IMG/VR virus record: IMGVR_UViG_3300032116_000031
Location: 1 to 64,000 of that record
Source of the DNA: a virus
Direction: 5' to 3' (one strand)
DNA length: 64,000 bases
A program made the position numbers and the translations under genes. Numbering within the stretch: the stretch's first letter is position 1; every line of letters begins with the position of its first letter. The notes under the pieces were generated by a model. That model had not been told where the DNA came from and made no database searches. It worked only from the letters and a program-made list of their open reading frames with translations. Below, piece by piece: positions 1 to 64,000 of the stretch.

Positions 1-1
1 A

Positions 2-2962
2 TTGTTTTGGGATAATACAAATAAGCGGTTAGGAGTTGGCACTATATCTCCAAGTACAGCCTTTCACGTTCAAGGAGCAAGCACATTGGCTGGATTAACA
101 ACAGTATCTGGTGATATTAGACCTTCTGTAAATAACACCTATAACGTAGGTTCCTCGACATTAGGATTTCTTGGAATGTATGCCTCAAATAGTGGTATTT
201 GGTATTTTGGTAGTGCTGAATTTGCAAGGCGCGGAGGTTCTGGAGGTGTAGAATTTTCCACAGCTGGCAATAATTTAACAATTTTTAATTCAGACAGAAC
301 GGCCGAAATCGGAAGATTTACAAGCACGAATAGAAATTTATTATTAGGTACTACTTCCGATGTTGCGCGCTTGCACGTCGTAGGCTCTGGAACCAGCTCC
401 TCAACTTGGACAGCCCAATTTCACAACAGCGCAGGGAATAACAACGCGCTTATGATACGCGATGATGGGAATATCGGTATTAACACTAATACCCCTAACG
501 CACGGTTGCAGGTTCAAGGTGCTGATACAAGCAATTCAAATTGGACGGCGCAATTCCATAACTCCCTCGGAAATAGCAACTCCTTAATGATCAGAAATGA
601 CGGGAATGTGGGGATTGGTACAACAGGAACAACAGCGAGATTGGTTGTCAGAGCAAGCGGTTCTTCATCAGGTTCAACAGCTATGCTTGTTGAAAATAGT
701 GGAGGAACATCTATGTTAATGGTTAGAGAAGATGGTAATGTGGGGATTGGAACAAATACACCAAGTTTTAATTTAGAAGTTGTCGGCCAATCAAGGATTG
801 GGGGTAACTTTGATGTATCGACAAATACTTCTTTTTTTGTAACAGGGTCAAGGACTGATCGTAGAATTACAAATACTTTTACTGGTTCAATAACCAACTC
901 TGTAGGGTACTTTGCTGGCACTGTTGATATGAGAGGAAGTCAAGCATTTACAGCATTTAATGGAATGACATTTGCAGTAAATAACCAAAATACAAGCGCA
1001 AGTAATAATATCACAGCTGGCAATTTTACAGTAACAAATGACGCGGCAAATGCAGGATTGAGCAGAGGTATTGGAGTTGTAGGTAGATTTGTTAATTCTT
1101 CAAATGTTGCAGCTAATGATATTAGATGCGTTCAAGGCGATGTTAGCAATTTATTAACTGGAAGCACAATAAGTAATTTGTATTTGTATAGAGCTGAAGT
1201 GGCCTCTAATTTGGGGACAATAACAAACACATACGGTTATTTTGTTGGAGATATAACTGCTGGTACACAAGTTAATACACCTTATAGTTTCTATGCTATT
1301 GATCCAAATGCCTTTAACTATTTTGCGGGATCAACAGGTATAGGCACCACAACACCAGCGCAAACCCTTGACGTTGCTGGTACGATGCGTTTGACGGGAT
1401 CAACTGGAACGGGAACAACCTTAATGGCTAGGAATGCAGCTGGAGATGTTTCGGCTGTTACGGTTGGAAGTGGTTTGAATTTATCTAATAATACCTTAAC
1501 AGCAACAGGCGGTGGAACAGGGACTCTAACAGGTTCGGGAACAGCAACACAAGTTGCCTTTTGGGGTGGTACAACGGGTTCAACATCAACAGCTTTATCA
1601 GGAAGTTCAAGTTTATATTGGGATGGTATAAACAATCGTTTGGGGATAGGTACATCAACGCCTTCTGCACCCCTCACAATAAAAAGTTACGGTAATTCAA
1701 TTTCAACAAATGAAGCGTTTAGCATATTCAACAGTGCTGCAACACCATTAAATTTATTAACGGTACTTGAAAACGGTAATATTGGGATTGGTGGTCAAAC
1801 CTCACCTATCTATAAATTAGATATTTTAGGTAATCTTCGTTTGGGTACTTCATCTATTCAATTTGGTATCGGAGAAAGCGGTGGTAACAGCGTTATATTG
1901 GGCTCATTGACAAATCACCCCTATAGATTTATTGTAAATACAAATGAAGCTGCTCGTTTTACAACAGATCGTAATTTAAGTATAGGTGCGACTGGTTCTA
2001 CAGCTAGATTATTAGTTGTCGGTTCACAACCAAGTGGAACAACAACGTGGACGGCGCAATTCCATAATGCACTCGGAAATAGCAATTCTTTGATGATCAG
2101 AGATGATGGTAATGTGGGGGTTGGGACAAGTACCCCTAATTTTAAATTAACAGTCCAAGCAAATGATGCTGGTTTACTTGTAAGTGGTGCTAACGTATCT
2201 CCTTTCACTCAAATCATTGCTAGTTTTGTTTACGGAGGAAACGGTAATACTATAAATGTAGAAAATAGGGGTGGTAGAGCATCTTTTCAAGCGAGAGCAA
2301 CTACAGCAGTAGGAGCAGCTGCATCTCCTTTGTTTTTAAACCCAAATGGAGGAACTGTTAGTGTTAATAACGATAATCCAGATGCTTCTGCTATTTTTGA
2401 TGTTAGAAGTACCACACAGGGCTTCCTCCCACCGAGGATGTCAACAGCTAATAGGAACTTAATTTCATCCCCTGCAACAGGTCTTCAGGTTTATAATAGC
2501 AGTTTAAATGTGATGCAGCATTATAACGGTGTATCATGGGTAAATGAAGCTAATCCTATATTAACTCGTGTTTCCACTGGTACAACACAGGTTGAGTTGT
2601 TTTTGGACGGCGTTTCTTCACGGTTTGGTCTTGTGGGTACCAATAAGGTTTGGAATTTTAGAATACAATTATGTGCTATTGTCGCTTCCGCTGGAACAGG
2701 AACTTTAGATATAGCTGATTCTTATATATCCGAACATTTAATCGGAATAAAAAGATCAGGTTCAAGCATTAATGTTGTTGGCGGCGGCGTTGTTCAAAAT
2801 TTAATCGGCGCGAATACACAAATGGAAGATTCTGTTGTAACAATAACGGGCGATAGCGGAACCGAATCCATAAGGGTGTTTTATACCCCGCCTTCGGGTG
2901 CCGCTGCAAATACGGTTATAAGAATAAGTGCAACATTATATTATACCGAAGCTGGTGTGTAG
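2..2962 (+). CDS. Tail-fibre/adhesin-like protein 1 (5'-truncated by window edge)
   Basis: 986-aa Gly/Thr/Asn/Ser-rich ORF with repeated GNVGIGT, WTAQFHNS..NSLMIR.DG and TLDVAGTMRLTGSTGTGTTLMARNA modules. It ends with a GFLPPRMST..RN.I..PA.GL.VYN segment typical of Bacteroidota/phage fibre proteins. Confidence 0.75.
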   Translation: MFWDNTNKRLGVGTISPSTAFHVQGASTLAGLTTVSGDIRPSVNNTYNVGSSTLGFLGMYASNSGIWYFGSAEFARRGGSGGVEFSTAGNNLTIFNSDRTAEIGRFTSTNRNLLLGTTSDVARLHVVGSGTSSSTWTAQFHNSAGNNNALMIRDDGNIGINTNTPNARLQVQGADTSNSNWTAQFHNSLGNSNSLMIRNDGNVGIGTTGTTARLVVRASGSSSGSTAMLVENSGGTSMLMVREDGNVGIGTNTPSFNLEVVGQSRIGGNFDVSTNTSFFVTGSRTDRRITNTFTGSITNSVGYFAGTVDMRGSQAFTAFNGMTFAVNNQNTSASNNITAGNFTVTNDAANAGLSRGIGVVGRFVNSSNVAANDIRCVQGDVSNLLTGSTISNLYLYRAEVASNLGTITNTYGYFVGDITAGTQVNTPYSFYAIDPNAFNYFAGSTGIGTTTPAQTLDVAGTMRLTGSTGTGTTLMARNAAGDVSAVTVGSGLNLSNNTLTATGGGTGTLTGSGTATQVAFWGGTTGSTSTALSGSSSLYWDGINNRLGIGTSTPSAPLTIKSYGNSISTNEAFSIFNSAATPLNLLTVLENGNIGIGGQTSPIYKLDILGNLRLGTSSIQFGIGESGGNSVILGSLTNHPYRFIVNTNEAARFTTDRNLSIGATGSTARLLVVGSQPSGTTTWTAQFHNALGNSNSLMIRDDGNVGVGTSTPNFKLTVQANDAGLLVSGANVSPFTQIIASFVYGGNGNTINVENRGGRASFQARATTAVGAAASPLFLNPNGGTVSVNNDNPDASAIFDVRSTTQGFLPPRMSTANRNLISSPATGLQVYNSSLNVMQHYNGVSWVNEANPILTRVSTGTTQVELFLDGVSSRFGLVGTNKVWNFRIQLCAIVASAGTGTLDIADSYISEHLIGIKRSGSSINVVGGGVVQNLIGANTQMEDSVVTITGDSGTESIRVFYTPPSGAAANTVIRISATLYYTEAGV

Positions 2963-3018
2963 TGGGGTGGACGGCGAAATATATAAAAACTAAATAAAAA
3001 AAACTATAAACATATAAC

Positions 3019-6000
3019 ATGGCAAATATAATAAATTTTCCTTCTGGAAAGGTTGGTATAGGGACAGAAAATCCCCAACAAACCCTTGATATCGCTGGAA
3101 CATTACGTTTATCGGGTTCGACGGGAACGGGAACAACATTGATGGCAAGAAACGCATCGGGTGATGTTTCCGCTGTTACTATCGGTGTCGGATTAAATTT
3201 ATCAAATAATAGCCTGACCGCAACGGGCGGCGGAACGGGTACGGTTTCGGGTTCGGGAACCGCAACCCAAATCGCTTTTTGGGATGGTGCAACGGGCACA
3301 ACATCATCATCCCTTGCAAGCAGCGCAAATTTATATTGGAATAATGTTAATAGCCGTTTGGGTGTGGGTACCAATACTCCCACAAGAACATTAGATGTAG
3401 TAGGTGATTTATCTATTGGTTCATCACACAAGTGGACTATCTCTTCTAATATTTTTTCTCTTCCAAATAGCACAAATGCTTTTATAAGCCTACAAAGTGA
3501 TAGGTATTTGAATATAACTAATTCAAGTTCCACTGTTGGTATAATATCCTTCGATCATAATAATCGTAATACTTTTATAGGTAATAGAATTTCAAATCCA
3601 ATCACGGAGGCTAGATTAGTTGTGGCTGGTTCTGGTATTACAGCAGCAGGGTGGACGGCGCAATTCCATAACAGCGGTGGTACAAATAACTCTTTAGTGA
3701 TAAGAAATGACGGTAATGTTGGTGTAGGTACTGTTGATTTAAACTCTCGTCTTCAAGTTCAAGGCGCTGATACAAGTGATACGGGGTGGACGGCGCAATT
3801 CCATAACTCCCTTGGAAATAGCAATTCCTTAATGATCAGAAATGACGGGAATGTGGGGATTGGAACAACAGGAACAACGGCAAGGTTAATAATACAAGGT
3901 ACGGGATCTAGTAGTGCAGCTACAATGGCTGTTGTAAATAGTGGTGGAACTAATTCATTAAGAGTTCTTGACAACGGATCTGTTTTAGTTAATTTAACAA
4001 ACGCTAGTTCTCCGATCACACTATTTGAAGTTAATAGTAGAGGTAGATTTTGGGGTGGTATTGAATTAGGTGGTTTTGCTATTGCTAGAATCGACGGGTC
4101 AGGTAACTATTTTAAAAATGTAACTGGGTCTAACGGCTTCGGTTTTTATAATACATCTGGTTTTAACGGTACAATCGGGCAATTTTTTTGGTCCGAATTT
4201 AGTACAAATATTAACCCTACGTCTGGTTCAGCTGAATTTAGTGTACTTAAATTATCTCCAACTTTTAATTTAAGTGGCACTGCTGCAACAACTGTAATAG
4301 GTTTAGATTATAATCCAGTCATAAATTCAATAGTTAACGGTAAAAATTATGCAGCTCTTTTTCGTTCTGGTTCTGTAGGTATTGGTACATCAACACCAGT
4401 GCAAACCCTTGACGTTGCTGGTACGATGCGTTTGACGGGATCAACTGGAACGGGAACAACTTTAATGGCTAGGAATGCGGATGGTGATGTTTCGGCTGTT
4501 ACGGTCGGAAGTGGTTTGAATTTATCTAATAATACCTTAACAGCAACAGGTGGTGGAACGGGTGCGGTTTCTGGTTCGGGAACAGCAACACAAATCGCTT
4601 TTTGGGGTGGTACAACGGGTTCAACATCAACAGCTTTATCAGGAAGTTCGAATTTATATTGGGATGGTATAAACAATCGTTTGGGGATAGGTACGTCAAC
4701 ACCTGCTGCTAGATTAGATGTTGGTAATGGGGTTATAGGTATAACAGGGTCGATTGGTTTTACCAATAATAGTAGAATGATCACATTTAATGATGCTAAT
4801 AACGGGATGCTTTATACTGGTTTTGGAGGTCATAGGTTTTCAGTTTTTAATCAGACAACTTATCAAAACGCTTTAGTTATAACAGGAAATAGTCCCACAC
4901 CAAATGTAGGTATAGCAGTTGAAGCACCTGTAGCAAGATTACAGGTTCAAGGATCAGATACAAGTGATACGGGGTGGACGGCGCAATTCCATAATTCTCT
5001 TGGAAACAACAATTCCTTAATGATCAGAAATGATGGAAATGTTGGGGTTGGTACAAGTGGTACGACAGCAAGATTTGTTGTCAGAGCAAGTGGTTCTTCA
5101 ACTGGTTCAACAGCTATGCTTATTCAAAATAGCGGTGGAACTACTTTATTAAGAGTTAGGGAAGATGGAAATGTTGGGATTGGTACAGCAGAACCAACTA
5201 ATAGACTTTATGTTGACGGTTCAACTTACGTAGGTAGCTTAACTGTATTAGGAGGCATAAACAGTATTACTGGTAGTATATTTTTAGCTAGCGCTAGATC
5301 TATCCAATTTGGAAGTAATACTTCTATTATAGGACAAGATGGTAGTTCTGGTTTTATTAGATATACAGTTAATAACAATGAAATATTTAGAGCAACTACA
5401 ACATCTATAGGCATAGGCACCATAACACCAGCGCAAACCCTTCACGTTGCTGGTACGATGCGTTTAACTGGATCAACTGGAACGGGAACAACCTTAATGG
5501 CTAGGAATGCAGATGGGGATGTTTCGGCTGTGACGGTTGGAAGTGGCTTGAATTTATCTAATAATACCTTAACAGCAACGGGTGGTGGTAGTGGAACTGT
5601 TTCTGGTTCGGGAACAGCAACACAAGTTGCCTTTTGGGATAATACAACTTCTTTAGCAGGTAATTCCAATTTGTATTGGGATAATGTTAATAGCCGTTTG
5701 GGTGTGGGGATTACAACACCAACATCAAATCTTGATGTTGTCGGTTCTGTGGAATTTCAAAACCCTTCAACTGCTTTTGATGGGGGTGTTTTGGGGTCAG
5801 AATTGTTAACCACAGGTACAGGTACAAACTGGACTGGGACAAGTTTCGCTACGGGTTATCTTCATGCTACTGGTAGTACTGTTGCTTTGGTGTCATCTGC
5901 TTCTATTTCAAATGGACAATATTATCAGGTTGTCGTTACAGTATCAGGAAGAACAACTGGTAGTATAACATTCAGTATCGGTGGCTATACCAGTTCAAGT

Positions 6001-7881
6001 ATCAGTACAAATACAACTACAACAGTAGGACCTTTTACTACTAGTACAGCTAGCTTTACAGTGACACCAACAAACGATTTTGATGGTACTGTTTTAGCAT
6101 CTGTAAAAGTAATAACTGCTGGTTCAGCTTCTTTTGTTGGTAAAAATAGTGCTGGAACAATAGTTTACGAGGAGAGATTGAGCAATTCAACTACAAATAT
6201 TTTTCAAGGTATTAATGCTGGACCAAGAAATACTACTGGGCTTAATAATATCTTTATAGGACCTTCAGCTGGTAATTCAAATACTACAGGTAATAATAAC
6301 CTTTTTATCGGACTCAATGCAGGATTAGTTAATAGTATTGCAAATAATAACACTTTTATAGGAACTTCAGCTGGTTTTTCAAATACTATTGGAGATTCTA
6401 ATACTTTTATAGGTGCTGGAGCTGGAGTTAATAATACATCTGGATCTAATAACTTCTTTTTAGGTAGAAATACAGGTCTTTCAAATACTATAGGTGTTAA
6501 TAATTTATATATAGGAACATTTTCAGGTGTCTTTTCAGTAAGTGGAGGCAGCAATGTTTATTTAGGTGGAAATACAGGTCGTAATAATGTTGGTGGGTCA
6601 AGTAATGTATTAATTGGTTTAAATGCTGGTAGATATTATAGTGAGTCTACTTTAGATGATACTTCTATAAATAACAGTATTTTTATCGGTGCAGAAACTA
6701 GATCAACTTTATCTGGTCAAACAAACCAAATTATTATTGCAAATAATGGTCGCGGCCTTGGATCCAATACAACCGTTTTAGGAAACACAAGTACGGTTCA
6801 AACCCACCTACACGGTAATCTTACTCTTGGATCAACATCTTCACCTACTGCAAGAATGGTAGTTGTTGGTTCTGGAAGTAGTAATACTGGGTGGACGGCG
6901 CAATTCCATAATGTTCTCGGTAATAGCAACTCTTTGATGATTAGAGACGATGGTAATGTGGGGTTTGGGACTGATGCACCTACTGGTAAAATAGATGCTA
7001 GATCTGATTCAGGTGTTATTGCTTTTTTTGGAGTTGCAAATGGAGGTACTAGACTTTCAGTTAATTCAAATGGCAGAGTTGGTTTAGGTTTAGTTGGGTG
7101 GATTCCAACGACAGACGGAGGACAAAATATAACCACGGGAGCAGGCGGCTGTTTTATTGGTTATGATGCAAGTGGAGATTTAGCATATACTAATGTTGCA
7201 AGCGTTACATTAGGAAGGCCATTGAATAGACTGTTAAATGCAACAACAAATACTCAAAGGATGGTAGATATTGTGGGTAATTTTTCTCCCACAAGCGGAA
7301 ATGCCACTTTTTATGATTTAGGTATTATTCCAATAATAAACCAAACAGGGGGTGCGAGTGGTATAACAAGAGGGGTATTCGTAAACCCAACACTTACAGC
7401 AGCAGCTAATTGGAGATCAATTGAATGGACAAATAACAGTGGCTTTGGTTTATATGGTTCAGGCACCGCAACCAACTATCTTGCAGGATCTTTGGGAATA
7501 GGAACCGATGCCCCAGCGCAAACCCTTCACGTTGCTGGTACGATGCGTTTGACTGGATCAACTGGAACTGGAACAACCTTAATGGCTAGAAATGCGAATG
7601 GGGATGTTTCGGCGGTTACATTGGGCACGGGCGTTGTATTATCCAATAATGTTATATCGGTTGCATTATCCCCGAAAGCGGAAACCCCAAGCGGTTTGGT
7701 TAATGGTTCCAATATAACATATACATTGGCATCCACACCTATAGCAAACCAAAGTGTGATGGTATTCTTAAACGGTGTTGCTCAATATAATGGTATTGAT
7801 TACACTGTAAGCGGAACCACGATAACGTTTGGAACAGCGCCCGCGAATGGATCAAGCATATTTGCATATTATATGGCGTAG
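3019..7881 (+). CDS. Tail-fibre/adhesin-like protein 2
   Basis: 1620 aa with the same modules, an N-x-x-G beta-roll repeat (NTTGxNNxFIGxxAG, ~6200-6790) and a C-terminal VFLNGVAQ..GIDYTVSGTTITF..AP domain common in phage fibre proteins. Confidence 0.75.
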   Translation: MANIINFPSGKVGIGTENPQQTLDIAGTLRLSGSTGTGTTLMARNASGDVSAVTIGVGLNLSNNSLTATGGGTGTVSGSGTATQIAFWDGATGTTSSSLASSANLYWNNVNSRLGVGTNTPTRTLDVVGDLSIGSSHKWTISSNIFSLPNSTNAFISLQSDRYLNITNSSSTVGIISFDHNNRNTFIGNRISNPITEARLVVAGSGITAAGWTAQFHNSGGTNNSLVIRNDGNVGVGTVDLNSRLQVQGADTSDTGWTAQFHNSLGNSNSLMIRNDGNVGIGTTGTTARLIIQGTGSSSAATMAVVNSGGTNSLRVLDNGSVLVNLTNASSPITLFEVNSRGRFWGGIELGGFAIARIDGSGNYFKNVTGSNGFGFYNTSGFNGTIGQFFWSEFSTNINPTSGSAEFSVLKLSPTFNLSGTAATTVIGLDYNPVINSIVNGKNYAALFRSGSVGIGTSTPVQTLDVAGTMRLTGSTGTGTTLMARNADGDVSAVTVGSGLNLSNNTLTATGGGTGAVSGSGTATQIAFWGGTTGSTSTALSGSSNLYWDGINNRLGIGTSTPAARLDVGNGVIGITGSIGFTNNSRMITFNDANNGMLYTGFGGHRFSVFNQTTYQNALVITGNSPTPNVGIAVEAPVARLQVQGSDTSDTGWTAQFHNSLGNNNSLMIRNDGNVGVGTSGTTARFVVRASGSSTGSTAMLIQNSGGTTLLRVREDGNVGIGTAEPTNRLYVDGSTYVGSLTVLGGINSITGSIFLASARSIQFGSNTSIIGQDGSSGFIRYTVNNNEIFRATTTSIGIGTITPAQTLHVAGTMRLTGSTGTGTTLMARNADGDVSAVTVGSGLNLSNNTLTATGGGSGTVSGSGTATQVAFWDNTTSLAGNSNLYWDNVNSRLGVGITTPTSNLDVVGSVEFQNPSTAFDGGVLGSELLTTGTGTNWTGTSFATGYLHATGSTVALVSSASISNGQYYQVVVTVSGRTTGSITFSIGGYTSSSISTNTTTTVGPFTTSTASFTVTPTNDFDGTVLASVKVITAGSASFVGKNSAGTIVYEERLSNSTTNIFQGINAGPRNTTGLNNIFIGPSAGNSNTTGNNNLFIGLNAGLVNSIANNNTFIGTSAGFSNTIGDSNTFIGAGAGVNNTSGSNNFFLGRNTGLSNTIGVNNLYIGTFSGVFSVSGGSNVYLGGNTGRNNVGGSSNVLIGLNAGRYYSESTLDDTSINNSIFIGAETRSTLSGQTNQIIIANNGRGLGSNTTVLGNTSTVQTHLHGNLTLGSTSSPTARMVVVGSGSSNTGWTAQFHNVLGNSNSLMIRDDGNVGFGTDAPTGKIDARSDSGVIAFFGVANGGTRLSVNSNGRVGLGLVGWIPTTDGGQNITTGAGGCFIGYDASGDLAYTNVASVTLGRPLNRLLNATTNTQRMVDIVGNFSPTSGNATFYDLGIIPIINQTGGASGITRGVFVNPTLTAAANWRSIEWTNNSGFGLYGSGTATNYLAGSLGIGTDAPAQTLHVAGTMRLTGSTGTGTTLMARNANGDVSAVTLGTGVVLSNNVISVALSPKAETPSGLVNGSNITYTLASTPIANQSVMVFLNGVAQYNGIDYTVSGTTITFGTAPANGSSIFAYYMA

Positions 7882-7886
7882 TGAGA

Positions 7887-7945
7887 GGGTGGACGGCGAA
7901 AAATAAAATAATAAATCCGCCGTCCACCCCATTTTCGCCGTCCAC
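7887..7945. repeat. Cluster of three motif copies forming an inverted repeat (possible hairpin/terminator or operator)
   Basis: GGGTGGACGGCG (7887-7898) pairs with CGCCGTCCACCC (7918-7929). A third copy, TTTTCGCCGTCCAC (7932-7945), pairs with 7889-7902. Confidence 0.85.
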
Positions 7946-7948
7946 ACC

Positions 7949-7956
7949 TATTTATA
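7949..7956 (+). promoter_or_regulatory. Putative phage late promoter element TATTTATA
   Basis: TATTTATA lies 22 bp upstream of the fibre-3 ATG. The same or a similar element precedes several other genes on their coding strand. Confidence 0.5.
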
Positions 7957-7978
7957 AAAAAAACCTTTTTCATAAAAA

Positions 7979-10900
7979 ATGCCACAAAATAAAATAAGAA
8001 CAGAAGATATTGTTGATTCGCAAATAACCTATGCGAAGATACAAAACGTATCCAATAATAATCTATTATTGGGAAGAAATACAGCAGGAGCGGGGCTTAT
8101 AGAAGAATTAAATGCAGCCACCGCAAAAGCAATATTGGCGTTAAATAATGTTGAAAATGTCGCATTATCAACATGGACAGGTTCAACAAATATTAATACC
8201 CTCGGAACCATCACCCAAGGAACATGGTCGGGATCCACAATATCCATTGATAAAGGCGGAACAGGGCTTAATACCTTGGGAACCGCAAATCAGGTGCTTG
8301 CCGTTAATTCGGGAGGAACCGCCCTGCAATATGTTACACCATTAAGCGGAACAGGTACAGCAGGACAGGTTACTTTTTGGACAGGAACAAATTCTCAAGG
8401 GGGGGATAATGGTTTGTTTTGGGATAATACAAATAAGCGGTTAGGCGTTGGCACAAATGCACCAGCGCATAGACTACAGATTTTAGGGCCTAGTGCAAGG
8501 TTTGAGAACTCGAGCGGAACATTTGAGTTTGATATTGTTGGAGGAGGTACGACCTCACGCATACAAACAACAGCGACAGGCATGGCTTTGGGAACCTTAT
8601 CAAATAACGCTTTGATTTTTTGGATGAATGCGAGCGAAAGAATGAGAATTAATTCATCAACTGGACACGTCGGTATAAACCAAACAGCACCAGCAGCCCG
8701 CCTTCACGTAGTAGGATCCAGCACAGGCACGACGGCTTGGACCGCACAATTCCATAACAGCGGTGGTACAAGCAATTCCTTGATGATCAGAGATGATGGG
8801 AATATTGGTATTAACACTAATACCCCTAACGCACGGTTGCAGGTTCATGGTGCTGATACAGCAGATACAGGGTGGACGGCGCAATTCCATAATTCCCTCG
8901 GAAATAGCAATTCCTTGATGATCAGAAACGACGGTAATGTGGGTATTGGAACAAATGCACCAGCAGCTAAATTAGAAGTGGATCCAATTGTAAATCAAAC
9001 AGGTATTCTTGTAGCAGGATATAGTCTTACTGGTTCAAGCACTATACCTGCAATTGATATCACAGGTGCTTGGAATACTAGTGGTATAGCAACATTAATT
9101 AGAGGAAATCTAACAAATAATGTTTCAGCTGCTACTAGTAGGCTTATAGATTTACAGGTAAGTGGCACAAGCCAATTTAGGGTTTTACCTAACGGTACTA
9201 TTAATGGATCAGAACTTATAGGGCAATTGAGTGGAACTATAGCAGTTAGATCTAATTTAACTAATGTTGCAGGTAATTATGTAACTATAGATAATAATAG
9301 TTCAAATATTACCACTACAACAGGTATAGTTAGTGGTGTTATAATACGATCATCTTATATTCCACCAAGCGGTACTGGAGTGTTTGTTGGATTAAATTTA
9401 AACCATACAATCAATCAATCAAGTGGAAGTGGTTCGACTGGGATAACAAGGGGGCTTCTTGTAAATCCCGCGTTAACATCTGCTTTTGATTGGAGATCAA
9501 TTGAATGGACAAATAATACTGGTTGGGGTTTGTACGGTTCTGGTACAGCAAATAACTATTTGGCTGGTAACTTGAGTGTGGGTACAAGTGGAACAACGGC
9601 TAGATTGGTTGTTAGAGGTAGTGGTGCTACATCAGGTTCAACAGCTATGCTTGTTGAAAATAGTGGAGGAACATCTATGTTAATGGTTAGAGAAGACGGT
9701 AATGTGGGGATTGGAACGAATGCACCAACTACTCGTTTAGATGTCAGCGGAACGGCAAGAGTACAGGGGACGACTACAATAACACCCGCTGCTAATACTT
9801 CAGCTATTACAAGTACTGGATATTCTGTTACAGGTAGTGATACAACAAGAATGATTGATCTATCTGGCACATGGAATACGACTGGGAATGTTACTGCTAT
9901 TAATTTGGATATAACTAATACAGCAAGTGGTGTTAATTCTAATTTAATTAATTGTTCTATAAATGGAACAACAAATATTTTTTCAGTAAGAAGAACAGGT
10001 GAAGTTGCTGTACAAAATTTATATTCGTTTCATTCAAGTAACGGAACACTTTCTGCAACTTCAACACTCACAATACAAACGGCTGCATCGCAAACAGGAG
10101 GTATTTTTTTAAATAAAAGTGCTTCTGTTACTGCTACATCTGGAGATTTTCCTACAATAACTTTAAATAATATATCAAATTCATTTGCTCCTACAAGTGG
10201 TACTGCTACATTTACTTCTATAAGAGCCATACCTACTATCAACCAAACAGGTGGGGCAAATGGTATAACAAGAGGGATAATCGTAAGCCCCACATTAACA
10301 TCTGCTTTTGATTGGAGATCAATTGAATGGACAAATAGTTCTGGTTGGGGTCTTTACGGTGAAGGCACCGCAAATAACTATTTAGGAGGTAATTTAAGTG
10401 TTGGTACAACAGGGTCAACAGCTAGATTGGTGGTGGTTGGTTCTCAACCAAGTGGAACGACAACATGGACAGCTCAATTCCATAATGCCCTTGGAAACAG
10501 CAACTCTTTGATGATCAGAGATGACGGAAATGTGGGTATTGGAACGAGTACACCAACATCAAGACTTGATGTTGTGGGTACGGTTGAATTTCAAAATCCA
10601 TCGGCGGCTTTTGACACCCCGTCTTTTGGATCTGAACTGTTAACTACAGGTGCAGGTACAAACTGGACTGGAACAAGTTTTGCTAGTGGATACACACACA
10701 CTACTGGTAGCACCGCAGCTTTAACTAGTGCATTTACACCTTTAAATGGTCAAATTTATAGAGTTGTAGTAACTACTACAAACCTTATATTTGGTCAAAG
10801 TGTTACAGTTACTTTTGGAGGAGTTTTAGATCAAACAATTACTTCTAATACAACAATTACTTTTGATAGTAGAACAATTAATACATCTGCTTTAGTAATT

Positions 10901-11938
10901 ACACCATCAAATAATTTTACTGGTACTGTTACTGCAAGTGTAAAAGTTATTTCACCAACTAGTCCTTTATTTGTAGTTAGAGCTAGCACAAATAATACTA
11001 TTTACCAGCAAATATTTAACACTAATGGTACTAACCTAATTCAGGGAACTGACGCTGGAAAATATACTACAACTGGAAGTGATAATTTATTTCAAGGGTC
11101 TAATAGTGGCATTTATAATACTGGTGGCTCCTTTAATGTATTTCAAGGAGGTGATTCAGGCTTCTTTAACACTAATGGTAATAATAACGTTTTTCAGGGT
11201 TATAGAGCTGGTTTTACTAATAGAACAGGTGGTGAAAATCTTTTTCAAGGAGCTGGAGCTGGTTATTCAAATACTATAGGTAATGCTAATACATTTGTAG
11301 GACGTAGTGCTGGTTACAGTAATACTACTGGTAATTGGAATGTTTTTCAAGGGGCTTATTCAGGTTTTTATAATACAAACGGTAGTTTAAATGTATCAAT
11401 AGGATATTTAGCTGGATATTACATAACAGCTGGTACTATAAATACCAAATTAGATAACTCAATTTTAATTGGTCACGATACAAGAGTACCTGCAACAGGT
11501 CAAACAAATCAAATTGTTATAGGTGATCAAGCTAGAGGTCTTGGTTCTAACACCACTGTTATAGGTAATACTGGTACCACTATTTCACTCATACATGGTA
11601 ATGTAAGTGCAGGTGAAACAAACCCTAAAAACAAACTGGAAACAAGTGGTTCTTTTGGTAGGGGGTCTTTGGTACAAGTAAGTACTTCTTCTTATACTGT
11701 AGGAGACAACGATACTTGGATTAGAGTAAGTACTGCAACTGGATCCGTTACTTTAACTTTACCAGATCCGACAGCTTGGATAAGAAGAGAAATTATGATT
11801 ATAAGAACAAGTGGTGCTACAGTTATATCTGCATCTAGTAATGTTGTAAAGTTCGCGGGTGCTGGTACAGCAATATTAGGTGGAGATGATTTACGTTGTA
11901 CTTTGGTTTCAGATGGAACAAATTGGTATTTTATGTAA
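7979..11938 (+). CDS. Tail-fibre/adhesin-like protein 3
   Basis: 1319 aa with an N-terminal ITYAKIQNVS..LLGR and GGTG segments, shared modules, a beta-roll repeat (~11030-11590) and a C-terminal VTLTLP...LVSDGTNWY domain. Confidence 0.75.
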   Translation: MPQNKIRTEDIVDSQITYAKIQNVSNNNLLLGRNTAGAGLIEELNAATAKAILALNNVENVALSTWTGSTNINTLGTITQGTWSGSTISIDKGGTGLNTLGTANQVLAVNSGGTALQYVTPLSGTGTAGQVTFWTGTNSQGGDNGLFWDNTNKRLGVGTNAPAHRLQILGPSARFENSSGTFEFDIVGGGTTSRIQTTATGMALGTLSNNALIFWMNASERMRINSSTGHVGINQTAPAARLHVVGSSTGTTAWTAQFHNSGGTSNSLMIRDDGNIGINTNTPNARLQVHGADTADTGWTAQFHNSLGNSNSLMIRNDGNVGIGTNAPAAKLEVDPIVNQTGILVAGYSLTGSSTIPAIDITGAWNTSGIATLIRGNLTNNVSAATSRLIDLQVSGTSQFRVLPNGTINGSELIGQLSGTIAVRSNLTNVAGNYVTIDNNSSNITTTTGIVSGVIIRSSYIPPSGTGVFVGLNLNHTINQSSGSGSTGITRGLLVNPALTSAFDWRSIEWTNNTGWGLYGSGTANNYLAGNLSVGTSGTTARLVVRGSGATSGSTAMLVENSGGTSMLMVREDGNVGIGTNAPTTRLDVSGTARVQGTTTITPAANTSAITSTGYSVTGSDTTRMIDLSGTWNTTGNVTAINLDITNTASGVNSNLINCSINGTTNIFSVRRTGEVAVQNLYSFHSSNGTLSATSTLTIQTAASQTGGIFLNKSASVTATSGDFPTITLNNISNSFAPTSGTATFTSIRAIPTINQTGGANGITRGIIVSPTLTSAFDWRSIEWTNSSGWGLYGEGTANNYLGGNLSVGTTGSTARLVVVGSQPSGTTTWTAQFHNALGNSNSLMIRDDGNVGIGTSTPTSRLDVVGTVEFQNPSAAFDTPSFGSELLTTGAGTNWTGTSFASGYTHTTGSTAALTSAFTPLNGQIYRVVVTTTNLIFGQSVTVTFGGVLDQTITSNTTITFDSRTINTSALVITPSNNFTGTVTASVKVISPTSPLFVVRASTNNTIYQQIFNTNGTNLIQGTDAGKYTTTGSDNLFQGSNSGIYNTGGSFNVFQGGDSGFFNTNGNNNVFQGYRAGFTNRTGGENLFQGAGAGYSNTIGNANTFVGRSAGYSNTTGNWNVFQGAYSGFYNTNGSLNVSIGYLAGYYITAGTINTKLDNSILIGHDTRVPATGQTNQIVIGDQARGLGSNTTVIGNTGTTISLIHGNVSAGETNPKNKLETSGSFGRGSLVQVSTSSYTVGDNDTWIRVSTATGSVTLTLPDPTAWIRREIMIIRTSGATVISASSNVVKFAGAGTAILGGDDLRCTLVSDGTNWYFM

Positions 11939-11952
11939 TAATTTTCATAACA

Positions 11953-11982
11953 AAAACGGCACATCAATTGATGTGCCGTTTT
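11953..11982. terminator. Bidirectional intrinsic terminator (perfect 30-bp palindrome)
   Basis: AAAACGGCACATCAA|TTGATGTGCCGTTTT between the convergent genes ending at 11938 and 11991. Confidence 0.85.
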
Positions 11983-11990
11983 CTTATTTA

Positions 11991-12236
11991 CTATTTCTGA
12001 CTAACAAAAAGCATTTTGATTGGTCTGATATAATTATCGACGAAATAGTTCCCTAAATCTCCGATTTTTTCTATTGTCGTTTTATGATATTTATCTTTTC
12101 TTTTCTCATAAACGATTTCAGCCGATCGAAGCTCTGCTTCATTAACTGGTGTTTCAATTGTTTTCTTTCGTGATCTTGTTGTTTTTGTTTCGGATGGCAT
12201 TGTTTCCAAGCCTTTTTTCAATTCATTTTTTTTCAT
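11991..12236 (-). CDS. Hypothetical basic protein
   Basis: 81-aa ORF with an upstream TAnnTTTG element and a downstream terminator. Confidence 0.6.
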   Translation of the reverse strand: MKKNELKKGLETMPSETKTTRSRKKTIETPVNEAELRSAEIVYEKRKDKYHKTTIEKIGDLGNYFVDNYIRPIKMLFVSQK

Positions 12237-12258
12237 AGATAAAATAATTTTTATAACG

Positions 12259-12266
12259 CAAAGATA
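12259..12266 (-). promoter_or_regulatory. Bacteroidota-type -7 promoter element TATCTTTG
   Basis: Matches the TAnnTTTG consensus of the Bacteroidota primary sigma factor, ~22 bp upstream of the ATG. Confidence 0.6.
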
Positions 12267-12289
12267 AAGTCAAAAATTGAAATATGCAA

Positions 12290-12826
12290 CTATTGGAAGT
12301 AATTATTTTCAAAATAAAGTAGTTGATACTTGTCGGTAAAGTCAATTAATCTTAGAACGCTTAGCAAATCGGCGTATTCTTTAACGCTATCGTTTTGGAT
12401 TTCTCTATATTTTTGTAAGAAATCAAATGTGGCTACATCTTTCAAAAGGATATTTTTAGATGTTTCATTGTACGCTACGAACAAATTATATTCCAAGTTA
12501 TAGGCATAATTGATAATGTCAATCAAATTATCCAATTCGTAGCTTGTTTTAACCGTTGGGATAGTCGGTACAACATTCCATTGAACGAGATAATCCATAA
12601 TACCCTGTGCATGAGCTAACTCTGAACTACTTTCATTTTGGAAAAATGCACCTGCTTTCATAAATCCCTGCTCATTACACCAATTGGCTGCATTAAGATA
12701 GAAATAATGTGCGGTGAATTCGTCTGCGATTCTTTTTGTAAGCAATTCTACAATGGCTGAATCTAATACTTTTGGAGTAATCGGCTCCATATTATACTCC
12801 GTTGGTTTATTGTCTTCTACTTTCAT
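12290..12826 (-). CDS. ftnA: Non-haem ferritin
   Basis: I.DEF.AHYFYL.AANWC...G...AGAFF..ES..E..HA..IMDYL and ..DVATFDFLQ.Y...Q motifs match the ferritin four-helix-bundle pattern. Confidence 0.85.
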   Translation of the reverse strand: MKVEDNKPTEYNMEPITPKVLDSAIVELLTKRIADEFTAHYFYLNAANWCNEQGFMKAGAFFQNESSSELAHAQGIMDYLVQWNVVPTIPTVKTSYELDNLIDIINYAYNLEYNLFVAYNETSKNILLKDVATFDFLQKYREIQNDSVKEYADLLSVLRLIDFTDKYQLLYFENNYFQ

Positions 12827-12827
12827 A

Positions 12828-13097
12828 TTATTTTTGTTTGTTTATTTCATTATAAATATTATTAATGGTGGATTTAAGGATAGTTAATTCATCTTCAAAG
12901 GATCTTTGGAGGTCTATGTTATTCCTCTCAATATCCCTGAAAGCTTCATTAATTAATTCATTGAGGTTGTTTATTCGATTTTCATGTAATTCCACTTGTC
13001 TACGCACTTGATACAAGGTGTAAAACAAATAGATAAAAGAGGTTAATAATAGGATGCTTAGAGATCCCAATGTAAATGATAAAATATTGATTTCCAT
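12828..13097 (-). CDS. Membrane-anchored coiled-coil hypothetical protein
   Basis: N-terminal hydrophobic helix followed by a coiled coil; tightly packed in the operon. Confidence 0.6.
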   Translation of the reverse strand: MEINILSFTLGSLSILLLTSFIYLFYTLYQVRRQVELHENRINNLNELINEAFRDIERNNIDLQRSFEDELTILKSTINNIYNEINKQK

Positions 13098-13098
13098 A

Positions 13099-13467
13099 TT
13101 ATGTAAGGTTATTTAATTCTTTTAATTTTTCATTTATAACTTCCATCTGTATTGATGTTAATAAAATGTCTTTATTGGGGGAGAAGTACCAGAAATTAAA
13201 GTCATTAATATTTCGTTTAATAAATGAGCCCAAATTACTTATTTCATGTTCTTTTATTTCATATTTATCTTCTTCTATTTTATTAAAAGCTATTTGATGG
13301 TTTATTATTTTACTTTTTGTTTTTTCAGCTTCTTTTAAGGAATGGAACAGTATTGCGAGGAAAACAATAATGTATAGGATGAAAAATTTATTGAAGTAAA
13401 ATAAAGATATTAATATGAATATAAAGTTCAATAAAAGTAAGGAATTTTTTAGTAGTTTGTTTGGCAT
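13099..13467 (-). CDS. Hypothetical membrane protein
   Basis: Two N-terminal hydrophobic segments. Confidence 0.6.
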   Translation of the reverse strand: MPNKLLKNSLLLLNFIFILISLFYFNKFFILYIIVFLAILFHSLKEAEKTKSKIINHQIAFNKIEEDKYEIKEHEISNLGSFIKRNINDFNFWYFSPNKDILLTSIQMEVINEKLKELNNLT

Positions 13468-13479
13468 TGGACGGCGAAA

Positions 13480-13710
13480 TTATTTACCGAAAAAAAATGT
13501 TCTGAAATTTATTGCCCATGTCTTACACATACCTAAACAATCCCTCACAGTCTTCCTCTGGTTGAATATCTCTATGAAGAAATATAGTAGCAATCCCAAT
13601 AGTAAGACAGAAATAAAATATGTCAGATAAGGCAATAATTGGAAATATAAGTAAACGATTCCAATAGTTAAGATAATAACTAATAAATTTTTAAATGTTT
13701 CGTTAAGCAT
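13480..13710 (-). CDS. Small membrane protein
   Basis: Two hydrophobic helices; overlaps the end of the upstream gene. Confidence 0.55.
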   Translation of the reverse strand: MLNETFKNLLVIILTIGIVYLYFQLLPYLTYFISVLLLGLLLYFFIEIFNQRKTVRDCLGMCKTWAINFRTFFFGK

Positions 13711-14518
13711 GTTTAATTTTGTTTATAAATTCTTTAAAATTGTTTACTCTGTAATGCCCAACATCATATTTAATGTTGTGATTTCTGGTCATTAAATAAC
13801 AGGTGATTCCGTTGCTTTGACAATCAATGAAATTATAAATCGAATCGTCAACAAAAATATCACACTTACCTTTTAACACTTCAGATTTTTTTCCTCCGTC
13901 TACATTAATCATTTCACCTTTGGGAAAACCGCTTCTTTCTAACCACATTTCAATTACTTCGTCGCTACAAGGTCTTGATGTGACATAACCCATAATAGGG
14001 TATGTTATTTCTTCAGGGTCTATTATTGTAGGCAAGGACAACCAAAAGTCGTCGTCATTTTTAATCTTATGAAAATTATTCCTAAAACGATAATCATTCC
14101 AATCCGTCGGGGGTTCACTATCTAATTTCAAATAGCTTAAAAAGTGTCGCTCGAAATCGGCTAATACCCCATCAATATCGCAATAGACTCGTTTGAAACC
14201 TTTTTTATACCAAGCTCTTCTATCATCACCTTGTGGGTAAATATGATAAAATGCGCTTAAAAAATGTGCGTTAGCTTGAACATGGTCCATGTGTAACAAG
14301 CCTGATTCTGGATCATAATCTTCTCCTGCTTCAAAGGCGTTTAAATGCCGTTTTAAAGACGCTAAAACAGAAACCCAAGAAAATCCTTTTTCCCAATTTC
14401 GGGGTTCATATTTTTCAGCGCCCATCGTTAAAACAGTCACTAAACCTTCATAGGCTTTTGGGTGTACTAAATCTGATCGTAGTTTGCCATTGTTGTATCT
14501 TATTGCTTTGTGATCCAT
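13703..14518 (-). CDS. dATP/dGTP diphosphohydrolase (DUF5664-like) fused to HAD 5'(3')-deoxyribonucleotidase-like domain
   Basis: N-terminal A.RYN.GKLR.DL...VLT.GAEKY..RNWEKG...SL.RH...GEDYDPESGL.H..H. C-terminal HAD motifs DIDGVLADF, TSR and DIFVDDS. Confidence 0.8.
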   Translation of the reverse strand: MDHKAIRYNNGKLRSDLVHPKAYEGLVTVLTMGAEKYEPRNWEKGFSWVSVLASLKRHLNAFEAGEDYDPESGLLHMDHVQANAHFLSAFYHIYPQGDDRRAWYKKGFKRVYCDIDGVLADFERHFLSYLKLDSEPPTDWNDYRFRNNFHKIKNDDDFWLSLPTIIDPEEITYPIMGYVTSRPCSDEVIEMWLERSGFPKGEMINVDGGKKSEVLKGKCDIFVDDSIYNFIDCQSNGITCYLMTRNHNIKYDVGHYRVNNFKEFINKIKHA

Positions 14519-14519
14519 A

Positions 14520-15449
14520 TTACCAATTAATTTTATTTCTTATTTCTATTAACAATTTATGTGTAAATTCTTCATCGACTTGATCTGGGATATTAAGCCT
14601 ATCTATTTCGCCGTCCAACCTCTTAATCCTCTTCTCCAATTCATTAATCAATTCAATATGATCCACGTTACCGTTTCTAATATCAATCAATTCTTTTCTA
14701 TTATCCCTGTAAACTTTCATCGAACCAGTATTAATTAATTCCTCCAATGAATCCAAAATCCTTTTAGCGTGCATTAAACTTTTGCCGTCCACCAACAAAC
14801 CATTATCGTCAACAACATTCCTGACCCCTTGAAAAAACAAATAACCAACAGGCGTTTCTCCTTTGGGGATATAAGAAGAATAAATTCCACCTATATCTGA
14901 AATAATCCCCTTATATAGTTTTGTTTTCTTATAATATAATGGAAAACTGCTTTTATTCTCATAATCCTTACAGAAAAGACCTAAATTGTTAATATCATAA
15001 CCATTCAATTTTAAGAAATCATTTAGAGGCATTTCTTTACCATCAAGGGTTATAACAAAGGCCAAATCAAACATATTCTTAATCTTTGACTTCTTAATGT
15101 TTTGAACCGCCATTCCAATAAAGGCATTCTTTATTTTTTTGGTAATAAAGATATTTCTGTTCTCAATTAACAAATTGAAAACAGGGTCCTTGTGTAAAAT
15201 AAATCTATCATCAGTGAAAAGCATCTCTAATAGAGATGGATTACCGCTTTTAAGCAATTGAATAAATCGCCTAATTTCATAACCAACATAATCCTTATTG
15301 ACATTTATTTGCTCAACATATTTAAACCCAAGTATGCTTTCTGGGTGTTGAATGTATACAAATTTTTTGTCAACATCAGAAGTGATAATGTCAGTGTTGT
15401 AGCTAACGCTACCAGTAATTGATTCGAATAATATTTTTTTATCTTCCAT
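14520..15449 (-). CDS. Pol-beta-family nucleotidyltransferase (RlaP/NrdC.11-like)
   Basis: GS.SY.....SDVD catalytic motif, YEIRRF..LL..GNP..LE.L and K.LMHA.R.L...IRNG. Confidence 0.75.
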   Translation of the reverse strand: MEDKKILFESITGSVSYNTDIITSDVDKKFVYIQHPESILGFKYVEQINVNKDYVGYEIRRFIQLLKSGNPSLLEMLFTDDRFILHKDPVFNLLIENRNIFITKKIKNAFIGMAVQNIKKSKIKNMFDLAFVITLDGKEMPLNDFLKLNGYDINNLGLFCKDYENKSSFPLYYKKTKLYKGIISDIGGIYSSYIPKGETPVGYLFFQGVRNVVDDNGLLVDGKSLMHAKRILDSLEELINTGSMKVYRDNRKELIDIRNGNVDHIELINELEKRIKRLDGEIDRLNIPDQVDEEFTHKLLIEIRNKINW

Positions 15450-15456
15450 AACAATG

Positions 15457-15464
15457 CAAAGATA
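15457..15464 (-). promoter_or_regulatory. Bacteroidota-type -7 promoter element TATCTTTG
   Basis: TAnnTTTG just upstream of the nucleotidyltransferase ATG. Confidence 0.55.
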
Positions 15465-15507
15465 AGGCTAATCGAATCAATTATCCAAGTTTTTCTTAAA
15501 CTTTTTT

Positions 15508-16299
15508 TTAATAATCCAATAAAGAGGATTTTAACATTGTTTTGCCAAATAAATTCTCGCGGTGCATGCGGGAAAATAAATCCTTTAACCATGATTTTAC
15601 TTCTTTTTCACCATGTTCGGATTTAAGTCTTTGAAATATGGTATTTAAAGAAGTGTACTTATTAAACAAATCAGATAAGGTCATTTGGTCCCAAATATCT
15701 TCGTGATCCTTTTTTAATGATTTTATGGCATGGATTTGAGCATTAACCTCATAAAAAGCCATATTAACATCTTTCTTATATCTATTTTTATATTTAGGGT
15801 TATCGCTATCTACTGTTTTTTTAACAGGTTTATATATGCTTTGTTTGTTCAAGCTATCATCTAACCAATGCGTTAATTCATGGTAGATGGAGGCTTTTAA
15901 TCTAAACGGTGTTATTTCATTAAAGATTGTTTTTTCTTGACTGGGTGATAAATCTCCAAATTCGCCGTCTATTAAATATTCTAGTGCGTTTAAATTGGGT
16001 GATATTTGAATTATTTTATCAGAGGGATTATAAAAGTTTCCTTTAAAATCCATTTTACCATATATAATTATTGGATTTATTTCATCTGCTTTTTGTGCTA
16101 ATTCAGATGGTAAATATTTACTAAGGATAGATTTAACTTTAAAATTATGATAAGCTGCTTCTTTTAATTCTGGGTCATCAGTTGAATTGAAATCCTCCAT
16201 GAATTTATCGAAACCTAATTTTTTATAGATGAAGTCTACATCATCAAAAATTTCATAAGTTGCTTCTGCTAAGATTTTTTTCATATTATAATAAATCAC
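15508..16299 (-). CDS. Putative zincin-like metallopeptidase (likely start 16284)
   Basis: HELTH (HExxH) followed by the downstream E-x-x-A motif YEVNAQ. Confidence 0.55.
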   Translation of the reverse strand: MIYYNMKKILAEATYEIFDDVDFIYKKLGFDKFMEDFNSTDDPELKEAAYHNFKVKSILSKYLPSELAQKADEINPIIIYGKMDFKGNFYNPSDKIIQISPNLNALEYLIDGEFGDLSPSQEKTIFNEITPFRLKASIYHELTHWLDDSLNKQSIYKPVKKTVDSDNPKYKNRYKKDVNMAFYEVNAQIHAIKSLKKDHEDIWDQMTLSDLFNKYTSLNTIFQRLKSEHGEKEVKSWLKDLFSRMHRENLFGKTMLKSSLLDY

Positions 16300-17155
16300 T
16301 TACAGGCTTTGTGCTCCAGAATTTGCAGCTCCAATAGCTTGCTGTTGTTTTATCTTTTCTTGTATCGCATTTGTGTCTTGCTCTGAAATTCTTTCTTCTT
16401 TTTGGATCATCTCTTTTAATTTCCATATTCTTATCCCCAAAATTAACCTTTATAATTTTGCCCGTTTTTGGGTTTTTAACGTAGACCTTATATTTCTTTA
16501 CATCGCCTTTTATGGGTTTGTTTAAAGACACCTTTCTTCCCTTATATTCTGCTTCTGTGAGGACTTCTCCTTGTTCTTGCATACTATTACAGTACTCTAT
16601 TAGATTCTCTATTACAGAGCGTTTTGAGAGGGTTATTTCGTTGGACGGCGAAAAATGCTTTGATTCAGCAATTCCTCCCTTGTCTATTGTCGCAAATTTC
16701 TCTAACCTTGGAAATGCAGGGTCATCTGTAACCTCCTTCTTCCTTTTTTCCCTCATAGCATCCCATGTTTGGGGTTTCATTAACATGTGGTTCTTTACCA
16801 AATATTTTACCTCGTCTGCATCAGCATCTTCAAATGAATTAATCCAATCAGCGTAATCCTCCACTATTTTTGCAGATACTTTTTCGTGACCGTGAGCAGT
16901 AGGTAATCCTGTTTTAGGGCTGATTTCATAAGTATCCATCTTTCCTAAATCGTGGAATAATGCTGCTAAAATTACATTAGGCTCGTCACTGAAATTCTTA
17001 TATGCTCTTCTTAAAACATAAATGATGTGTTTTAAGGTATTTCCCTCTGGATGAAAATTCGGATTTTGTTTTGCGTCCCACTGCTTGAATAACAATTCCT
17101 TTAAGTCGGCTGGCATTGATTTTATCAAATCTTGATAATTATCTGGTAATTTCAT
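16286..17155 (-). CDS. HD-domain phosphohydrolase fused to basic phage domain (DUF6321/DUF5754-like)
   Basis: HPEGNTLKH and AALFHDLGK...AHGHE..SA (HD domain as in CCA-adding enzymes/PNK). C-terminal KKYKVYV...KVNFGD...DPKRRKNFRARH.C...ASYWSC.FW. Confidence 0.7.
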   Translation of the reverse strand: MKLPDNYQDLIKSMPADLKELLFKQWDAKQNPNFHPEGNTLKHIIYVLRRAYKNFSDEPNVILAALFHDLGKMDTYEISPKTGLPTAHGHEKVSAKIVEDYADWINSFEDADADEVKYLVKNHMLMKPQTWDAMREKRKKEVTDDPAFPRLEKFATIDKGGIAESKHFSPSNEITLSKRSVIENLIEYCNSMQEQGEVLTEAEYKGRKVSLNKPIKGDVKKYKVYVKNPKTGKIIKVNFGDKNMEIKRDDPKRRKNFRARHKCDTRKDKTTASYWSCKFWSTKPVSDLL

Positions 17156-17173
17156 ATTAAAAATGAATTTTAA

Positions 17174-17181
17174 TATAAATA
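17174..17181 (-). promoter_or_regulatory. Putative phage late promoter element TATTTATA
   Basis: TATTTATA on the coding strand, 18 bp upstream of the ATG at 17155. Confidence 0.5.
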
Positions 17182-17188
17182 TCTGTTA

Positions 17189-17530
17189 TTATAATAGTGG
17201 GATATTTTTATTTTTCACTATTAACTGCTCAAAATTTAATTGTTCTTTACCATATTTGTTCGCATAAACCGATTTAATAATCTTTACATTTTTACCATTC
17301 AGATTTAATTTTTTGAAATCGCTATACTCCATATTAGCTGTTAAATCATATTCCTTATTGGTCTTCAGATTTTTAACTGTCACTTTTGCAAGTGCGTTCT
17401 CATTTTTTGTAATGTTTACGATTTGATAGGTTGTTTCTTCCTTTTTTTGAAAACGCATATCTAAGTTATTCCATTCAGAAAGAAACATATAAGTGAAGCA
17501 AAATAATAAAATTAAATTGAAAGTTTTCAT
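17189..17530 (-). CDS. Hypothetical exported protein
   Basis: Signal-peptide-like N-terminus. Confidence 0.55.
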   Translation of the reverse strand: MKTFNLILLFCFTYMFLSEWNNLDMRFQKKEETTYQIVNITKNENALAKVTVKNLKTNKEYDLTANMEYSDFKKLNLNGKNVKIIKSVYANKYGKEQLNFEQLIVKNKNIPLL

Positions 17531-17532
17531 AA

Positions 17533-18063
17533 TTAAGACAAGATGTTTATTTTATTAGCAAATATTTTTTTCAATTCTCTGAATATTAATGGGTAATCTT
17601 TTTTTTGGAGTTCTTTGGATTCGTATAAAGGAATATAAATGGTTGCATCACTATAATTATTCTTCTCAAGATATAATTTCAATTCGTCGAAAGCCAAGAG
17701 CAGTAACAATTCGCTTATTTCGCCGTCCACCACACAACCCAAACTAATGCTACGTAAACTATGATCAAAGTTAAGAGTTTTTAATAACTTATCAGGTTGG
17801 TATTTTTCTTCAGAAAAATACAATAAAATTGATTTTGTTTTGTGCCTAGGAGAAATATCTTTTTCAAAATTTAAAGTGAATAATCCCTTATAAAAATATA
17901 AGTTATCTTCCGTATAATAATAGTTAGACGGACCTAAAATAACAACTTTAATATTGTTTATTTTTTTCTCAAAAGGGCGATAATCGAAGGAATTCTGTAA
18001 AATAAACAGAATAAATAATAATACCATTAAACCAAATAAAACGTATTCTAACATAAAAGCCAC
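17533..18063 (-). CDS. Membrane-anchored hypothetical protein
   Basis: N-terminal TM helix; TATCTTTG element at 18074-18081. Confidence 0.6.
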   Translation of the reverse strand: MAFMLEYVLFGLMVLLFILFILQNSFDYRPFEKKINNIKVVILGPSNYYYTEDNLYFYKGLFTLNFEKDISPRHKTKSILLYFSEEKYQPDKLLKTLNFDHSLRSISLGCVVDGEISELLLLLAFDELKLYLEKNNYSDATIYIPLYESKELQKKDYPLIFRELKKIFANKINILS

Positions 18064-18114
18064 ATCTTTTGTGCAAAGATATGGCTTTTTTTGATTTACT
18101 GAAACCTTTTTTAA

Positions 18115-18531
18115 TTATTTTTTTAAGCAATTATAGAAAAAGAACACTGTATCTGAAATAGATAAAGAAATTGTTGTTTCGTTGTTTCTGTTATCTACCA
18201 GCAAATGAGTTTTATTTATTTCGCTTTTGCTTAAACTATCCGCTTTATATAGCACCTGACTAACGCCGTTATTATCGTAAGTCTGTTTATTGATAACTGT
18301 GAGTTCAATCTGGTGATAAGGTAATTGAAGATAAATTATGCTATCTGAAAGATATATTCTCGATGTGTCAAAGTGCTGAACGTCATCTCCATATTTCTTT
18401 AAAGATTGTGAGGAATAATATACATCACCTTTAAAATTTTCTAAATAGTTTGTTTCTGTTTGAGGGGTGGACGGCGAAAAGCAACCTCCTAATAAAATCA
18501 GGACCAATAAGCTTAGAATTTTCTTTACCAT
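18115..18531 (-). CDS. Putative lipoprotein
   Basis: MVKK + hydrophobic stretch + lipobox LGGC. Confidence 0.6.
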   Translation of the reverse strand: MVKKILSLLVLILLGGCFSPSTPQTETNYLENFKGDVYYSSQSLKKYGDDVQHFDTSRIYLSDSIIYLQLPYHQIELTVINKQTYDNNGVSQVLYKADSLSKSEINKTHLLVDNRNNETTISLSISDTVFFFYNCLKK

Positions 18532-18689
18532 TTTTTTTGTTGTCTTTAATTGTTATGTAAATTGCTCCCAGTAAAGCCCCAAACTGATCATTTATGCAAT
18601 TCTCGTAATAATATATAAGTGCGTCAGGGGTTAAAATACAAAGGATTTTTGATTTAATATTAGTTCGTTTCATTATATAATAAATAAAT

Positions 18690-18717
18690 ATGCGGGGGCC
18701 GACTAAAACCCCCGCAT
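18690..18717 (-). terminator. Intrinsic terminator
   Basis: ATGCGGGGG/CCCCCGCAT stem followed by ATTTATTT on the - strand, just after the stop at 18722. Confidence 0.75.
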
Positions 18718-18721
18718 CTGA

Positions 18722-19201
18722 TTATTGAGATATAGACTTAATCTTATCTCTTAATATGGCAGCCTCCTCGTATTTTTCTTCTTCAACTAATTTCATCAGT
18801 TTCATATTCAAATCCTTCAACATCTCTTCAGCAGTTTTGTTCATCTCATGTCGCTCATTATCTTTTTTTATAGATTCCTCTAATTTGTTATTTAATTCCA
18901 CAACCTCTTTCTGAATAATAACCGCCTGCTCGAAATTCTCTGCATCCACCACTTTACGTAACTCATTTCTTTTTTCTTTAAGTTCTTTCCTAAGTAGTTC
19001 CGTGGCTTCAGATGAAGCCCTCTTTAATTGGTTTTGTTCTGGATCATAAACAAAATAGAAATATTGCGGCTTGTATCTCACCGATTGACTTGTAGAAGTA
19101 TAGTTTTTTTCTATTTCGTTGAGGTAATTAATGATTTGTTCTAATAAGTTATTCATAGTAATTAAGATTTTTTTATGAGGAATAATCAAAGAATGTTCCA
19201 A
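18722..19201 (-). CDS. Tandem UVR (UvrB/UvrC-motif) domain protein (likely start 19156)
   Basis: V.AENFEQAV.I...V..L and VEEEKYEEAAILRDKIK motifs. Confidence 0.75.
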   Translation of the reverse strand: MEHSLIIPHKKILITMNNLLEQIINYLNEIEKNYTSTSQSVRYKPQYFYFVYDPEQNQLKRASSEATELLRKELKEKRNELRKVVDAENFEQAVIIQKEVVELNNKLEESIKKDNERHEMNKTAEEMLKDLNMKLMKLVEEEKYEEAAILRDKIKSISQ

Positions 19202-19305
19202 TTTATTTTCTATGTCATTTTTTCATAATATATAAATTTACAAAGACAATTTGACATGTGCAATTTTTTTCTTTATTTTATATATTTATAGTAAAATTAT
19301 AGACC

Positions 19306-19473
19306 ATGTGTAGCTGCAACAAAAATAAGAGTATTAACTCAACAAGCTCAACAAACAATCAAAGATCTTTTGTTTCTAATAATACTGTTAGCAGTGCTAA
19401 TAATAACGTTAAGAAAACAAGGGAGGAGCTTTTAGCTGAATTAAGAAGAAGAATAGCAAAAGCCACTAAGTAA
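19306..19473 (+). CDS. Small protein MCSCNKNK...ELRRRIAKATK (55 aa, not in the ORF track)
   Basis: ATG 19306 to TAA 19473, with TATTTATA at 19283-19290 upstream and a terminator immediately downstream. Confidence 0.7.
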   Translation: MCSCNKNKSINSTSSTNNQRSFVSNNTVSSANNNVKKTREELLAELRRRIAKATK

Positions 19474-19474
19474 A

Positions 19475-19508
19475 AAAACGGAAAGCAATTGATTTTGCTT
19501 TCCGTTTT
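19475..19508. terminator. Bidirectional intrinsic terminator
   Basis: AAAACGGAAAGCAA/TTGCTTTCCGTTTT 14-bp stem between convergent ORFs. Confidence 0.85.
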
Positions 19509-19512
19509 ATCT

Positions 19513-19998
19513 TTAATTATTAACCTTCACTTTGGCGCTCTTTTTAGCACTTTCACCCATTTCATTTAGCTTTTCAAATAATCCTTCTATATGAAGGTTC
19601 AAGGCTTCCAGCTTATTGAATTCGTACTTCCTAAGAATACCGCTAAATTCTTGTACGTTAGGGGTTACAATTGTTGTCGTGTCTTTTTCAAAATCAAAAC
19701 CCATTTGAGCATAAATCTTATCAATCATCATGATTTGATATTCTTCGCTTTCAACCATGTTAAAGATGTCATCATTGATTACAATAACAAAATCTGGTAC
19801 TTTTGAATTATTATTCTCATAAGCGGCATGTTTAACAATTTCAGGTGTTTTATATACCTTACCGCATAGTCCAATAGGATTGAACTTCATTTTGGGATTA
19901 TGAAGCAGCGAGTAGGTACAAACCTGATGCAAACCTGTTTGCTCAAAACGTGATTCAAAAAGTGCTTCTGTGAATTCTGATACTTTAGTTAATTCCAT
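19513..19998 (-). CDS. Putative phage-metallopeptidase-fold protein, apparently lacking HExxH
   Basis: The PDFVIVIN...F...QI.MID and P.VQEF..IL.KY patterns resemble the putative phage metallopeptidase family. Confidence 0.45.
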   Translation of the reverse strand: MELTKVSEFTEALFESRFEQTGLHQVCTYSLLHNPKMKFNPIGLCGKVYKTPEIVKHAAYENNNSKVPDFVIVINDDIFNMVESEEYQIMMIDKIYAQMGFDFEKDTTTIVTPNVQEFSGILRKYEFNKLEALNLHIEGLFEKLNEMGESAKKSAKVKVNN

Positions 19999-20018
19999 AA
20001 ATTTAAAAAATTTAATAG

Positions 20019-20315
20019 TTAAGATTCAATATTGTTGTAGTTAACATAGTTATTCAGAATGCCTTCTGGTAACTGCTGCAAAGATACAAACTTATTTGTT
20101 AAAGAATCAAAAAATAAATCACATTTTTGCTTTTTTATTTCATTAATATCGTAGTTATCTATATTCTCTATTTCATAAGCGCACCACCAATTAAATTCAG
20201 TGAATACAATATAATCCAAATAATAATATTTTGAGTCTATTAAAGCTATTCCTCTTATGACGTGTTTATTTCTATTTTTAGGATTAGTTTCTAATATTTT
20301 TTTTATCCATTGCAT
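20019..20315 (-). CDS. Hypothetical protein
   Basis: 98-aa ORF in operon context. Confidence 0.5.
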   Translation of the reverse strand: MQWIKKILETNPKNRNKHVIRGIALIDSKYYYLDYIVFTEFNWWCAYEIENIDNYDINEIKKQKCDLFFDSLTNKFVSLQQLPEGILNNYVNYNNIES

Positions 20316-20337
20316 ATAGTTATAATAAATTTTAATT

Positions 20338-20949
20338 ATGAGTCAATTTGTATTTAGTGTGTATAAAACTGTAAATAACAGACTGAAAAAGAAACCGTTA
20401 TTCAGTTCAGGCAAATATAGGGAATCTTTAAAGTTTTTTAAAGAAGAAATAGATCAAAACAATAAAAATGTATTATATCACTTAAGATATAAGTCTAATA
20501 TGGTAGATGTTACCTTAGAGCGTTATTTTTTAGTTTTAGTGAAGGAGCATAAAAATGGGCATAAGGAAATAGTAAAACAGGAGGAGTATCTAATAGAAGA
20601 AAAATTCTATGTTTACGGCTTAGAAAAAAGATTAACCGTTGTGGAATTATTTGAGGAAATTATCCCCAAATTCTCCGAGCATTTTACCACAGTAAGAATG
20701 TTTAAAAATAAAATAGTCTTTGAATCAGGGGATAAACTGGAGTGTATTCTAACTAAGAATTTATATGAATGTAAAAGGCTTTACACCTATTTAAACTCTG
20801 CTTTCAAAGCCCGAAAAATAAGTGCTTTCTTATTCCTAGGAAAAGTCCCAGACACACCTACGGAAATTAAAAGGGATTTAATAGAACGACTAGTTGATTT
20901 AACTGGTTTGTCGCATTTCCAATTTAGGCGAAATAAAACAAGGCATTAA
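20338..20949 (+). CDS. Hypothetical protein
   Basis: 203-aa ORF with plausible codon usage. Confidence 0.7.
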   Translation: MSQFVFSVYKTVNNRLKKKPLFSSGKYRESLKFFKEEIDQNNKNVLYHLRYKSNMVDVTLERYFLVLVKEHKNGHKEIVKQEEYLIEEKFYVYGLEKRLTVVELFEEIIPKFSEHFTTVRMFKNKIVFESGDKLECILTKNLYECKRLYTYLNSAFKARKISAFLFLGKVPDTPTEIKRDLIERLVDLTGLSHFQFRRNKTRH

Positions 20950-21176
20950 TTATATAATCGCCAAACAAATCTCCAAAGAAACAATTTAAAACGGAACCAA
21001 TAGTTTCCGAAGGATACCTTATGATATTTCTTATTGGATCTAATGTCTGCTTTTTGTTTGATTAAATTATCAAAGTCTTTTTTTCTTTGGGCTTCGATTA
21101 TTTTTTTATTGCTATCATTGTCTTCCTGTAATTCTGACAATTGTGTTTCAATTTCCTTATATTTACCTTCTAACAT
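20946..21176 (-). CDS. Hypothetical protein
   Basis: 76-aa coiled coil with an aromatic C-terminal tail. Confidence 0.5.
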   Translation of the reverse strand: MLEGKYKEIETQLSELQEDNDSNKKIIEAQRKKDFDNLIKQKADIRSNKKYHKVSFGNYWFRFKLFLWRFVWRLYN

Positions 21177-21185
21177 AATTTAACT

Positions 21186-21602
21186 ATGGATTTTAATTCT
21201 TTATTTTGGATTTTCTCATCTATTGGGATGACACATATTATCACTGGGACTTCTATTTTTGAAAAAATTAGAGCAAAAGTATTTTACTATTCCCCTGATT
21301 TTTTCGGAGTATTAGTCGGTTGCCCTACTTGCATGGGTTTTTGGGTTGGTGTATTTTTATCACTGTTTTTCCCAATAGTTCAAATATATGATTTAAGTTC
21401 TGAAATTATAACAAACTCCACGGTAAAATTGTTTGCATTGTTTTTTTTACATGGCTGTTTTTCTTCTGCTATTAATTGGCTAACTCACCTTTTTGTTACC
21501 TACTTGGATGTTAAAACTACACACGTTGAAATTAAAAACCAGCTAATAATAGAAAATCCGTTAGAAATTGCAAAGCAAATCCTAACGGAAAATCAAAAGT
21601 AG
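21186..21602 (+). CDS. DUF1360-like membrane protein
   Basis: S.IFE.IR...G.LV.CP.C.GFWVG motif with TM helices. Confidence 0.65.
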   Translation: MDFNSLFWIFSSIGMTHIITGTSIFEKIRAKVFYYSPDFFGVLVGCPTCMGFWVGVFLSLFFPIVQIYDLSSEIITNSTVKLFALFFLHGCFSSAINWLTHLFVTYLDVKTTHVEIKNQLIIENPLEIAKQILTENQK

Positions 21603-21613
21603 TTTTATTCTAT

Positions 21614-21874
21614 TTAGTTTGATGTTAAACAAACATAATCGTTGGAGAACAAGCAATCTAAATTGTTTGCCAAAAGATTGTCATCACAGCAATTGATAGG
21701 GCTTCCTACACATACTGTGGCACATTGCAACTGTAATCCATCTTCAACTAAGACCATTTGTTGAATTACGTTTTTTTGTGCTATTTGCTGCAACAAGTTA
21801 TCCCACCAGAAGTCAACATTTCTACCTTCTGTTACGTGGATATATCGGTTATTGTTATAAGATTGTATTTTCAT
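21614..21874 (-). CDS. Hypothetical Cys-rich protein
   Basis: 86-aa ORF. Confidence 0.55.
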   Translation of the reverse strand: MKIQSYNNNRYIHVTEGRNVDFWWDNLLQQIAQKNVIQQMVLVEDGLQLQCATVCVGSPINCCDDNLLANNLDCLFSNDYVCLTSN

Positions 21875-21896
21875 TTTATTTAGAGGTTTTATTGGC

Positions 21897-23315
21897 TTAT
21901 TGTTCTTCTGTTTTTGATTTCAAAGGCTTTACGTAAACTCTATAAACATTTGATCCCAAATTATCAATATCGTTTCTGTATTTGAATCCTAAGTTATCTT
22001 CGCCTTCCATATCATTAATCATGAAGTGAGCGTTACCGTAGTGTTTTACCACCTCTTTAATGAACTTTTCTATTTTCTCTTCATCTTCATCTGAAAGACC
22101 AGAGAAATCCCCGTTAATCAAAGCTGATAGAGCCCATTCTGGAACCAAGTATTCTACTAAGTCATTGTCTACTTCTTCATTTAGAGTTTTTTTAGTGAAG
22201 AAATCGAATTCTACTTTTTTAGATTTCACTGGCTTGGTCCAACTTTTATGTTCAAATAGTTGATTTAATTTTGCATTTGCTTTTTCTTCAGCTATTAAAT
22301 TTCTTTGTTCAAGCACTGTTGCTGAACCTTCATTCCATTCAATTAAAAATAGATTGCCTTTACCATCTAACATTTCAAATCTAGTGTTGTCATTTTTCAC
22401 TTTATTAGGAATTGACTCTTGTAGTTGAGAAACATTACTTGCAAAATCGTATTTTTCTGAATTAAATTTGAATCTTAGCATTTTACCTTCATTTATTTTA
22501 AAACCTAGTGCCGCAACACCATGTCTGTGTGTTCCTTTTGTTTTTTTAAGTTCCTTGGCATCATCGATACCTACTTTTAGGGTTTCAATATCTGAACCTA
22601 ACTGGAACAAGTTTGTATTTGTAGGGTTCTCTTCTTTCACCTTAGCCTTCGCTAACGCTGCTTGCATTAATTTAATACCTGTTGGATCCTTAGATAGTTC
22701 TTTTGTGATTCTTTCTTTGAACTCGTCTGTTAGACCATCATACATCAAATCTAAATTAGTGCTATTTTCCTTGAATTGATTCGGAATACCATCACCATTA
22801 TAATCGTTATTATCATTGTAATAATTTGGTTTTTCAGCTTTTAAAATGTCTTGATATACAATATTTATTTTATCTTCTACTTCTTTAACATTTTTCTTAC
22901 TTCCTTCACCGTTAGCTTTTCTATAATTTTTAACTAACTTATAATTCGGGTGTTCAGCCTCTTCTTTAAAAAGTTCAGCTCCAATTCTAAGGATTTCCTC
23001 ATTCATCATTTCTAAATCGTTGACATCTACAACATCAGTATAAGGGCTAATTGTTCTACGCATAAAAGCACCTTTACTCTTTGGAGTAGCCAATGGAAGT
23101 TCCATTCCGCCTCCTACACTACCTGTACTTGTCATTTCGTCGAGGTAATCAAAAAGAAGATCTTCATCATCAAATTTTCTTTTTTTACCGTCTTCCTTTT
23201 CATAGACGAATACTTTTCCTGCTGCACTATTTTCAACAGTGATTAGGTGTTCGCCGTCCACCATCATCTTATTTTCCCCTAGAAATGTGGTTCTATTTAA
23301 TTGTTTCTTATTCAT
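21897..23315 (-). CDS. Hypothetical (probable virion/head) protein
   Basis: 472 aa, charged, with several L/I-x-E sites, an EMTSTGSVG motif and a C-terminal P.WAL.ALINGD.SGL domain. Confidence 0.6.
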   Translation of the reverse strand: MNKKQLNRTTFLGENKMMVDGEHLITVENSAAGKVFVYEKEDGKKRKFDDEDLLFDYLDEMTSTGSVGGGMELPLATPKSKGAFMRRTISPYTDVVDVNDLEMMNEEILRIGAELFKEEAEHPNYKLVKNYRKANGEGSKKNVKEVEDKINIVYQDILKAEKPNYYNDNNDYNGDGIPNQFKENSTNLDLMYDGLTDEFKERITKELSKDPTGIKLMQAALAKAKVKEENPTNTNLFQLGSDIETLKVGIDDAKELKKTKGTHRHGVAALGFKINEGKMLRFKFNSEKYDFASNVSQLQESIPNKVKNDNTRFEMLDGKGNLFLIEWNEGSATVLEQRNLIAEEKANAKLNQLFEHKSWTKPVKSKKVEFDFFTKKTLNEEVDNDLVEYLVPEWALSALINGDFSGLSDEDEEKIEKFIKEVVKHYGNAHFMINDMEGEDNLGFKYRNDIDNLGSNVYRVYVKPLKSKTEEQ

Positions 23316-23317
23316 TT

Positions 23318-23728
23318 TTATTTTTCAGATAAAGTTTTGCAAATTTTTTGGAACCCCGTATTATAATATATATACAATACTCTTAAAGATTCAGCTGTAT
23401 TATCTTTCATTTCAAAGTTATTAACACTAATAAAAACACCAGAACCACCGCCGTACTTATAAATAAAACTGATTGATTCTTGGATTGTACCAGCTACTTC
23501 AATTAGAGTAACGTTTTTATTATTATCCTTTGAAAAATTAAAATAATCGATTTTTAAAGGGGCGTTAATTAACTTAGATGATAGTTCTTTTTTAAAGGTA
23601 TCATACTCTTCATCACCACTTTTAAAAGACTTTTTTTGGTTATCTACTTTTTCTACTGCTTCCTCTTCTTCAAGAAGTAAACCGCTTTTAATAGAATTTA
23701 ATATGTTTCTTGATACACTGTCTAACAT
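23318..23728 (-). CDS. Hypothetical protein
   Basis: 136 aa, preceded by a TATTTAT element (~23748-23754). Confidence 0.65.
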   Translation of the reverse strand: MLDSVSRNILNSIKSGLLLEEEEAVEKVDNQKKSFKSGDEEYDTFKKELSSKLINAPLKIDYFNFSKDNNKNVTLIEVAGTIQESISFIYKYGGGSGVFISVNNFEMKDNTAESLRVLYIYYNTGFQKICKTLSEK

Positions 23729-23753
23729 CTTTTTTAGTTTATTATTAATAAAT

Positions 23754-23789
23754 ATATCGCTAATAACATATTTCAGCTATTAGCGATAT
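23754..23789 (-). terminator. Inverted repeat/terminator overlapping a late-promoter-like element
   Basis: ATATCGCTAATA/TATTAGCGATAT 12-bp stem just after the stop at 23793. Confidence 0.6.
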
Positions 23790-23792
23790 TTT

Positions 23793-24827
23793 TTATTTAT
23801 TTTCAGGTTTTAAACCTGCAATAGTGAATTTATCTGTGATTTTAATATCACCTACTGGGCGTTTAACTTCTCTGACCTTTAAGATTTTTTCTTCATCTTG
23901 TATCGGATCGTTATCTCTTGCTACTTCATGTAAAATGTCGGTCCATATTTGAATACCATCATTTTTATCTCTCTTTGGTTCTAACTTTTTTTTTTCAAGA
24001 GATGGAGTAGCAGGGTTAAAGCTAAATGTTCTTTTAGTTTTTACTACTTCATTTTCTGTTTGTTGTTCAGGGGTGGACGGCGAAATATATGCTGGTTCAG
24101 TTGGCAATGAAATTTCGTTTCCGATTTCCTCCCTTAATTCAGTTAAAATTTCTTCCCTATTCTTTTTTAATTCGTCTATTGGAATAGTTGGCTTTTCTGT
24201 AACAACTTCACTTTCAGTCGGTGTTGATTCAGGTTCAATTTGTTTAGTAATCTTAATGTCACCTAAATCATCTATCGGTTCAACAGGAGGAGTATTTCCA
24301 CCATCATTATTATCTATCGGTTTAATCTTGGTGTTTAAGTTCTTTGTTTGACTTTTCAAAGACAATTTAGCCCAAAGGAAAACAATAGGACTCAAATAAA
24401 ATAAGCCGTTAGAATAAGCTAAAACCCTTTTATAGTTAGCTAGCTCCAATTCATCCCCGTAAGCTATCTCAAACATAGGTTTGAATAATTCTTGGAAAGC
24501 TATAAAATAAACTGATTCAACTTGAATGTTAATGTAGCTGTAAAAGATATTTCCAATCCCTTGAACAATAATACCAAAAATGAAAGGAATCCAAGCTACG
24601 CTAGTGTATCTAATAGCCAACATAGAACCCAAAATAAAAAGTTCTGTGGCAATAGCTGTGATAACATAAAAAGGAGCTTTATTCGTTAGTGTCCAGTACT
24701 CCATAACGTGAAAGAATGAAGTTAAACTAACGAACATAATAATAACCGTAAATATAAAATCAGCTATCTTATGATTCTCTTCAAATTCACTTTTTATGTT
24801 TTTTAAAAAAGAAAAGAAATTTTGCAT
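23793..24827 (-). CDS. Multi-pass membrane protein with Pro/Glu-rich C-terminal tail
   Basis: About four hydrophobic helices in the first 160 aa. Confidence 0.7.
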   Translation of the reverse strand: MQNFFSFLKNIKSEFEENHKIADFIFTVIIMFVSLTSFFHVMEYWTLTNKAPFYVITAIATELFILGSMLAIRYTSVAWIPFIFGIIVQGIGNIFYSYINIQVESVYFIAFQELFKPMFEIAYGDELELANYKRVLAYSNGLFYLSPIVFLWAKLSLKSQTKNLNTKIKPIDNNDGGNTPPVEPIDDLGDIKITKQIEPESTPTESEVVTEKPTIPIDELKKNREEILTELREEIGNEISLPTEPAYISPSTPEQQTENEVVKTKRTFSFNPATPSLEKKKLEPKRDKNDGIQIWTDILHEVARDNDPIQDEEKILKVREVKRPVGDIKITDKFTIAGLKPENK

Positions 24828-24832
24828 CTAAA

Positions 24833-25108
24833 TTATTTTTTTGTTTTTGTTGTATCCGAACCGTTTAAGTAAGCATTAACATCTTTTACTTTATCCAATT
24901 CTTTTTCTTTAATTAACATATCTTTTGTTTGTTGTTCCAAATCTTCTTTTGTAATAAGATTCTCATTCAGGGCTTTCGTATTTTTCTTAGTTGTTCTAAG
25001 ATCGTTTGAAAGCTGACAAGAATTAACTTTAAGGCTGAATACAAACAAAAGAATTAGTGCCTGTAAAGATAGGCTAATTAGTTTAAAATGTTCATTTAAA
25101 AATTTCAT
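24833..25108 (-). CDS. Membrane-anchored coiled-coil protein
   Basis: N-terminal TM helix followed by a coiled coil. Confidence 0.6.
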   Translation of the reverse strand: MKFLNEHFKLISLSLQALILLFVFSLKVNSCQLSNDLRTTKKNTKALNENLITKEDLEQQTKDMLIKEKELDKVKDVNAYLNGSDTTKTKK

Positions 25109-26318
25109 ACTTTACAATTTTTTTTCTGATTTTGTCTTTTATGTTTTTTATTAATTTGTTATACGTTTGGAAACTATACACCGTACCTACTTTTAAATCA
25201 GTTTTAATTTGATACAATGTATCATCTGTATTTAATTGATTAAAGCTATTGTTCTCTACAACTTCTAAGCAATCAGAGATGTCCTTATTGTTTAAATACA
25301 CGGATTTAATATTTCTGGCACCAAAAGTTAACTCCAAACAGTTATTTGCTTGATGATTTTCGATATAGATATGAGATATAGGTCTAATAACATCGTTTTT
25401 AACCTCTTCTGTTTTCTTATGCTTGGCATATCTATGTACATAAAATTTATAACAAATAACCCCTTCATCTGTTTCTATTTTTATTATATTTTCAGCTCTC
25501 TTATATAATCTTTTTTTATCCTGTTGATTATAAGGTTTCAACAAGAAGATTATTTCAGATATGTCAATATTAGTATAGAAAGCATAGTTAATGACTTCTT
25601 TTTCTCTCTTAGATAAAGAATCAACAATATTGTTTAATATCTGATTTTTATCTACTAACTCAAAATTTTGTTCCTGTTCGTCGCTAATCAAATCAAATAG
25701 TTCAACTGAATCTTCGCCTTCTTCACCTACTGTATTGTTACCTGACACAATATTATAAATGCGGTTCTTTTCTCCAAAAATAAACTCTTTATTTTTATAC
25801 GTTACTACTTCACCCACTTCAGGGTATCTTCCGTTATTCTTAACAAATTCATCAAACGCCTTTGATTCAGCAGATAAATCCTTCAAAATATTATCTGGGA
25901 TTCTGATAAAGTTACCGTAATCCTTCAACGCTCTATAAAAATACATCGGTAAACGGCTTCTAAAGTAGGTTGGTAATGTCCCTAAATCGGGGTTATAATC
26001 CGATTCATCTAAGACATGTACCAATGCTAAATTAGCTTCCTGTTGTAAATCCTTTACATCTACTTTATTACTTCCTGTTTTTAAAATCAATTTGTTAACC
26101 AATTGTAAAGCCAAGGGATAAAGGCTGTCTAATAGTTTATCCCTGCTCTTTAAATCGCCGTTCTTTTTCCAGTCAATGAATAATTTAGACTTTTCATCAT
26201 GAGATAAGAAAGGATTTTCTGAATTTTGCTTTTTCAGTTTCCTTGCTTTCTTTGTTACGATTTGGGTCCAAAAAGTGTTGTTCTCTACAAATCCATTAAT
26301 TTCTTCGTTATAACTCAT
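25092..26318 (-). CDS. Sigma-70-family RNA polymerase sigma factor
   Basis: RDKL...L..LA..LV, DL.QEAN.AL, YNPD.G.L.TY and AL.DYG..IRIP (regions 2-3), plus LS.REKEVI (start of region 4). Confidence 0.8.
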   Translation of the reverse strand: MSYNEEINGFVENNTFWTQIVTKKARKLKKQNSENPFLSHDEKSKLFIDWKKNGDLKSRDKLLDSLYPLALQLVNKLILKTGSNKVDVKDLQQEANLALVHVLDESDYNPDLGTLPTYFRSRLPMYFYRALKDYGNFIRIPDNILKDLSAESKAFDEFVKNNGRYPEVGEVVTYKNKEFIFGEKNRIYNIVSGNNTVGEEGEDSVELFDLISDEQEQNFELVDKNQILNNIVDSLSKREKEVINYAFYTNIDISEIIFLLKPYNQQDKKRLYKRAENIIKIETDEGVICYKFYVHRYAKHKKTEEVKNDVIRPISHIYIENHQANNCLELTFGARNIKSVYLNNKDISDCLEVVENNSFNQLNTDDTLYQIKTDLKVGTVYSFQTYNKLIKNIKDKIRKKIVKYEIFK

Positions 26319-28801
26319 TATCCTACAATTTTTGAAATATTGTTGTTTTTTACAATTTTTATATTATCGTTACACCATTCTGCTACTTCTTCATTATGTG
26401 TTATCAAAGCTACTGTTTCAAAGATATTCAAAAGCTTTTCAACTACTTTATAAACTCTTGGTAAGAATGGAGATGATACTGCAACAAAGACTTCATCTAG
26501 GATGAATATATTTGAGATAGGAACAACCATTTTTGATAAGAGTAGATAATGTAGTGCAAGTAATAGAACTGTCTTCTCGTAGCCACTTCCTTCAGCCATA
26601 TTGAATTCTAAACCGTTTCTTTCAAAGTAGAATTCGATAGCGTCGTTTTCTATTTTGATGGACGGCGAAAAATCATCTTCTGCTAAAACAGCTTTCAAAT
26701 CCTGATTAATATCTTCGGCTAAATCACCTAAGATTTTCATTGCTAAACCACCTTTACTGTGAACATCAACATAAGTCTTAAAGATTTTGTCTTTCTTTAA
26801 TTCCTCGTTAATCCTTTCTTCATTCACCGTGAAAAAGGTTGTTAATGTAAGATTTCTATTAATCTGTTCGTTGTTAATGAATATATTAGCATCGTTTTGA
26901 TTAATGAGCTTCTGTAAAGATTCTATTTTATCTTCATTAATCTTTATATTCTGATTTAGCTCTTCGTTGGCTTTCAAATCATTGGTGAATAAGCCGATAT
27001 TTTTTAGACGCTCTTGTAGCTCTGAATTTCTAGTTTTAAGACTATTAATTTCAGACTTCAATATATTAATCCTCGCCTCGGTTTTTTCATTTGAACTGAT
27101 GTTATTTAGATCCTTCTGATGATTCAGAATTTCATCCTTAATAACATTAATCTTCTCTTGTTTATTATCTGAAATCTTAGTTTTTAAACTTGATATTTCA
27201 TTTGTCAACTTCTTTTTATACTCTATCTCGTCTTCTTTAATTTTATCTGTAAGTTTAGTTAAAGATTCTTTTGCCTTAACACCTTCCTCTTTTACTTCTT
27301 CTAGTTTTTTAGACAAGCCCTCAATTTCTGATTTAATGCCTTCTTTCTTTGCTTTATTGTCGCTAACACCGTTGCAAAGGTTGCACGTAACAACATCTGG
27401 AGTGTTCTCTAAAAGTTCTTCTTTATTCTTTTTATCAGCCGATACAGTGATATAATCACTTCTAAGTTGCTCGATTTTTGATTCAATCTCTTTTTTCTCA
27501 TTTAGTTGAATTGCTGAAACAACATAATTAGAGTACATATGGTTCAATATCTCTAATTCTTCAGAGAGTTTTTTATCTTCTTGAACCTTTGATATATCAA
27601 CCTGTAAACTAGAAATTGTTTCTTGAATTTCATTGGCAGTACGGTCTACTACTACAATGTTTTTTTGCAAAGAAACTATTTCATTTTCCTTGGATTCTAT
27701 TTTTTCATTGTTTGATTTAATAGCTTGTTCCAAAGATTCAGGTGTTTCTCCCAACAATGAATCAGGTACGCCTTTCAGTTGATTAGCGTATTTTTTATTC
27801 TCCTCTTTTAACTTGTTTATATCTTGTTTATATGCACCAGATTCATCTTCGTATTTCTTATTAGAAGCCAATAAATCATTGTTACTTTTATTGAGATTAA
27901 AAAGCTCCAAATGTATATTAACATCTTGGTATTCTTTCGCAAGCGAATTAGCAAGGAATGTATTGTATTGCTTCTTCGCTATTTGCGCCTTCTCTTCAAT
28001 ATTTCCCAAACCAAAATAATTCAAGAACATCCTGTAACGCTCTGTTGGTTTAGTATTCAACCATTTTTCGATAGAAAAGGTATCAAAGAATGAAATGAAC
28101 AAGAAGTCTTTGATTTTGCCCACCATCTTGTCAAATTGGGCAATATCAATTAGTGTGCCGTCACAGTTTATTGTTACGCGCTGTGATACTTTACCAGCTT
28201 GATTTTTAGTGAAATCCCTTCTGATAAAATAAGTTTTTCCTTCGATTTCAATTTCACCTTCAACGTTTGCGATATTCAAAGGGGAGAACCTATTGACGAT
28301 AGATGACAATGTTGTTCGTTCTTGGTTAGAGCGATAAAACTCACCAAACAATAGGATTTTTAATGCGCGGATAAGATTAGACTTACCACCCATATTATGA
28401 GGTTCAGAGAATATTCTCAAAATACCTCTATTCTCTAATTCAACATTAAATTCATTGAATGATAGAATATTTTTACCTCCGAACCATTTAACCCTAAATT
28501 GTTTTGCACCATCATTTTGATCTGTAATTAAATTAGAGATTTCGCCGTCCAACTCAAAAAAAGAATCAACATCTACATCTGGGTAATTATCGTTTAAATA
28601 ATTCTCATAAATCTTTCTTAAATTGTTATTTAGAACATTAGAACGATTATCCTCAAAAGCTTCACTCTTGATCTTCCGACCTTTGATTTTCACATCTAAA
28701 TCATCTCCGTATTCTGATTTAATGTTTTTCTCCAATTCGATTTTTTCCAATTCAGAAATCGAATCTTCAACTTCTACTACTATTTGCGAAAATGGTTTCA
28801 T
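26318..28801 (-). CDS. sbcC: Rad50/SbcC/T4 gp46-like ATPase
   Basis: Walker A N.GGKS, long coiled coil with a CNLC zinc hook, signature SGYE, Walker B FILDE and H-loop ITH. Confidence 0.9.
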   Translation of the reverse strand: MKPFSQIVVEVEDSISELEKIELEKNIKSEYGDDLDVKIKGRKIKSEAFEDNRSNVLNNNLRKIYENYLNDNYPDVDVDSFFELDGEISNLITDQNDGAKQFRVKWFGGKNILSFNEFNVELENRGILRIFSEPHNMGGKSNLIRALKILLFGEFYRSNQERTTLSSIVNRFSPLNIANVEGEIEIEGKTYFIRRDFTKNQAGKVSQRVTINCDGTLIDIAQFDKMVGKIKDFLFISFFDTFSIEKWLNTKPTERYRMFLNYFGLGNIEEKAQIAKKQYNTFLANSLAKEYQDVNIHLELFNLNKSNNDLLASNKKYEDESGAYKQDINKLKEENKKYANQLKGVPDSLLGETPESLEQAIKSNNEKIESKENEIVSLQKNIVVVDRTANEIQETISSLQVDISKVQEDKKLSEELEILNHMYSNYVVSAIQLNEKKEIESKIEQLRSDYITVSADKKNKEELLENTPDVVTCNLCNGVSDNKAKKEGIKSEIEGLSKKLEEVKEEGVKAKESLTKLTDKIKEDEIEYKKKLTNEISSLKTKISDNKQEKINVIKDEILNHQKDLNNISSNEKTEARINILKSEINSLKTRNSELQERLKNIGLFTNDLKANEELNQNIKINEDKIESLQKLINQNDANIFINNEQINRNLTLTTFFTVNEERINEELKKDKIFKTYVDVHSKGGLAMKILGDLAEDINQDLKAVLAEDDFSPSIKIENDAIEFYFERNGLEFNMAEGSGYEKTVLLLALHYLLLSKMVVPISNIFILDEVFVAVSSPFLPRVYKVVEKLLNIFETVALITHNEEVAEWCNDNIKIVKNNNISKIVG

Positions 28802-28804
28802 ATA

Positions 28805-29611
28805 TTACTTTAAGTTTGTTATTACAACGTTTTTAATACTGTCGTTATATGATTTAATTTTTAATTTGTATTTTCCGTAACTATTTGTTAATTCAACGAA
28901 TGAGTAATCTAAGGTCTGTACATCCAAAATTCCGTAACCATGGTAATGAACATACTCCCCAAAGTTTTGCTGATACAAAGAGCCACAATAATAACAATCA
29001 TACCCTTTGTGGCTTATCTTTTGCGGATAATGTATATCACCCATTAAGACAATACTACAACCCTTAAAAAGACTACTTTCTGTTTCATGTTCCTGCATCT
29101 TTTTTTCAAAAACAGGATTCAAAGGGTTCTTGCAATTCCTTAAAGGAGCATGATATAATCCTATTAGAATATCTGAACCTATATCATCCTGATTCAATTG
29201 CAGTGCAAAGTTATCTAAAAAACTGTAATGTGCAAAATTTATTCCATAAAAATTAAAAATTTCTGAATATTTGGAATAATATAGATTGCTATCCCCTATC
29301 GCTTCAACAATAGGGGTAATAGCATCCATCCTAGTTCTATTCTTAGGTAAATCATGATTACCTATCGTGATACACACAGGGTGTATTTCTAAGCACCTCT
29401 TTATCGTTTTTACCATAAGGAGATTTGCTTCATTCGAAACGTGCTCATGATTATCAAATATGTCTCCAGTAATACAGATAATAGCTTGCTCGTAATCCAA
29501 ACTATGCGAATTAATTGACCCTAAAAGCAAATCAATTGATTCCTTAAATTCTTCATGTCTATCTATATTCCGTAAATGCCAATCGGCTGTATGAAATATC
29601 TTTTTTATCAT
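28805..29611 (-). CDS. sbcD: Mre11/SbcD/T4 gp47-like metallophosphoesterase nuclease
   Basis: HTADWH, GDIFD, GNHD, H and GDIH motifs; adjacent to the Rad50-like gene. Confidence 0.9.
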   Translation of the reverse strand: MIKKIFHTADWHLRNIDRHEEFKESIDLLLGSINSHSLDYEQAIICITGDIFDNHEHVSNEANLLMVKTIKRCLEIHPVCITIGNHDLPKNRTRMDAITPIVEAIGDSNLYYSKYSEIFNFYGINFAHYSFLDNFALQLNQDDIGSDILIGLYHAPLRNCKNPLNPVFEKKMQEHETESSLFKGCSIVLMGDIHYPQKISHKGYDCYYCGSLYQQNFGEYVHYHGYGILDVQTLDYSFVELTNSYGKYKLKIKSYNDSIKNVVITNLK

Positions 29612-30921
29612 CCTTTAATTGTTTTACTTAGATTATCACTAATTTTTTTAACAAATTCTTTATAATGTAATCTGTTTGTTTCTTTATCTTCAAAATCCAA
29701 TTTTCCGCTTTTCCTTTTCTTTTCAATGTCTTCATACAAAAGCTTTGTTAAAACATTATGGTGATTTTCGGGAATGCCATCAAAAATACCCGAAACCCTA
29801 AACCGTTCCTTATATGTGTTCTGGAAGTTTAAGAAATGCTTTAGAACCATTTCAGCTCTGTCTAACATAATAGGAAGTTCAATTAATTCGAATTCCTTTT
29901 TCTGTCTATCGAAATAGGTTATCCTAGCCCCTTTAAATTGCCGTCCAAACTCTTTTTCCTGTATATGACCGTAGATATTCAATTGTAATCCATAAGTCGA
30001 AAAGGAAGTCTCTGGCATATCTTCACAGGGCTCCTTTAGATTTTTTCCATATTCATTCTCAAAGGTAAATGATTTATTGGTCTTGTGATCTTCAATTTCA
30101 AAATTAATATCATCAAAGATAACTTCAACATCAGTAGTACCACAAATCTCATAGGTAGGCGAGAAGTTTACCTTCTCTGGAACAATAACTTCGTTTTTAT
30201 ATGGTCTAACTTGATTAAATTTATAAACAATCCAGTTCATAAAATCAATAGGTGAAAGATCCATATTATAAACCGAGAAAAAATCTTTATTGTTCCCTTT
30301 ACCTACCTTTTCCAGTATTTCGATTAACTCTGAATACTTCTCTTGAATCCCTTGAATCTTTTTCATTTTAAAGAGGGGATCAGAAAAGCCTTGTACATCC
30401 AAGAAATGCAACTCAATGCTTTCATGGATCATGTGACCGTAATGACGTGATAACATATTAGTAGCTTCCCATATATTGAGAATCTCTTCTTTTGTCATCA
30501 CTGAATCATCATCATTCAAGTAGAAACCTTTTAATTGAATATTTGGGTTAGCTGCTTTAATAATCTTCAATTCTTGTGCTAACTCATTAGGGGAGGAATA
30601 TTTTGTTAAAGCTTTATATATTTTTTTATCATTATATCTCTCATAAGGTCTTAGTTTACCATATATGATATAATCGAATAAAAGACTCTTCATTTGGCTT
30701 TTATCGCCACCAGCTTTTATATACCAAGCTATGAATTTATTATATTGATTGATGATTGCATCAATAACATTATCTTTTTCAAAATCGCTTTTTAATAGCG
30801 ACAAAGCCGTGGTAACTGAATTATATAAGTTACCAGTCTTCTTATGAACATATACGTGATTGATTTCCTCCAAATAAACTTCTGATTCGGAGTATTTTTT
30901 AAATAGTTCTATTTTATCCAT
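29608..30921 (-). CDS. PD-(D/E)xK exonuclease (Cas4/RecB-like)
   Basis: SVTT, G..IH..IE, E, GTTD, DHKT and Y.LQL.IY motifs; TACCTTTG element at 30942-30949. Confidence 0.75.
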   Translation of the reverse strand: MDKIELFKKYSESEVYLEEINHVYVHKKTGNLYNSVTTALSLLKSDFEKDNVIDAIINQYNKFIAWYIKAGGDKSQMKSLLFDYIIYGKLRPYERYNDKKIYKALTKYSSPNELAQELKIIKAANPNIQLKGFYLNDDDSVMTKEEILNIWEATNMLSRHYGHMIHESIELHFLDVQGFSDPLFKMKKIQGIQEKYSELIEILEKVGKGNNKDFFSVYNMDLSPIDFMNWIVYKFNQVRPYKNEVIVPEKVNFSPTYEICGTTDVEVIFDDINFEIEDHKTNKSFTFENEYGKNLKEPCEDMPETSFSTYGLQLNIYGHIQEKEFGRQFKGARITYFDRQKKEFELIELPIMLDRAEMVLKHFLNFQNTYKERFRVSGIFDGIPENHHNVLTKLLYEDIEKKRKSGKLDFEDKETNRLHYKEFVKKISDNLSKTIKG

Positions 30922-30976
30922 TATTACAAATTAAGTTTCCACAAAGGTAAAGACTTTTTTTGTAATAATCAAATTA

Positions 30977-31744
30977 TTATAGCGCTATGTTGATATATTT
31001 TTCTATTTCAACGGTATTTTTCAAGTAATGGTATTTTTCTTTATCTTTTTCAGCCTTAGTTCCCTTCAATCCTTTACTAAACTTTTCGTATTCGATTATT
31101 TTTTTAATTAGTTCAATTGTTAAATTAACATCTTTGGGTTCACAGGCCCATTCATTATTCTTTTGTTTATGCCCTAAGACAACGGTTATTGAATCTGCTC
31201 TATCAAAATTTTTCTTGTCGATGGATAAATTGTTATTCATCAGCCAAACTATCGTTGGATACCTTTGAGCTATTAACGATAGAACTATTAACTTTTTATA
31301 TTCTGATACTACCTTACGATCTAATACTCCATTAAACACCCCAAAGAGTGATTTTGATTTACCTCCAACTAATTCAGGTAAACCAAATCTTCTTGCTTCA
31401 TCAACTGTAATATAACTTATTTTACATTTAAAATTAGCTCTTAAGGAAGCATAGACCATACCTCCAAAATAATTCAACAAGGCTGCTGTATCAGTTTGTT
31501 GTGAGCTAATCAATGGAGTTTCCAATACTATTTCCACTATGTCATTGAGAGGATAATTCTCCACTAAAAAATTAACAACCAAGTTACATTTTTCTAAAAG
31601 AATGTCTTCCTTTGATAACGTTTCATCTTTAACTATCGGTGAAACATGGTTCAATTCTAAAAGTCTACCGTCGGAAGCAAATAAGCTGATTCCGACGGTA
31701 GAAGTAGAAACGTCTAACCCTAATATTAAATTATTATTTTCCAT
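30977..31744 (-). CDS. RuvC-like Holliday junction resolvase
   Basis: ILGLDVSTS.VG, LE.P and D.ADS catalytic pattern. Confidence 0.75.
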   Translation of the reverse strand: MENNNLILGLDVSTSTVGISLFASDGRLLELNHVSPIVKDETLSKEDILLEKCNLVVNFLVENYPLNDIVEIVLETPLISSQQTDTAALLNYFGGMVYASLRANFKCKISYITVDEARRFGLPELVGGKSKSLFGVFNGVLDRKVVSEYKKLIVLSLIAQRYPTIVWLMNNNLSIDKKNFDRADSITVVLGHKQKNNEWACEPKDVNLTIELIKKIIEYEKFSKGLKGTKAEKDKEKYHYLKNTVEIEKYINIAL

Positions 31745-31780
31745 TAAGGTTAAATATATAAAAAAATTACTTATTTTATT

Positions 31781-33811
31781 TTAGAAATCCATTTGTATTT
31801 CTATTAACGATTTGGTGTTTTCTTGAATTTCTATTTGTTCATAGAATGAATTAATCATCACCAAATTATACTTATCATCGTAGATTCCTATTTCTGTTAA
31901 TTTAAGGTTTTGATTCGTGTTCCATGTAGGATTATCAGTGCGGATAATTGAATCGGAATCCAATACCAATTCAAAGATTGTTTTATACACACAGGCTCCT
32001 ATTTCAACTGCTATATTTCCGTATAAAAATTCTTCACAACCGAATCCCATAACATTAGGGCAATTAACATCAGGCACATTCAATACATTCAAATTATAGG
32101 GCGTTTCAGTTGCTATTCTAGCTGCATTAACAATAAAACCTGTTTGAGCTGAATTTTGAACTTCTAATTTTAATGGATTAATAGTGTTACCAATTAAATC
32201 TACTAAAAAGTTATTAGTATAATCAATTGCTTTCCATTGGCTTGATACAGGTCTTGCACCGTTATCTACTATTTGGTAAAGTATTTTAAAACGGTGGAAG
32301 CTAAAACCTAAACCATCATAACCTACTGCTTCTCTTTGACGCATATAGGGTAATAGCCCTGTTCTTTCCATATAGAATTCAACATCTTTATCTGAAGTTG
32401 TTGTATTGACAAATTTCAGATATTGTTGTTGTGGTAATATATGTTGTACTACTGTATCTGCTTCCAACGTATATGTCATATACATTGTTTTTCCTTTAGG
32501 TAGTATTCCTGTTCCAGAGGTGGACGGCGAAATCATTTTTCCCGCTAATTTTGGTAAGGTGAAATTACGATTTGCCTTATAACTCAAAGCCCCTAATAAA
32601 TCAGGATTATGGATAACTACTATTTGAAGAGTGTTATATATTCTTCCAACAACCAAAGGTGTACCACTAGGCTGTATTAAAGTAGAATCTTCAACTAAAT
32701 CATAGTACTCAATATTTGTATTTGCTACATACTTCTTAGTGGTATCTGCAACAAAAGTCATTCCCAAAACATTGCCTGTACCTGATCCTCCAGCAAAATA
32801 CCTTCTATGCCACATTATATGTTGCAACTGTAATTTGAAATCGTTTGGTTCGGCAATATAAAAATGCTCACCATATAAATTAGTCTTATTGGTATTGCTA
32901 TAATGTATAATACCTATGGACCTAATATAGTCATCATCAATCGCAAATAATTTATCTTCACAATTAGGGTTAGGGACTTCATCAGGGCAATCAACATTGA
33001 ACCCTAAATACTCTTTTTCGCCTATGTAATTGTAAGAGCAATACTCATTGAATTGCTGTTGCTCATCTTGAGTACCTATAACATTTTCACCCCAAATAAT
33101 ATTGAAATTCCAAACGTAAGTATCTTCATTTAAGCACTCCAACTTAAAATTCAAATTCTCGTAATCCCATAAAGTATTTACATTTGTCGATTTATAATAA
33201 TCTATATCTTTATCGTAAATGTAATATTCAATCAATAAATCATTATAATTCAAATAAGGTAAATTCCTATCTAATTCAATTATAGTAGAAGTAGGAGATT
33301 TGTAAATTTTAAAGAAAAGGTACAACACAGGTTGAGTAGTTGCAGATGGAGCAATGTATCCTGTTGTTGGATTAGCAATCTTAAACATAATAATATCACC
33401 ATCTTCAAAATCGGTGTTTTGAAGATCGATGAATTTAGTTCCATTTAATTGCTGTGAAAAAACATTACCTTGTTTCTTTACAAACTTGCTATCTAATTTA
33501 ATAGAGTAGTTTTTCGTTTCATCAAAAAAGCCTCTTTCTTTCGCAGGGTTATGAATACAACATTCCAACACTTTTACGCCGTCCAACACCTGAAACGGAT
33601 TACAATCTTCAGCTGTTAAGAATGTTTTCAAATTAGGATTCTTATCTTTGGGTTTCAAAACGAATTGAGAGCCAGTGTTGTTATAATCAACTTGACTATC
33701 ACCAAAAGAATAATATTTAAAATTCAAATTACCTTCAGCTATTTTTTGCCGTCCAACAGCGGTAATTTTTGATGAAATTAACGGTACGTTTATTTTATTT
33801 AAAAAGCTCAT
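31781..33811 (-). CDS. Baseplate/tail structural protein
   Basis: N-terminal IT.VGRQKIA.G...F.Y.SFGDS.VDY and C-terminal TEIGIYD...NLV, typical of baseplate/tail-fibre attachment proteins. Confidence 0.6.
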   Translation of the reverse strand: MSFLNKINVPLISSKITAVGRQKIAEGNLNFKYYSFGDSQVDYNNTGSQFVLKPKDKNPNLKTFLTAEDCNPFQVLDGVKVLECCIHNPAKERGFFDETKNYSIKLDSKFVKKQGNVFSQQLNGTKFIDLQNTDFEDGDIIMFKIANPTTGYIAPSATTQPVLYLFFKIYKSPTSTIIELDRNLPYLNYNDLLIEYYIYDKDIDYYKSTNVNTLWDYENLNFKLECLNEDTYVWNFNIIWGENVIGTQDEQQQFNEYCSYNYIGEKEYLGFNVDCPDEVPNPNCEDKLFAIDDDYIRSIGIIHYSNTNKTNLYGEHFYIAEPNDFKLQLQHIMWHRRYFAGGSGTGNVLGMTFVADTTKKYVANTNIEYYDLVEDSTLIQPSGTPLVVGRIYNTLQIVVIHNPDLLGALSYKANRNFTLPKLAGKMISPSTSGTGILPKGKTMYMTYTLEADTVVQHILPQQQYLKFVNTTTSDKDVEFYMERTGLLPYMRQREAVGYDGLGFSFHRFKILYQIVDNGARPVSSQWKAIDYTNNFLVDLIGNTINPLKLEVQNSAQTGFIVNAARIATETPYNLNVLNVPDVNCPNVMGFGCEEFLYGNIAVEIGACVYKTIFELVLDSDSIIRTDNPTWNTNQNLKLTEIGIYDDKYNLVMINSFYEQIEIQENTKSLIEIQMDF

Positions 33812-36333
33812 ATGCAGGTTTCAAAATTTTGATTTGGGAAATCATATCTTTGTTTGTATTCGTTGGTAGTTTTATCATATTGTATCAATCTACCAGCCCC
33901 ATAATTGGATTCACTAAAGTTCGTTGGAACAGCAAAAGATTCAATTAAACAATCCCCGCTAACTTCCCTGTAAAACTGATCTATCTTGGATTCGTAAGGA
34001 ATAGGATTATTACAAGAATCCAAAGCTTTAGTTTCACAAGTTATAATTACTTCGTTGCTTTCATCTCCATAAGTAATCACATAATTCTTATATTGGAATT
34101 TCTGCTGGTGGAATAAGAAATTGCTATAAAACTTATGGTGATCTTTCCATATAACGGTTTCTGGTATGACTTGTTTAATTAAATCTAACCAAGAATTATT
34201 AATTTTAGAAAGAACCTTAAACATAAATTCATAATCCAACTCCTTGCTTTTAGCAGAGCAGAAATCAAAACTATTCAAATATAATTCATATAAATGACAA
34301 TAGTAATAATACGATTCACTAGTTAATAGATTCCTAACAGGAATAAATTCTTTTTCTATCTTATCCAGCGACATATCCTTGAAAATCTTATGGAACAAAT
34401 GCTCATATTTTTTCAAGAAAGCCACTACATCATTTTTAACATAGTTAGGTATATCAACTTTTAAAGTTAATTCCTTTGTATTTAGAATATCTTTGTTGGT
34501 ATCTAAATCATATGTTGCTTTAACATTATCTTCAAGTAATTCTAAATCAAAGCCGAAATTATAAGGTATTATTACACATTCACTCTTATCAGTAAAGCAA
34601 ACCTTAAACAACTTAATATCATCTAATAAAACCTTAGTCCCTCCAAAACCGAAGCCAGCCAAGAACATACCTAATTTAACTTCGGTATTCAATAGATTAG
34701 CAGGAACTCTAATGTTAGCAGTGCGCCAACTAATATCAAAGTTATCATTAATATCATCAGGGCAAGCTTCGCCTAATTCAACCCTTATTAACTCTTTTAA
34801 GTTATAACAATCTTCAGTGGTACCAGATAATTCAAAATATAATTTATCTGTTCTGGGGTTAATATCTAACTCTAACTGTCTGTAATTTTCAGTATTGTTT
34901 TTAATTTGACTGTATAAAGTTAAATTATCCAATATAGATAAAATAGTTGCATCTGTTTTATTATTAAAATAATCAATAATGTCACCGCAGCTTAATATTA
35001 ATCTATACTTAAATTCAAAATAATAATCACACGTTGTGCTACCACTATTCAAGAAGAAGAAATCTTCTACACCGTTTAAATTGAATGTGAAATCAGCTTC
35101 ACTACATTCACATGATCCATCGTCAACAACTGCATCAGGATTATAATTATCAGCCAAGGGATTAGTACATCCAGTTATAAAAATACAAGACCCATCGTTA
35201 AAATTGGCGTTCGGATTATAGTTACTTGCAAATGGATTAGTGCAACCAGCGATGGGCACAAATACAGGTGGGTATTGGCAACTACCATCATCAATAACGG
35301 CAATTGGATTATAATTTAAACTATTTGGATCGGTACAACCTGATATTATTGGATATACACAAGAGCCATCGTCTATTGTTGCACAGGGATTATAATTTAA
35401 ACTAATTGGGTCAGTACAGCCATATATATCACCACCCTCTAGTACATAAACACTTTGACATACCTCATTGGTAATTTCACCGTCTATATCGTATTCATAA
35501 GCACATCTAAGATCTTCAAAAAATACTTGTCGCTCGTAGGTGCAACTACCGCTTGCTAATTGTATAACAAATTTACCTTTATAATTTACATAAAAGGAGG
35601 GGCTAATGAATTCTACCTCTAAATTGTTAGTTTGATTAGTAGGATTATTAATAGGTAGTACGGTGACTTCATTATCTATATTAGTTAATTCAACATAACC
35701 TCCGATAGGGTATATGTTATTTGCTGCTATATTTATCTCAATTTGTGATAAAACAGGTCTAAGAACACCCGCAATATAATTGGCTTCTCGTAAAACCCTT
35801 AACTCTACTGTTTGACACTCGCAATTACAAGAACCATCATCTTGTGTTGCTTCAGGATTATAATTAGGTGCAAAGGGATTAGTACATCCTAATACAGGAG
35901 GTCTATCAGTTTCTTCGAGAATAAATTCATTATAACAAATCTCCGATATAGAAGGCTCTTCTCCTTCCCCATTTGGAAAACTTATATAATCACAAGGTAA
36001 TTCATTGGTATCGTTTAAGTTAATTGTTTTCTCGTAATAACAAGTACCACCATTTAATTCTAATATTACTTTAACTGTATTATCAGTAAAAAAAGCCTCG
36101 TCATCTAATTCAAACGTAGCAAAGGTAGTTGAATTAGTTGGATTATAAATGGGTATTATTGTTATATTTTGAGATGGGTCCCCTAACTCCAAATAACCTG
36201 TTATAGGAGTTGTGGAAGTACCACTAAAAACGCTAATCGATAATTCAGAGTTATAATTGTAAACGGGGTTAATACCGCCTCCATTATTATCGAATTGTTT
36301 TAATACATCTATTTTTATCGTTGGACAAGACAT
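33808..36333 (-). CDS. Structural protein with five GCT(N/D)P..xNYNP.A..DDGSC repeats
   Basis: Five Cys-bounded repeats at ~35110-35890 and a duplicated PI.GY.EL...PI.NPTN domain. Confidence 0.65.
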   Translation of the reverse strand: MSCPTIKIDVLKQFDNNGGGINPVYNYNSELSISVFSGTSTTPITGYLELGDPSQNITIIPIYNPTNSTTFATFELDDEAFFTDNTVKVILELNGGTCYYEKTINLNDTNELPCDYISFPNGEGEEPSISEICYNEFILEETDRPPVLGCTNPFAPNYNPEATQDDGSCNCECQTVELRVLREANYIAGVLRPVLSQIEINIAANNIYPIGGYVELTNIDNEVTVLPINNPTNQTNNLEVEFISPSFYVNYKGKFVIQLASGSCTYERQVFFEDLRCAYEYDIDGEITNEVCQSVYVLEGGDIYGCTDPISLNYNPCATIDDGSCVYPIISGCTDPNSLNYNPIAVIDDGSCQYPPVFVPIAGCTNPFASNYNPNANFNDGSCIFITGCTNPLADNYNPDAVVDDGSCECSEADFTFNLNGVEDFFFLNSGSTTCDYYFEFKYRLILSCGDIIDYFNNKTDATILSILDNLTLYSQIKNNTENYRQLELDINPRTDKLYFELSGTTEDCYNLKELIRVELGEACPDDINDNFDISWRTANIRVPANLLNTEVKLGMFLAGFGFGGTKVLLDDIKLFKVCFTDKSECVIIPYNFGFDLELLEDNVKATYDLDTNKDILNTKELTLKVDIPNYVKNDVVAFLKKYEHLFHKIFKDMSLDKIEKEFIPVRNLLTSESYYYYCHLYELYLNSFDFCSAKSKELDYEFMFKVLSKINNSWLDLIKQVIPETVIWKDHHKFYSNFLFHQQKFQYKNYVITYGDESNEVIITCETKALDSCNNPIPYESKIDQFYREVSGDCLIESFAVPTNFSESNYGAGRLIQYDKTTNEYKQRYDFPNQNFETCI

Positions 36334-38924
36334 TATGTTAAAATATTACTATAAGAATCAGGTACGTTCACTTGTGTGCAATTTACTCTTAAACTATAAT
36401 TATCAGTGTATTCACATCCGTTAGATAATGTAATCACTATATCAATATCTAAATCAATAAAGTTTAGTCTAGGTGTGAAATCCACGTAAACTGCTTTTAC
36501 TCCATTTTCATTATTGAATATTTCTGTTATCACATTTCCAATCAACACGCCTGTTCCACCTGATCCTTTAGTTATGGTCATAACAACTGTATCAACGGTC
36601 GCATCAAAAGGTACGTTATCTAACGAATATGTAACGTTAATTCTTGTATTCGATACATCTAAATTAGAAACACATTCACCCGTAGAGTCTAATTGTATGA
36701 AGTCACATTCAACAGGTGTTTCATTGCATTCTATTAAGCGCGTTATTATGCCGCTGGTACATCCAAGTGCATCTATAACTTCAACAGCAATAGTTTCACC
36801 ATTCGGTAATAAATCGCCGTTCTCATTACCATTAACAATATAAGGAGCCGTACCACCACTATAAGATAATAATACAGTTGCATCCCCAGTAAGATTGCCA
36901 TTTAGATCGTAGTTACAAACATAACTTAATGAAACAATGATAGGATTATTAACACATTCAGGTATATAACAATAAGTTGTTCCAGTTAAAGTTAATGATT
37001 CACAGCCTATACTGTCTTCAATGTAAACAGAATAAGGTTGATTTACTGGAAATATATCACCATCATTAGCACCATGGAATATATACGGAGGAATTCCACC
37101 ATACCCTTTAACATTAAGTTTTATTTCATCTGGACCTATACATTCTTGCCAAACATCAATTATAGGTCCTGTACATCCAGAATAAAGTATTTTGGGTTCT
37201 AAGTGTATTTGTAGGGCTTGATCGTTATTTTCTATTTCACAACCGCACTCATCAAACAATGTTTCTTTAAGAACATCATCTACAACACCGCTTTGGGAAA
37301 AGTAACAAGAATCTGGTGCCAAATAGTAATCAAATGTGGTGCCTGATCCTTCAAATCCGTATTCATATAATGATGTTTGAGTGATTTCTCTATTTGTTAT
37401 TGTTTTATATTTACCGTTCAAATTCTCGTCTAAGACATAGAATTGTGACCAATAATCAGAATCTTCAAATATGTAATTAGACCTGTATTTAGGATAGCCA
37501 TCTTCATCAACTGAAATATTCAATAGTTCATCGTTACCGTAAATAATATTAAGATACTGTTTGAGCAGCGTAACATCTATTGGACCGCTAATTTTCTTAA
37601 TATGTTCCTTAAAGTTAATTAACTCTTTTGGGATATTAAAGAAATCAAAAATAAACTCTACTGCTGCTCTTGTTCCTTTCGATTTAACTAACCAAGTGAG
37701 AACTAAACCTAATTCCTTCTTCTTTTCTAATGGTAGGGTTTGATTTATTTTTATACCATGGGATGAAATATAATAATCCAATAATTCTATTGGCATATTA
37801 TCTTCACCATCATAGGTTAATATATTAATATTTTTTAGGCTGTTAACAAACTTATATTGTTCATCGAATCCAAAAGCATAAACTGATAACAGTACTTCTA
37901 ATTTATCCCCTTGATTTTCTGTACTTTCAAAGTTTTCTAATATAGGTAGAAATAGGTTTGGTTCTACATATTTTCTAAGAACAAGGTTTGTTTCATATTC
38001 ATCTTGTTTTTTAGCGTAATTTATTAGAATTTCTTTGAATGTATCAAATTTAAAGGTGCTAAGGTCTACATTATATTTATCTGTTTTTGGGAATATAATT
38101 GTTAGGTTATATTCCAGTATATAATTTCTATCAGTTAATTTACTATCCTTAAAGTCTATATAGAAACCATCTTCTTTTTCATTTCTCATTAATATAGAAA
38201 CGAATAGAGGAGAATTATCTGTGTATTGGGTTTTTATGGTGGTGGACGGCGAAATGTAGGATATTTTACTATGGTTGCCTATCTCAAAGGGCTTACCTTC
38301 AACTTCAATAGACATGAAGCTGTTTTTAAATTTAGGAGCCCCTTGGAAATTGGTAATCCTATATTTTTCGCCGTCCACCTCAAACTCATAATCCCCAAAC
38401 CAATCTTTTAAATTCCTGTACTTAGAAAATTTCTCTCTATTGTTTAAATCAATATTAAGATAATTAATATCTAAGGGATTATATAAGAAATTAGTATTAA
38501 CTACAAAACTACTCCTATTTGTTATAGGATTGTAAGAAACATTCAATATGTTAAAACCGCTGGTACCATTAACATTATCCTCAATGATAATAGCAGCAGG
38601 GTAATTATAATAAATGTAATCTAAAGCTTGTAAGAAGTTTTTTTCAACTGAACTATATTTTATAAAGCTGGTTAAATCCTTTTTGTTGACTTGAAGGGTA
38701 ACATTCTTAAAAGCTTCATTAGTAGTGGATGGAAGTACAGCTACATTCTGAACATCGGCTAACGTATAACTTATAACGTTTTGAAATACATTATAAGAAT
38801 TCGTAATCTTAGTAGAATTCAAATTAGACGTAACACTGAAATCGCCCGCTTGTACCAGATAAGTTATAAAGGGCGTTGCAGTGTTTGTTTTGTGTTCATT
38901 GTAGGGAATATAGATATACTTCAT
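36333..38924 (-). CDS. Baseplate-associated structural protein
   Basis: KSKGTRAAVEF motif (baseplate wedge/tail-I-like) and SprB-like GG.(A/P)PY repeats. Confidence 0.55.
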   Translation of the reverse strand: MKYIYIPYNEHKTNTATPFITYLVQAGDFSVTSNLNSTKITNSYNVFQNVISYTLADVQNVAVLPSTTNEAFKNVTLQVNKKDLTSFIKYSSVEKNFLQALDYIYYNYPAAIIIEDNVNGTSGFNILNVSYNPITNRSSFVVNTNFLYNPLDINYLNIDLNNREKFSKYRNLKDWFGDYEFEVDGEKYRITNFQGAPKFKNSFMSIEVEGKPFEIGNHSKISYISPSTTIKTQYTDNSPLFVSILMRNEKEDGFYIDFKDSKLTDRNYILEYNLTIIFPKTDKYNVDLSTFKFDTFKEILINYAKKQDEYETNLVLRKYVEPNLFLPILENFESTENQGDKLEVLLSVYAFGFDEQYKFVNSLKNINILTYDGEDNMPIELLDYYISSHGIKINQTLPLEKKKELGLVLTWLVKSKGTRAAVEFIFDFFNIPKELINFKEHIKKISGPIDVTLLKQYLNIIYGNDELLNISVDEDGYPKYRSNYIFEDSDYWSQFYVLDENLNGKYKTITNREITQTSLYEYGFEGSGTTFDYYLAPDSCYFSQSGVVDDVLKETLFDECGCEIENNDQALQIHLEPKILYSGCTGPIIDVWQECIGPDEIKLNVKGYGGIPPYIFHGANDGDIFPVNQPYSVYIEDSIGCESLTLTGTTYCYIPECVNNPIIVSLSYVCNYDLNGNLTGDATVLLSYSGGTAPYIVNGNENGDLLPNGETIAVEVIDALGCTSGIITRLIECNETPVECDFIQLDSTGECVSNLDVSNTRINVTYSLDNVPFDATVDTVVMTITKGSGGTGVLIGNVITEIFNNENGVKAVYVDFTPRLNFIDLDIDIVITLSNGCEYTDNYSLRVNCTQVNVPDSYSNILT

Positions 38925-38930
38925 CTTATA

Positions 38931-39836
38931 TTACGGACCAGTTATTATATTAAATTCTTGTGTAAAGTCAATATCAGTTCTGTTTTCTTTGACTTCATAT
39001 AAATTCTCATTTGTGAAGTCATCTTTAATAACGTATTCATTGAATTGCTTGTAAATTTCGTTATCGTTATTGTAGTATGTTCTAGTACCATTTTGTATAT
39101 TCTTAGCTTGATTACCAAAAATACCTATTGCTAATGTATCTATATCGTGTTCTACCAATTCTAACTCTAATGCAACAGGGTCAAAATAAGTATTCGATAT
39201 TATAATTTCCTGATTTGGAACACCAATATAAGGGAACGCGCTAGGTTTTACGTTGAAAGCGGTGGACGGCGTAACAGTGCAAAATAACAACGTAGATGCG
39301 TCATTTAATCTATATTTAATAGATTTTTGAGTGGTTGTATTTAAGTTATCAGAAATTGGCTCAACCCTAAAACAAGAAGTTACAATCCTAAATAAATTTT
39401 GCACCTTTCTTTCTGTTACATTCAAAGCCGTATTGATATATTCAATACGGTGGCCAATTAATCCATTATTCTCGAACATAAATAAGTCCTCTGGTGGAAC
39501 AGTATTCAAATCAATTATAATACCTTTAATATCAGGCTTTGCAGCTAAAACACCACAATCTAAAATTCTTAACTTAACTTCTTTAGGTCTAATATAAACA
39601 GTGTATATACCCAACTGATTGAATACATTTGTAGGCAATCTTAAATTATATAATCCACCTAATATCCTGTTTGTTTGAGTCGGATGATCCAATTTAAACA
39701 ATATTTGACTTGGATTAAGAGGAGTTACTACTGTTGGTGCAACCGTCCGATCAGCTATGTAAGTGTAATAAGCTTCGACATCTGTTGCGATATTAATATC
39801 TGCTGGTCTTATATTTCCAAAAGTTCCTGTTGCCAT
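38931..39836 (-). CDS. Probable structural protein
   Basis: 301 aa within the baseplate operon. Confidence 0.55.
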   Translation of the reverse strand: MATGTFGNIRPADINIATDVEAYYTYIADRTVAPTVVTPLNPSQILFKLDHPTQTNRILGGLYNLRLPTNVFNQLGIYTVYIRPKEVKLRILDCGVLAAKPDIKGIIIDLNTVPPEDLFMFENNGLIGHRIEYINTALNVTERKVQNLFRIVTSCFRVEPISDNLNTTTQKSIKYRLNDASTLLFCTVTPSTAFNVKPSAFPYIGVPNQEIIISNTYFDPVALELELVEHDIDTLAIGIFGNQAKNIQNGTRTYYNNDNEIYKQFNEYVIKDDFTNENLYEVKENRTDIDFTQEFNIITGP

Positions 39837-40660
39837 TATAAATTTAATTTAAAATAATTGTTTCTGTATGTGGCTAAATCATCTAAGGTATTTACTTCAC
39901 CTAATATATAATGATTTTGAAACACATCATATCCTCCTCTATCTATATTTATACCATTTTCAATTTCAGCGATAGATGTTATGCCAATTAATTTATCATC
40001 TTTTACTAATTCTTCCAAAGAAGTATTATTTTCAGTCCATCCTTGCCCTTTTGCCTCGAAATCAACTCGATTTATAGGTATAAAAGAATCTGTTTTTTTA
40101 TCATATATTAACCTAGTTTCAACAAAAGACTCATGATATTTTACACCAGTACCTAAAACATATTGAGTTCCATCTGCTGCATTTATAACATAATTTATAA
40201 AAGAAGGTGTTTTTTGTAAAATTGCGCTATAACTATTTTCCTCTATGGAATAGTTAGTGTTTATTTGTGGTGCACCGTAATATTCTAATTCATCTAACCT
40301 AGAAGAAGTCTGACCTGTCAATATATAATTTCCAGTGGTCAAATAACTTTCCAAAGGGACACCGCTAATTCTAACTATCGGATCAGGGGTAGCAGTAGAC
40401 GTACTTGCAGATTGTATAAACTGATATTGGTCGTAGATACCTATATCTATATGAGTAGTAGTTAAAGGTATTGTGAAATATATGAAGTTAGTTTTAAATC
40501 TACCGTAATTAGGGTTCTCAACATATTTGGCATCAATATGTAAATCAGTTGCAGGTTTGCAATCTGTTTTATTTACTTTTAAATCCAAGGCATCATTTAT
40601 ATCACCACCGTTTCTATCTAAAAGTGATTCTAAGCTAACTTTCCTATGTAATAAGCGCAT
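39836..40660 (-). CDS. Probable structural protein
   Basis: 274 aa, coupled to neighbouring ORFs in the baseplate operon. Confidence 0.55.
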   Translation of the reverse strand: MRLLHRKVSLESLLDRNGGDINDALDLKVNKTDCKPATDLHIDAKYVENPNYGRFKTNFIYFTIPLTTTHIDIGIYDQYQFIQSASTSTATPDPIVRISGVPLESYLTTGNYILTGQTSSRLDELEYYGAPQINTNYSIEENSYSAILQKTPSFINYVINAADGTQYVLGTGVKYHESFVETRLIYDKKTDSFIPINRVDFEAKGQGWTENNTSLEELVKDDKLIGITSIAEIENGINIDRGGYDVFQNHYILGEVNTLDDLATYRNNYFKLNL

Positions 40661-41372
40661 ATAAATCTATTTTCAGGGTGTTTGCAATATATTGTAAGGT
40701 ATTACCATTCGTATCGAATACAAATTCCTTTCCTGTGAAATTAACTTTAACGTATTCATCTAAATTTGTAACAGTTGCATTTGTTAAATTTTTATATGGA
40801 TAGAATTTATAAGAAACGCCGTCCAACGCATTATTAAAATTAAAAGTAACATACAAAGAAAATGGAGAAATATATTCATTCTTAGGTAGATAAATATAAA
40901 AGCCTTCCGTTTCATTTATTGCAACAGTTGGATTTTTTATTTTAAAAACCATTGGAATATCGTTAGTTAAACTTGTCAAACCATAAATGTCTAATAAATT
41001 TGACCTCTGAACAAATATATCACTTTGAAACTGTAATGTTTGCTGTAATCTGTCAGGTGAATCGTAATAAAAGATATTTAAAAAAGAATATCTCAATCTG
41101 TTATAAAAATAAAACACATCTGACCCCGTAAAACCCATATCACCATAGGTCATAGGTACTCCTTCTTCTTTAAAAAGAGTAACTATAATTTCGTCTACCC
41201 CAGCAAACATGTATCTGGTTATTTCATAATCTTCTTGTTTAGGGATAGCTTTTAAGACCTGTTCTGTAACAAAAGACTCTGATATAGCCTCATCTTTATC
41301 TGCAACATCGAAAGACAAGTCTAACGGTATTATGAAATCAGTGTCTAATCTTTTTATTTTATATTTTAACAT
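40644..41372 (-). CDS. Probable structural protein
   Basis: 242 aa, overlapping neighbours in the baseplate operon. Confidence 0.55.
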   Translation of the reverse strand: MLKYKIKRLDTDFIIPLDLSFDVADKDEAISESFVTEQVLKAIPKQEDYEITRYMFAGVDEIIVTLFKEEGVPMTYGDMGFTGSDVFYFYNRLRYSFLNIFYYDSPDRLQQTLQFQSDIFVQRSNLLDIYGLTSLTNDIPMVFKIKNPTVAINETEGFYIYLPKNEYISPFSLYVTFNFNNALDGVSYKFYPYKNLTNATVTNLDEYVKVNFTGKEFVFDTNGNTLQYIANTLKIDLYALIT

Positions 41373-42883
41373 ATCTTTTCAACGTCTATTATTTTGCTAG
41401 GGGTTAAATCAATACAATTTCCAGCTATTAAAGCATTGCTTCCAATATCGTATCTATTACATGGATCCTGTCTTTTTATGAAGACATTGAAATTAGAATA
41501 AACGTAGTGATGCTTATTTAAAAATGGATACCCGTCAGTAATAGTTATATTTCTCCATTGCCTAATCCCATTAATATCTTCTGCGTAATCTGGTACTGTT
41601 ACTACTCCATCATCTTTAAATATTATATCTGATAGATCTCTTATTTGTTGTCTATAATGAGGTGTATAATAATAAGATTCGCATAATGTATTATCTAATC
41701 TGTTTTTTGTGTTGAAGATGTGGACGGCGAAATTTAACTCCGTTTCAAGCATAACCGACTTATTATATTCAACTATATTACCAAAAAAATACTCTTGGGT
41801 TGTAGTTAAAGTTTCAACAGGTAATAAAGTACCCCCTTGATAAACAGTATTGAAATCATAGTTGATATTAGAAATAGAAACATTAATTGCGCTTAAAGTT
41901 TCACCCCAAAAATCGCTATGTTTATTCTTGACTACCGTAACAAATAATTCAGTTAAAGGTCTATTCAAATTATCCACTAAACCTTCAATATTCACCCCTT
42001 CAGGATACACAAAAGAAACATTGGTGTCATTGTATATGTTTTTAGAGAAAGACGTTCTGAAGGCATCGTAGTCGCTAATTTCAGTTAATTTCTTATACCA
42101 TCTGGAATAATACTCCGATTCATAGTCCCCTATCACCTTTTTAAACCTGTATTTATCAGCTACTACATCTGTTATAAAATCTAATTTCTCATCAACAAAA
42201 AAAACATTCTTTTTATAACTGTTATCGTTGGTTCCAACTTGATAAACAGTGCATTTCTTTACAAAGCCATTCACATTGTAAATGTTGACGCTATCACCAG
42301 CAGCTAAATTGTGTGTCAGAGGGCAAGCAAAATAAGTTAACATTTTTCCATCGACCTCTGCATCAGCAGAACCCATTAAAGCAATCCCTTCTGAAATATC
42401 AATTCCATTAAATAGTAAAGGCTGCAAGTTTTTTTCAGCAGAATAGGTGACAAACAAACTCCATTCGTCTTTTTTTGTTAGATTAAATCTTTCTTTCTTT
42501 GGTTCTAATTCTGTTCTATTGCAAGGGGTTTCATTATCCTTATAATAAAACCAACCTTTGTCTTTAAACAATACTTGATCTAAAGTATATCTGTCTAAAC
42601 CTGTTTCAGGATCAAAATATTTAAAATCCTCCACTGATTCATAACCATTGACTCCATCGTAATTACATAAAATATTGGTGCCAACTAAAAATATATTTCC
42701 ATATATTCTGTAATCAAAAGATTTACTTCTTTCTTCTAAATAAACCTCATAATTAGATACCGTTTCCCTAATAACATCAATAGGCAATAAACTAGCATCC
42801 TGTTGTATATCTAAGTTTAGATGAGTATCTTCTTCAGAAGCTAAAAGAAATCTTTTTGAAGGTAATAAAAATTTATTTTCCAT
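41366..42883 (-). CDS. Probable structural protein
   Basis: 505 aa in the baseplate operon. Confidence 0.55.
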   Translation of the reverse strand: MENKFLLPSKRFLLASEEDTHLNLDIQQDASLLPIDVIRETVSNYEVYLEERSKSFDYRIYGNIFLVGTNILCNYDGVNGYESVEDFKYFDPETGLDRYTLDQVLFKDKGWFYYKDNETPCNRTELEPKKERFNLTKKDEWSLFVTYSAEKNLQPLLFNGIDISEGIALMGSADAEVDGKMLTYFACPLTHNLAAGDSVNIYNVNGFVKKCTVYQVGTNDNSYKKNVFFVDEKLDFITDVVADKYRFKKVIGDYESEYYSRWYKKLTEISDYDAFRTSFSKNIYNDTNVSFVYPEGVNIEGLVDNLNRPLTELFVTVVKNKHSDFWGETLSAINVSISNINYDFNTVYQGGTLLPVETLTTTQEYFFGNIVEYNKSVMLETELNFAVHIFNTKNRLDNTLCESYYYTPHYRQQIRDLSDIIFKDDGVVTVPDYAEDINGIRQWRNITITDGYPFLNKHHYVYSNFNVFIKRQDPCNRYDIGSNALIAGNCIDLTPSKIIDVEKIC

Positions 42884-45318
42884 TAATCACAGTCATTAAA
42901 ATATTTTTTCAATAAGTTATCTAAGGCATTATTACCTCTAACCAAACCAAAGTAAAAGTAATAGGGATGAATTCTTTTGTGTTGTTCATTTTGAGTGCAT
43001 GGCAAACACTCATCATAATTAAATTCAGCTACATTTTCTAATGTACCAGTATCATCATCGAATTCCCTAAAATAAGCTAAATCAAAACCATTGTTTGTGT
43101 AATTGTTATAATCAAAAACGTTATTAAAATACCTCCAGTTTTCGCAGAGATAACGCCTTAATTCAATATTTAATCTATTGTAACCAACAGGCTCGGTTCT
43201 ACCATTAGTATTAGGATCGTATTCTGGGAAATTATCAAAGTTGCCTTGCAATTCATAATTATTAAATTCAGAATACTCTTCTGTTGATATTTGACTCTTT
43301 AATTGTAGTGCGTTACGATTTACCCTATTAAGAATTACGCCTTCAACATTATATAGTAAGTCACCACCTTCATTTTCTTGATAAGTAGTAGGAGGGAAAT
43401 CTTTAATGATATAAGGTATATTATCAATATCACAAGATGACATTGATCCTAATTCCATAATATTAGTAGCCAACAAAAGTTTGCTTTTTTCTGAAGGATG
43501 TAAATGAACCCAAGTATCTAAATTAGCTTTAACGTCGTGGCGTGCAGCATAATAAAAGAAATCATCGTATTTAAAAATTAAACCCAAATCAACATCTTCT
43601 AATTTACCTGAACTTTTAAATGCGATAGATTCTTTAATTGAAGTTTTTCTACAAGTGTTTCTATAGTTTAGTGGATTATCACTACTTAAACCATCACAAT
43701 CAAAATCACAATACTCTTCCCATTTTTTTGAACCGTTAGTTGTTTTTGATTTATATGCGAACGCTGGAGCATACAAGGATCCAGAAACCCAATCATTATA
43801 AAATGAAAAATTAACCAAGCCCAACGCTTTCGCTAAATTGTTTTTTTGGCAATCGGCCCATGCTTCGGGTTCTAATTCTTCACCGTTACATTCTAACGTA
43901 ATGTCATCAATTAAAAGAAGATTTATTCCTTTAACTATCGTAGAAAATAAACTAATAAAAGCGCTTAAAGTAGCATACAATGGAGATTGTCTAAATTCTA
44001 CTCTATTATATGGGAATGGATAATTAGAATCACATTGATCAATATCCTTTATTGAGATATTATTAAAATTACCTTTTGCGTAATTAGGGATATATTGTGA
44101 TACGGTGTATATTTTTTTCCAAGAAACCTCAAAAAAATCATCATCGTGTGTTTCAGTACCAAATTGAAAACGATTGTAAAGGTTAGGTATCAAAAAAGTA
44201 CCTGCTCTTGAAACACCTTTAAAGAATTTGTAATTAAAATTATCGCTACTAATCCTAAACCTAACTTTTGAAGTGGTAGGTAAACCTTTACTCGGATCTG
44301 AACTTAATACAATATTCCCTAATTCATCAGTTATTACCCTTGTCATATTCATAGGGATTAAAGTAGTAAAATTACCGCTTTCATCTATTTCACTATTAAT
44401 AGGAAAATATTCTACTCCATCAATGAAATCAGAAACTTTCCTAATCATTTCTATATTCCCTTTACTTGGTTTTAAGGAACAATTATTCCCAACCCTAGCA
44501 CTAGGTTTACATCTTCTATTGATTCTCTTACCCTCATCGTCTGTAAAAATAGCACCAAAGAATGTTGCATGAGGTGTTATATCAATAGGTAAGTTAAAAT
44601 TTAATTGTGTTATTCCAATTTCATTTATTGTCCTATCACCCCAAAAAGGTATAATATTAACGGATTGATTCAATGACTGAACTTGAGGTAAAGAATCCAA
44701 ATCTTTACCCTGTTTAAATTTATTAAATGAATTGAAATAGTTAGGAGAAACCCCTTGGGCAATTAAATCATAAGGTCTTAATGATACGAAACCAATGTCG
44801 CTTAAATCAACATCTAAATGAATGTTTTGAGAACCGATAGGTATTCCAACAATCATATAATCACCGCTGATATTCGTTACGGTGTTATATTTATAATATT
44901 TTTCATAAACCTCAATCCAAATCTCGTTATCTAATATCTCATTTTTTTCTGGGAAAGTTCCTATTGGAGTATGGCAACCAGCCTGTTTTTCTTTTGGTAA
45001 TAAATTATACCTAACACCGTCTGGTCCTTTATCATACGGTGTTTTAAAATCATAAAAAGATTTTAATAGAACGTTTGAATCATCTTCTTCGGTAATAGGT
45101 ATAAATACTGATATTTTTGCATTAGGAATCCCGAATCCTCCGTTAGTCGTGACCCTACCAACTAATACTCCATAGTTTGCATCGTGTAATCTATATACTT
45201 CATCAGAATTTAATTTTAAAGAAAGGACTTCTAAAAAATCAAATTTTTGAGATAGGTTTACAACTAAATTAGTGTTTTCTGCTTCGAGGTTCGCTCTTAT
45301 TCTAACGGATTTTTCCAT
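42883..45318 (-). CDS. Probable structural protein with carboxypeptidase-regulatory-like (transthyretin-like) N-domain
   Basis: GRV...G.GIPNAKISV...T.TN..GDY.I.GIP.G pattern; 811 aa. Confidence 0.55.
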   Translation of the reverse strand: MEKSVRIRANLEAENTNLVVNLSQKFDFLEVLSLKLNSDEVYRLHDANYGVLVGRVTTNGGFGIPNAKISVFIPITEEDDSNVLLKSFYDFKTPYDKGPDGVRYNLLPKEKQAGCHTPIGTFPEKNEILDNEIWIEVYEKYYKYNTVTNISGDYMIVGIPIGSQNIHLDVDLSDIGFVSLRPYDLIAQGVSPNYFNSFNKFKQGKDLDSLPQVQSLNQSVNIIPFWGDRTINEIGITQLNFNLPIDITPHATFFGAIFTDDEGKRINRRCKPSARVGNNCSLKPSKGNIEMIRKVSDFIDGVEYFPINSEIDESGNFTTLIPMNMTRVITDELGNIVLSSDPSKGLPTTSKVRFRISSDNFNYKFFKGVSRAGTFLIPNLYNRFQFGTETHDDDFFEVSWKKIYTVSQYIPNYAKGNFNNISIKDIDQCDSNYPFPYNRVEFRQSPLYATLSAFISLFSTIVKGINLLLIDDITLECNGEELEPEAWADCQKNNLAKALGLVNFSFYNDWVSGSLYAPAFAYKSKTTNGSKKWEEYCDFDCDGLSSDNPLNYRNTCRKTSIKESIAFKSSGKLEDVDLGLIFKYDDFFYYAARHDVKANLDTWVHLHPSEKSKLLLATNIMELGSMSSCDIDNIPYIIKDFPPTTYQENEGGDLLYNVEGVILNRVNRNALQLKSQISTEEYSEFNNYELQGNFDNFPEYDPNTNGRTEPVGYNRLNIELRRYLCENWRYFNNVFDYNNYTNNGFDLAYFREFDDDTGTLENVAEFNYDECLPCTQNEQHKRIHPYYFYFGLVRGNNALDNLLKKYFNDCD

Positions 45319-45356
45319 ATATGTTAAATATATGAAAAAGTAAAACAGTTTTATCC

Positions 45357-47174
45357 TTAGAAGGCAAAATTAATCTTTATATCTGTTTCAGGGAATTTAA
45401 TTTCATATATTTCATCGTATTCCACGAACAAAGTTTGGTGAAGGCTTAAATCTATTTCCTTTGTAGTCGCATCCACGAAAGGCATTGAAGTTTGATTCAA
45501 TGAGTAATTACCGCCTACTTTATTAAAGATTCTTATAGATGTAACATTTAATACATTACCTATGTTATTTAGGGATTCTATTAAATCAGATAGGTATATG
45601 TTATTTCCAAAATAATTCTGTGTAGAGAAGTAGGATGTTATTTGTTGGACGGCGTTTCTTAAAATTTCTACTTTATCTGAAGTCTTAGTTACATATAAAG
45701 TTATATCAAATCCTATATTAATAATCTTTCCATCCCTAACTAAAATATAATCATTTATTGATCTATATTTTGACAAGTAACTAGCTATATTCTCTTTTAA
45801 GGTAGTTGTAGATTCATTCGTTAATTTTGAATTTTCATCTATACCGCAAATAACAACTTCAATTTTATTATCTAACTTCGCAACAGATGTACGGTATGGG
45901 GCACCGAAATTACCAGACATTAAATTTATTCTGTTATAATAATCTTCCAACGTGATACATCTATTTTGAGCTGAAAAATTAAACTTAATTAGATTTCTTA
46001 ATTCTTCAATGGTTAATTGATCCTTACCCCCAAGTGCAGGTAAAGGATTATTAACTTTAACAGATGCCTTAACCAAGGCGTTTTTAGTTTGATTTGTTCC
46101 ATTAACAATAATGTTAATGTTATTAACGGTATTTAAAACATTTGCACCGATATTCGTTCTAAGACCTCCACCTGTCCTATATTGTATGAATAAAGTGGTA
46201 TTTGTTCTGGGGATTGAACCTAAGCTATTATTATTAATTTCGCCGTCCAACTGCTTAAACAACAAATCATTATTAGCTACATAATCCGAAAAGAAAGAAG
46301 TATCTTGACTTCCATTTCCAAATCTAACAAAACAATACCCTTTATCAGTATATTCAGTCATATACTTATTATAAACAGTCTTCCATTCTCCCACCTTAAT
46401 AGCTGAATTATCAGAAAGAGCTTGTGGTTTCTCAATAAAAACTTGTTTTTCAGCTAAACTGTCTACTTGATACCATTTATTGCTTTCTGTTTCCCATTCA
46501 ACAAGCGTAGGCAATCTACTATAATCAGTGCCATCTAAACTTATTACCCTATCAATAGATATAACATCATTATCAGGTAAAGCTATTTCTAAGAAAGGAA
46601 CTGTATCGCTTGACGTTATTACCTTTTTATAAAATTTAGTAACACCATTAGATACTATCTCTCTTTTTGTGATAGTGTAAGAAACTATATTTCCTGTTGA
46701 ATCAATATTAGGTACAACAGTTCTATTTGGAACACCTGTCTGTGAGAAAGGAGAAGCAAAGTCAACATCATTCAATGTTTCAAAAATTAAGTTTGCTCCT
46801 GTTATTTGTGCGCCTCTTACAATAATAGGGCAATATTGTAAATCAAAACTATTACCGCTTACAGGTAAATCAACTGAAATATCACAAATGGTGATAGACG
46901 GTGACTTAGAAGTGATTTTTAAACCGAAGGTTCTGGCGATAGCATATAAAGAACGTCTTTCTTGAGCATAATCGATATTGTTTTCCTGATACGCTCTATC
47001 CGTATTAAAAGATAACATATCACCCACAGCCGCATTTAACTCTATTAGCATCATGCCTATGCTAGCATCATTAAAATCAACATAATAATCAGGGTAATTA
47101 TTTTTTACAAACGTAACTAACTCATTCCTGATTGAGCGAAAATCTCGGCTATAATAGTTTATCTTTTTTTCCAT
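45357..47174 (-). CDS. Baseplate wedge protein (T4 gp6/baseplate-J-like)
   Basis: INY.SRDF.SIR.EL, D.LSF..D....E, GG.D...IEE.R and AQNRC.T.EDY motifs; indicates a contractile tail. Confidence 0.85.
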   Translation of the reverse strand: MEKKINYYSRDFRSIRNELVTFVKNNYPDYYVDFNDASIGMMLIELNAAVGDMLSFNTDRAYQENNIDYAQERRSLYAIARTFGLKITSKSPSITICDISVDLPVSGNSFDLQYCPIIVRGAQITGANLIFETLNDVDFASPFSQTGVPNRTVVPNIDSTGNIVSYTITKREIVSNGVTKFYKKVITSSDTVPFLEIALPDNDVISIDRVISLDGTDYSRLPTLVEWETESNKWYQVDSLAEKQVFIEKPQALSDNSAIKVGEWKTVYNKYMTEYTDKGYCFVRFGNGSQDTSFFSDYVANNDLLFKQLDGEINNNSLGSIPRTNTTLFIQYRTGGGLRTNIGANVLNTVNNINIIVNGTNQTKNALVKASVKVNNPLPALGGKDQLTIEELRNLIKFNFSAQNRCITLEDYYNRINLMSGNFGAPYRTSVAKLDNKIEVVICGIDENSKLTNESTTTLKENIASYLSKYRSINDYILVRDGKIINIGFDITLYVTKTSDKVEILRNAVQQITSYFSTQNYFGNNIYLSDLIESLNNIGNVLNVTSIRIFNKVGGNYSLNQTSMPFVDATTKEIDLSLHQTLFVEYDEIYEIKFPETDIKINFAF

Positions 47175-47238
47175 TTTTTATTAATATTCAAATAAATATT
47201 AAAAATAAGAATTTTTTCACCTTTTTAAATAATATCAC

Positions 47239-47246
47239 TATATTTG
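47239..47246 (+). promoter_or_regulatory. Bacteroidota-type -7 promoter element TATATTTG
   Basis: TAnnTTTG 24 bp upstream of the ATG at 47271. Confidence 0.55.
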
Positions 47247-47270
47247 CAGTTAAATTAAATATTTGTAAAT

Positions 47271-47762
47271 ATGGAATTAGATTACAGTAAATTTTTAACG
47301 CTAGGTAAAGAAATCGAAGAAAGGTTCAGATACAATTTCAATAGATTTCTTATAACTAGCTCATTAGAGGACCAGAAAGGTGTTGACTTAACTTTAAATC
47401 TTACTTTTGATGTAAAGAAAGCTAGAAAGATTAGAAGAAAAGACGATAATGTATCCTATGATAAAATGTGGATAGAATATAAAAACGTCTACGGTAAAAA
47501 GGGATCAATATGTAAAAAGAATTTAGATTTTTTTATAATTGAATCCGAAAACAGTTGGTTAGTTAAAAGCAGAAAGGACGCATACGAATTATTCGTTGAA
47601 CAAGCCAAAGGAAAAGAATTAAAATACTTAGATAGCAAAGTAGAAGTTGAATTATATCAACCATACCGAAGATTAGGTAGAGAAGATGTAATTATGTTAG
47701 TTGAAATGAATAACCCTAAATGGCCGACCGTAATGGATATTCCTAAAGGATTACCCAGTTAA
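47271..47762 (+). CDS. Putative PD-(D/E)xK (restriction-endonuclease-fold) nuclease
   Basis: G...E..F, D..GVD, FDVK and WIE.KNV.G..G pattern; antisense to the surrounding structural genes. Confidence 0.5.
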   Translation: MELDYSKFLTLGKEIEERFRYNFNRFLITSSLEDQKGVDLTLNLTFDVKKARKIRRKDDNVSYDKMWIEYKNVYGKKGSICKKNLDFFIIESENSWLVKSRKDAYELFVEQAKGKELKYLDSKVEVELYQPYRRLGREDVIMLVEMNNPKWPTVMDIPKGLPS

Positions 47763-48974
47763 AACATTCTTATTAAGAATACGCTGCAAATCGAAATTTA
47801 ATAGCTTCAGGAGATTTTCTTCTCTTACCGCTACCATAGCGTGTTCAGGGTGAATATGTGTTGCCAACACATCCCTCATTAAACTTAATAGCTCAACAAG
47901 GCGATCACCGTAAGGTATTGGATGGCCTTTTTCAGCTAAATTAACAATATCTGCATCTGTAACTAAATCAGGTTGTTTCTTTAAATCAAATTCATTGTTT
48001 AAATGACTAACCAGAAATATTTTATCAGATACAGTTAAAGAAGTTGAAAAATCCAAATACTTTTCAACTAATATATTTTCCTCCCTATTCGTATCTAACG
48101 GTGTTGGAGGATATAATTTAGGTAAAGCAGCTAAAGATGGATCTGTAGAAGTTAGTTTCCACAAAGGATATGTTGACTGTAAAGTTAATAATTGTGATTT
48201 AATCTCTACTACTAATTCATCTTTACTGCTTTTAGTATATCTAGTCGAAGATATTACTTTAATATTTGTAAGATTTGATATGTCTTTAACTATTATTGTC
48301 GCAGCAAAATCGCTTATGAACTGCACCACGAATTCAATTGTAGGATTCTTAAATGTTTTTACATTAAGGTTTTTCTTTTCTACCTTTTTATCTTTTTTCT
48401 CTGGAAAGCTTAATAACTGATACGATGGATTTACTTTATTAAATTTTAAGGGATTATTAAGCTCATGCCCACCTACCCTCAAAAGTAATTGTCTTTCCTT
48501 TAAGAATATATTAACATTATTTCTACCGTTAATTGAAATTTCATCTTTCTTTGCAAAAATACCTTTACTTTCAGCAATAGTAGAAGATTTCTTTGGATAC
48601 TTCAATATACCATCAGGATAATGCCTGTTACTTTCGTAGGCAAAGTCTTGATTTTCTATATTGTATACATTTGAATGTACTACACTGATCCAATATCTTA
48701 TATCTTTACTGTTGTAATTAGAAGTATTATAAACATTCCTAAACATTAAAGTTACTCTTTCACCTACTTTTGGTAGTATTCTGAAGAAGGAAAAATTAAA
48801 TAAAGGGAAACATAAAGGTAAGTCTTCGTCATTTAAAGCAGTGTCTATCTCTTTAATCCTAACCCTAATTATACCATTCTCTTCGCCGTCCAACAAACTA
48901 ACGACTTCCCCTTCAAATATATTTTTACTATAAAAAATATCCGAACGACTACTACTAAATTCAGATGAAAACAT
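47751..48974 (-). CDS. Baseplate hub/spike protein (gp5/VgrG/gpV-like)
   Basis: N-terminal OB-fold G.V....D....G.IRVR...LPKVGE.V, and C-terminal HxH metal-binding tip (THIHP). Confidence 0.7.
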   Translation of the reverse strand: MFSSEFSSSRSDIFYSKNIFEGEVVSLLDGEENGIIRVRIKEIDTALNDEDLPLCFPLFNFSFFRILPKVGERVTLMFRNVYNTSNYNSKDIRYWISVVHSNVYNIENQDFAYESNRHYPDGILKYPKKSSTIAESKGIFAKKDEISINGRNNVNIFLKERQLLLRVGGHELNNPLKFNKVNPSYQLLSFPEKKDKKVEKKNLNVKTFKNPTIEFVVQFISDFAATIIVKDISNLTNIKVISSTRYTKSSKDELVVEIKSQLLTLQSTYPLWKLTSTDPSLAALPKLYPPTPLDTNREENILVEKYLDFSTSLTVSDKIFLVSHLNNEFDLKKQPDLVTDADIVNLAEKGHPIPYGDRLVELLSLMRDVLATHIHPEHAMVAVREENLLKLLNFDLQRILNKNVLTG

Positions 48975-48980
48975 AATTCT

Positions 48981-49448
48981 TTAATTTAATTTTTTATAAT
49001 CAGGGTATTTCTCTAAGTCTGCTGCACTAACAGCAAGGTAAGGATTGTTATCTTTTACCAAAATAAAAAAGGGCTCCCTATAATCCTTATACTCATAATA
49101 ATACAAACCTTTCGGAACATCAGATGATCTAAGGTATCTTAAAGTACTTCTAAAGTTTATTAAATCTTCTACTTGGAAACAATTATCAGACTTTACAGTT
49201 TTCTTCATGAAAGTAGTAGTAACTGCCGAATTTCTAACGATAGCTACAAGATATTCATTCATCTTTCTGATAAAAAACAAATTTACAACAAAATTACCTT
49301 TAGGAAATCTAGTGTATTTTAAAGTTTCAACTCTTTTACCAACAGCATCATTTAGTTTCTGACCTAATTCTTTACCAATCAATCTTTCTAAATAACGTTC
49401 ATCAAAGTGAAATGTTGTAAACGCTTCGGATATTAGTACTTTTTTCAT
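48981..49448 (-). CDS. Hypothetical protein
   Basis: 155 aa, preceded by TATTTAT. Confidence 0.6.
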   Translation of the reverse strand: MKKVLISEAFTTFHFDERYLERLIGKELGQKLNDAVGKRVETLKYTRFPKGNFVVNLFFIRKMNEYLVAIVRNSAVTTTFMKKTVKSDNCFQVEDLINFRSTLRYLRSSDVPKGLYYYEYKDYREPFFILVKDNNPYLAVSAADLEKYPDYKKLN

Positions 49449-49461
49449 AAAAATAAATATT

Positions 49462-49869
49462 CTATTGAATTATTCCTTTACCTATCGCATAACTAGTTGT
49501 TGTACCTTGACTTACCACAGGAACACCCAAGGCAACTCCTGTTGTAGTAACAGGTACACCAGCGGGAATTACTACTGTTACTTTCGCATTTTTGATGATA
49601 TGTTCTACAATTGTTTCTACAATAATATATAAGCCTTTATCATTTAAGGATTCGCTTCCATCAGGTAATAATCCAACAGGTAATCCTAATTTTTGTCTTT
49701 TGTTTAATATTTCTTTTGTAATATCCCTAACCGATAACCCCTTCTTATTATCTGCTCCAAGCAAAATAAGCGGAGCAGGTATGTTAGCTGGCTTGCTAAT
49801 ACCTTTATCTAATAATGAATTCAAAAATTTTATTAATTCATTAATATCACTGAAATCTACGTTCTCCAT
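49462..49869 (-). CDS. Probable structural (baseplate/spike-associated) protein
   Basis: 135 aa with a beta-rich C-terminus ending GKGIIQ. Confidence 0.55.
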   Translation of the reverse strand: MENVDFSDINELIKFLNSLLDKGISKPANIPAPLILLGADNKKGLSVRDITKEILNKRQKLGLPVGLLPDGSESLNDKGLYIIVETIVEHIIKNAKVTVVIPAGVPVTTTGVALGVPVVSQGTTTSYAIGKGIIQ

Positions 49870-51185
49870 TATATTATTGATAATAATGATCTAATTTGTA
49901 GTATTTGTAATCTAAGTTGTTCCTGTTCTTTTTTGATATTGTTTTCTTGGATAATATCATTTAGTTCTCTAATTATGATAACAACCAAATATCTAATTAC
50001 AGCCTGAATAATTCTTTTCTTTATAATATCAAATAAGAATTTTCTATGCTCCTTAAAGAAATCTTTGAAATCAGAGCCAATATTCACATTAACTGACATC
50101 AAAGCAAACATTCTGATAAAGAGAATGTTCTTAGGTGTTAATATATTTCGAGTAATAGATTTAATTACCGTTTTGAAAAATAACTTAAATAACGTGTCAG
50201 CATACGTTTGCTTATCCGAAGGTAATACCATACCTGAAGTTTGATTAACAAGATAATCAAAGTTGATAGTATAAATTTCTTCATTATATTGAGATACATT
50301 AATTAAATCTGTTACAAATGATTGTAGTAAATCGTAATCATAGCTAACATAATTTACTTCGCAATCTATGAACTCATAATACCCATCTTTCCTCTTCTCC
50401 ACTCTATCGTTTACTTCTTCGGTATCAAAGGTGAAAAAGGAATCATCTACATTAAAGCTGTCTGTTATTCTTTCTAAAATTATCTCTAATTCAACTTGAT
50501 TGTTTAAATTCTTTTTAGAAAAGTTAGCTAGCGTATTCTTTAATTTAGAAGTTAATACCCCAAAATTAGTATCTATTAAATCCGAAACCACAACTATATT
50601 ATCGAAGAACACAGTATTATTCATGTATAGGGTAACAAAATCATATATTGTTTTCCCTTGTAATGAATCATCTAATTTAACATAAAGATCTTGGTTAAGG
50701 TATTTTATGACTAAAATTGATTTCCAATTATATTCTATACCTTGATTATTGATAGCCTGATAAATTAGTTTATCGAGATTATCAGGATAATCAACATAAT
50801 AACTTTTACCTTCTGGGCTATCTGGATCAATTTTCAATAATCCAAAGAAATCTAACTCTGTGATTTTAAAAATTTTAAATTGAAAGAAATGTGAAGGTAT
50901 TAATGTATCTGTTTTACATTGATAATATTTGACTATATTTTCTTTGAAATACTTAAATAAATCGTCATTTAAAAGTTTTAATTCTGAAATTAAGAACTTT
51001 ATGAATTCGGATTTTGCTTTATTACCTCCAAACAATAATACAAATAAATCCAAGATGAAATCCAAGGGGTTTTCTCTGGATACTGATGATAAAGAATCAA
51101 AAGAGATTATCTTTGAAAAAGCTTCATTCGTAGCCTTCAAATTTTCAATTTTTTGAAGCAGGTCCTTTTTAAAGTTTACTGGCAT
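49869..51185 (-). CDS. Hypothetical protein
   Basis: 438-aa ORF. Confidence 0.7.
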   Translation of the reverse strand: MPVNFKKDLLQKIENLKATNEAFSKIISFDSLSSVSRENPLDFILDLFVLLFGGNKAKSEFIKFLISELKLLNDDLFKYFKENIVKYYQCKTDTLIPSHFFQFKIFKITELDFFGLLKIDPDSPEGKSYYVDYPDNLDKLIYQAINNQGIEYNWKSILVIKYLNQDLYVKLDDSLQGKTIYDFVTLYMNNTVFFDNIVVVSDLIDTNFGVLTSKLKNTLANFSKKNLNNQVELEIILERITDSFNVDDSFFTFDTEEVNDRVEKRKDGYYEFIDCEVNYVSYDYDLLQSFVTDLINVSQYNEEIYTINFDYLVNQTSGMVLPSDKQTYADTLFKLFFKTVIKSITRNILTPKNILFIRMFALMSVNVNIGSDFKDFFKEHRKFLFDIIKKRIIQAVIRYLVVIIIRELNDIIQENNIKKEQEQLRLQILQIRSLLSII

Positions 51186-51210
51186 TTTATTTCAAAGATA
51201 ATCCCTTTAT

Positions 51211-51600
51211 TTATAGTTTTAATTTTAAATTCTTACGGATACTTTCCAATTCTTTATCCGTTAATAAAGGTTCGTTATCGGATGTAGAATCTTCTGTTTT
51301 GTCTTTAACCTCATCATTTCTATTTAAGATTGCATTGCCATAAAATTTAACCAAGTCAATTTTATTTTTATTGTTGACATTGATAATATCCAAGGTTTTA
51401 TTAGACAATGAATCTAAAATTTCAATCTCTTTTAGCGTTCGGTTTTCATCACTACCTTCAATCTCTTTGGCCCTTAGAATTTCTTCTTCACGCTTTTTGA
51501 ACATATGTAGCGCCCTTTTTTCTTGACGTTCTAAGTCATTAAAAGTTAATTGGATTCGCTCTAACAAGCCATCTAAACTGGCTGGAATTTTACTTTTCAT
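51211..51600 (-). CDS. Hypothetical helical protein
   Basis: 129 aa, with TATTTATA at 51614-51621 upstream. Confidence 0.6.
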   Translation of the reverse strand: MKSKIPASLDGLLERIQLTFNDLERQEKRALHMFKKREEEILRAKEIEGSDENRTLKEIEILDSLSNKTLDIINVNNKNKIDLVKFYGNAILNRNDEVKDKTEDSTSDNEPLLTDKELESIRKNLKLKL

Positions 51601-51621
51601 AATCTCGTTTCTTTATAAATA

Positions 51622-52398
51622 TTACAAATCTTCGTCTAAATCCCTTAAAAACTTCCTTTTCTTTTTTGTGTAGAAGTTTTTATAAAATTTTAGACTTTGA
51701 CTTATTTGTGTTGTATTTAGTAAAGTCATGTTTCGGATACATTCCAAAATAAAATTCTTCTTAAATTTTTTAGTGTCGTCTAAATAAATTTTATCCCAAT
51801 TTTTTGTTATCTCAATTATGGCTATCCCGACTTTAATGTCTGACTCTTTCAAGCCGTGTTTTTCAATATTTATATCTAAATTTGAATTATCCAATAAAGC
51901 CTCGATTTCTATAACTATTAGTTCAAAAAATTGGTGCATCAAAGAATCTTCTGTATATTCCTCATCTATAATATCAGCACCTTCATTTACTGTTCTATAA
52001 ACATCATCGTAAAGAATAACTTTCTTTTTATCTTTAGTTTCTTTTTTACGATTATTTTGCAATCTTCTCTTTATTATGGTACCAAAGTAAGAAAAAGATT
52101 TTTTGCCTCTGTCTGGATCAAACATATGGATTTTCATATGTAAGAATGATAAGGTGTCATCAAACAAATCCTTATAAGACATTTTAGCACTATACAATTT
52201 ATAACGATTTATTATTGATTCCGTCATTTTTTCTAAGGGTTTCTTTAACAAATCGTTATAAATTTGATTCTTTTCTTCATCGGAAGAAGATTTTAAGTAT
52301 CTAACAACCGCTTCTTCTTGTTCGGTTGAAAAATAACCTGAAAGCGTATTTATGTCATTAGTATTAGCATTTTTCGGTTTACGTCCTCTTTTAGCCAT
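51622..52398 (-). CDS. Late-transcription sigma factor (T4 gp55-like)
   Basis: YF..E.E.AVV.Y, K..ESII.RY and FDPD.GKK.FSYF.TI.K, resembling the gp55 region-2 motif F.P.K..N.FAYFT.I. Confidence 0.7.
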   Translation of the reverse strand: MAKRGRKPKNANTNDINTLSGYFSTEQEEAVVRYLKSSSDEEKNQIYNDLLKKPLEKMTESIINRYKLYSAKMSYKDLFDDTLSFLHMKIHMFDPDRGKKSFSYFGTIIKRRLQNNRKKETKDKKKVILYDDVYRTVNEGADIIDEEYTEDSLMHQFFELIVIEIEALLDNSNLDINIEKHGLKESDIKVGIAIIEITKNWDKIYLDDTKKFKKNFILECIRNMTLLNTTQISQSLKFYKNFYTKKKRKFLRDLDEDL

Positions 52399-52425
52399 TA
52401 AAATTAGATTAAAAAATAAAAGGCT

Positions 52426-53208
52426 TTAACCTTCATATGTTATATGTCTGTCTTCACTGAAGAAATATTCTTTTTTTGCTAAGTCTTGATAAAATTTAAT
52501 TTCAAGTTTATCCAAAGAATCATAGTATGCCGTTAGGCTACCTTCTCTCTTGATTCTATGTCTAACCATTAATTTAGGTATTACCATTACTTCGGATAGC
52601 TGATTCAAAATCCTCAAGAAATATTCGTATTCAAAGTATTTTTTGATACTATGTTTATATCCGCCATTATCAATAAATTCAGCTGTTTTGTATATAGCTG
52701 ATGTAAAGGAGAACAAGGACATTTTCTTCAATGTTTCAAAATCCAAATACCCTTGTTTATCTGTATAATTCATACTCCATGCTAATTCATTCACCATATT
52801 AGTAAAGGATTCGCCGTCGAACTCCAAGTTAATAGGAAGGAATACTGATACATTTGGATATGCTTTTGAATACTCTTCTGTGTATGTTACAAAGGTATTA
52901 TTTAATACGTCGTCATATTGTAGTACGGTGAAGTAGGGCGTGGATATGGAGGTTTGGACGGCGAAATTAATGACCTCCGTATAATTTGGATAAAGTTCCC
53001 TCAATTCCTCTGGAAGATCAAGGAAGTTTAATTTCAAGCCAAATGTATTGGATGCTTCTACTTGCTTTTTCAAATCCGCAAAAGTAGCAACCAATATATC
53101 GAAGTCTTTACTATCTTGTTTAGCCAATGACTCAAACATTTCTATAATATAGCTATCTTCGACATCTAGCTTATGAATTGGTATAATTACTGTTAATTTA
53201 TTGCTCAT
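52426..53208 (-). CDS. GT-A (family 2-like) glycosyltransferase
   Basis: LTVIIP, S...Q, N.A.....TPYF.VL..DD motifs. Confidence 0.75.
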   Translation of the reverse strand: MSNKLTVIIPIHKLDVEDSYIIEMFESLAKQDSKDFDILVATFADLKKQVEASNTFGLKLNFLDLPEELRELYPNYTEVINFAVQTSISTPYFTVLQYDDVLNNTFVTYTEEYSKAYPNVSVFLPINLEFDGESFTNMVNELAWSMNYTDKQGYLDFETLKKMSLFSFTSAIYKTAEFIDNGGYKHSIKKYFEYEYFLRILNQLSEVMVIPKLMVRHRIKREGSLTAYYDSLDKLEIKFYQDLAKKEYFFSEDRHITYEG

Positions 53209-54301
53209 CTTGATATTTTTTAATTGTTAGATTTACTTTTTCGATTTTGCTTTCAAAAATCCTATTAAAGGTTGCTTTTGTTTGATTTGTAAAGTTTTGT
53301 TCGTTGTATGGCTCCACTGTTTTTTGCATGTTGTCATACATCTGCTGTGGAACATCACCCAACAGCCAATTCTCAACAAAACGTGCTATATAATCAGGTA
53401 TCGCTAAAATATTAGATAGATACACCGCATTATCACTCAATTTGATATTATCTCCTTCGATATTTTCAGCCCATTCTGGGATTAAATCTGGAATTTTAAC
53501 AATTACAGGAACTCCTGATTTCATTGACTCCAAGGGAAATGTACCAAAGGTAGCGTAATCATCAATCCAAATAGATAAACAAGTTTCTTTTAGTGCCTCT
53601 GCAAAACTTTCTTTAGGTAAATTACCAAGGGTTTTAAAAGAGAACCAAGAATACATAGGATATTTTTGGTAGAATAGTTTTGCTACTCTTTCCAAGTCGT
53701 CTTGATTTCTACTGATAATTGATATTATTGGTTTTTGTGGAAGGGTGGACGGCGAAAAGACATCCGAAATGGCGGGATTAATAACGTAAGTATTTTTAAC
53801 AGGTTGATATTCAGCTAAAAAAGTTTTCATCTTATTAGATGTTGTAATAGCATGATCCACACCATAAAAACTCCAACCTTCGCCTGCATTCATATATTTG
53901 AAAATAAATGAGTGAGATTGACAAATTACTACTGTATCAGAAGGAAGTTTACTCTCCCAAAGCTTTTTAATTAAGTCAGCATATAGCTCTGGAATAAAAA
54001 AAGTATCGGAACCGTTAATTTGATACTCTGGATTATTATTCATTGTCGTGATTGAAATATGCTTCAACGAGGAATATCTTTCACCCATCCAATTCTGAAC
54101 ACCGACAAATTTTTCCTTTTCGTGTAACATAATGACCTTGTACCCTTCATCATCCATTATACCTGCTATCTTGTATATGTATTCAATTGAAGCCATTGGA
54201 GTGCCATTAGTGTCGGCGACAAAAAAGAATAATCTTCCTTCCTTATTCTCTATTTTGCCCCTTAGCTCTACCAATTTTTCTATTATTTCTTTATTTTCCA
54301 T
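53198..54301 (-). CDS. GT-B (family 4-like) glycosyltransferase
   Basis: C-terminal FG.FPLE.M.SGVPVI motif. Confidence 0.7.
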   Translation of the reverse strand: MENKEIIEKLVELRGKIENKEGRLFFFVADTNGTPMASIEYIYKIAGIMDDEGYKVIMLHEKEKFVGVQNWMGERYSSLKHISITTMNNNPEYQINGSDTFFIPELYADLIKKLWESKLPSDTVVICQSHSFIFKYMNAGEGWSFYGVDHAITTSNKMKTFLAEYQPVKNTYVINPAISDVFSPSTLPQKPIISIISRNQDDLERVAKLFYQKYPMYSWFSFKTLGNLPKESFAEALKETCLSIWIDDYATFGTFPLESMKSGVPVIVKIPDLIPEWAENIEGDNIKLSDNAVYLSNILAIPDYIARFVENWLLGDVPQQMYDNMQKTVEPYNEQNFTNQTKATFNRIFESKIEKVNLTIKKYQDEQ

Positions 54302-54968
54302 TTTTGAATATGTTTAATAATGCTTTTAAGTTTTTTATTTTTTTGCCTTGTTTTAAATGCTTGTTATTTTCAGTTTCAATTTTGAAAAGCTTTCTGTTCT
54401 TGGGTTTGTTTTCAATTATATAATTGTCAGCTGTTATTATCATTTTATAATCATCCCAAATGTCTTCATACGAAGAAACAAACCTCAAATTATTTAATTT
54501 ACATTTTTCTCTGGATAAGAAGAAAAGAGTCGCTGGTTTACTATTACCTATTTCCATGGAAACTAAATCGACCTCTATACCCTTTGAATTAAAATAGTTT
54601 TGTAACTCGTGGAAATCGTTAATAACATCTTTGTAAGTAACATTGGTTTTAGCTCCAATTTCAAAACTCATTTGCTCATAGAGGAATCTAAGAAAAAATT
54701 CTTTTGACTGTAACTCTATTTTAGAAGTTATATACATCGGATCAACCTTACCTTCCAAATTTAAGATTTTATTTTCTATTTTATTTTCTGTAATTTGTTG
54801 AATATCACCCTCATCATCCAATTCCCCAAATTCAAAGTCATCGCCTCGATCTATTTTTTCTTCATTGAACTGCTCTTCTTCTTCCAAATAGACATTATAA
54901 ACTTCCTTAAATGTATCATAATATCTTCTGATAACATCATTTATTGTTATTGCAATTCTTTTTTTCAT
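54291..54968 (-). CDS. Degenerate HAD/5'-nucleotidase-like protein
   Basis: RIAITINDVIR resembles HAD motif I but lacks DxD; ends with a ...N.H.. tail typical of NT5C-like proteins. Confidence 0.45.
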   Translation of the reverse strand: MKKRIAITINDVIRRYYDTFKEVYNVYLEEEEQFNEEKIDRGDDFEFGELDDEGDIQQITENKIENKILNLEGKVDPMYITSKIELQSKEFFLRFLYEQMSFEIGAKTNVTYKDVINDFHELQNYFNSKGIEVDLVSMEIGNSKPATLFFLSREKCKLNNLRFVSSYEDIWDDYKMIITADNYIIENKPKNRKLFKIETENNKHLKQGKKIKNLKALLNIFKNGK

Positions 54969-56536
54969 AGTATTACGATATAATTTTTTAATTTATGTTT
55001 ATATTCTATAATTTTTGGTTGTAAGACTTCCACAAAGTCCCTGTTTATTCTTTGAATTTTATCGGGATTTTCATCTCTTGTAAGCGATTCGTAATGATAA
55101 CATACAGCATCTCCTTGATAGAAGTTAGTTTTATCTTGTTTAGCTAATATATCTAAATTCAAAACTACATCTTCAAAACATTCAACTGTGTTTTCATTGA
55201 AGCCATTTACCTTTTCAAATAGTTTTTTGTTGACCAACAAAAAGGCCCCAGTTGATCCCACCATGTTTGAAGACAGTTTACTGTTGAAGGAATAATAACT
55301 TTTCAAACCATAATGAGAAGCGCCTATTCTTTTGGCTTTATCAACATATAAAATAATACCTGCATGTTGGATTCTTAAATTAGGATATAATAGTCTACAT
55401 CCAACCGTACCGCACCTGTGCTTGTTTTTTTGATACGTTAAAACCATTAAATCAAGGGCGTTGTTGATTAATTGAATATCATTATTACAGAATAATAATA
55501 GTTCTTCGTCATTAAAATAAGTTTTAATTAATTCATTGTTATTTTTTGCAAAATTATAGTAGTCTAATTGATGAATTTTTAATTTAATATTCTTATGATC
55601 CAACGCGGTTATTTGTTCGACATATGAATTTAAAGCAAGTAAAGACTCTTCAGATGAACCAGTATCGCCAACTACTATATTAAGATTAATGTTTTTATTT
55701 GTTTTCTTGATTAAAGAATTAATACATTTAATCAAGTAATCTATTTTATCCTTAGTTAAAATAACAACACCGACGGAAACACTATTCACCTGTACAGGAT
55801 TTATTTTTGCTATGTCTGTTAAATTAGGTCTGGTTTGGATAGGTAAGAGATCTTGATACATTTCCAAAAATACATTTCGATTAAAATACCAAGAATTAGA
55901 TACTTGACCTATACTTTTATGGTGAATTTTAAATGAAGTGGTTACACCTATTTTAACTCCTTCTAAAAAGTTTTCTACACTAAAACAAACGTCATAAAAG
56001 TGGAAACCTTTTATCTTTTCATTGAAGTTCTTCTTTATCCTATCTTTTTTCAGAGCAATAAAAACGCCGTCCAACACACAAACATTCATCACAAAATCAT
56101 GATGACTAGAAAATTCAGAATCATATTTTACTAGTTTACCATTAATTTCTCTTTCGTGAGAAACAATTCCAGCTAAGTCAGCCCTATTCTCCCACCAAAT
56201 ACCACTTTTATTTAAAGAGGTTGCTCCAGCTAATCCAATAATTCCATAATCAGTTGTTTCAAATATCTCTATTATTTTTTCATCCCACCCTTTAGGTAAA
56301 ACAATATCATCGTGGGCTAAAACTAATATCTCATCTTCCCCACACATATCCAAAGCTTTATTGTAAGCTTGTGTTAAAGAATATTGATTATCATTTTCAA
56401 ATTCAACAATCCTAACATCAGTTTTCAAAGAATTTAATATCTTTTTCCGATTTTCTTCTGATTTTTTTCTAGTACTATAAAAATAGAGCATATTTATATT
56501 TGAGTAATCTATAAGTTTTTTTAAACATTGTTGCAT
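54965..56536 (-). CDS. Two-domain GT-A glycosyltransferase
   Basis: Domain 1: AYN.A...HDD, G.IG.AG, LDG.F, FHFYD. Domain 2: VVILT, GDTGS, NFAK.NN, NNDI, QHAG, TGA.L, EDV.L, H.ES.TR. Confidence 0.85.
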   Translation of the reverse strand: MQQCLKKLIDYSNINMLYFYSTRKKSEENRKKILNSLKTDVRIVEFENDNQYSLTQAYNKALDMCGEDEILVLAHDDIVLPKGWDEKIIEIFETTDYGIIGLAGATSLNKSGIWWENRADLAGIVSHEREINGKLVKYDSEFSSHHDFVMNVCVLDGVFIALKKDRIKKNFNEKIKGFHFYDVCFSVENFLEGVKIGVTTSFKIHHKSIGQVSNSWYFNRNVFLEMYQDLLPIQTRPNLTDIAKINPVQVNSVSVGVVILTKDKIDYLIKCINSLIKKTNKNINLNIVVGDTGSSEESLLALNSYVEQITALDHKNIKLKIHQLDYYNFAKNNNELIKTYFNDEELLLFCNNDIQLINNALDLMVLTYQKNKHRCGTVGCRLLYPNLRIQHAGIILYVDKAKRIGASHYGLKSYYSFNSKLSSNMVGSTGAFLLVNKKLFEKVNGFNENTVECFEDVVLNLDILAKQDKTNFYQGDAVCYHYESLTRDENPDKIQRINRDFVEVLQPKIIEYKHKLKNYIVIL

Positions 56537-56634
56537 TAAATATAAGGAAGCTTTAAAAGTTTTATTTTATTACCTATATTTACCTTATTATTTATTAATA
56601 TTTTTTACACAATACAAACAAAATTTTTTAAACT

Positions 56635-56868
56635 ATGAAATGGTTCACACTTGACATTTTGCGTCAAATTTTAATGGTAGCAGGCGCTATCGCAGTAGGT
56701 ATGGGTTGGAAAGACCAAGAATCAGTAAATATGCTTATCGGTATTCTTATGTCGGTTGCTGGTGCTGTTTGGCAACTTTTTGATCACAGCGCTGTCCAAG
56801 AAGAAGTTAGAAGTTTGAAGGAAGAGGTTAGAAGCTTCAGAGAGTTGAAGCCTACTAGCAAGAAATAA
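56635..56868 (+). CDS. Small two-TM protein, putative holin
   Basis: RQIL...GA...G and IG..MS..G.VW helices with a charged C-terminus; own upstream TATTTAT element and terminator. Confidence 0.55.
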   Translation: MKWFTLDILRQILMVAGAIAVGMGWKDQESVNMLIGILMSVAGAVWQLFDHSAVQEEVRSLKEEVRSFRELKPTSKK

Positions 56869-56881
56869 TAATTTGATAGGC

Positions 56882-56925
56882 AAAAAAAAAGACCGCAGCA
56901 TATTTCTATGTTGCGGTTTTTTTTT
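56882..56925. terminator. Bidirectional intrinsic terminator
   Basis: A9-GACCGCAGCATA-TTTC-TATGTTGCGG-T9 between convergent genes. Confidence 0.85.
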
Positions 56926-57517
56926 ATTTAAAAAATTCGTCAAGGGAATCTAACATTATCAGATAGAAAATTATTAAAGTGATATGTTCTTTAAAATTAT
57001 CCGAATCAATTAATAGATTAAAAGTGTCTTCTATTCTTAATTTCACAATTTCTTCCGTCGACAATGTAGAAAAAATTCCTTTGGGTTTTAAGTAGAAATT
57101 AAGGTTTATAAAATTTAATTCTACATCATTAATTAAATTCTTTTCTATTTCTTCTAATAGTTTTATCGGAGTTAATTCTTCTTCCAATTCTGATCTTAGA
57201 ATTATTAAATGCAATAAAAAATATTTTAGTAATTCCTTCTTTTCAGTTATATTGAATTTTAAATCTTTATATTCACTAAAAATATTTAAAGGCTTGGAAG
57301 CGTAATTTGAAATCAAATATTCTAAAATACTTTTCCTTTCAAACACTGTAAAATATTGATAACTCGTCTTTGTAAAATAACTTTTAATTTTTCTTACAAC
57401 TTTTAAGGGTTCAAAAGACTCAATATTTTTATTTTGAATTATTGGTTTATTACCTACCACGCTAAAATAATAGTCATCAGTAAAACTTGAATTCTCCTCG
57501 TTTATAATATATTCCAT
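56924..57517 (-). CDS. Hypothetical protein
   Basis: 197-aa ORF. Confidence 0.6.
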   Translation of the reverse strand: MEYIINEENSSFTDDYYFSVVGNKPIIQNKNIESFEPLKVVRKIKSYFTKTSYQYFTVFERKSILEYLISNYASKPLNIFSEYKDLKFNITEKKELLKYFLLHLIILRSELEEELTPIKLLEEIEKNLINDVELNFINLNFYLKPKGIFSTLSTEEIVKLRIEDTFNLLIDSDNFKEHITLIIFYLIMLDSLDEFFK

Positions 57518-57528
57518 AGAAATAATTT

Positions 57529-58398
57529 TTAAATTGATTTTTTTAATTTAACATATATAACGAAAGTCTTAATTATTTCGTAAATCATTTGATATGGATC
57601 ATCTATATTTTTCTTTTCCTTGAAATATTTCACCAATGGAGCCTCTTCACTGTAAAGTTTAAAAGAAAAGAACATATAATCATATAAATGGAAAAATAAC
57701 ATGCTGGTATAAACCTCTGTCGTTTCTTCAGAAGTTATGTCTACTTTATGGTTTTCATTGTCTTCAAACATTTCAACTAAAACGTCCACAGCCTCATTTA
57801 TGTCTTTTGGTAGCAGGTCTTTTATTTTCTTTTCACTAAGTTTATTTTTTTCGTATAAGGCTATCTCTTCATCTGTCAAGATATTTTCATATTTACTGTG
57901 CCCTATCTTATTCTTAATATCTTTTGATAAATCCAAATTTAACTCATACGTTAATTGGGAAAAATTATCCGTTTTAAATTTATCTTTTAACACCTTAATA
58001 ACAGGAGATTTATCGTAAAATAAAAATAATTCATCGTAGATGAAACTGGAGAAGGGATGGTAAAAGAAAGAAGTTATCACTTCAACGCTTGAACTTTTAA
58101 ACATCTTTTCTAAGTCTTCATCATACTCCAATAAATCCAAGCATTTCTCCAATACGCCTTCGTAAGTTGAAGGAAGGGCATCAAGTTGTGTCTGAATAAA
58201 ATCCTTTAACAATTTTACATCTTCTTTTTTATTCCCAGATTCAGCTAAATCAATGAAATAATTAAAGAACATAATCATTGTGTAGTTACTGTCAAAGTCG
58301 AATTGTGGATTCTCATATGTATCCTTTTTAACAGCCTTGATTATTTCTGATAGATTATATTTGATTATATTTGAATCCTTATTAATACTAAATTTCAT
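57529..58398 (-). CDS. Hypothetical protein with tandem internal repeat (DUF6794-like)
   Basis: Two units: LP(S/K)..E....L...FF(Y)H..D..F...(S/A)P..K.... Confidence 0.45.
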   Translation of the reverse strand: MKFSINKDSNIIKYNLSEIIKAVKKDTYENPQFDFDSNYTMIMFFNYFIDLAESGNKKEDVKLLKDFIQTQLDALPSTYEGVLEKCLDLLEYDEDLEKMFKSSSVEVITSFFYHPFSSFIYDELFLFYDKSPVIKVLKDKFKTDNFSQLTYELNLDLSKDIKNKIGHSKYENILTDEEIALYEKNKLSEKKIKDLLPKDINEAVDVLVEMFEDNENHKVDITSEETTEVYTSMLFFHLYDYMFFSFKLYSEEAPLVKYFKEKKNIDDPYQMIYEIIKTFVIYVKLKKSI

Positions 58399-59011
58399 TT
58401 TTAAATTCTCCTTTTATGATAGTTTCATACTCTAAGGTATAAACATCTTGGTTAAATAATAATTCTTTTATGTTTTGATCGTATTTTTCAGAGCGGACTA
58501 TTACCTTTTTAATTTTATCTTTTACCTCGTTTATATAATACAGGCTAGTAGGTGTATCGTAAGTCGCAACAATCATTTTCTCGCTAAATGCTGGAAGGTA
58601 TGTTGTAATATAATAATTCAATAAATGGTTATTATCATCCTTATCAACATAAGCTATTTTATACTTAAAATTTTCCTTTTCAGTTGTGAAATTGGATTTA
58701 TCATATTTCTTATAAGATATTACCGAAAAGACATTGTTATATACTTTAAAGAAATTATTATCATAATCATATTGTGCCTTATAATCATAATTTTCTTTTA
58801 AAATATCTTGAGCAAGATTTACAATGTAATTTTTAGTTTTGCCATCGTCGCAAATTATTAATATAGAGCAATCTTCCTCAAAGAAAAGTAAATCGCAGAA
58901 ATAGATAACCATTTGAGTAGTCAAGCCGACACTCTTTGGTTGACCTATAATGATTAACTCCTCTTTTGAGGAAGATATAACCTCTGATATTTTAGATACA
59001 TCTACTATCAT
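58388..59011 (-). CDS. Degenerate terminase-ATPase-like domain protein
   Basis: IIIGQPKSVGLTT....Y....LF......ILI resembles the terminase large-subunit Walker-A region (xxRQxGxTT). Confidence 0.4.
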   Translation of the reverse strand: MIVDVSKISEVISSSKEELIIIGQPKSVGLTTQMVIYFCDLLFFEEDCSILIICDDGKTKNYIVNLAQDILKENYDYKAQYDYDNNFFKVYNNVFSVISYKKYDKSNFTTEKENFKYKIAYVDKDDNNHLLNYYITTYLPAFSEKMIVATYDTPTSLYYINEVKDKIKKVIVRSEKYDQNIKELLFNQDVYTLEYETIIKGEFKNEI

Positions 59012-59445
59012 TTACCTGTACTACCGAAACCACCTGTACCCCTTTCTGTATCGGAAAGGGTTTCTGCTTGTGTTATTTGGAAGTTATACCCTTCATTCTT
59101 TCTAAGAATCAATTGAGCTACTCTATCTCCCTGTTTAAAATTATGTTCCATAGAATCAATATGGTCTACTCGCCTCAATCTCATTTGTACTTCACCTCTG
59201 TAACTTGGATCAATAATTCCAACGGAATTGGCTTGTACCCAAGGTTCTTTACTAAGAGATGATCGAGGTACCAATTCCAAATAATAACCGTCTGGGGGTT
59301 CTACTGAAATACCTAATTTGATTACAAGGGCACCATTTATTTCATCGAAAGAATGTGCATATACATCAAAGCCTACATCTGTTGGGCTTGCCTTCGTTGG
59401 TAATTTTGAATCTGGGTGTAAAAGTTTTACTTTAATTTCGTTCAT
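59008..59445 (-). CDS. dut: dUTP diphosphatase
   Basis: GFDV, PRSS, GIIDPSYRGE, GDRVAQL and RGTGGFGSTG: all five trimeric dUTPase motifs. Confidence 0.95.
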   Translation of the reverse strand: MNEIKVKLLHPDSKLPTKASPTDVGFDVYAHSFDEINGALVIKLGISVEPPDGYYLELVPRSSLSKEPWVQANSVGIIDPSYRGEVQMRLRRVDHIDSMEHNFKQGDRVAQLILRKNEGYNFQITQAETLSDTERGTGGFGSTGK

Positions 59446-60335
59446 ATTACTTGTTTTAAATTTTGCAAATAGTTAAATAGATTATATACAGTTGTAACAT
59501 CACTTTCACAGTAAGATACTAATTCTTTAATATCGAATTCATCTGAATAATAATATTTACCCATTGACTCTCCATTAACAGCTCCTTGTTTAGAGCTTTC
59601 AAATCCTAAGTTTAAAGCTATAGTATCTAATGTAGCATCGCCTGTTGCATTACCTGCTCTCCATTCTGATGCTGTATCAATAACTTTTTTATTCCAAGGC
59701 TGTTGAAATGGTTGGTGTAGAAAATAAGGCGTTATTAATCCATTCAAAGACATTCTCTTAGTGATAAAAGGAATATCGAAGAAATTGATGTTATGCCCTA
59801 CTACCCAAACATTACCGTTATTTTCCTTTGAAATTCGCTCATATAACTTGTTGATTCCAAATTGGAAATTCATTAAGAGTTCTAATTCATCGCCAACAAA
59901 AGAAATAGTCTGAAACTCGCCATTCTTTTTAAATCCCAAGCTAATACAAATAATTTTTGCATATTCAGGATAAAGGCCAGCTATTTCTCTGTACCGTGCA
60001 GCAGGTGATTCAGTTCTTTGATTCTTATAAATTTTCAGAAGCGTTTCTGGATTTATATCTGTTATATTAGATTCTTTTTCTAATTCATGAAAAAACGCAT
60101 CAATAATCTTACTTTTAGCTGATTCATCATAATTAGTCCATCTATCTAATTTTAACTCAAAACGCTTTTGTAGCTCTGGTGACAACTTATTATAATCATC
60201 ATAGTTAGCAACTGTTTCAATATCCAAGAAAATACATTCATCTGCTTTAATAGGCATATTATTCTTTGGATTAAGAAAGAACGTTCTACCTACTTCACTT
60301 TTTAATTCTGAAACCTTTTTGTTTGTGTATATCAT
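59442..60335 (-). CDS. DEDD 3'-5' exonuclease (PolB-exo/RNase_H_2-like)
   Basis: FLDIET, GHN...FDIP and YC..DV motifs; TACCTTTG element at 60352-60359. Confidence 0.85.
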   Translation of the reverse strand: MIYTNKKVSELKSEVGRTFFLNPKNNMPIKADECIFLDIETVANYDDYNKLSPELQKRFELKLDRWTNYDESAKSKIIDAFFHELEKESNITDINPETLLKIYKNQRTESPAARYREIAGLYPEYAKIICISLGFKKNGEFQTISFVGDELELLMNFQFGINKLYERISKENNGNVWVVGHNINFFDIPFITKRMSLNGLITPYFLHQPFQQPWNKKVIDTASEWRAGNATGDATLDTIALNLGFESSKQGAVNGESMGKYYYSDEFDIKELVSYCESDVTTVYNLFNYLQNLKQVI

Positions 60336-60375
60336 ATCTATTAATTTTCTGCAAAGGTAACTGTTTTAATCCAAT

Positions 60376-61563
60376 CTACAAAAGATTTCTATAAATTTCT
60401 GCTCTAATTTTAGTGGTGTCATCTAAATTGAAATTCTTAAAAACATATTGGTAGAGATTTTCTCCCATATCTATTCTCATTTGTTCCGATTCCACTAACT
60501 GCTTAACATATTTCATCCAATTTTTATGCTCTTTTCTGGGATCAACTATTAGGCAATTTTTTTCATGTTCGCCGTCCAAATAAGGCTGAACCCCACTAAC
60601 GATAATGGGCTTCTTCTTAACTCCAGCCTCAAGCATCTTTAAATTACTCTTATAATAATTGAATTTATTATCTTGTAAAGGGGCAAGAGCAATATCGATT
60701 TCATCATAAGATTGACAATATGAATTAATAGGTTTAGTCCATACACGCTTATATTTCATTTGATTCTGATAAGGATAAGGATCTTGAATGAACTCGTGAA
60801 GATACTCTATGAATTTATTGTCTTTAAAAGCATAGTTATCAGTAAACTCTATTTCCATTTTATGCCAAACAGAATTCAAAGCTGTTTCCCTAGCACTATT
60901 GAAGCCACATAACTGCATTTGGATATTCTTATTCATAGTAGAAGACATTACGCCTCTTAACAACTTAATATCTTCCAAATGAGAAGATCCAGCTACATAT
61001 CCAATATTCACAGTTTCATGTGGAATACTATTTATCTGATACTGTTTTTCTTTAAAATTAATAGAGTTAGGCAAGCAAACCACATTCTTATTATACTTTC
61101 TTAAAACATCAACAAAAAATTCTGATGTAGTAGTCACTAAATCTGCTTTCTTAATTGCAGCTAAGGTTTTCTCTTTGAGTTTGATATTTTTTGCAATTGC
61201 ATAATAAGGATGTAAAGCATGATATTCAAAATAATCATCAATATCGACAATTAATTTAATCCCCATGGATTTATATATATCCGTTTGTCTTCCGATAGCT
61301 TCTATTTGCTCTATCACTGAATGATAAAATATCGCGTCAAATTTTTTAACTCTTTCGGTATTTAAAATTTCTCTATCTTCTGCTAATTCAATGTAAAACT
61401 CATCTTTAAATAAGGTTTGGAGCTTAATGTGTGGATCAGATATTCTGTATTTATTGATACCTGAACTAGGGTCATTTAAAAGGAATACTAAAATTTTTTT
61501 TATATTTCTCGACATACAAATTATTTTTAGCAAATATAATAAAAATTGAAAAAGATAACTCAA
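60376..61563 (-). CDS. GT-B glycosyltransferase (likely start 61515)
   Basis: YRI..P, DIDD, ADLVT.TS..., PNSI, IG..A.SSH..D and DIALAPL..N.FN..KS.LK.LEAG motifs. Confidence 0.85.
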   Translation of the reverse strand: MSYLFQFLLYLLKIICMSRNIKKILVFLLNDPSSGINKYRISDPHIKLQTLFKDEFYIELAEDREILNTERVKKFDAIFYHSVIEQIEAIGRQTDIYKSMGIKLIVDIDDYFEYHALHPYYAIAKNIKLKEKTLAAIKKADLVTTTSEFFVDVLRKYNKNVVCLPNSINFKEKQYQINSIPHETVNIGYVAGSSHLEDIKLLRGVMSSTMNKNIQMQLCGFNSARETALNSVWHKMEIEFTDNYAFKDNKFIEYLHEFIQDPYPYQNQMKYKRVWTKPINSYCQSYDEIDIALAPLQDNKFNYYKSNLKMLEAGVKKKPIIVSGVQPYLDGEHEKNCLIVDPRKEHKNWMKYVKQLVESEQMRIDMGENLYQYVFKNFNLDDTTKIRAEIYRNLL

Positions 61564-62106
61564 AAATTTTTATTATTTAGTGGTTTTAGATATTCTTTTT
61601 ATAACGGAAGATCCCTTAATAAACATTGTATAGGGGAATTCACTGTACTGTGGAATTGTGTATATAGACTTCCTTATTATAGGTTTGATTATGAGTTGGA
61701 CGGCGAAATAGAAGAAGAAATAATCGCATTTAAAACAATTGGCTGCTGGATTATTATTTCCAACAGCCAAATACATAAAATCAACTACGAGGAAGAATTA
61801 TTAAACCTTAATCTACCTATTAAAAAAGATAATGAAAACTACGAATTTGTCTATATAATAAATTCGGCGATAGGATATAAAATAGGTAGAACTAAAAACA
61901 TTGATAATAGAAGTGCAATTTTTAATGTTAAATTGCCGTTCGAATGGTCTTTCTATGATATTCACATCGTAAAAGACTCAAAACGAGTTGAAAAATTGTT
62001 CCATTTGGTTTTCAAGAATAAAAGAATAAACGGAGAATGGTATGACCTAAACGCGGAAGATCTAAATGATATTAAACGCTTTTTACAAACTCCATATTCC
62101 CCTTAA
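61546..62106 (+). CDS. GIY-YIG nuclease (T5orf172/MUG113-like)
   Basis: FVYII...YKIGRT....R...E..H..F..KR..GEWY; true start uncertain. Confidence 0.75.
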   Translation: MKKITQKFLLFSGFRYSFYNGRSLNKHCIGEFTVLWNCVYRLPYYRFDYELDGEIEEEIIAFKTIGCWIIISNSQIHKINYEEELLNLNLPIKKDNENYEFVYIINSAIGYKIGRTKNIDNRSAIFNVKLPFEWSFYDIHIVKDSKRVEKLFHLVFKNKRINGEWYDLNAEDLNDIKRFLQTPYSP

Positions 62107-62521
62107 ATAAACTGTTACCTACCTTCAAAAATATAATTTGAGCATCAGAAGAAGAAGATTCACCTAAAATCATTTTATTCTTAAAATATGAATCCAACTC
62201 TTCTCTGATTATAGCTCTAATATTTTCATTCACTGCACTGCTTTCATTTAAACTTTGAGTGTTTTCTATTTCTGGATCCATTCTGAAATCAGTATCCTCT
62301 GGTAAATTAATATCATCCAATATTGATCTATGCTCCCCTTGCTGACCCTCAAATAATATATTTCCATCCATTTTGAAATCATCATCTTTAGACTTCTTAC
62401 TTTTAGTCTTAGATGATTTAGGAGCGCTATTTTCTTTAACTACTGTTTTTTTATTAGGCTTGCTATCATCAATACTAACATCTTTTGAAAGATTGGCTAG
62501 AAAATTATCTATATTACTCAT
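62072..62521 (-). CDS. Hypothetical protein
   Basis: 149 aa with LNE and IR.IIREEL motifs seen in virion proteins. Confidence 0.6.
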   Translation of the reverse strand: MSNIDNFLANLSKDVSIDDSKPNKKTVVKENSAPKSSKTKSKKSKDDDFKMDGNILFEGQQGEHRSILDDINLPEDTDFRMDPEIENTQSLNESSAVNENIRAIIREELDSYFKNKMILGESSSSDAQIIFLKVGNSLFKGNMEFVKSV

Positions 62522-62527
62522 ATTTTA

Positions 62528-62881
62528 CTAATGTTTTTTAATAATGTTTTTTTCTAATGACGATAATCTTCTTTCAAGTAAAGGCATAAAATCTTCTTTT
62601 AATACTTCCAAAATAAGACCTTTTAAGTAGCTATCAATAGGATGATTTTTATTGTTTTCCGATTTATCGTTATTATCTTTGCTTTGTGTTAAAAATGTAG
62701 ATAACAATTCATTTCTATTTATTTTATTAGCCAATGATGATATATATGAATTGTCTATTCCTGCATCACCTTCAATATCAATTTCTTCTTCGTAAATTTC
62801 CATATCCTCTCCATCATCTTCAAATAAGTCTTCATTAATAATTTCATCATTGTTTGAATCAAGTCTTAATTTTCTATTCAT
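62528..62881 (-). CDS. Hypothetical acidic protein
   Basis: 117-aa ORF. Confidence 0.6.
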   Translation of the reverse strand: MNRKLRLDSNNDEIINEDLFEDDGEDMEIYEEEIDIEGDAGIDNSYISSLANKINRNELLSTFLTQSKDNNDKSENNKNHPIDSYLKGLILEVLKEDFMPLLERRLSSLEKNIIKKH

Positions 62882-62882
62882 A

Positions 62883-63317
62883 TTAAAATTTAGATTTTAC
62901 TTTATCGTAAAGTGATTTAACCATAGAAGAGTATTTACCAATTAATGCACTCTTATTCAATGGTATCTTCTTATCAATAGCTCTAAAAAGTTTATCCCCA
63001 TAACGATTATAGTCAGGTCTAACATCAAAGCTCTCACTCTGTGGCTCCCATCTGGTAATTTTGTCTATAACAAATATTTTCCAATCTGGTTGATCCGTTT
63101 GAGTAAAACCACTTCTTTGATAAGCCCTTATAGCTAATTTACCTGTAACAGTTTTACCTATAAGGTATGGTTCAATAAGTCTTTCACCGCCAACAGTATC
63201 ATCATCTCCGATATAATTTATTTTAACAATCTTTCTACCGAAAATACTATCAACGACTTGACTTATCCTAGGTGACTCAACTAAAAGTTCAGTTATGGTA
63301 TCTTTAAAACTTTTCAC
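62883..63317 (-). CDS. Stand-alone WYL-domain protein
   Basis: V.I.Y......R.IEPY.IG......IRAY...WK.F..DKI pattern. Confidence 0.75.
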   Translation of the reverse strand: MKSFKDTITELLVESPRISQVVDSIFGRKIVKINYIGDDDTVGGERLIEPYLIGKTVTGKLAIRAYQRSGFTQTDQPDWKIFVIDKITRWEPQSESFDVRPDYNRYGDKLFRAIDKKIPLNKSALIGKYSSMVKSLYDKVKSKF

Positions 63318-63338
63318 AAATATAGGTAATTTTATTTT

Positions 63339-63656
63339 TTATTGCGCAAAGCAATCGTATTTGTTATCAGGTGTATATTGGTTAACACTAAAAATAGCGT
63401 TTCTACCGCTACCAATTACAGAAGGTAAACCATTAATATCAACTGAACTACCGCCATTATTGGTGTCAAAAGAACCCCCAGTACCCTTTCCTTTTGCATT
63501 AACAGGATCATCAATGGCTCCCATAGCTTGAGTTGCATTTGGATGCGTCTGATCGTATTTCAAACCTGATTGGTCTTGATAAATATTTTTAACCAAAAGG
63601 TCTGTTCTAGTTGCCTTAGCGATTTCTTCTAGTCTTGAACATGTTGTGTTTGCCAT
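63339..63656 (-). CDS. Hypothetical (probable virion) protein
   Basis: 105 aa with HPNA...D..GKGTG and GS..DI.G...GR motifs. Confidence 0.6.
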   Translation of the reverse strand: MANTTCSRLEEIAKATRTDLLVKNIYQDQSGLKYDQTHPNATQAMGAIDDPVNAKGKGTGGSFDTNNGGSSVDINGLPSVIGSGRNAIFSVNQYTPDNKYDCFAQ

Positions 63657-63660
63657 AATA

Positions 63661-63999
63661 TTATTTATTTAATTTTTTGAGTATGTCTTCTGATATATAT
63701 ATTTTCGTTATTTTTTTCTCTGATTCATATATGGGTTTTTCCGTATTAGCCTTACCAGTAACATTTTTTTCATGTTGCTTTATATAAGCATTACTTTTAC
63801 CAGCTAAAGATAGGTTTTCTTTACTCCTTTCAACTGTTCTAGTTAATCTTTCTAATGTTGCAGTAGCCCATTTATAAAAAACATCTCCACCGTGTTCTAA
63901 TTTCTCTCTTGAATTATAAGTCCTATAATTTTTAACTATATTCCTTAAATCGTTATAGCTTATATTCCTATCTTCAATGAAGTTTTTTATCTGTGTGGC
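63661..63999 (-). CDS. Hypothetical protein, 5'-truncated by window edge (not in the ORF track)
   Basis: Open frame ...ISYNDLRNIVK...HGGDVFYKWA...NAYIKQHEK... ending TAA at 63661. Confidence 0.65.
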   Translation of the reverse strand, partial: ATQIKNFIEDRNISYNDLRNIVKNYRTYNSREKLEHGGDVFYKWATATLERLTRTVERSKENLSLAGKSNAYIKQHEKNVTGKANTEKPIYESEKKITKIYISEDILKKLNK

Positions 64000-64000
64000 A

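Follow-up and report, generated by a model that had tools for sequence, protein, structure and literature searches.

A nine-nucleotide, oriented DNA word held by purifying selection at fixed places in a clade of T4-like freshwater phages

Why should a viral chromosome carry dozens of exact copies of one short, non-palindromic DNA word? In the window considered here, the first 64,000 nucleotides of the IMG/VR virus record IMGVR_UViG_3300032116_000031, the word TGGACGGCG occurs 36 times exactly (23 copies on the plus and 13 on the minus strand, spanning 542..61705), whereas 100 dinucleotide-preserving shuffles contain 0.06 copies on average and never more than 1. The number and positions of these copies agree with the initial annotation of the window, which had also stated correctly that no gap exceeds about 5 kb (the widest, from 18468 to 23252, is 4,784 bp); the one-mismatch copies, given there as five, number seven, every one on the minus strand (Table 1). 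The entire 136-kb contig (G000), with a GC content of 31.5% (38-40% in the first 12 kb of the window and 28-32% in its remainder), contains 67 copies, 39 on the plus and 28 on the minus strand, and the word is top-ranked there among all 9-mers. This enrichment survives a synonymous shuffle that keeps each protein and the codon usage of each gene (n = 200; mean 6.48, maximum 9), 6 of the 6.48 copies being those in intergenic DNA, which such a shuffle leaves unaltered. An assembly artefact, against which the initial annotation had cautioned, can be rejected: the same word is present in ten related, independently assembled IMG/VR contigs, and the stretch 36001-46000 is found, whole or in part, in 20 public runs from 15 studies, with 13 public runs containing at least half of its sampled words.

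The conserved unit is larger than the nine nucleotides. The whole element comprises about 32 nt, namely 20 nt that are rich in G/T and poor in C/A, then G-K-TGGACGGCG, then AAA, with KTGG as the 5' edge of the core. Specifically, among the 60 copies of the contig that lie outside fibre modules, position -2 is G in 43 and position -1 is G or T in 59, A occupies positions +9, +10 and +11 in 45, 49 and 39 copies, respectively, and C is depleted across -20..-1, which upholds the earlier description of a (G/T)-preceded consensus with trailing AAA. The -20..-1 flank contains 31-35% G and 4-10% C, alike for sense, antisense and intergenic copies, and the composition is that of the background both at -40..-21 and 3' of the element.

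Of the 67 copies, 61 lie inside genes and 6 are intergenic, and five frame/orientation classes are represented. Relative to transcription, 37 copies are sense (30 without the fibre copies) and 24 antisense; the respective numbers are 23 and 25 in the relative G798, and 20 and 20 in G799. The codons used at the copies are rare ones: GAC (18% of Asp), GGC (13% of Gly), TCG (5% of Ser), CCG (7% of Pro) and GTC (7% of Val). As had been claimed, seven copies in the window belong to fibre modules, where the word is followed by CAATTCCATAA and read as G-W-T-A-Q-F-H in three fibre ORFs, and 29 remain in other contexts. Since only these 7 of 67 share longer sequence, with the others having nothing in common outside -20..+11 and falling into five frame classes, a repeat family, a mobile element or a protein motif can be dismissed. 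One inverted pair of copies forms a terminator-like hairpin of -30.1 kcal/mol (z = -6.78 relative to 200 shuffled versions).

The word is also conserved in place. In the relative G002, aligned at the DNA level with 78.6% identity, 27 of 31 aligned sites are exact, the chance expectation being 0.115 per site; exact DNA-aligned sites amount to 7 of 8 in G003, at 70% identity, and to 12 of 12 in G001. When sites are anchored through proteins, conservation is seen at 15 of 24 in G798 (about 58% protein identity), 10 of 16 in G799 and 8 of 9 in G003. Taken together, the multiple frames, both gene orientations, the rare codons and the positional conservation in diverged relatives identify a selected DNA-level signal along the whole phage chromosome, much as the initial annotation had supposed. 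The word is oriented and independent of the genes that it crosses and of the direction of their transcription, and its copies, at fixed places on either strand, are maintained by purifying selection in a clade of T4-like freshwater phages.

Table 1. Copies of the word and the associated hairpin in the window
Feature	Position	Strand	Setting
Exact copy	542..550	+	fibre module G-W-T-A-Q-F-H, ORF 2-2962
Exact copy	2048..2056	+	fibre module, ORF 2-2962
Exact copy	2604..2612	+	sense frame 1 (L-D-G-V), ORF 2-2962
Exact copy	2968..2976	+	intergenic, directly 3' of ORF 2-2962 stop
Exact copy	3652..3660	+	fibre module, ORF 3019-7881
Exact copy	3787..3795	+	fibre module, ORF 3019-7881
Exact copy	4975..4983	+	fibre module, ORF 3019-7881
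Exact copy	6892..6900	+	fibre module, ORF 3019-7881
Terminator-like hairpin	7881..7938	+	inverted pair 7890/7918, then CAUUUU; 3' of 1620-aa fibre gene stop
Exact copy	7890..7898	+	intergenic, hairpin left arm
Exact copy	7918..7926	-	intergenic, hairpin right arm
Exact copy	7936..7944	-	intergenic, third copy, past hairpin
Exact copy	8873..8881	+	fibre module, ORF 7979-11938; 2 mismatches at orthologous place in G002
Exact copy + AAA	13468..13479	+	12-mer is entire gap between ORFs 13099-13467 and 13480-13710
Exact copy	14609..14617	-	sense frame 1 (L-D-G-E), RlaP-like gene 14520-15449
One-mismatch copy	14783..14791	-	last G to A, then AAA
One-mismatch copy	15963..15971	-	second base G to A
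Exact copy	16642..16650	+	antisense frame 1 (S-P-S-N), HD-domain gene 16286-17155
Exact copy	17721..17729	-	sense frame 1 (V-D-G-E); missing in G002 (7 mismatches)
Exact copy	18468..18476	+	antisense frame 1 (S-P-S-T)
One-mismatch copy	22001..22009	-	fifth base C to A
Exact copy	23252..23260	-	sense frame 1 (V-D-G-E)
Exact copy	24074..24082	+	antisense frame 1
Exact copy	26659..26667	+	antisense frame 1, SbcC/gp46-like gene 26318-28801
Exact copy	28543..28551	-	sense frame 1, SbcC/gp46-like gene 26318-28801
One-mismatch copy	29939..29947	-	last G to A
Exact copy	32521..32529	+	antisense frame 1
Exact copy	33577..33585	-	sense frame 1 (L-D-G-V)
One-mismatch copy	33747..33755	-	last G to A, then AAA
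Exact copy	38243..38251	+	antisense frame 1
Exact copy	38369..38377	-	sense frame 1
Exact copy	39263..39271	+	antisense frame 1 (T-P-S-T)
Exact copy	40817..40825	-	sense frame 1 (L-D-G-V); L-D-G by common codons TTA GAT GGT in G002
Exact copy	41721..41729	+	antisense frame 2 (A-V-H)
Exact copy	45646..45654	+	antisense frame 2, baseplate wedge gene 45357-47174
Exact copy	46241..46249	-	sense frame 1, baseplate wedge gene 45357-47174
Exact copy	48884..48892	-	sense frame 1
One-mismatch copy	52812..52820	-	second base G to C
Exact copy	52955..52963	+	antisense frame 2
Exact copy	53746..53754	+	antisense frame 1
Exact copy	56065..56073	-	sense frame 1
One-mismatch copy	56790..56798	-	sixth base G to A
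Exact copy	60570..60578	-	sense frame 1
Exact copy	61697..61705	+	sense frame 1, ORF 61546-62106 (+)

Is the signal one of the phage or one of its host? In 401 Flavobacteriaceae genomes, the 9-mer is no commoner than its reversed control, except in a single outlier (G281), a 53%-GC genome with copies devoid of the flanks, where GC content and codon use explain the count; in 401 Bacteroidota genomes, the 12-mer never exceeds 5 copies per genome. Given this lack of enrichment in the sampled bacteria, and the failure to find the word in more distant phage relatives, the word is phage-private among the genomes sampled, rather than a host Chi or uptake signal. Such phage-only presence, by the criterion put forward in the initial annotation, speaks for a reader encoded by the phage rather than for imitation of a host's Chi or uptake sequence. 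The Bacteroidota host considered there is conjectural: the nearest cultured relatives, just 27-29% identical in one protein, infect Flavobacterium and Microcystis. That the phage carries an uptake signal or another word of the host genome appears extremely improbable. The exact 9-mer core, the A-rich flank, the occurrence in both orientations and several frames and the hairpin formed by one inverted pair are indeed reminiscent of DUS/USS, but the hundreds to thousands of copies typical of a competent host genome are seen in none of the sampled genomes, and every low-GC multi-copy carrier found in IMG/VR is a relative of the phage.

How, then, might the word be read? On circumstantial grounds, we rank first a possibility that was missing from the options of the initial annotation, and tentatively suggest that the word serves for priming or initiation in a strand-specific manner, with the AEP-type primase-helicase of the clade as its reader. 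A phage-encoded machine would read the word strand by strand, probably as single-stranded DNA; it would recognise the invariant core and begin DNA or RNA synthesis beside it, with the G/T-rich flank as template. In this way, copies of the word would define the permitted starts of new strands (lagging-strand or restart primers, for example) on either strand of the phage DNA and, if host DNA is free of the word, priming would also be confined to the phage's own chromosome. In AEP primases, as described in PMC8718748, a helix-bundle domain reads a short template word, and the base adjoining that word on its 5' side is where synthesis starts, the words being 5'-GTGG/GTGA-3' and 5'-TTTGGTTA-3' for NrS-1 and 5'-GTG-3' for ORF904 of pRN1. 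According to PMC12839067, the 5'-(G/T)2GTC-3' site of the T7 gp4 primase requires an extra 10-nt 3' flank, and some 26 strong primase sites serve the T7 genome. Primase sites are expected on both strands, irrespective of genes and transcription, which is how the word is distributed. Immediately 5' of the core, where synthesis is predicted to start, the base is mostly G or T; this does not obviously match the usual start with a purine nucleotide, so that any register of initiation would be tentative. Known primase words comprise 3-8 nt, and an invariant 9-mer with its flanks would be unusually long for one.

The candidate gene, at 104973-109076 of the contig and hence outside the window, encodes a 1367-aa fusion of an AEP-type (BT4734-like) primase and an SF2 helicase, with a Pfam match to BT4734-like_N (E = 6e-11) and DEAD/ResIII helicase motifs. 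The structure predicted for residues 1-640 (pLDDT 87.8) shows helical domains after the AEP-fold domain, and a Foldseek search with this model retrieved the LigD polymerase domain (probability 0.92-0.99) and Prim-PolC (0.85). The predicted AEP-fold domain is supported by both Pfam and Foldseek, and a helix-bundle domain and template specificity would be conjectural. No homologue was matched by tblastn in 50,697 phage records. Homologues with 55-76% identity do exist; two IMG/VR contigs with a 58% homologue contain 49 and 42 copies of the word, and contigs with 30-35% homologues contain zero. Every other gene specific to the clade co-occurs with the word just as well. Toprim_2 has no match in G000, G798, G800 (184 kb) and G801. 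Matches to it do occur in the annotated primase genes of cultured relatives that lack the word, immuto and Mel-JY01, the one in Mel-JY01 being under the family cut-off. Since the phage also encodes a DnaB-like helicase, the AEP-helicase fusion is not necessarily the replicative primase. The contig represents about 41% of the genome (CheckV), and the unseen remainder may encode a Toprim primase, a helicase-nuclease or some other reader.

The spacing of the copies bears both on this reading and on a different one. The phage and its relatives have about 1 copy per 1-2 kb on both strands; in G000, the spacing per strand is about 4.5 kb and evener than random (CV 0.56, P = 0.0005 for the plus strand; CV 0.67, P = 0.024 for the minus strand), in keeping with a signal read strand by strand. 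This evenness is marginal in G002, which has most sites in common with G000, and was not found in G798, G799 and G003, and several copies are just 33-130 bp apart, all of which weakens the argument for a priming word. Oriented words at such intervals on both strands would suit a circularly permuted genome with ends anywhere if they acted like Chi: a helicase-nuclease, be it host AddAB/RecBCD or a phage enzyme, resecting phage ends would halt at the word on the 3'-ending strand and leave a G/T-rich 3' tail for the loading of a RecA/UvsX-like protein, so that the genome would be protected and recombination-dependent replication seeded. The G/T-rich tract does precede the core on its 5' side, the side expected of a Chi-type tail, and RecA prefers G/T-rich DNA. 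Phage genes were found for a RecA/UvsX-like protein, for a FEN-type 5'-3' exonuclease and for an SbcC-like protein, beside which lies a calcineurin-like phosphoesterase that is taken for its Mre11/SbcD-type partner. We nonetheless regard a Chi-like role as rather unlikely. The lack of enrichment in the 401 + 401 sampled genomes leaves a host Chi unsupported there, although the host chromosome itself may lie outside the sample; no AddAB/RecBCD-like gene was seen among the approximately 60 of 124 ORFs of the 136-kb contig that were scanned (Pfam or PHROGs); and no Chi is known to reach the 9-12 invariant bases of the word, known ones having 5-8 nt. An orientation bias tied to the direction of replication, as in Chi, is not seen either: copies are split 39/28, strands alternate more often than at random (36 runs where 28.4 are expected, P = 0.027), and no strand switch point was seen along the contig. 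Translocase-guiding words of the KOPS/SRS type, which are strongly skewed to one terminus, are discarded because both strands are used throughout.

The word could, instead, be bound as double-stranded DNA by a phage protein with a role in organising, silencing or marking the chromosome, which we consider unlikely. Possible models include stoperator-like silencing, organisation of the Noc/SlmA/ParB kind, and self-marking against phage or host nucleases or defence, possibly by base modification. The number and density of the copies resemble those of the Cluster O repeat and the Cluster A stoperators of mycobacteriophages, the sampled bacterial genomes lack the word, as a self-mark requires, and the nucleotide-pool enzymes of the phage (a MazZ-like dGTP diphosphohydrolase-NT5C fusion, an HD-domain protein and a GMP-reductase-like protein) could hint at modified DNA. 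However, the word is not palindromic, and its 20-nt compositional flank fits reading as a single strand better than a dimeric binder of double-stranded DNA. Cluster A stoperators are described as oriented with transcription (PMC4351075), whereas the sense and antisense copies of the word are 37 (30) and 24 here and close to parity in G798 (23/25) and G799 (20/20); no repressor was identified among the scanned ORFs of this T4-like, presumably lytic phage, and stoperators proper can be set aside.

A phage nickase that cuts one strand at each word, so that virion DNA has localised single-strand interruptions, seems very unlikely. The shortness, orientation, dispersal and phage-private nature of the word would befit a nick motif, but the nicks of T5 and phiKMV are confined to one strand while the word uses both almost equally, and its strict positional conservation inside genes would be hard to account for. 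Each of two raw-read runs yielded a single read and hence no coverage.

As compared to known systems, the word shares with the nick-associated motifs of T5, phiKMV-like phages and tf its short, oriented, phage-private and dispersed character, differing from T5 and phiKMV in its presence on both strands, and nicks are conjectural here. Neisseria DUS and Pasteurellaceae USS similarly have an exact core of 9-12 nt, an A/T flank, both orientations, multiple frames and inverted-pair terminators; unlike them, the word does not fill the chromosomes of competent bacteria and is confined to one phage clade. Chi, too, is an oriented, over-represented, G/T-rich short word that runs through coding DNA with a few-kb spacing per strand, but it is a property of the host genome, and our word is not enriched in the 802 sampled Bacteroidota genomes. 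The Cluster A stoperators and the Cluster O repeat also come as tens of copies of a short word genome-wide, some of them intragenic. The Cluster O repeat, described as a 17-bp palindrome of unknown function with more than 30 copies, about two thirds of them outside coding regions (PMC4351075), contrasts with an asymmetric word that has 61 of 67 copies within genes, and Cluster A stoperators differ in following transcription. Finally, like the primase sites of T7 gp4, NrS-1 and pRN1, the word is oriented and would be read on one strand, occurs on both strands genome-wide in disregard of genes, has a G/T-rich template just 5' of the site and a contributing flank past the core; unlike these sites of 3-8 nt, it has 9 invariant bases within an element of about 32 nt, rare codons and conserved positions, and its link to a primase is conjectural.

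The word TGGACGGCG is a selected, oriented and phage-private DNA signal that is carried by both strands and is independent of transcription. Its 36 exact copies in the window, 23 on the plus and 13 on the minus strand, agree in number and coordinates with the initial annotation, whereas 100 dinucleotide-preserving shuffles yield 0.06 copies on average and never more than 1. The whole contig (G000; 136,214 bp, GC 31.5%), whose first 64 kb are the window, contains 67 copies (39 plus, 28 minus), about 870-fold above the base-composition expectation, and no other 9-mer is as frequent, the next being AAAATAAAA with 49 occurrences; the word ranks among the strongest sequence signals findable in a genome. 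The earlier division of the window copies into 7 in fibre modules, reading G-W-T-A-Q-F-H and then CAATTCCATAA, and 29 in other contexts was reproduced, the flanks of the 29 being unrelated. One-mismatch copies, previously put at five, number 7 within the window and 17 over the whole contig versus 3.2 expected from base composition; the mismatch affects the last G in 7 of the 17 and the second base in 4.

An assembly or adapter artefact is ruled out by the occurrence of the DNA in multiple public runs and studies and of the word in ten independent IMG/VR contigs. In particular, at least half of the sampled words of positions 36001-46000 were found in 13 public runs, and the 20 runs with all or part of this stretch represent 15 studies (freshwater, wastewater, subsurface and a 'fungus' metagenome), with no RNA run listed among them; the raw-read runs X21 and X22 yielded one read apiece. 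For positions 32001-52000, a small run (coded X3, 45 million letters) contains a ~99% identical strain, with contig word depths of 450-750.

Is the signal written in the DNA or in the encoded proteins? A crude ORF map of the contig (124 genes, 97% coverage) served to sort the 67 copies into frame classes (see table), and these classes, together with the flanks, rule out a protein motif or a duplicated module for 60 of the 67. The codons of the word are rare in this genome: GAC accounts for 18% of Asp, GGC for 13% of Gly, CCG and GTC for 7% of Pro and Val, respectively, and TCG for 5% of Ser codons. When synonymous codons were permuted within each gene, so that proteins and per-gene codon usage were kept, 6.48 copies were left on average (maximum 9 in 200 shuffles) instead of 67, and 6 of these were the intergenic copies, which the shuffle does not touch; the enrichment stands against the codon-preserving control that had been proposed for it.

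The sequence logo of the 60 non-fibre copies adds G(-2) and K(-1) before TGGACGGCG and AAA after it. The 20 nt located 5' of the core are G/T-rich and C/A-poor, equally so in sense, antisense and intergenic copies (G 31-35% and C 4-10%, against a background of 14-19%), with background composition at -40 to -21 and downstream. Since this flank is confined to the upstream 20 nt in all classes of copies, the element is ~32 nt long, asymmetric and independent of coding orientation, and the asymmetry of its compositional flank suggests that one strand is read by a phage-encoded machine.

Coding contexts and intergenic positions of the word in the contig, and its occurrence and conservation in related IMG/VR contigs
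Feature	Position or length	Copies	Exact at aligned G000 sites (DNA alignment)	Protein-anchored conservation	Remark
Sense, frame 1		28			[LV]-D-G-[EVD]
Antisense, frame 1		16			S-P-S-[TN]
Antisense, frame 2		8			A-V-[HQ]
Sense, frame 0		7			W-T-A (fibre modules)
Sense, frame 2		2			G-R-R
Intergenic		6
Word + AAA	13468-13479				entire 12-nt gap between two ORFs
Intergenic copy	2968				immediately after stop codon
Inverted pair	7890/7918				hairpin, -30.1 kcal/mol, z -6.8, then U-run; 3' of 1620-aa fibre gene
Third intergenic copy					beyond 7890/7918 hairpin
G001	34.1 kb	13	12/12
G002	71.8 kb	34	27/31	28/36	overall identity 78.6%, expected 0.115 per site; protein-anchored misses mostly paralogous fibre modules
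G003	24.4 kb	16	7/8	8/9	DNA identity 70%
G004	13.3 kb	7	1/2
G005	6.7 kb	3	1/2
L122			4/5
L049			3/4
L125			0/1
G798	66.2 kb	49		15/24	located via primase-helicase, 58% identical; synonymous shuffle leaves 2.3
G799	44.7 kb	42		10/16	located via primase-helicase, 58% identical; synonymous shuffle leaves 3.0

Relatives of the phage were drawn from IMG/VR via PolB and via a 14-mer scan. The scan returned at least 115 stretches; among the matches listed, every low-GC multi-copy locus belongs to a relative of the phage, and the single matches all lie in higher-GC DNA. The density of the word varies by lineage, with one copy every 1.1 to 2 kb, and the reversed 9-mer, used as control, is absent from each of G001-G005. 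The same positions are occupied in different relatives, both in DNA alignments and in the protein-anchored comparison, which scores the motif at the same codon of aligned proteins; hence the sites are old and under purifying selection. Sites that were lost in relatives differ by 2-7 bases, never by 1. At 40817, for instance, GCG TTG GAC GGC GTT of G000 corresponds to GCT TTA GAT GGT ATT of G002, so that L-D-G is unchanged and the codons differ. Block conversion, which such 'all-or-none' losses might seem to imply, was rejected, as released sites would drift equally far: with synonymous positions near saturation at 70-79% identity, differences of 2-7 bases are to be expected. In relatives down to ~58% protein identity, the word has been kept through essential genes with rare codons as the cost.

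With respect to genes, the word shows no preference of orientation: 37 sense copies (30 without those of the fibre modules) versus 24 antisense copies in G000, 23 versus 25 in G798, and 20 versus 20 in G799, which argues against promoters, terminators, pause sites or any role at the RNA level. The gaps between copies beyond 12 kb in G000 are more even than random on the plus strand (n=29, CV 0.56, P 0.0005) and on the minus strand (n=26, CV 0.67, P 0.024), and the strands alternate more often than expected (36 runs versus 28.4, P 0.027). Evenness is, however, given little weight, because it fails clade-wide, being marginal in G002, which has most sites in common with G000, and lacking significance in G798, G799 and G003, and because some pairs of words are merely 33-130 bp apart. 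Dispersed sites could also serve the binding of a protein to double-stranded DNA, for genome organisation, silencing or self-marking, perhaps along with modification. The nearest published phage cases are the Cluster O repeats and the Cluster A stoperators (PMC4351075); the former are palindromic and the latter follow transcription, whereas the word does neither, and we regard such binding as rather improbable.

In the genomes sampled outside the clade, the word is absent or not enriched. Among 401 Flavobacteriaceae genomes, the 9-mer does not exceed the reversed control save in one outlier, and none of 401 Bacteroidota genomes has more than 5 copies of the 12-mer that includes AAA, with no excess over control, so that, of the two outcomes that the initial annotation had envisaged for candidate hosts, the sampled genomes support the phage-only one. 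The outlier (G281, a Flavobacteriaceae MAG of 1.6 Mb and 53% GC) contains 53 copies versus 2 of the control, spread over ~40 contigs; at the 20 places inspected they lack the flanks and mostly represent V/L-D-G or A-V-H codons. Given the missing flanks, the GC content and these codon-type contexts, the excess is an effect of composition and codons and not the phage signal, a warning for k-mer-based host matching. An uptake-type word of the host was not found in the genomes sampled and is very improbable. In 28 phage-like MAG loci with NrdB 58-84% identical to that of the phage, no copy of the word was found, and 5 of the respective MAGs lack a PolB homologue; these loci were rejected as close kin and are uninformative on the host. 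No comparable dispersed word was detected in 50 kb each of the distant cultured relatives immuto (a Flavobacterium phage) and Mel-JY01 (a Microcystis phage). In the literature, a full-text search of article bodies with the word and its complement returned primers and unrelated sequences only, and a further search on over-represented phage motifs and primases yielded no description of the word.

The phage itself is a myovirus of the T4-like type. Its contig codes for a Gp23-type capsid protein, a Gp20 portal, sheath and baseplate wedge proteins, as well as a family B polymerase, DnaB-like and UvrD/Dda-like helicases, a RecA/UvsX-like protein, a FEN exonuclease, NrdB, an intein-split NrdA, and an SbcC-like protein adjoined by a calcineurin-like phosphoesterase. 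Searching 50,697 phage records with 20 kb by megablast gave no match; the best tblastn hits of the baseplate wedge protein (27-29%) are to Mel-JY01, an uncultured 484-kb phage and immuto. The recombination genes listed above and the G/T-rich 5' flank would fit a Chi-like control of end resection, but no enrichment was seen in the bacterial genomes sampled and no reader was found, and we consider a Chi-like role unlikely. A nick motif is less probable still, also by comparison with double-strand binding sites; any signal for nuclease control or nicking would bear on how a phage protects or processes its own DNA.

Several other features of the contig deserve mention. The family B polymerase (1362 aa, 66750-70838) has ~390 residues without a Pfam match before the exonuclease domain, and this N-terminal part contains the copy at 66980, among the most deeply conserved ones. 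The large subunit of ribonucleotide reductase (74639-78026) is in two pieces with a Pfam-less ORF between them, and the C-terminal piece opens with HINT/intein matches. The gene at 13703-14518 encodes a fusion of a MazZ-like dATP/dGTP diphosphohydrolase N-domain (PF18909, E 2.7e-29) with a weakly NT5C-like part and lies two genes from an HD-domain protein (16286-17155), and a GMP-reductase/IMPDH-like gene lies at 117291-118397; these genes may reflect manipulation of the purine pool or DNA base modification, and PurZ (PF00709), of the Z-genome pathway, was not found in the contig. There are also a full TnpB/IS605 OrfB protein outside the window (115985-117265; HTH_OrfB_IS605, OrfB_IS605 and Cas12f1-like TNB), a ferritin/Dps-like gene (12290-12826) and a gene of the CCA-adding/poly(A) polymerase family (121430-122593). 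The three fibre-like plus-strand ORFs at 1-11938 (986, 1620 and 1319 aa; repeated modules ..GWTAQFHN..) have a GC content of 38-40% versus ~30% elsewhere, and the 12-64 kb region is mostly on the minus strand.

Among the replication genes of the clade, the one that stands out most encodes a 1367-aa protein (104973-109076), whose N-terminal domain is BT4734-like (Pfam E 6e-11) and which also has helicase motifs of the DEAD/ResIII type. The model of residues 1-640 (pLDDT 87.8) has Foldseek matches of the AEP fold, namely the LigD polymerase domain (probability 0.92-0.99) and Prim-PolC (0.85), with E-values that are weak because the query is multi-domain. Homologues of this primase-helicase number 23 in a large protein set, some of them at 48-49% and 36-37% identity, and tblastn against the 50,697 phage records found none. 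Neither Toprim_2 nor Toprim_4 matches G000, nor does Toprim_2 match G798 or the distant contigs G800 and G801; in immuto and Mel-JY01, Toprim_2 is found in the annotated primase genes, with the Mel-JY01 match under the family cut-off.

We tentatively rank first the possibility that the word serves for priming or initiation by this primase-helicase of the phage itself. Against this stand the unusual length of the invariant core, a start register that the data do not fix, the incompleteness of the contig (41% by CheckV), the additional DnaB-like helicase, and the fact that the word co-occurs with the protein clade in a way that is not specific to the primase-helicase gene. Contigs with homologues at 30-35% identity, including G800 (184.5 kb) and G801 (61 kb), contain no copy of the word. 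Modest enrichment, 4-9 fold above synonymous shuffles, is seen there for the AT-rich words TTCAAAAGAA and (T)CTGAAGAA, in several frames and both orientations (G800; L187, L186, L192, L193), for example 31 versus 7.6 for TTCAAAAGAA in G800 and 11 versus 1.27 for TCTGAAGAA in L187. Weak 'dialects' of a strand word are one possible explanation, to be taken as a lead and not a finding. The top k-mers of G800 are leucine-rich-repeat units: several of its genes consist of 69-bp tandem units (..LSSLPESIGNLQNLQ..), e.g. at 3852-4404, 6654-6999, 44339-45756 and 73899-74976, which dominate the k-mer spectrum.

A bolder version of the priming proposal, which we hold to be somewhat doubtful, is a phage-private 'replication code'. 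The usual DnaG-type primase would have been swapped for the AEP primase-helicase, which would initiate strands solely where a GC-rich 12-nt word is flanked by G/T-rich template; with this word placed every 1-2 kb in both strands of an AT-rich phage genome and missing from host DNA, priming would be restricted to the phage's own DNA, so that priming itself would tell self from non-self. Sister clades whose primase-helicases have diverged would rely on different words, as TTCAAAAGAA and TCTGAAGAA, at 4-9 fold over synonymous shuffles, hint. If the AEP primase-helicase is the reader, the clade offers a testable case of long-word priming specificity and self-restricted replication. More generally, large lytic phages can bear private strand-oriented DNA signals, similar in type to Chi, uptake sequences or primase sites, that standard annotation overlooks, and the word provides a clean marker for fragments of this clade in metagenomes.

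Among known systems, the word is classed with the oriented genome-wide words, that is, primase sites, Chi and uptake sequences. According to PMC8718748, the helix-bundle domain of known AEP primases reads a short template word, and synthesis begins on the base that adjoins the 5' side of this word, which is 5'-GTGG/GTGA-3' and 5'-TTTGGTTA-3' for NrS-1 and 5'-GTG-3' for pRN1 ORF904. The T7 primase sites, 5'-(G/T)2GTC-3' (PMC12839067), require a further 10-nt 3' flank, with ~26 strong sites per genome. In the word described here, the invariant core has KTGG at its 5' edge, with the G/T-rich template on its 5' side and the A-run on the 3' side.

What the first reader, a model, noticed from the sequence alone, without database searches (positions are those of the whole stretch)
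14609..61705. The motif is written into proteins in four reading frames using rare codons, implying selection at DNA level
Seen: of the 31 coding copies, 13 read L/V-D-G-E/V (nTG GAC GGC G), 8 read S/T-P-S (nCG CCG TCC A), 3 read F/N-A-V-H/Q (nnC GCC GTC CA) and 7 read W-T-A. Two variants read G-R-Q. All nine [LV]DGE tetrapeptides I found in real genes use the motif codons. Other DG dipeptides often use AT-rich GAT GGT/GGA (e.g. TLDGK ~15040, MLDGK ~22365, TYDGE ~37808). Near-miss peptides IDGE (15963) and FDGE (52812) still keep GAC GGC GAA. Inference: synonymous sites are being driven to the motif, as with DUS/USS, and protein sequence may be bent to accommodate it.
Basis: seen in the sequence. 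Interest (0 to 1): 0.8.

Follow-up and report, generated by a model that had tools for sequence, protein, structure and literature searches.

The report
Phage DNA word written through genes
A giant freshwater phage and its close relatives have written one exact nine-letter DNA word, with a G/T-rich lead-in, into their genes on both strands by choosing rare codons and even changing amino acids, so the word serves the DNA itself, but what reads it is still unknown.

Summary

- **Abundance:** TGGACGGCG occurs 36 times in the window, against 0.06 expected, and 67 times in the 136-kb record.
- **Codons:** of 32 [LMV]DG[VADEG] peptides, 28 are spelled with the word, against 0.14 expected from codon usage. 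The two antisense frames behave the same way.
- **Peptides:** word-compatible peptides are 3-5 times commoner than in shuffled proteins, and the whole surplus is word-encoded.
- **Relatives:** at about 68% DNA identity, relatives keep 15 of 24 sites exactly, against 2.9% of ordinary 9-mers. They also carry many sites of their own.
- **Outgroups:** sister phages have no copy in 392 kb plus an 84-kb contig. At 9 of 9 mappable sites the outgroup has a different peptide, so the word state is derived.
- **Real unit:** it is about 30 nt and strand-specific. About 20 nt of G/T-rich DNA, enforced at wobble positions whatever the gene's direction, precede KTGGACGGCG, followed by AAW.
- **Host:** no enrichment was seen in 301 plus 401 sampled Bacteroidota genomes. 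This argues against a host uptake or Chi signal.

My best guess, unproven, is a phage-read single-strand loading or priming site. This scan had already noted the word in neighbouring windows of the same genome.

The parts
542..550 (+). word copy, sense, TGG ACG GCG = W-T-A in a GWTAQFHN repeat of giant ORF 2-2962
2048..2056 (+). word copy, sense, W-T-A repeat unit
2604..2612 (+). word copy, sense, L-D-G-V
2968..2976 (+). intergenic copy just after the stop of ORF 2-2962
3652..3660 (+). word copy, sense, W-T-A repeat unit of ORF 3019-7881
3787..3795 (+). word copy, sense, W-T-A repeat unit
4975..4983 (+). word copy, sense, W-T-A repeat unit
6892..6900 (+). word copy, sense, W-T-A repeat unit
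7890..7898 (+). intergenic copy, left arm of a 12-bp-stem hairpin after giant ORF 3019-7881
   Evidence: -30.8 kcal/mol, z -6.2
7918..7926 (-). intergenic copy, right arm of the same hairpin
7936..7944 (-). intergenic copy
8873..8881 (+). word copy, sense, W-T-A repeat unit of ORF 7979-11938
13468..13479 (+). the whole 12-nt spacer between two minus-strand genes is the word plus AAA
14609..14617 (-). sense, L-D-G-E; kept in G006
16642..16650 (+). antisense, S-P-S-N; kept in G006
17721..17729 (-). sense, V-D-G-E; absent in G006 (7 mismatches)
18468..18476 (+). antisense, S-P-S-T; kept in G006
23252..23260 (-). sense, V-D-G-E; kept in G006
24074..24082 (+). antisense, S-P-S-T; absent in G006 (8 mismatches)
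26659..26667 (+). antisense, S-P-S-I in the SbcC-like gene; outgroup G316 reads Q-I-Q-L
28543..28551 (-). sense, L-D-G-E in the SbcC-like gene; outgroup reads L-D-E-K
32521..32529 (+). antisense, S-P-S-T; kept in G006
33577..33585 (-). sense, L-D-G-V; L066 reads I-D-G-I, outgroup Q-S-S-L
38243..38251 (+). antisense, S-P-S-T; kept in G006 and L066
38369..38377 (-). sense, V-D-G-E; L066 reads I-N-G-I, outgroup H-N-G-I
39263..39271 (+). antisense, T-P-S-T; outgroup reads T-P-S-S with AT-rich codons
40817..40825 (-). sense, L-D-G-V; G006 reads L-D-G-I with TTA GAT GGT; L066 and the outgroup read G-N-G-x: a recent gain
41721..41729 (+). antisense, F-A-V-H; outgroup reads F-I-Y-H
45646..45654 (+). 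antisense, N-A-V-Q; kept in all 4 aligned relatives; 35 outgroup loci read xV/I-I-x
46241..46249 (-). sense, L-D-G-E; clade C reads L-D-N-K, outgroup I-G-D-F
48884..48892 (-). sense, L-D-G-E; kept in G006, G002 and G007
52955..52963 (+). antisense, F-A-V-Q; kept in G006, G002 and G007
53746..53754 (+). antisense, S-P-S-T; kept in G006, G002 and G007
56065..56073 (-). sense, L-D-G-V in a glycosyltransferase; kept in 3 relatives; L238 reads I-D-G-V with ATA GAT GGT
60570..60578 (-). sense, L-D-G-E; kept in 3 relatives
61697..61705 (+). sense, L-D-G-E in plus-strand ORF 61546-62106; kept in G006
29939..29947 (-). one-letter variant TGGACGGCA, reads G-R-Q; the same variant stands in G006
33747..33755 (-). 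one-letter variant TGGACGGCA, reads G-R-Q; the same variant stands in G006 and L066

Best explanation
Shown. The word is a signal in the DNA, not in the proteins. Its unit is a strand-specific element of about 30 nt: about 20 nt poor in A and C, then KTGGACGGCG, then AAW. A narrow clade of distant T4-like giant phages invented it. Selection creates sites by point substitution, keeps them letter-perfect, and pays for them with rare codons and amino-acid replacements in less constrained proteins.

Inferred. I think it most likely uses the word as a loading or start site on single-stranded DNA for the phage's own replication or recombination-dependent replication machinery. Examples would be lagging-strand priming, or helicase or recombinase loading. 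The G/T tract would act as a structure-free landing pad or as the first stretch copied. A rare GC-rich word in a 31% GC genome would also mark phage DNA as self.

My odds. About 0.95 that it is a DNA-level selected element. About 0.35 for the replication/recombination loading reading.
For: DNA level.
- 36 copies against 0.06 expected.
- Four frames on both strands plus 5 intergenic copies in the window. All six frames are used family-wide: 99, 53, 44, 7, 2 and 1 non-redundant sites.
- Codon test: 28 of 32, 16 of 24 and 8 of 16 compatible peptides carry the word, against 0.14, 0.01 and 0.02 expected.

Selection.
- Exact retention in relatives: 27 of 35 (G006), 15 of 24 (G002), 10 of 16 (G003), 10 of 15 (G007), 3 of 8 (L066).
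- Ordinary aligned 9-mers are identical in only 13.9%, 2.9%, 3.0%, 3.8% and 3.5% of cases.
- Only 7 one-mismatch copies stand beside 36 exact ones.

Proteins bent.
- Compatible peptides 31, 22 and 15 against 6.3, 6.7 and 3.1 in shuffles; control peptides are at expectation.
- The outgroup peptide differs at 9 of 9 sites.

Flank.
- G+T at wobble positions upstream is 0.80-0.86 in all three main frames, against a background of 0.47-0.53.
- The flank is G/T-rich only where the word is present: 0.63 against 0.50 in 88 pairs, p 6e-16.

Phage-specific.
- 0 copies in 392.5 kb of 39 outgroup loci and in the 84-kb contig G316, even at one mismatch.
- 0-3 copies of the 12-mer per genome, like the control word, in 299 of 301 genomes of one family.
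- 0-2 copies of the 14-mer in 401 genomes of the phylum.

Polar, two-strand use.
- 110 sense against 95 antisense sites.
- Same-strand copies are more evenly spaced than random in G000: CV 0.56 and 0.67, p 0.0006 and 0.023.
- The phage has its own PolB, DnaB-like helicase, RecA-like recombinase, SbcCD-like nuclease and a 1367-aa BT4734_N-plus-helicase protein.
- T7 primase likewise prefers G/T template 5' of its GTC site (passages of PMC11109968).
Against: - No reader was identified. Pfam or PHROG scans of 69 of the 124 ORFs found no recognisable primase or RecB-type nuclease. Only about 41% of the genome is in hand.
- Known primases read three letters, not nine.
- Even spacing is weak or absent in relatives: G002 p 0.05 and 0.16; G003 p 0.41 and 0.69.
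- Strand alternation (35 of 54, p 0.025) is not seen in the relatives.
- Copy density differs twofold between lineages, 0.49 to 0.94 per kb. This fits 'more is better' as well as any fixed architecture.
- The host is unknown, so 'absent from the host' rests on samples of one phylum.
- No specific sub-word such as GTT is enriched in the flank.
Confidence: 0.35

Rival explanations
1. Site-specific nick sites. A phage nickase cuts one strand at each word, as in T5, phiKMV-like and tf-like phages. In a T4-like phage such nicks could serve as entry points for the sliding clamp, for repair synthesis or for recombination.
For: - Phage tf has a 9-nt exact nick consensus of similar information content, with a co-evolving nickase proposed (passages of PMC3517423).
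- The word here is strand-specific and has a polar flank.
- A 630-aa protein matching HNH and homing-endonuclease PHROGs lies at 123500-125392 of the record.
- That nicks load the T4 clamp for late transcription is recalled knowledge, not from a call.
Against: - In tf, T5 and phiKMV-like phages all sites lie on one strand and number 4-14. Here there are 39 plus and 28 minus copies in 136 kb.
- No physical evidence either way is available.
Confidence: 0.15
2. Chi-like stop-and-load signal. A helicase-nuclease, from the phage or the host, that degrades linear DNA is tamed when it meets the word. It then loads the recombinase on the G/T-rich strand 5' of it. This would protect phage DNA from either end and mark it as self.
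For: - Both orientations are about equally common and each is spread along the genome.
- The G/T-rich tract lies on the 5' side, where a Chi-type enzyme would leave single-stranded DNA. That RecA prefers GT-rich DNA is recalled, not from a call.
- The phage encodes a RecA-like recombinase and an SbcCD-like nuclease.
- Some lambdoid phages are enriched in host Chi (abstract of PMC12315714).
Against: - The word is not enriched in any of 301 plus 401 sampled Bacteroidota genomes, so it is not a Chi of those hosts.
- In the lambdoid study, Chi-rich phages are those without their own Rec proteins. This phage has them.
- No RecB- or AddA-type nuclease was seen among the 69 ORFs scanned.
- Known Chi words are 5-8 nt (recalled).
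Confidence: 0.15
3. Binding sites on duplex DNA for an architectural, packaging or compartment-targeting protein. This would be a 'self' label used for condensation, headful packaging or import, analogous to uptake sequences but read by the phage.
For: - High copy number, both orientations, clade-specific.
- Density varies between lineages, as expected for a 'more is better' label.
- Inverted pairs occur in intergenic DNA, as with DUS.
Against: - A duplex-binding label needs no 20-nt compositional flank on one side only.
- T4-type packaging is not sequence-specific (recalled).
Confidence: 0.1
4. A signal of the host: an uptake sequence, a Chi site or another host word that the phage has taken on by living in that host.
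For:
- The coding-sequence effects resemble those of USS/DUS (abstract of PMC2817400).
- Two MAGs of the sampled family hold 5 and 7 copies of the 12-mer on separate contigs.
Against: - 299 of 301 family genomes hold 0-3 copies of the 12-mer, like the control word.
- Only 10 of 401 phylum genomes hold any copy of the 14-mer, at most 2 each.
- The two MAGs with several copies fit mis-binned phage contigs.
- The same exact word is kept in phage lineages with 30-39% GC.
- The host is not known, so this is not closed.
Confidence: 0.05
5. No function: a mutational or repair drive. For instance, a sequence-specific mismatch-correction enzyme could convert near-matches into the word, and the word then simply accumulates.
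For: - One-mismatch neighbours are scarce: 7 against 36 exact.
- Orthologous positions are bimodal, with 0 or at least 2 mismatches in every G000-to-relative mapping. The reciprocal mapping found one site with a single mismatch.
- Repair drive has been proposed for other over-represented words (recalled).
Against: - A drive on 9 letters does not explain the flank. The flank is G/T-rich at wobble positions over about 20 nt, is gained together with the word, and is stronger at old shared sites (0.69) than at lineage-specific ones (0.63).
- It does not explain the even same-strand spacing in G000.
- It does not explain amino-acid replacements fixed at 9 of 9 sites.
Confidence: 0.05
6. A transcription signal (promoter, terminator or pause site), or a signal read in the RNA or the peptide.
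For: - One inverted pair forms a strong hairpin right after a giant gene, and four such pairs lie in the 8.3-kb relative L053.
- The phage has a sigma-like protein.
Against: - 61 of 67 copies lie inside genes.
- Sense and antisense copies are equally common, 110 against 95, and lie anywhere along the genes.
- Four different peptides are encoded.
- Single copies form no hairpin.
Confidence: 0.05

Closest known systems
DNA uptake sequences of Pasteurellaceae (USS) and Neisseriaceae (DUS)
   Same: - A short exact word at roughly 0.5-1 per kb, in both orientations, mostly inside genes and in several reading frames.
- It raises the frequency of the peptides it encodes. USS about double the matching tripeptides (abstract of PMC2817400); here the rise is 3-5 fold.
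- It avoids the most constrained proteins: the major capsid and portal genes have none.
- Inverted pairs form hairpins between genes.
   Different: - It sits in a phage, not a competent bacterium.
- It was not enriched in any of the 702 sampled Bacteroidota genomes.
- It is spelled with rare codons, whereas USS frames go with preferred codons.
- It has a one-sided G/T-rich flank of about 20 nt.
- Very few one-mismatch copies exist.
Nick-associated words of phages tf, T5 and phiKMV-like phages
   Same: A phage-specific, strand-specific exact word of about 9 nt. A phage-encoded reader is presumed to co-evolve with its sites (passages of PMC3517423).
   Different: Those words lie on one strand only and number 4-14 per genome. 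Here both strands carry it (39 and 28) at one per 2 kb. Nicks were not tested here.
Chi sites, including Chi-rich lambdoid phages
   Same: An over-represented polar word that marks DNA for a recombination machine. Some phages enrich it (abstract of PMC12315714).
   Different: Chi is the host's word and is common in the host genome. This word was not found enriched in the sampled genomes. The phage also has its own recombination genes.
Primase recognition sites (T7 GTC; best sites GGGTC, TGGTC, GTGTC)
   Same: A strand-specific start signal is followed on its 5' side by G/T template, so the product is made of A and C (passages of PMC11109968). Sites are needed on both strands at kilobase spacing.
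   Different: Known primases read 3 letters and need no special sites written into the genome. No primase was recognised in the 136 kb in hand.
Evenly spaced GC-rich words noted by this scan in crAss-like phages (AI notes e1-1937818, e1-1096585, e1-5924761)
   Same: According to those notes: GC-rich words in AT-rich phages of Bacteroidota, inside genes, on both strands, evenly spaced per strand, lineage-specific.
   Different: The word, its length and the phage family are different. I did not check those notes.

Membership tests
DNA uptake sequences (USS/DUS) | The word is massively over-represented in the genome of the (competent) bacterium itself | tested here: not met
   The 12-mer occurs 0-3 times per genome, like the control word, in 299 of 301 genomes of one family. 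The 14-mer occurs in 10 of 401 genomes of the phylum, at most 2 each. The host is unknown, so this covers samples only.
DNA uptake sequences (USS/DUS) | Coding copies raise the matching peptide frequencies and sit in frames that use preferred codons (Findlay and Redfield, abstract) | tested here: inconclusive
   Peptide enrichment is met (31 against 6.3, and so on). Codon preference is the opposite: GAC 18%, GGC 13%, CCG 6.6% and TCG 4.8% of their amino acids.
DNA uptake sequences (USS/DUS) | Read by a DNA-uptake receptor at the cell surface | not testable with these tools
   No experiment was possible.
Chi sites | Host-genome word recognised by the host RecBCD or AddAB, common and oriented in the host chromosome | tested here: not met
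   No enrichment in the sampled genomes. Orientation in a host could not be assessed.
Chi sites | Chi-rich phages lack their own recombination module (PMC12315714, abstract) | tested here: not met
   A RecA-like protein at 82092-83141 of the record and SbcC/SbcD-like proteins at 26318-30921.
Phage nick-site words (T5, phiKMV-like, tf-like) | All sites lie on one DNA strand | tested here: not met
   39 forward and 28 reverse copies.
Phage nick-site words (T5, phiKMV-like, tf-like) | A physical single-strand break at the word in virion DNA | not testable with these tools
   The two raw-read runs gave one read each.
Primase recognition sites | Primers start at the site | not testable with these tools
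   No RNA or 5'-end data. Only the resemblance of the G/T template flank to T7's preferred sites.
Miniature mobile element or inserted cassette | Copies are insertions relative to empty orthologous sites | tested here: not met
   88 lineage-specific sites align without gaps. Extra divergence is confined to positions -3 to +8.
Protein sequence motif | One peptide, in one frame, with free codon choice | tested here: not met
   Four peptides in the window and six frames in the family, intergenic copies, and fixed codons.

The most novel reading that the evidence does not exclude
A clade of giant T4-like phages has evolved a private, sequence-specific entry signal for its own DNA machinery. A phage protein recognises an exact 9-10-nt word on one strand and starts or loads on the adjacent structure-free G/T tract. 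The phage must therefore tile both strands of a roughly 330-kb genome with several hundred copies, rewriting its own proteins to do so. Together with the similar, unchecked notes on crAss-like phages, this would point to an undescribed and widespread class of self-marking replication or recombination signals in phages of Bacteroidota.
Probability: 0.3. Interest if true: 0.85.

Novelty: new variant of a known kind. Interest (0 to 1): 0.72.

Why it matters
This is a clean natural case of a non-coding signal overriding both codon usage and protein sequence. About 50 tetrapeptides in 40,000 residues exist only because the DNA needs the word.

The gain can be followed step by step across relatives. 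At one site the path runs G-N-G-L, then L-D-G-I, then L-D-G-V with the word.

Because the word is absent from sister phages and from the sampled host genomes, a phage-encoded reader with 18 or more bits of specificity must exist. Finding it could reveal one of three things: a sequence-specific priming or loading mechanism, a phage-owned Chi-like system, or two-strand site-specific nicking. None of these is known for T4-like phages.

On the practical side, the word is a sharp marker for this phage clade in metagenomes. It is also a warning for gene-based evolutionary analyses, because synonymous sites here are not neutral.

Tried and rejected
- **Cultured relatives.** blastn of 7.9 kb of the window against the phage collection found nothing. 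tblastn of the PolB found only Salinibacter phages at 24-26% identity. No cultured relative or named host follows from either.
- **Collection scan with a 15-mer.** It mostly returned unrelated high-GC contigs, where the string is just [LV]DGEI in preferred codons. It was useful only for the low-GC loci.
- **Inverted-pair scan.** It was mostly unrelated GC-rich hairpins.
- **nrdB relatives in genome collections.** These are MAG contigs. Three such MAGs have 0 copies of the word. They also gave no match to a window protein. They were therefore not usable as outgroups and are no evidence on the host.
- **Single-protein search with the SbcC-like protein.** It found only G006.
- **Other 'dialect' words.** I looked for them in 80 loci around major-capsid homologues. 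The candidates turned out to be ordinary terminator hairpins (L309) or protein repeats (L262, L281). I found no dialects in those 20-kb windows.
- **Strand alternation.** It reached 18 of 23 in the window and 35 of 54 beyond 12 kb (p 0.025). It was not reproduced in G002, G003, G006, G007 or G008, so I do not rely on it.
- **Specific trinucleotide in the flank.** None such as GTT stands out.
- **Sequencing runs.** No RNA holder was listed. The two raw-read runs gave one read each and no place where molecules begin or end. This says nothing about nicks or expression. Logan contigs only showed strain variants.
- **Papers.** The word and its complement occur in 373 and 304 papers. I saw only the top 10 listings of each. 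None of those concerns phages; the listed titles are unrelated to phages. I cannot exclude a description further down the lists or in journals not held. Supplements were not consulted.
- **Reader protein.** Scans of 69 of the 124 ORFs gave no primase, RecB-type nuclease or methyltransferase.
- **Gene content against G316.** The contig is too partial to single out clade-specific genes.

Full report
**What is there**

The window is the first 64 kb of a 136,214-bp virus record. CheckV rates the record 41% complete, so the genome is probably about 330 kb. It has 31.5% GC. TGGACGGCG is the commonest 9-mer of the whole record, with 67 copies, 39 forward and 28 reverse. The same letters read backwards occur 0 times.

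The window holds 36 copies, against 0.06 expected from 100 dinucleotide-preserving shuffles, whose maximum was 1. My own ORF calls give 124 ORFs covering 97% of the record.
- 13 read [LV]DG[EV];
- 8 read [ST]PS on the opposite strand;
- 3 read xAV[HQ] on the opposite strand;
- 7 read WTA;
- 5 are intergenic.

The codons needed are rare. Their shares of the amino acid they encode are: GAC 18%, GGC 13%, TTG 22%, GTG 11%, TCG 4.8%, CCG 6.6%, TCC 7.5%, GCC 9.8%, GTC 6.6%, ACG 8.7% and GCG 8.1%. I took every peptide in the record that could be spelled with the word and asked how many are:

| Peptide class | Spelled with the word | Expected from codon usage |
|---|---|---|
| [LMV]DG[VADEG] | 28 of 32 | 0.14 |
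| [SPTA]PS[IMTNKSR] | 16 of 24 | 0.01 |
| xAV[HQ] | 8 of 16 | 0.02 |
| WTA | 7 of 13 | 0.09 |

In window genes beyond 12 kb, 6 of 6 LDGE and 3 of 3 VDGE use the word.

Outside the word, the 157 DG dipeptides mostly use GAT GGT (55) or GAT GGA (30). Only 14 use GAC GGC, and some of those are near-miss sites.

In the three giant ORFs, 7 of 10 GWTAQFHN repeat units spell W-T-A with the word. The relative G006 does so in 1 of 3 units and otherwise uses ACA GCT or ACC GCA.

**Proteins are bent**

This analysis covers genes beyond 12 kb (40,023 residues). Word-compatible peptides are much commoner than in 300 within-protein shuffles:
- 31 against 6.3 ± 2.5;
- 22 against 6.7 ± 2.4;
- 15 against 3.1 ± 1.7.

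Six control classes (reversed peptides, E for D, I for L/V, and so on) are mixed. Four sit at expectation. One reversed class ([IMTNKSR]SP[SPTA]) is raised (14 against 6.5) and another ([HQ]VA.) is low (0 against 3.3). Taking away the word-encoded copies (27, 16 and 8) leaves 4, 6 and 7. The surplus is therefore the word's doing.

*Relatives.* Pattern scans and protein-guided searches of IMG/VR found fragments of relatives that carry the same word. Copy numbers are, identities:

| Record | Length | Copies | DNA identity to G000 |
|---|---|---|---|
| G006 | 72 kb | 34 | 78%; covers window 407-64000 and beyond |
| G008 | 34 kb | 13 | 92% |
| G002 | 66 kb | 49 | about 68% |
| G003 | 45 kb | 42 | about 68% |
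| G007 | 40 kb | 28 | about 68% |

Several shorter fragments also carry it: L066, L008, L057, L090, L091, L098 and L053.

*Retention.* I mapped sites through protein alignments. The table shows how many of this phage's sites are kept letter for letter, beside the share of ordinary aligned 9-mers that are identical:

| Relative | Word sites kept | Ordinary 9-mers identical |
|---|---|---|
| G008 | 12 of 12 | 61.6% |
| G006 | 27 of 35 | 13.9% |
| G002 | 15 of 24 | 2.9% |
| G003 | 10 of 16 | 3.0% |
| G007 | 10 of 15 | 3.8% |
| L066 | 3 of 8 | 3.5% |

Sites that are not kept show 2-9 mismatches, never 1, in the G000-to-relative mapping. The reciprocal mapping has one exception, a site where G000 differs from its relatives by a single letter.

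*Turnover.* Relatives also have many sites of their own. For G002, 15 are shared, 29 are not and 5 are unaligned. At 88 lineage-specific sites the alignment has no gaps. Extra divergence is confined to positions -3 to +8. Sites therefore arise and decay by point substitution, not by insertion.

*Outgroups.*
- Loci around homologues of the major capsid protein carry the word only when that protein is at least 79% identical (L235-L237). Those at 60-63% (L238, L314) and at 41-52% have 0 or 1 copy.
- Thirty-nine loci around homologues of the conserved protein 45357-47174 (32-57% identical, 392.5 kb) have 0 copies.
- The 84-kb sister contig G316 is syntenic with window 19.5-47 kb. It has 0 copies even with one mismatch allowed.
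- At 9 of 9 sites that map on G316 the peptide differs. Examples are L-D-G-E against L-D-E-K, N-A-V-Q against D-V-I-E, and F-A-V-H against F-I-Y-H.
- Site 40817 shows a stepwise path. The outgroup and L066 read G-N-G-x. G006 reads L-D-G-I with TTA GAT GGT. This phage reads L-D-G-V with the word.
- At two further sites the outgroup L238 has the same or nearly the same peptide in AT-rich codons. These are SPSN as TCT CCA TCT AAT, and IDGV as ATA GAT GGT GTA. They are pure synonymous recoding.

**The real unit is longer and strand-specific**

I examined 236 non-redundant sites of the family. Position -1 is G or T in 98% and -2 is G in 70%. The three letters after the word are A, A and A or T. The 20 letters before it are poor in A and C, with a period of three.

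The period follows the codons, not the word. In the three main frames, G+T on the word strand at third codon positions upstream is 0.86, 0.80 and 0.81. The background is 0.53 for sense genes and 0.47 for antisense genes. First and second codon positions rise only slightly.

The flank goes with the word:
- in the 88 lineage-specific pairs it is 0.63 in the copy with the word and 0.50 in the orthologue without (p 6e-16);
- at old shared sites it is 0.69;
- at shared sites, positions -12 to -1 and +9 to +11 also diverge less than the surroundings.

One-mismatch copies are few: 7 in the window and 17 in the record. TGGACGGCA occurs five times with good flanks and is kept as such in relatives, so it may be tolerated. 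One site (97683) is a fresh loss in this phage.

**Distribution**
- Sense and antisense copies are equally common, 110 against 95 non-redundant sites. They lie anywhere along genes.
- Six genes of 1.5 kb or more have no site, among them the major capsid gene and the portal gene.
- Six of 67 copies are intergenic, against 3% intergenic DNA.
- The pair at 7890 and 7918 forms a hairpin with a 12-bp stem (-30.8 kcal/mol, z -6.2) after a giant gene.
- The 12-nt spacer at 13468-13479 is nothing but the word plus AAA.
- Same-strand copies are more evenly spaced than random in this phage (CV 0.56 and 0.67; p 0.0006 and 0.023) and in G006. The effect is weak in G002 and absent in G003.

**What the phage is, and the host question**
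- It is a distant T4-like giant myovirus. It has a Gp23-type capsid protein, a Gp20-type portal, a sheath, PolB, a DnaB-like helicase, a RecA-like recombinase, SbcCD-like proteins, a UvrD-like helicase, an SNF2 helicase, a BT4734_N-plus-helicase protein, and ribonucleotide reductase.
- Only 2 of 124 genes have a Shine-Dalgarno-like core upstream. By established knowledge this fits a Bacteroidota host. This is an inference.
- Runs that hold the phage are labelled freshwater, wastewater, subsurface and 'fungus' metagenomes, from 14 studies.
- One family was sampled, whose centre genome's record is titled Flavobacteriaceae bacterium. There the 12-mer with flanks occurs 0-3 times per genome, like the control word, in 299 of 301 genomes. 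Two MAGs hold 5 and 7 copies on separate contigs, probably binned phage DNA.
- In 401 genomes sampled across the phylum, 10 hold the 14-mer, at most twice. The phage has 22 copies of that 14-mer in 136 kb.
- The word was therefore not found enriched in any genome searched. The true host remains unknown.

**How it most likely works**

Shown:
- a DNA-level, strand-specific, clade-specific element under strong selection.

Inferred:
- it acts in a polar way on one strand, because the flank is one-sided and compositional. A strand without A and C, and its complement without G and T, can hardly fold on themselves. This is what a landing pad on single-stranded DNA would need.

Two machines fit this picture. 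One is a primase or primase-helicase that starts at the word and copies into the G/T tract. T7 primase likewise prefers G/T template 5' of GTC and makes primers of A and C (passages of PMC11109968). The other is a Chi-like enzyme that leaves the 5' side single-stranded for the recombinase.

I rank replication or recombination loading first (0.35). Nicking and a Chi-like signal follow at 0.15 each. Duplex labelling is at 0.1. A host signal, a functionless drive and a transcription signal are at 0.05 each.

No primase or RecB-type nuclease was recognised among the 69 ORFs scanned, and 59% of the genome is missing.

**Comparison with what is known**

The effects on coding sequence are those described for USS and DUS (abstract of PMC2817400). 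They are stronger here and go against codon preference. The bacterial-genome criterion of that family was not met.
- Nick words of tf, T5 and phiKMV-like phages are the nearest phage-owned exact words, but they are one-stranded and few (passages of PMC3517423).
- Chi-rich lambdoid phages use the host's word and lack their own Rec genes (abstract of PMC12315714).
- This scan had already noted the same word in neighbouring windows of this genome (e1-6157096, e1-6153948). It had also noted comparable evenly spaced GC-rich words in crAss-like phages. Those notes are unchecked leads.
- Among the top 10 listings of papers that hold the string or its complement, I found no paper on this word.

**Limits**
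- Gene calls are my own longest-ORF calls.
- Relatives G002, G003, G007 and L066 are close to one another, and G006 shares most sites with this phage. The lineages are therefore about three, not six, independent samples.
- One outgroup mapping (48884 on L238) may be a paralogue.
- The host samples cover one phylum only.

Noticed in passing
window 13703-14518 and 16286-17155: One protein has a dATP/dGTP diphosphohydrolase N-terminal domain (E 2.7e-29) plus a weak deoxynucleotidase (NT5C) match. An HD-domain protein lies nearby. Enzymes of this kind are known from phages that replace a canonical base, so the DNA of this phage may be modified. No PurZ-like enzyme was seen among the ORFs scanned.
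   Followed up: no
window 2-11938: Three giant plus-strand ORFs (at least 986, then 1620 and 1319 aa) have 38-40% GC, against 30% elsewhere. They have no Pfam match. They contain ten GWTAQFHN(S/A)LG repeat units, of which seven spell W-T-A with the word. They are probably fibre or surface proteins.
   Followed up: partly
window 7887-7929: Two inverted word copies form a hairpin with a 12-bp stem and a 19-nt A/T loop, followed by CAUUUU, right after the stop of the 1620-aa ORF. It is a likely terminator. The 8.3-kb relative L053 has four such pairs.
   Followed up: partly
whole record: Only 2 of 124 genes have a Shine-Dalgarno-like core upstream. The upstream regions are A-rich and G-poor. ARAGORN found no tRNA gene.
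   Followed up: partly
window 14783, 29939, 33747; record 86951, 103937: The one-letter variant TGGACGGCA occurs five times with the usual G/T lead-in and A-rich tail. It is kept as the same variant in relatives, so the last letter may tolerate A.
   Followed up: partly
record 97683: Here this phage has TGGACGGAG where G008, G002, G003, L008 and L098 all have the exact word. This is a recent single-letter loss.
   Followed up: yes
genome handles G100 and G286: Two MAGs of the sampled family hold 5 and 7 copies of the flanked 12-mer on separate, mostly small contigs. They are probably contigs of this phage clade binned with a bacterial genome, and a weak lead to the host.
   Followed up: no
record 115985-117265, 119488-120300, 121430-122593, 117291-118397: Outside the window lie a TnpB-type (IS605 OrfB) nuclease gene, a caspase-domain peptidase, a CCA-adding/poly(A) polymerase-type enzyme and an IMP dehydrogenase/GMP reductase-like protein.
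   Followed up: no
record 125474-133930: The major capsid gene (125474-127300), the portal gene (130399-132198) and the neighbouring 1.7-kb gene (132230-133930) carry no copy of the word, although each is 1.7 kb or more. The most constrained proteins seem to be spared.
   Followed up: partly
locus L309 (IMG/VR relative, capsid protein 42% identical): Seven copies of a 9-letter word there are arms of ordinary intergenic terminator hairpins (C5GAAA...TTTCG5 followed by T runs). They are not a coding-sequence word.
   Followed up: yes
window 47271-64000 and record to about 72700: This 25-kb block holds glycosyltransferases, a PolB-exonuclease-like protein and PolB. It has no counterpart at the syntenic place of the sister contig G316, where the neighbours of genes 45357-47174 and 72704-73123 abut.
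   Followed up: no
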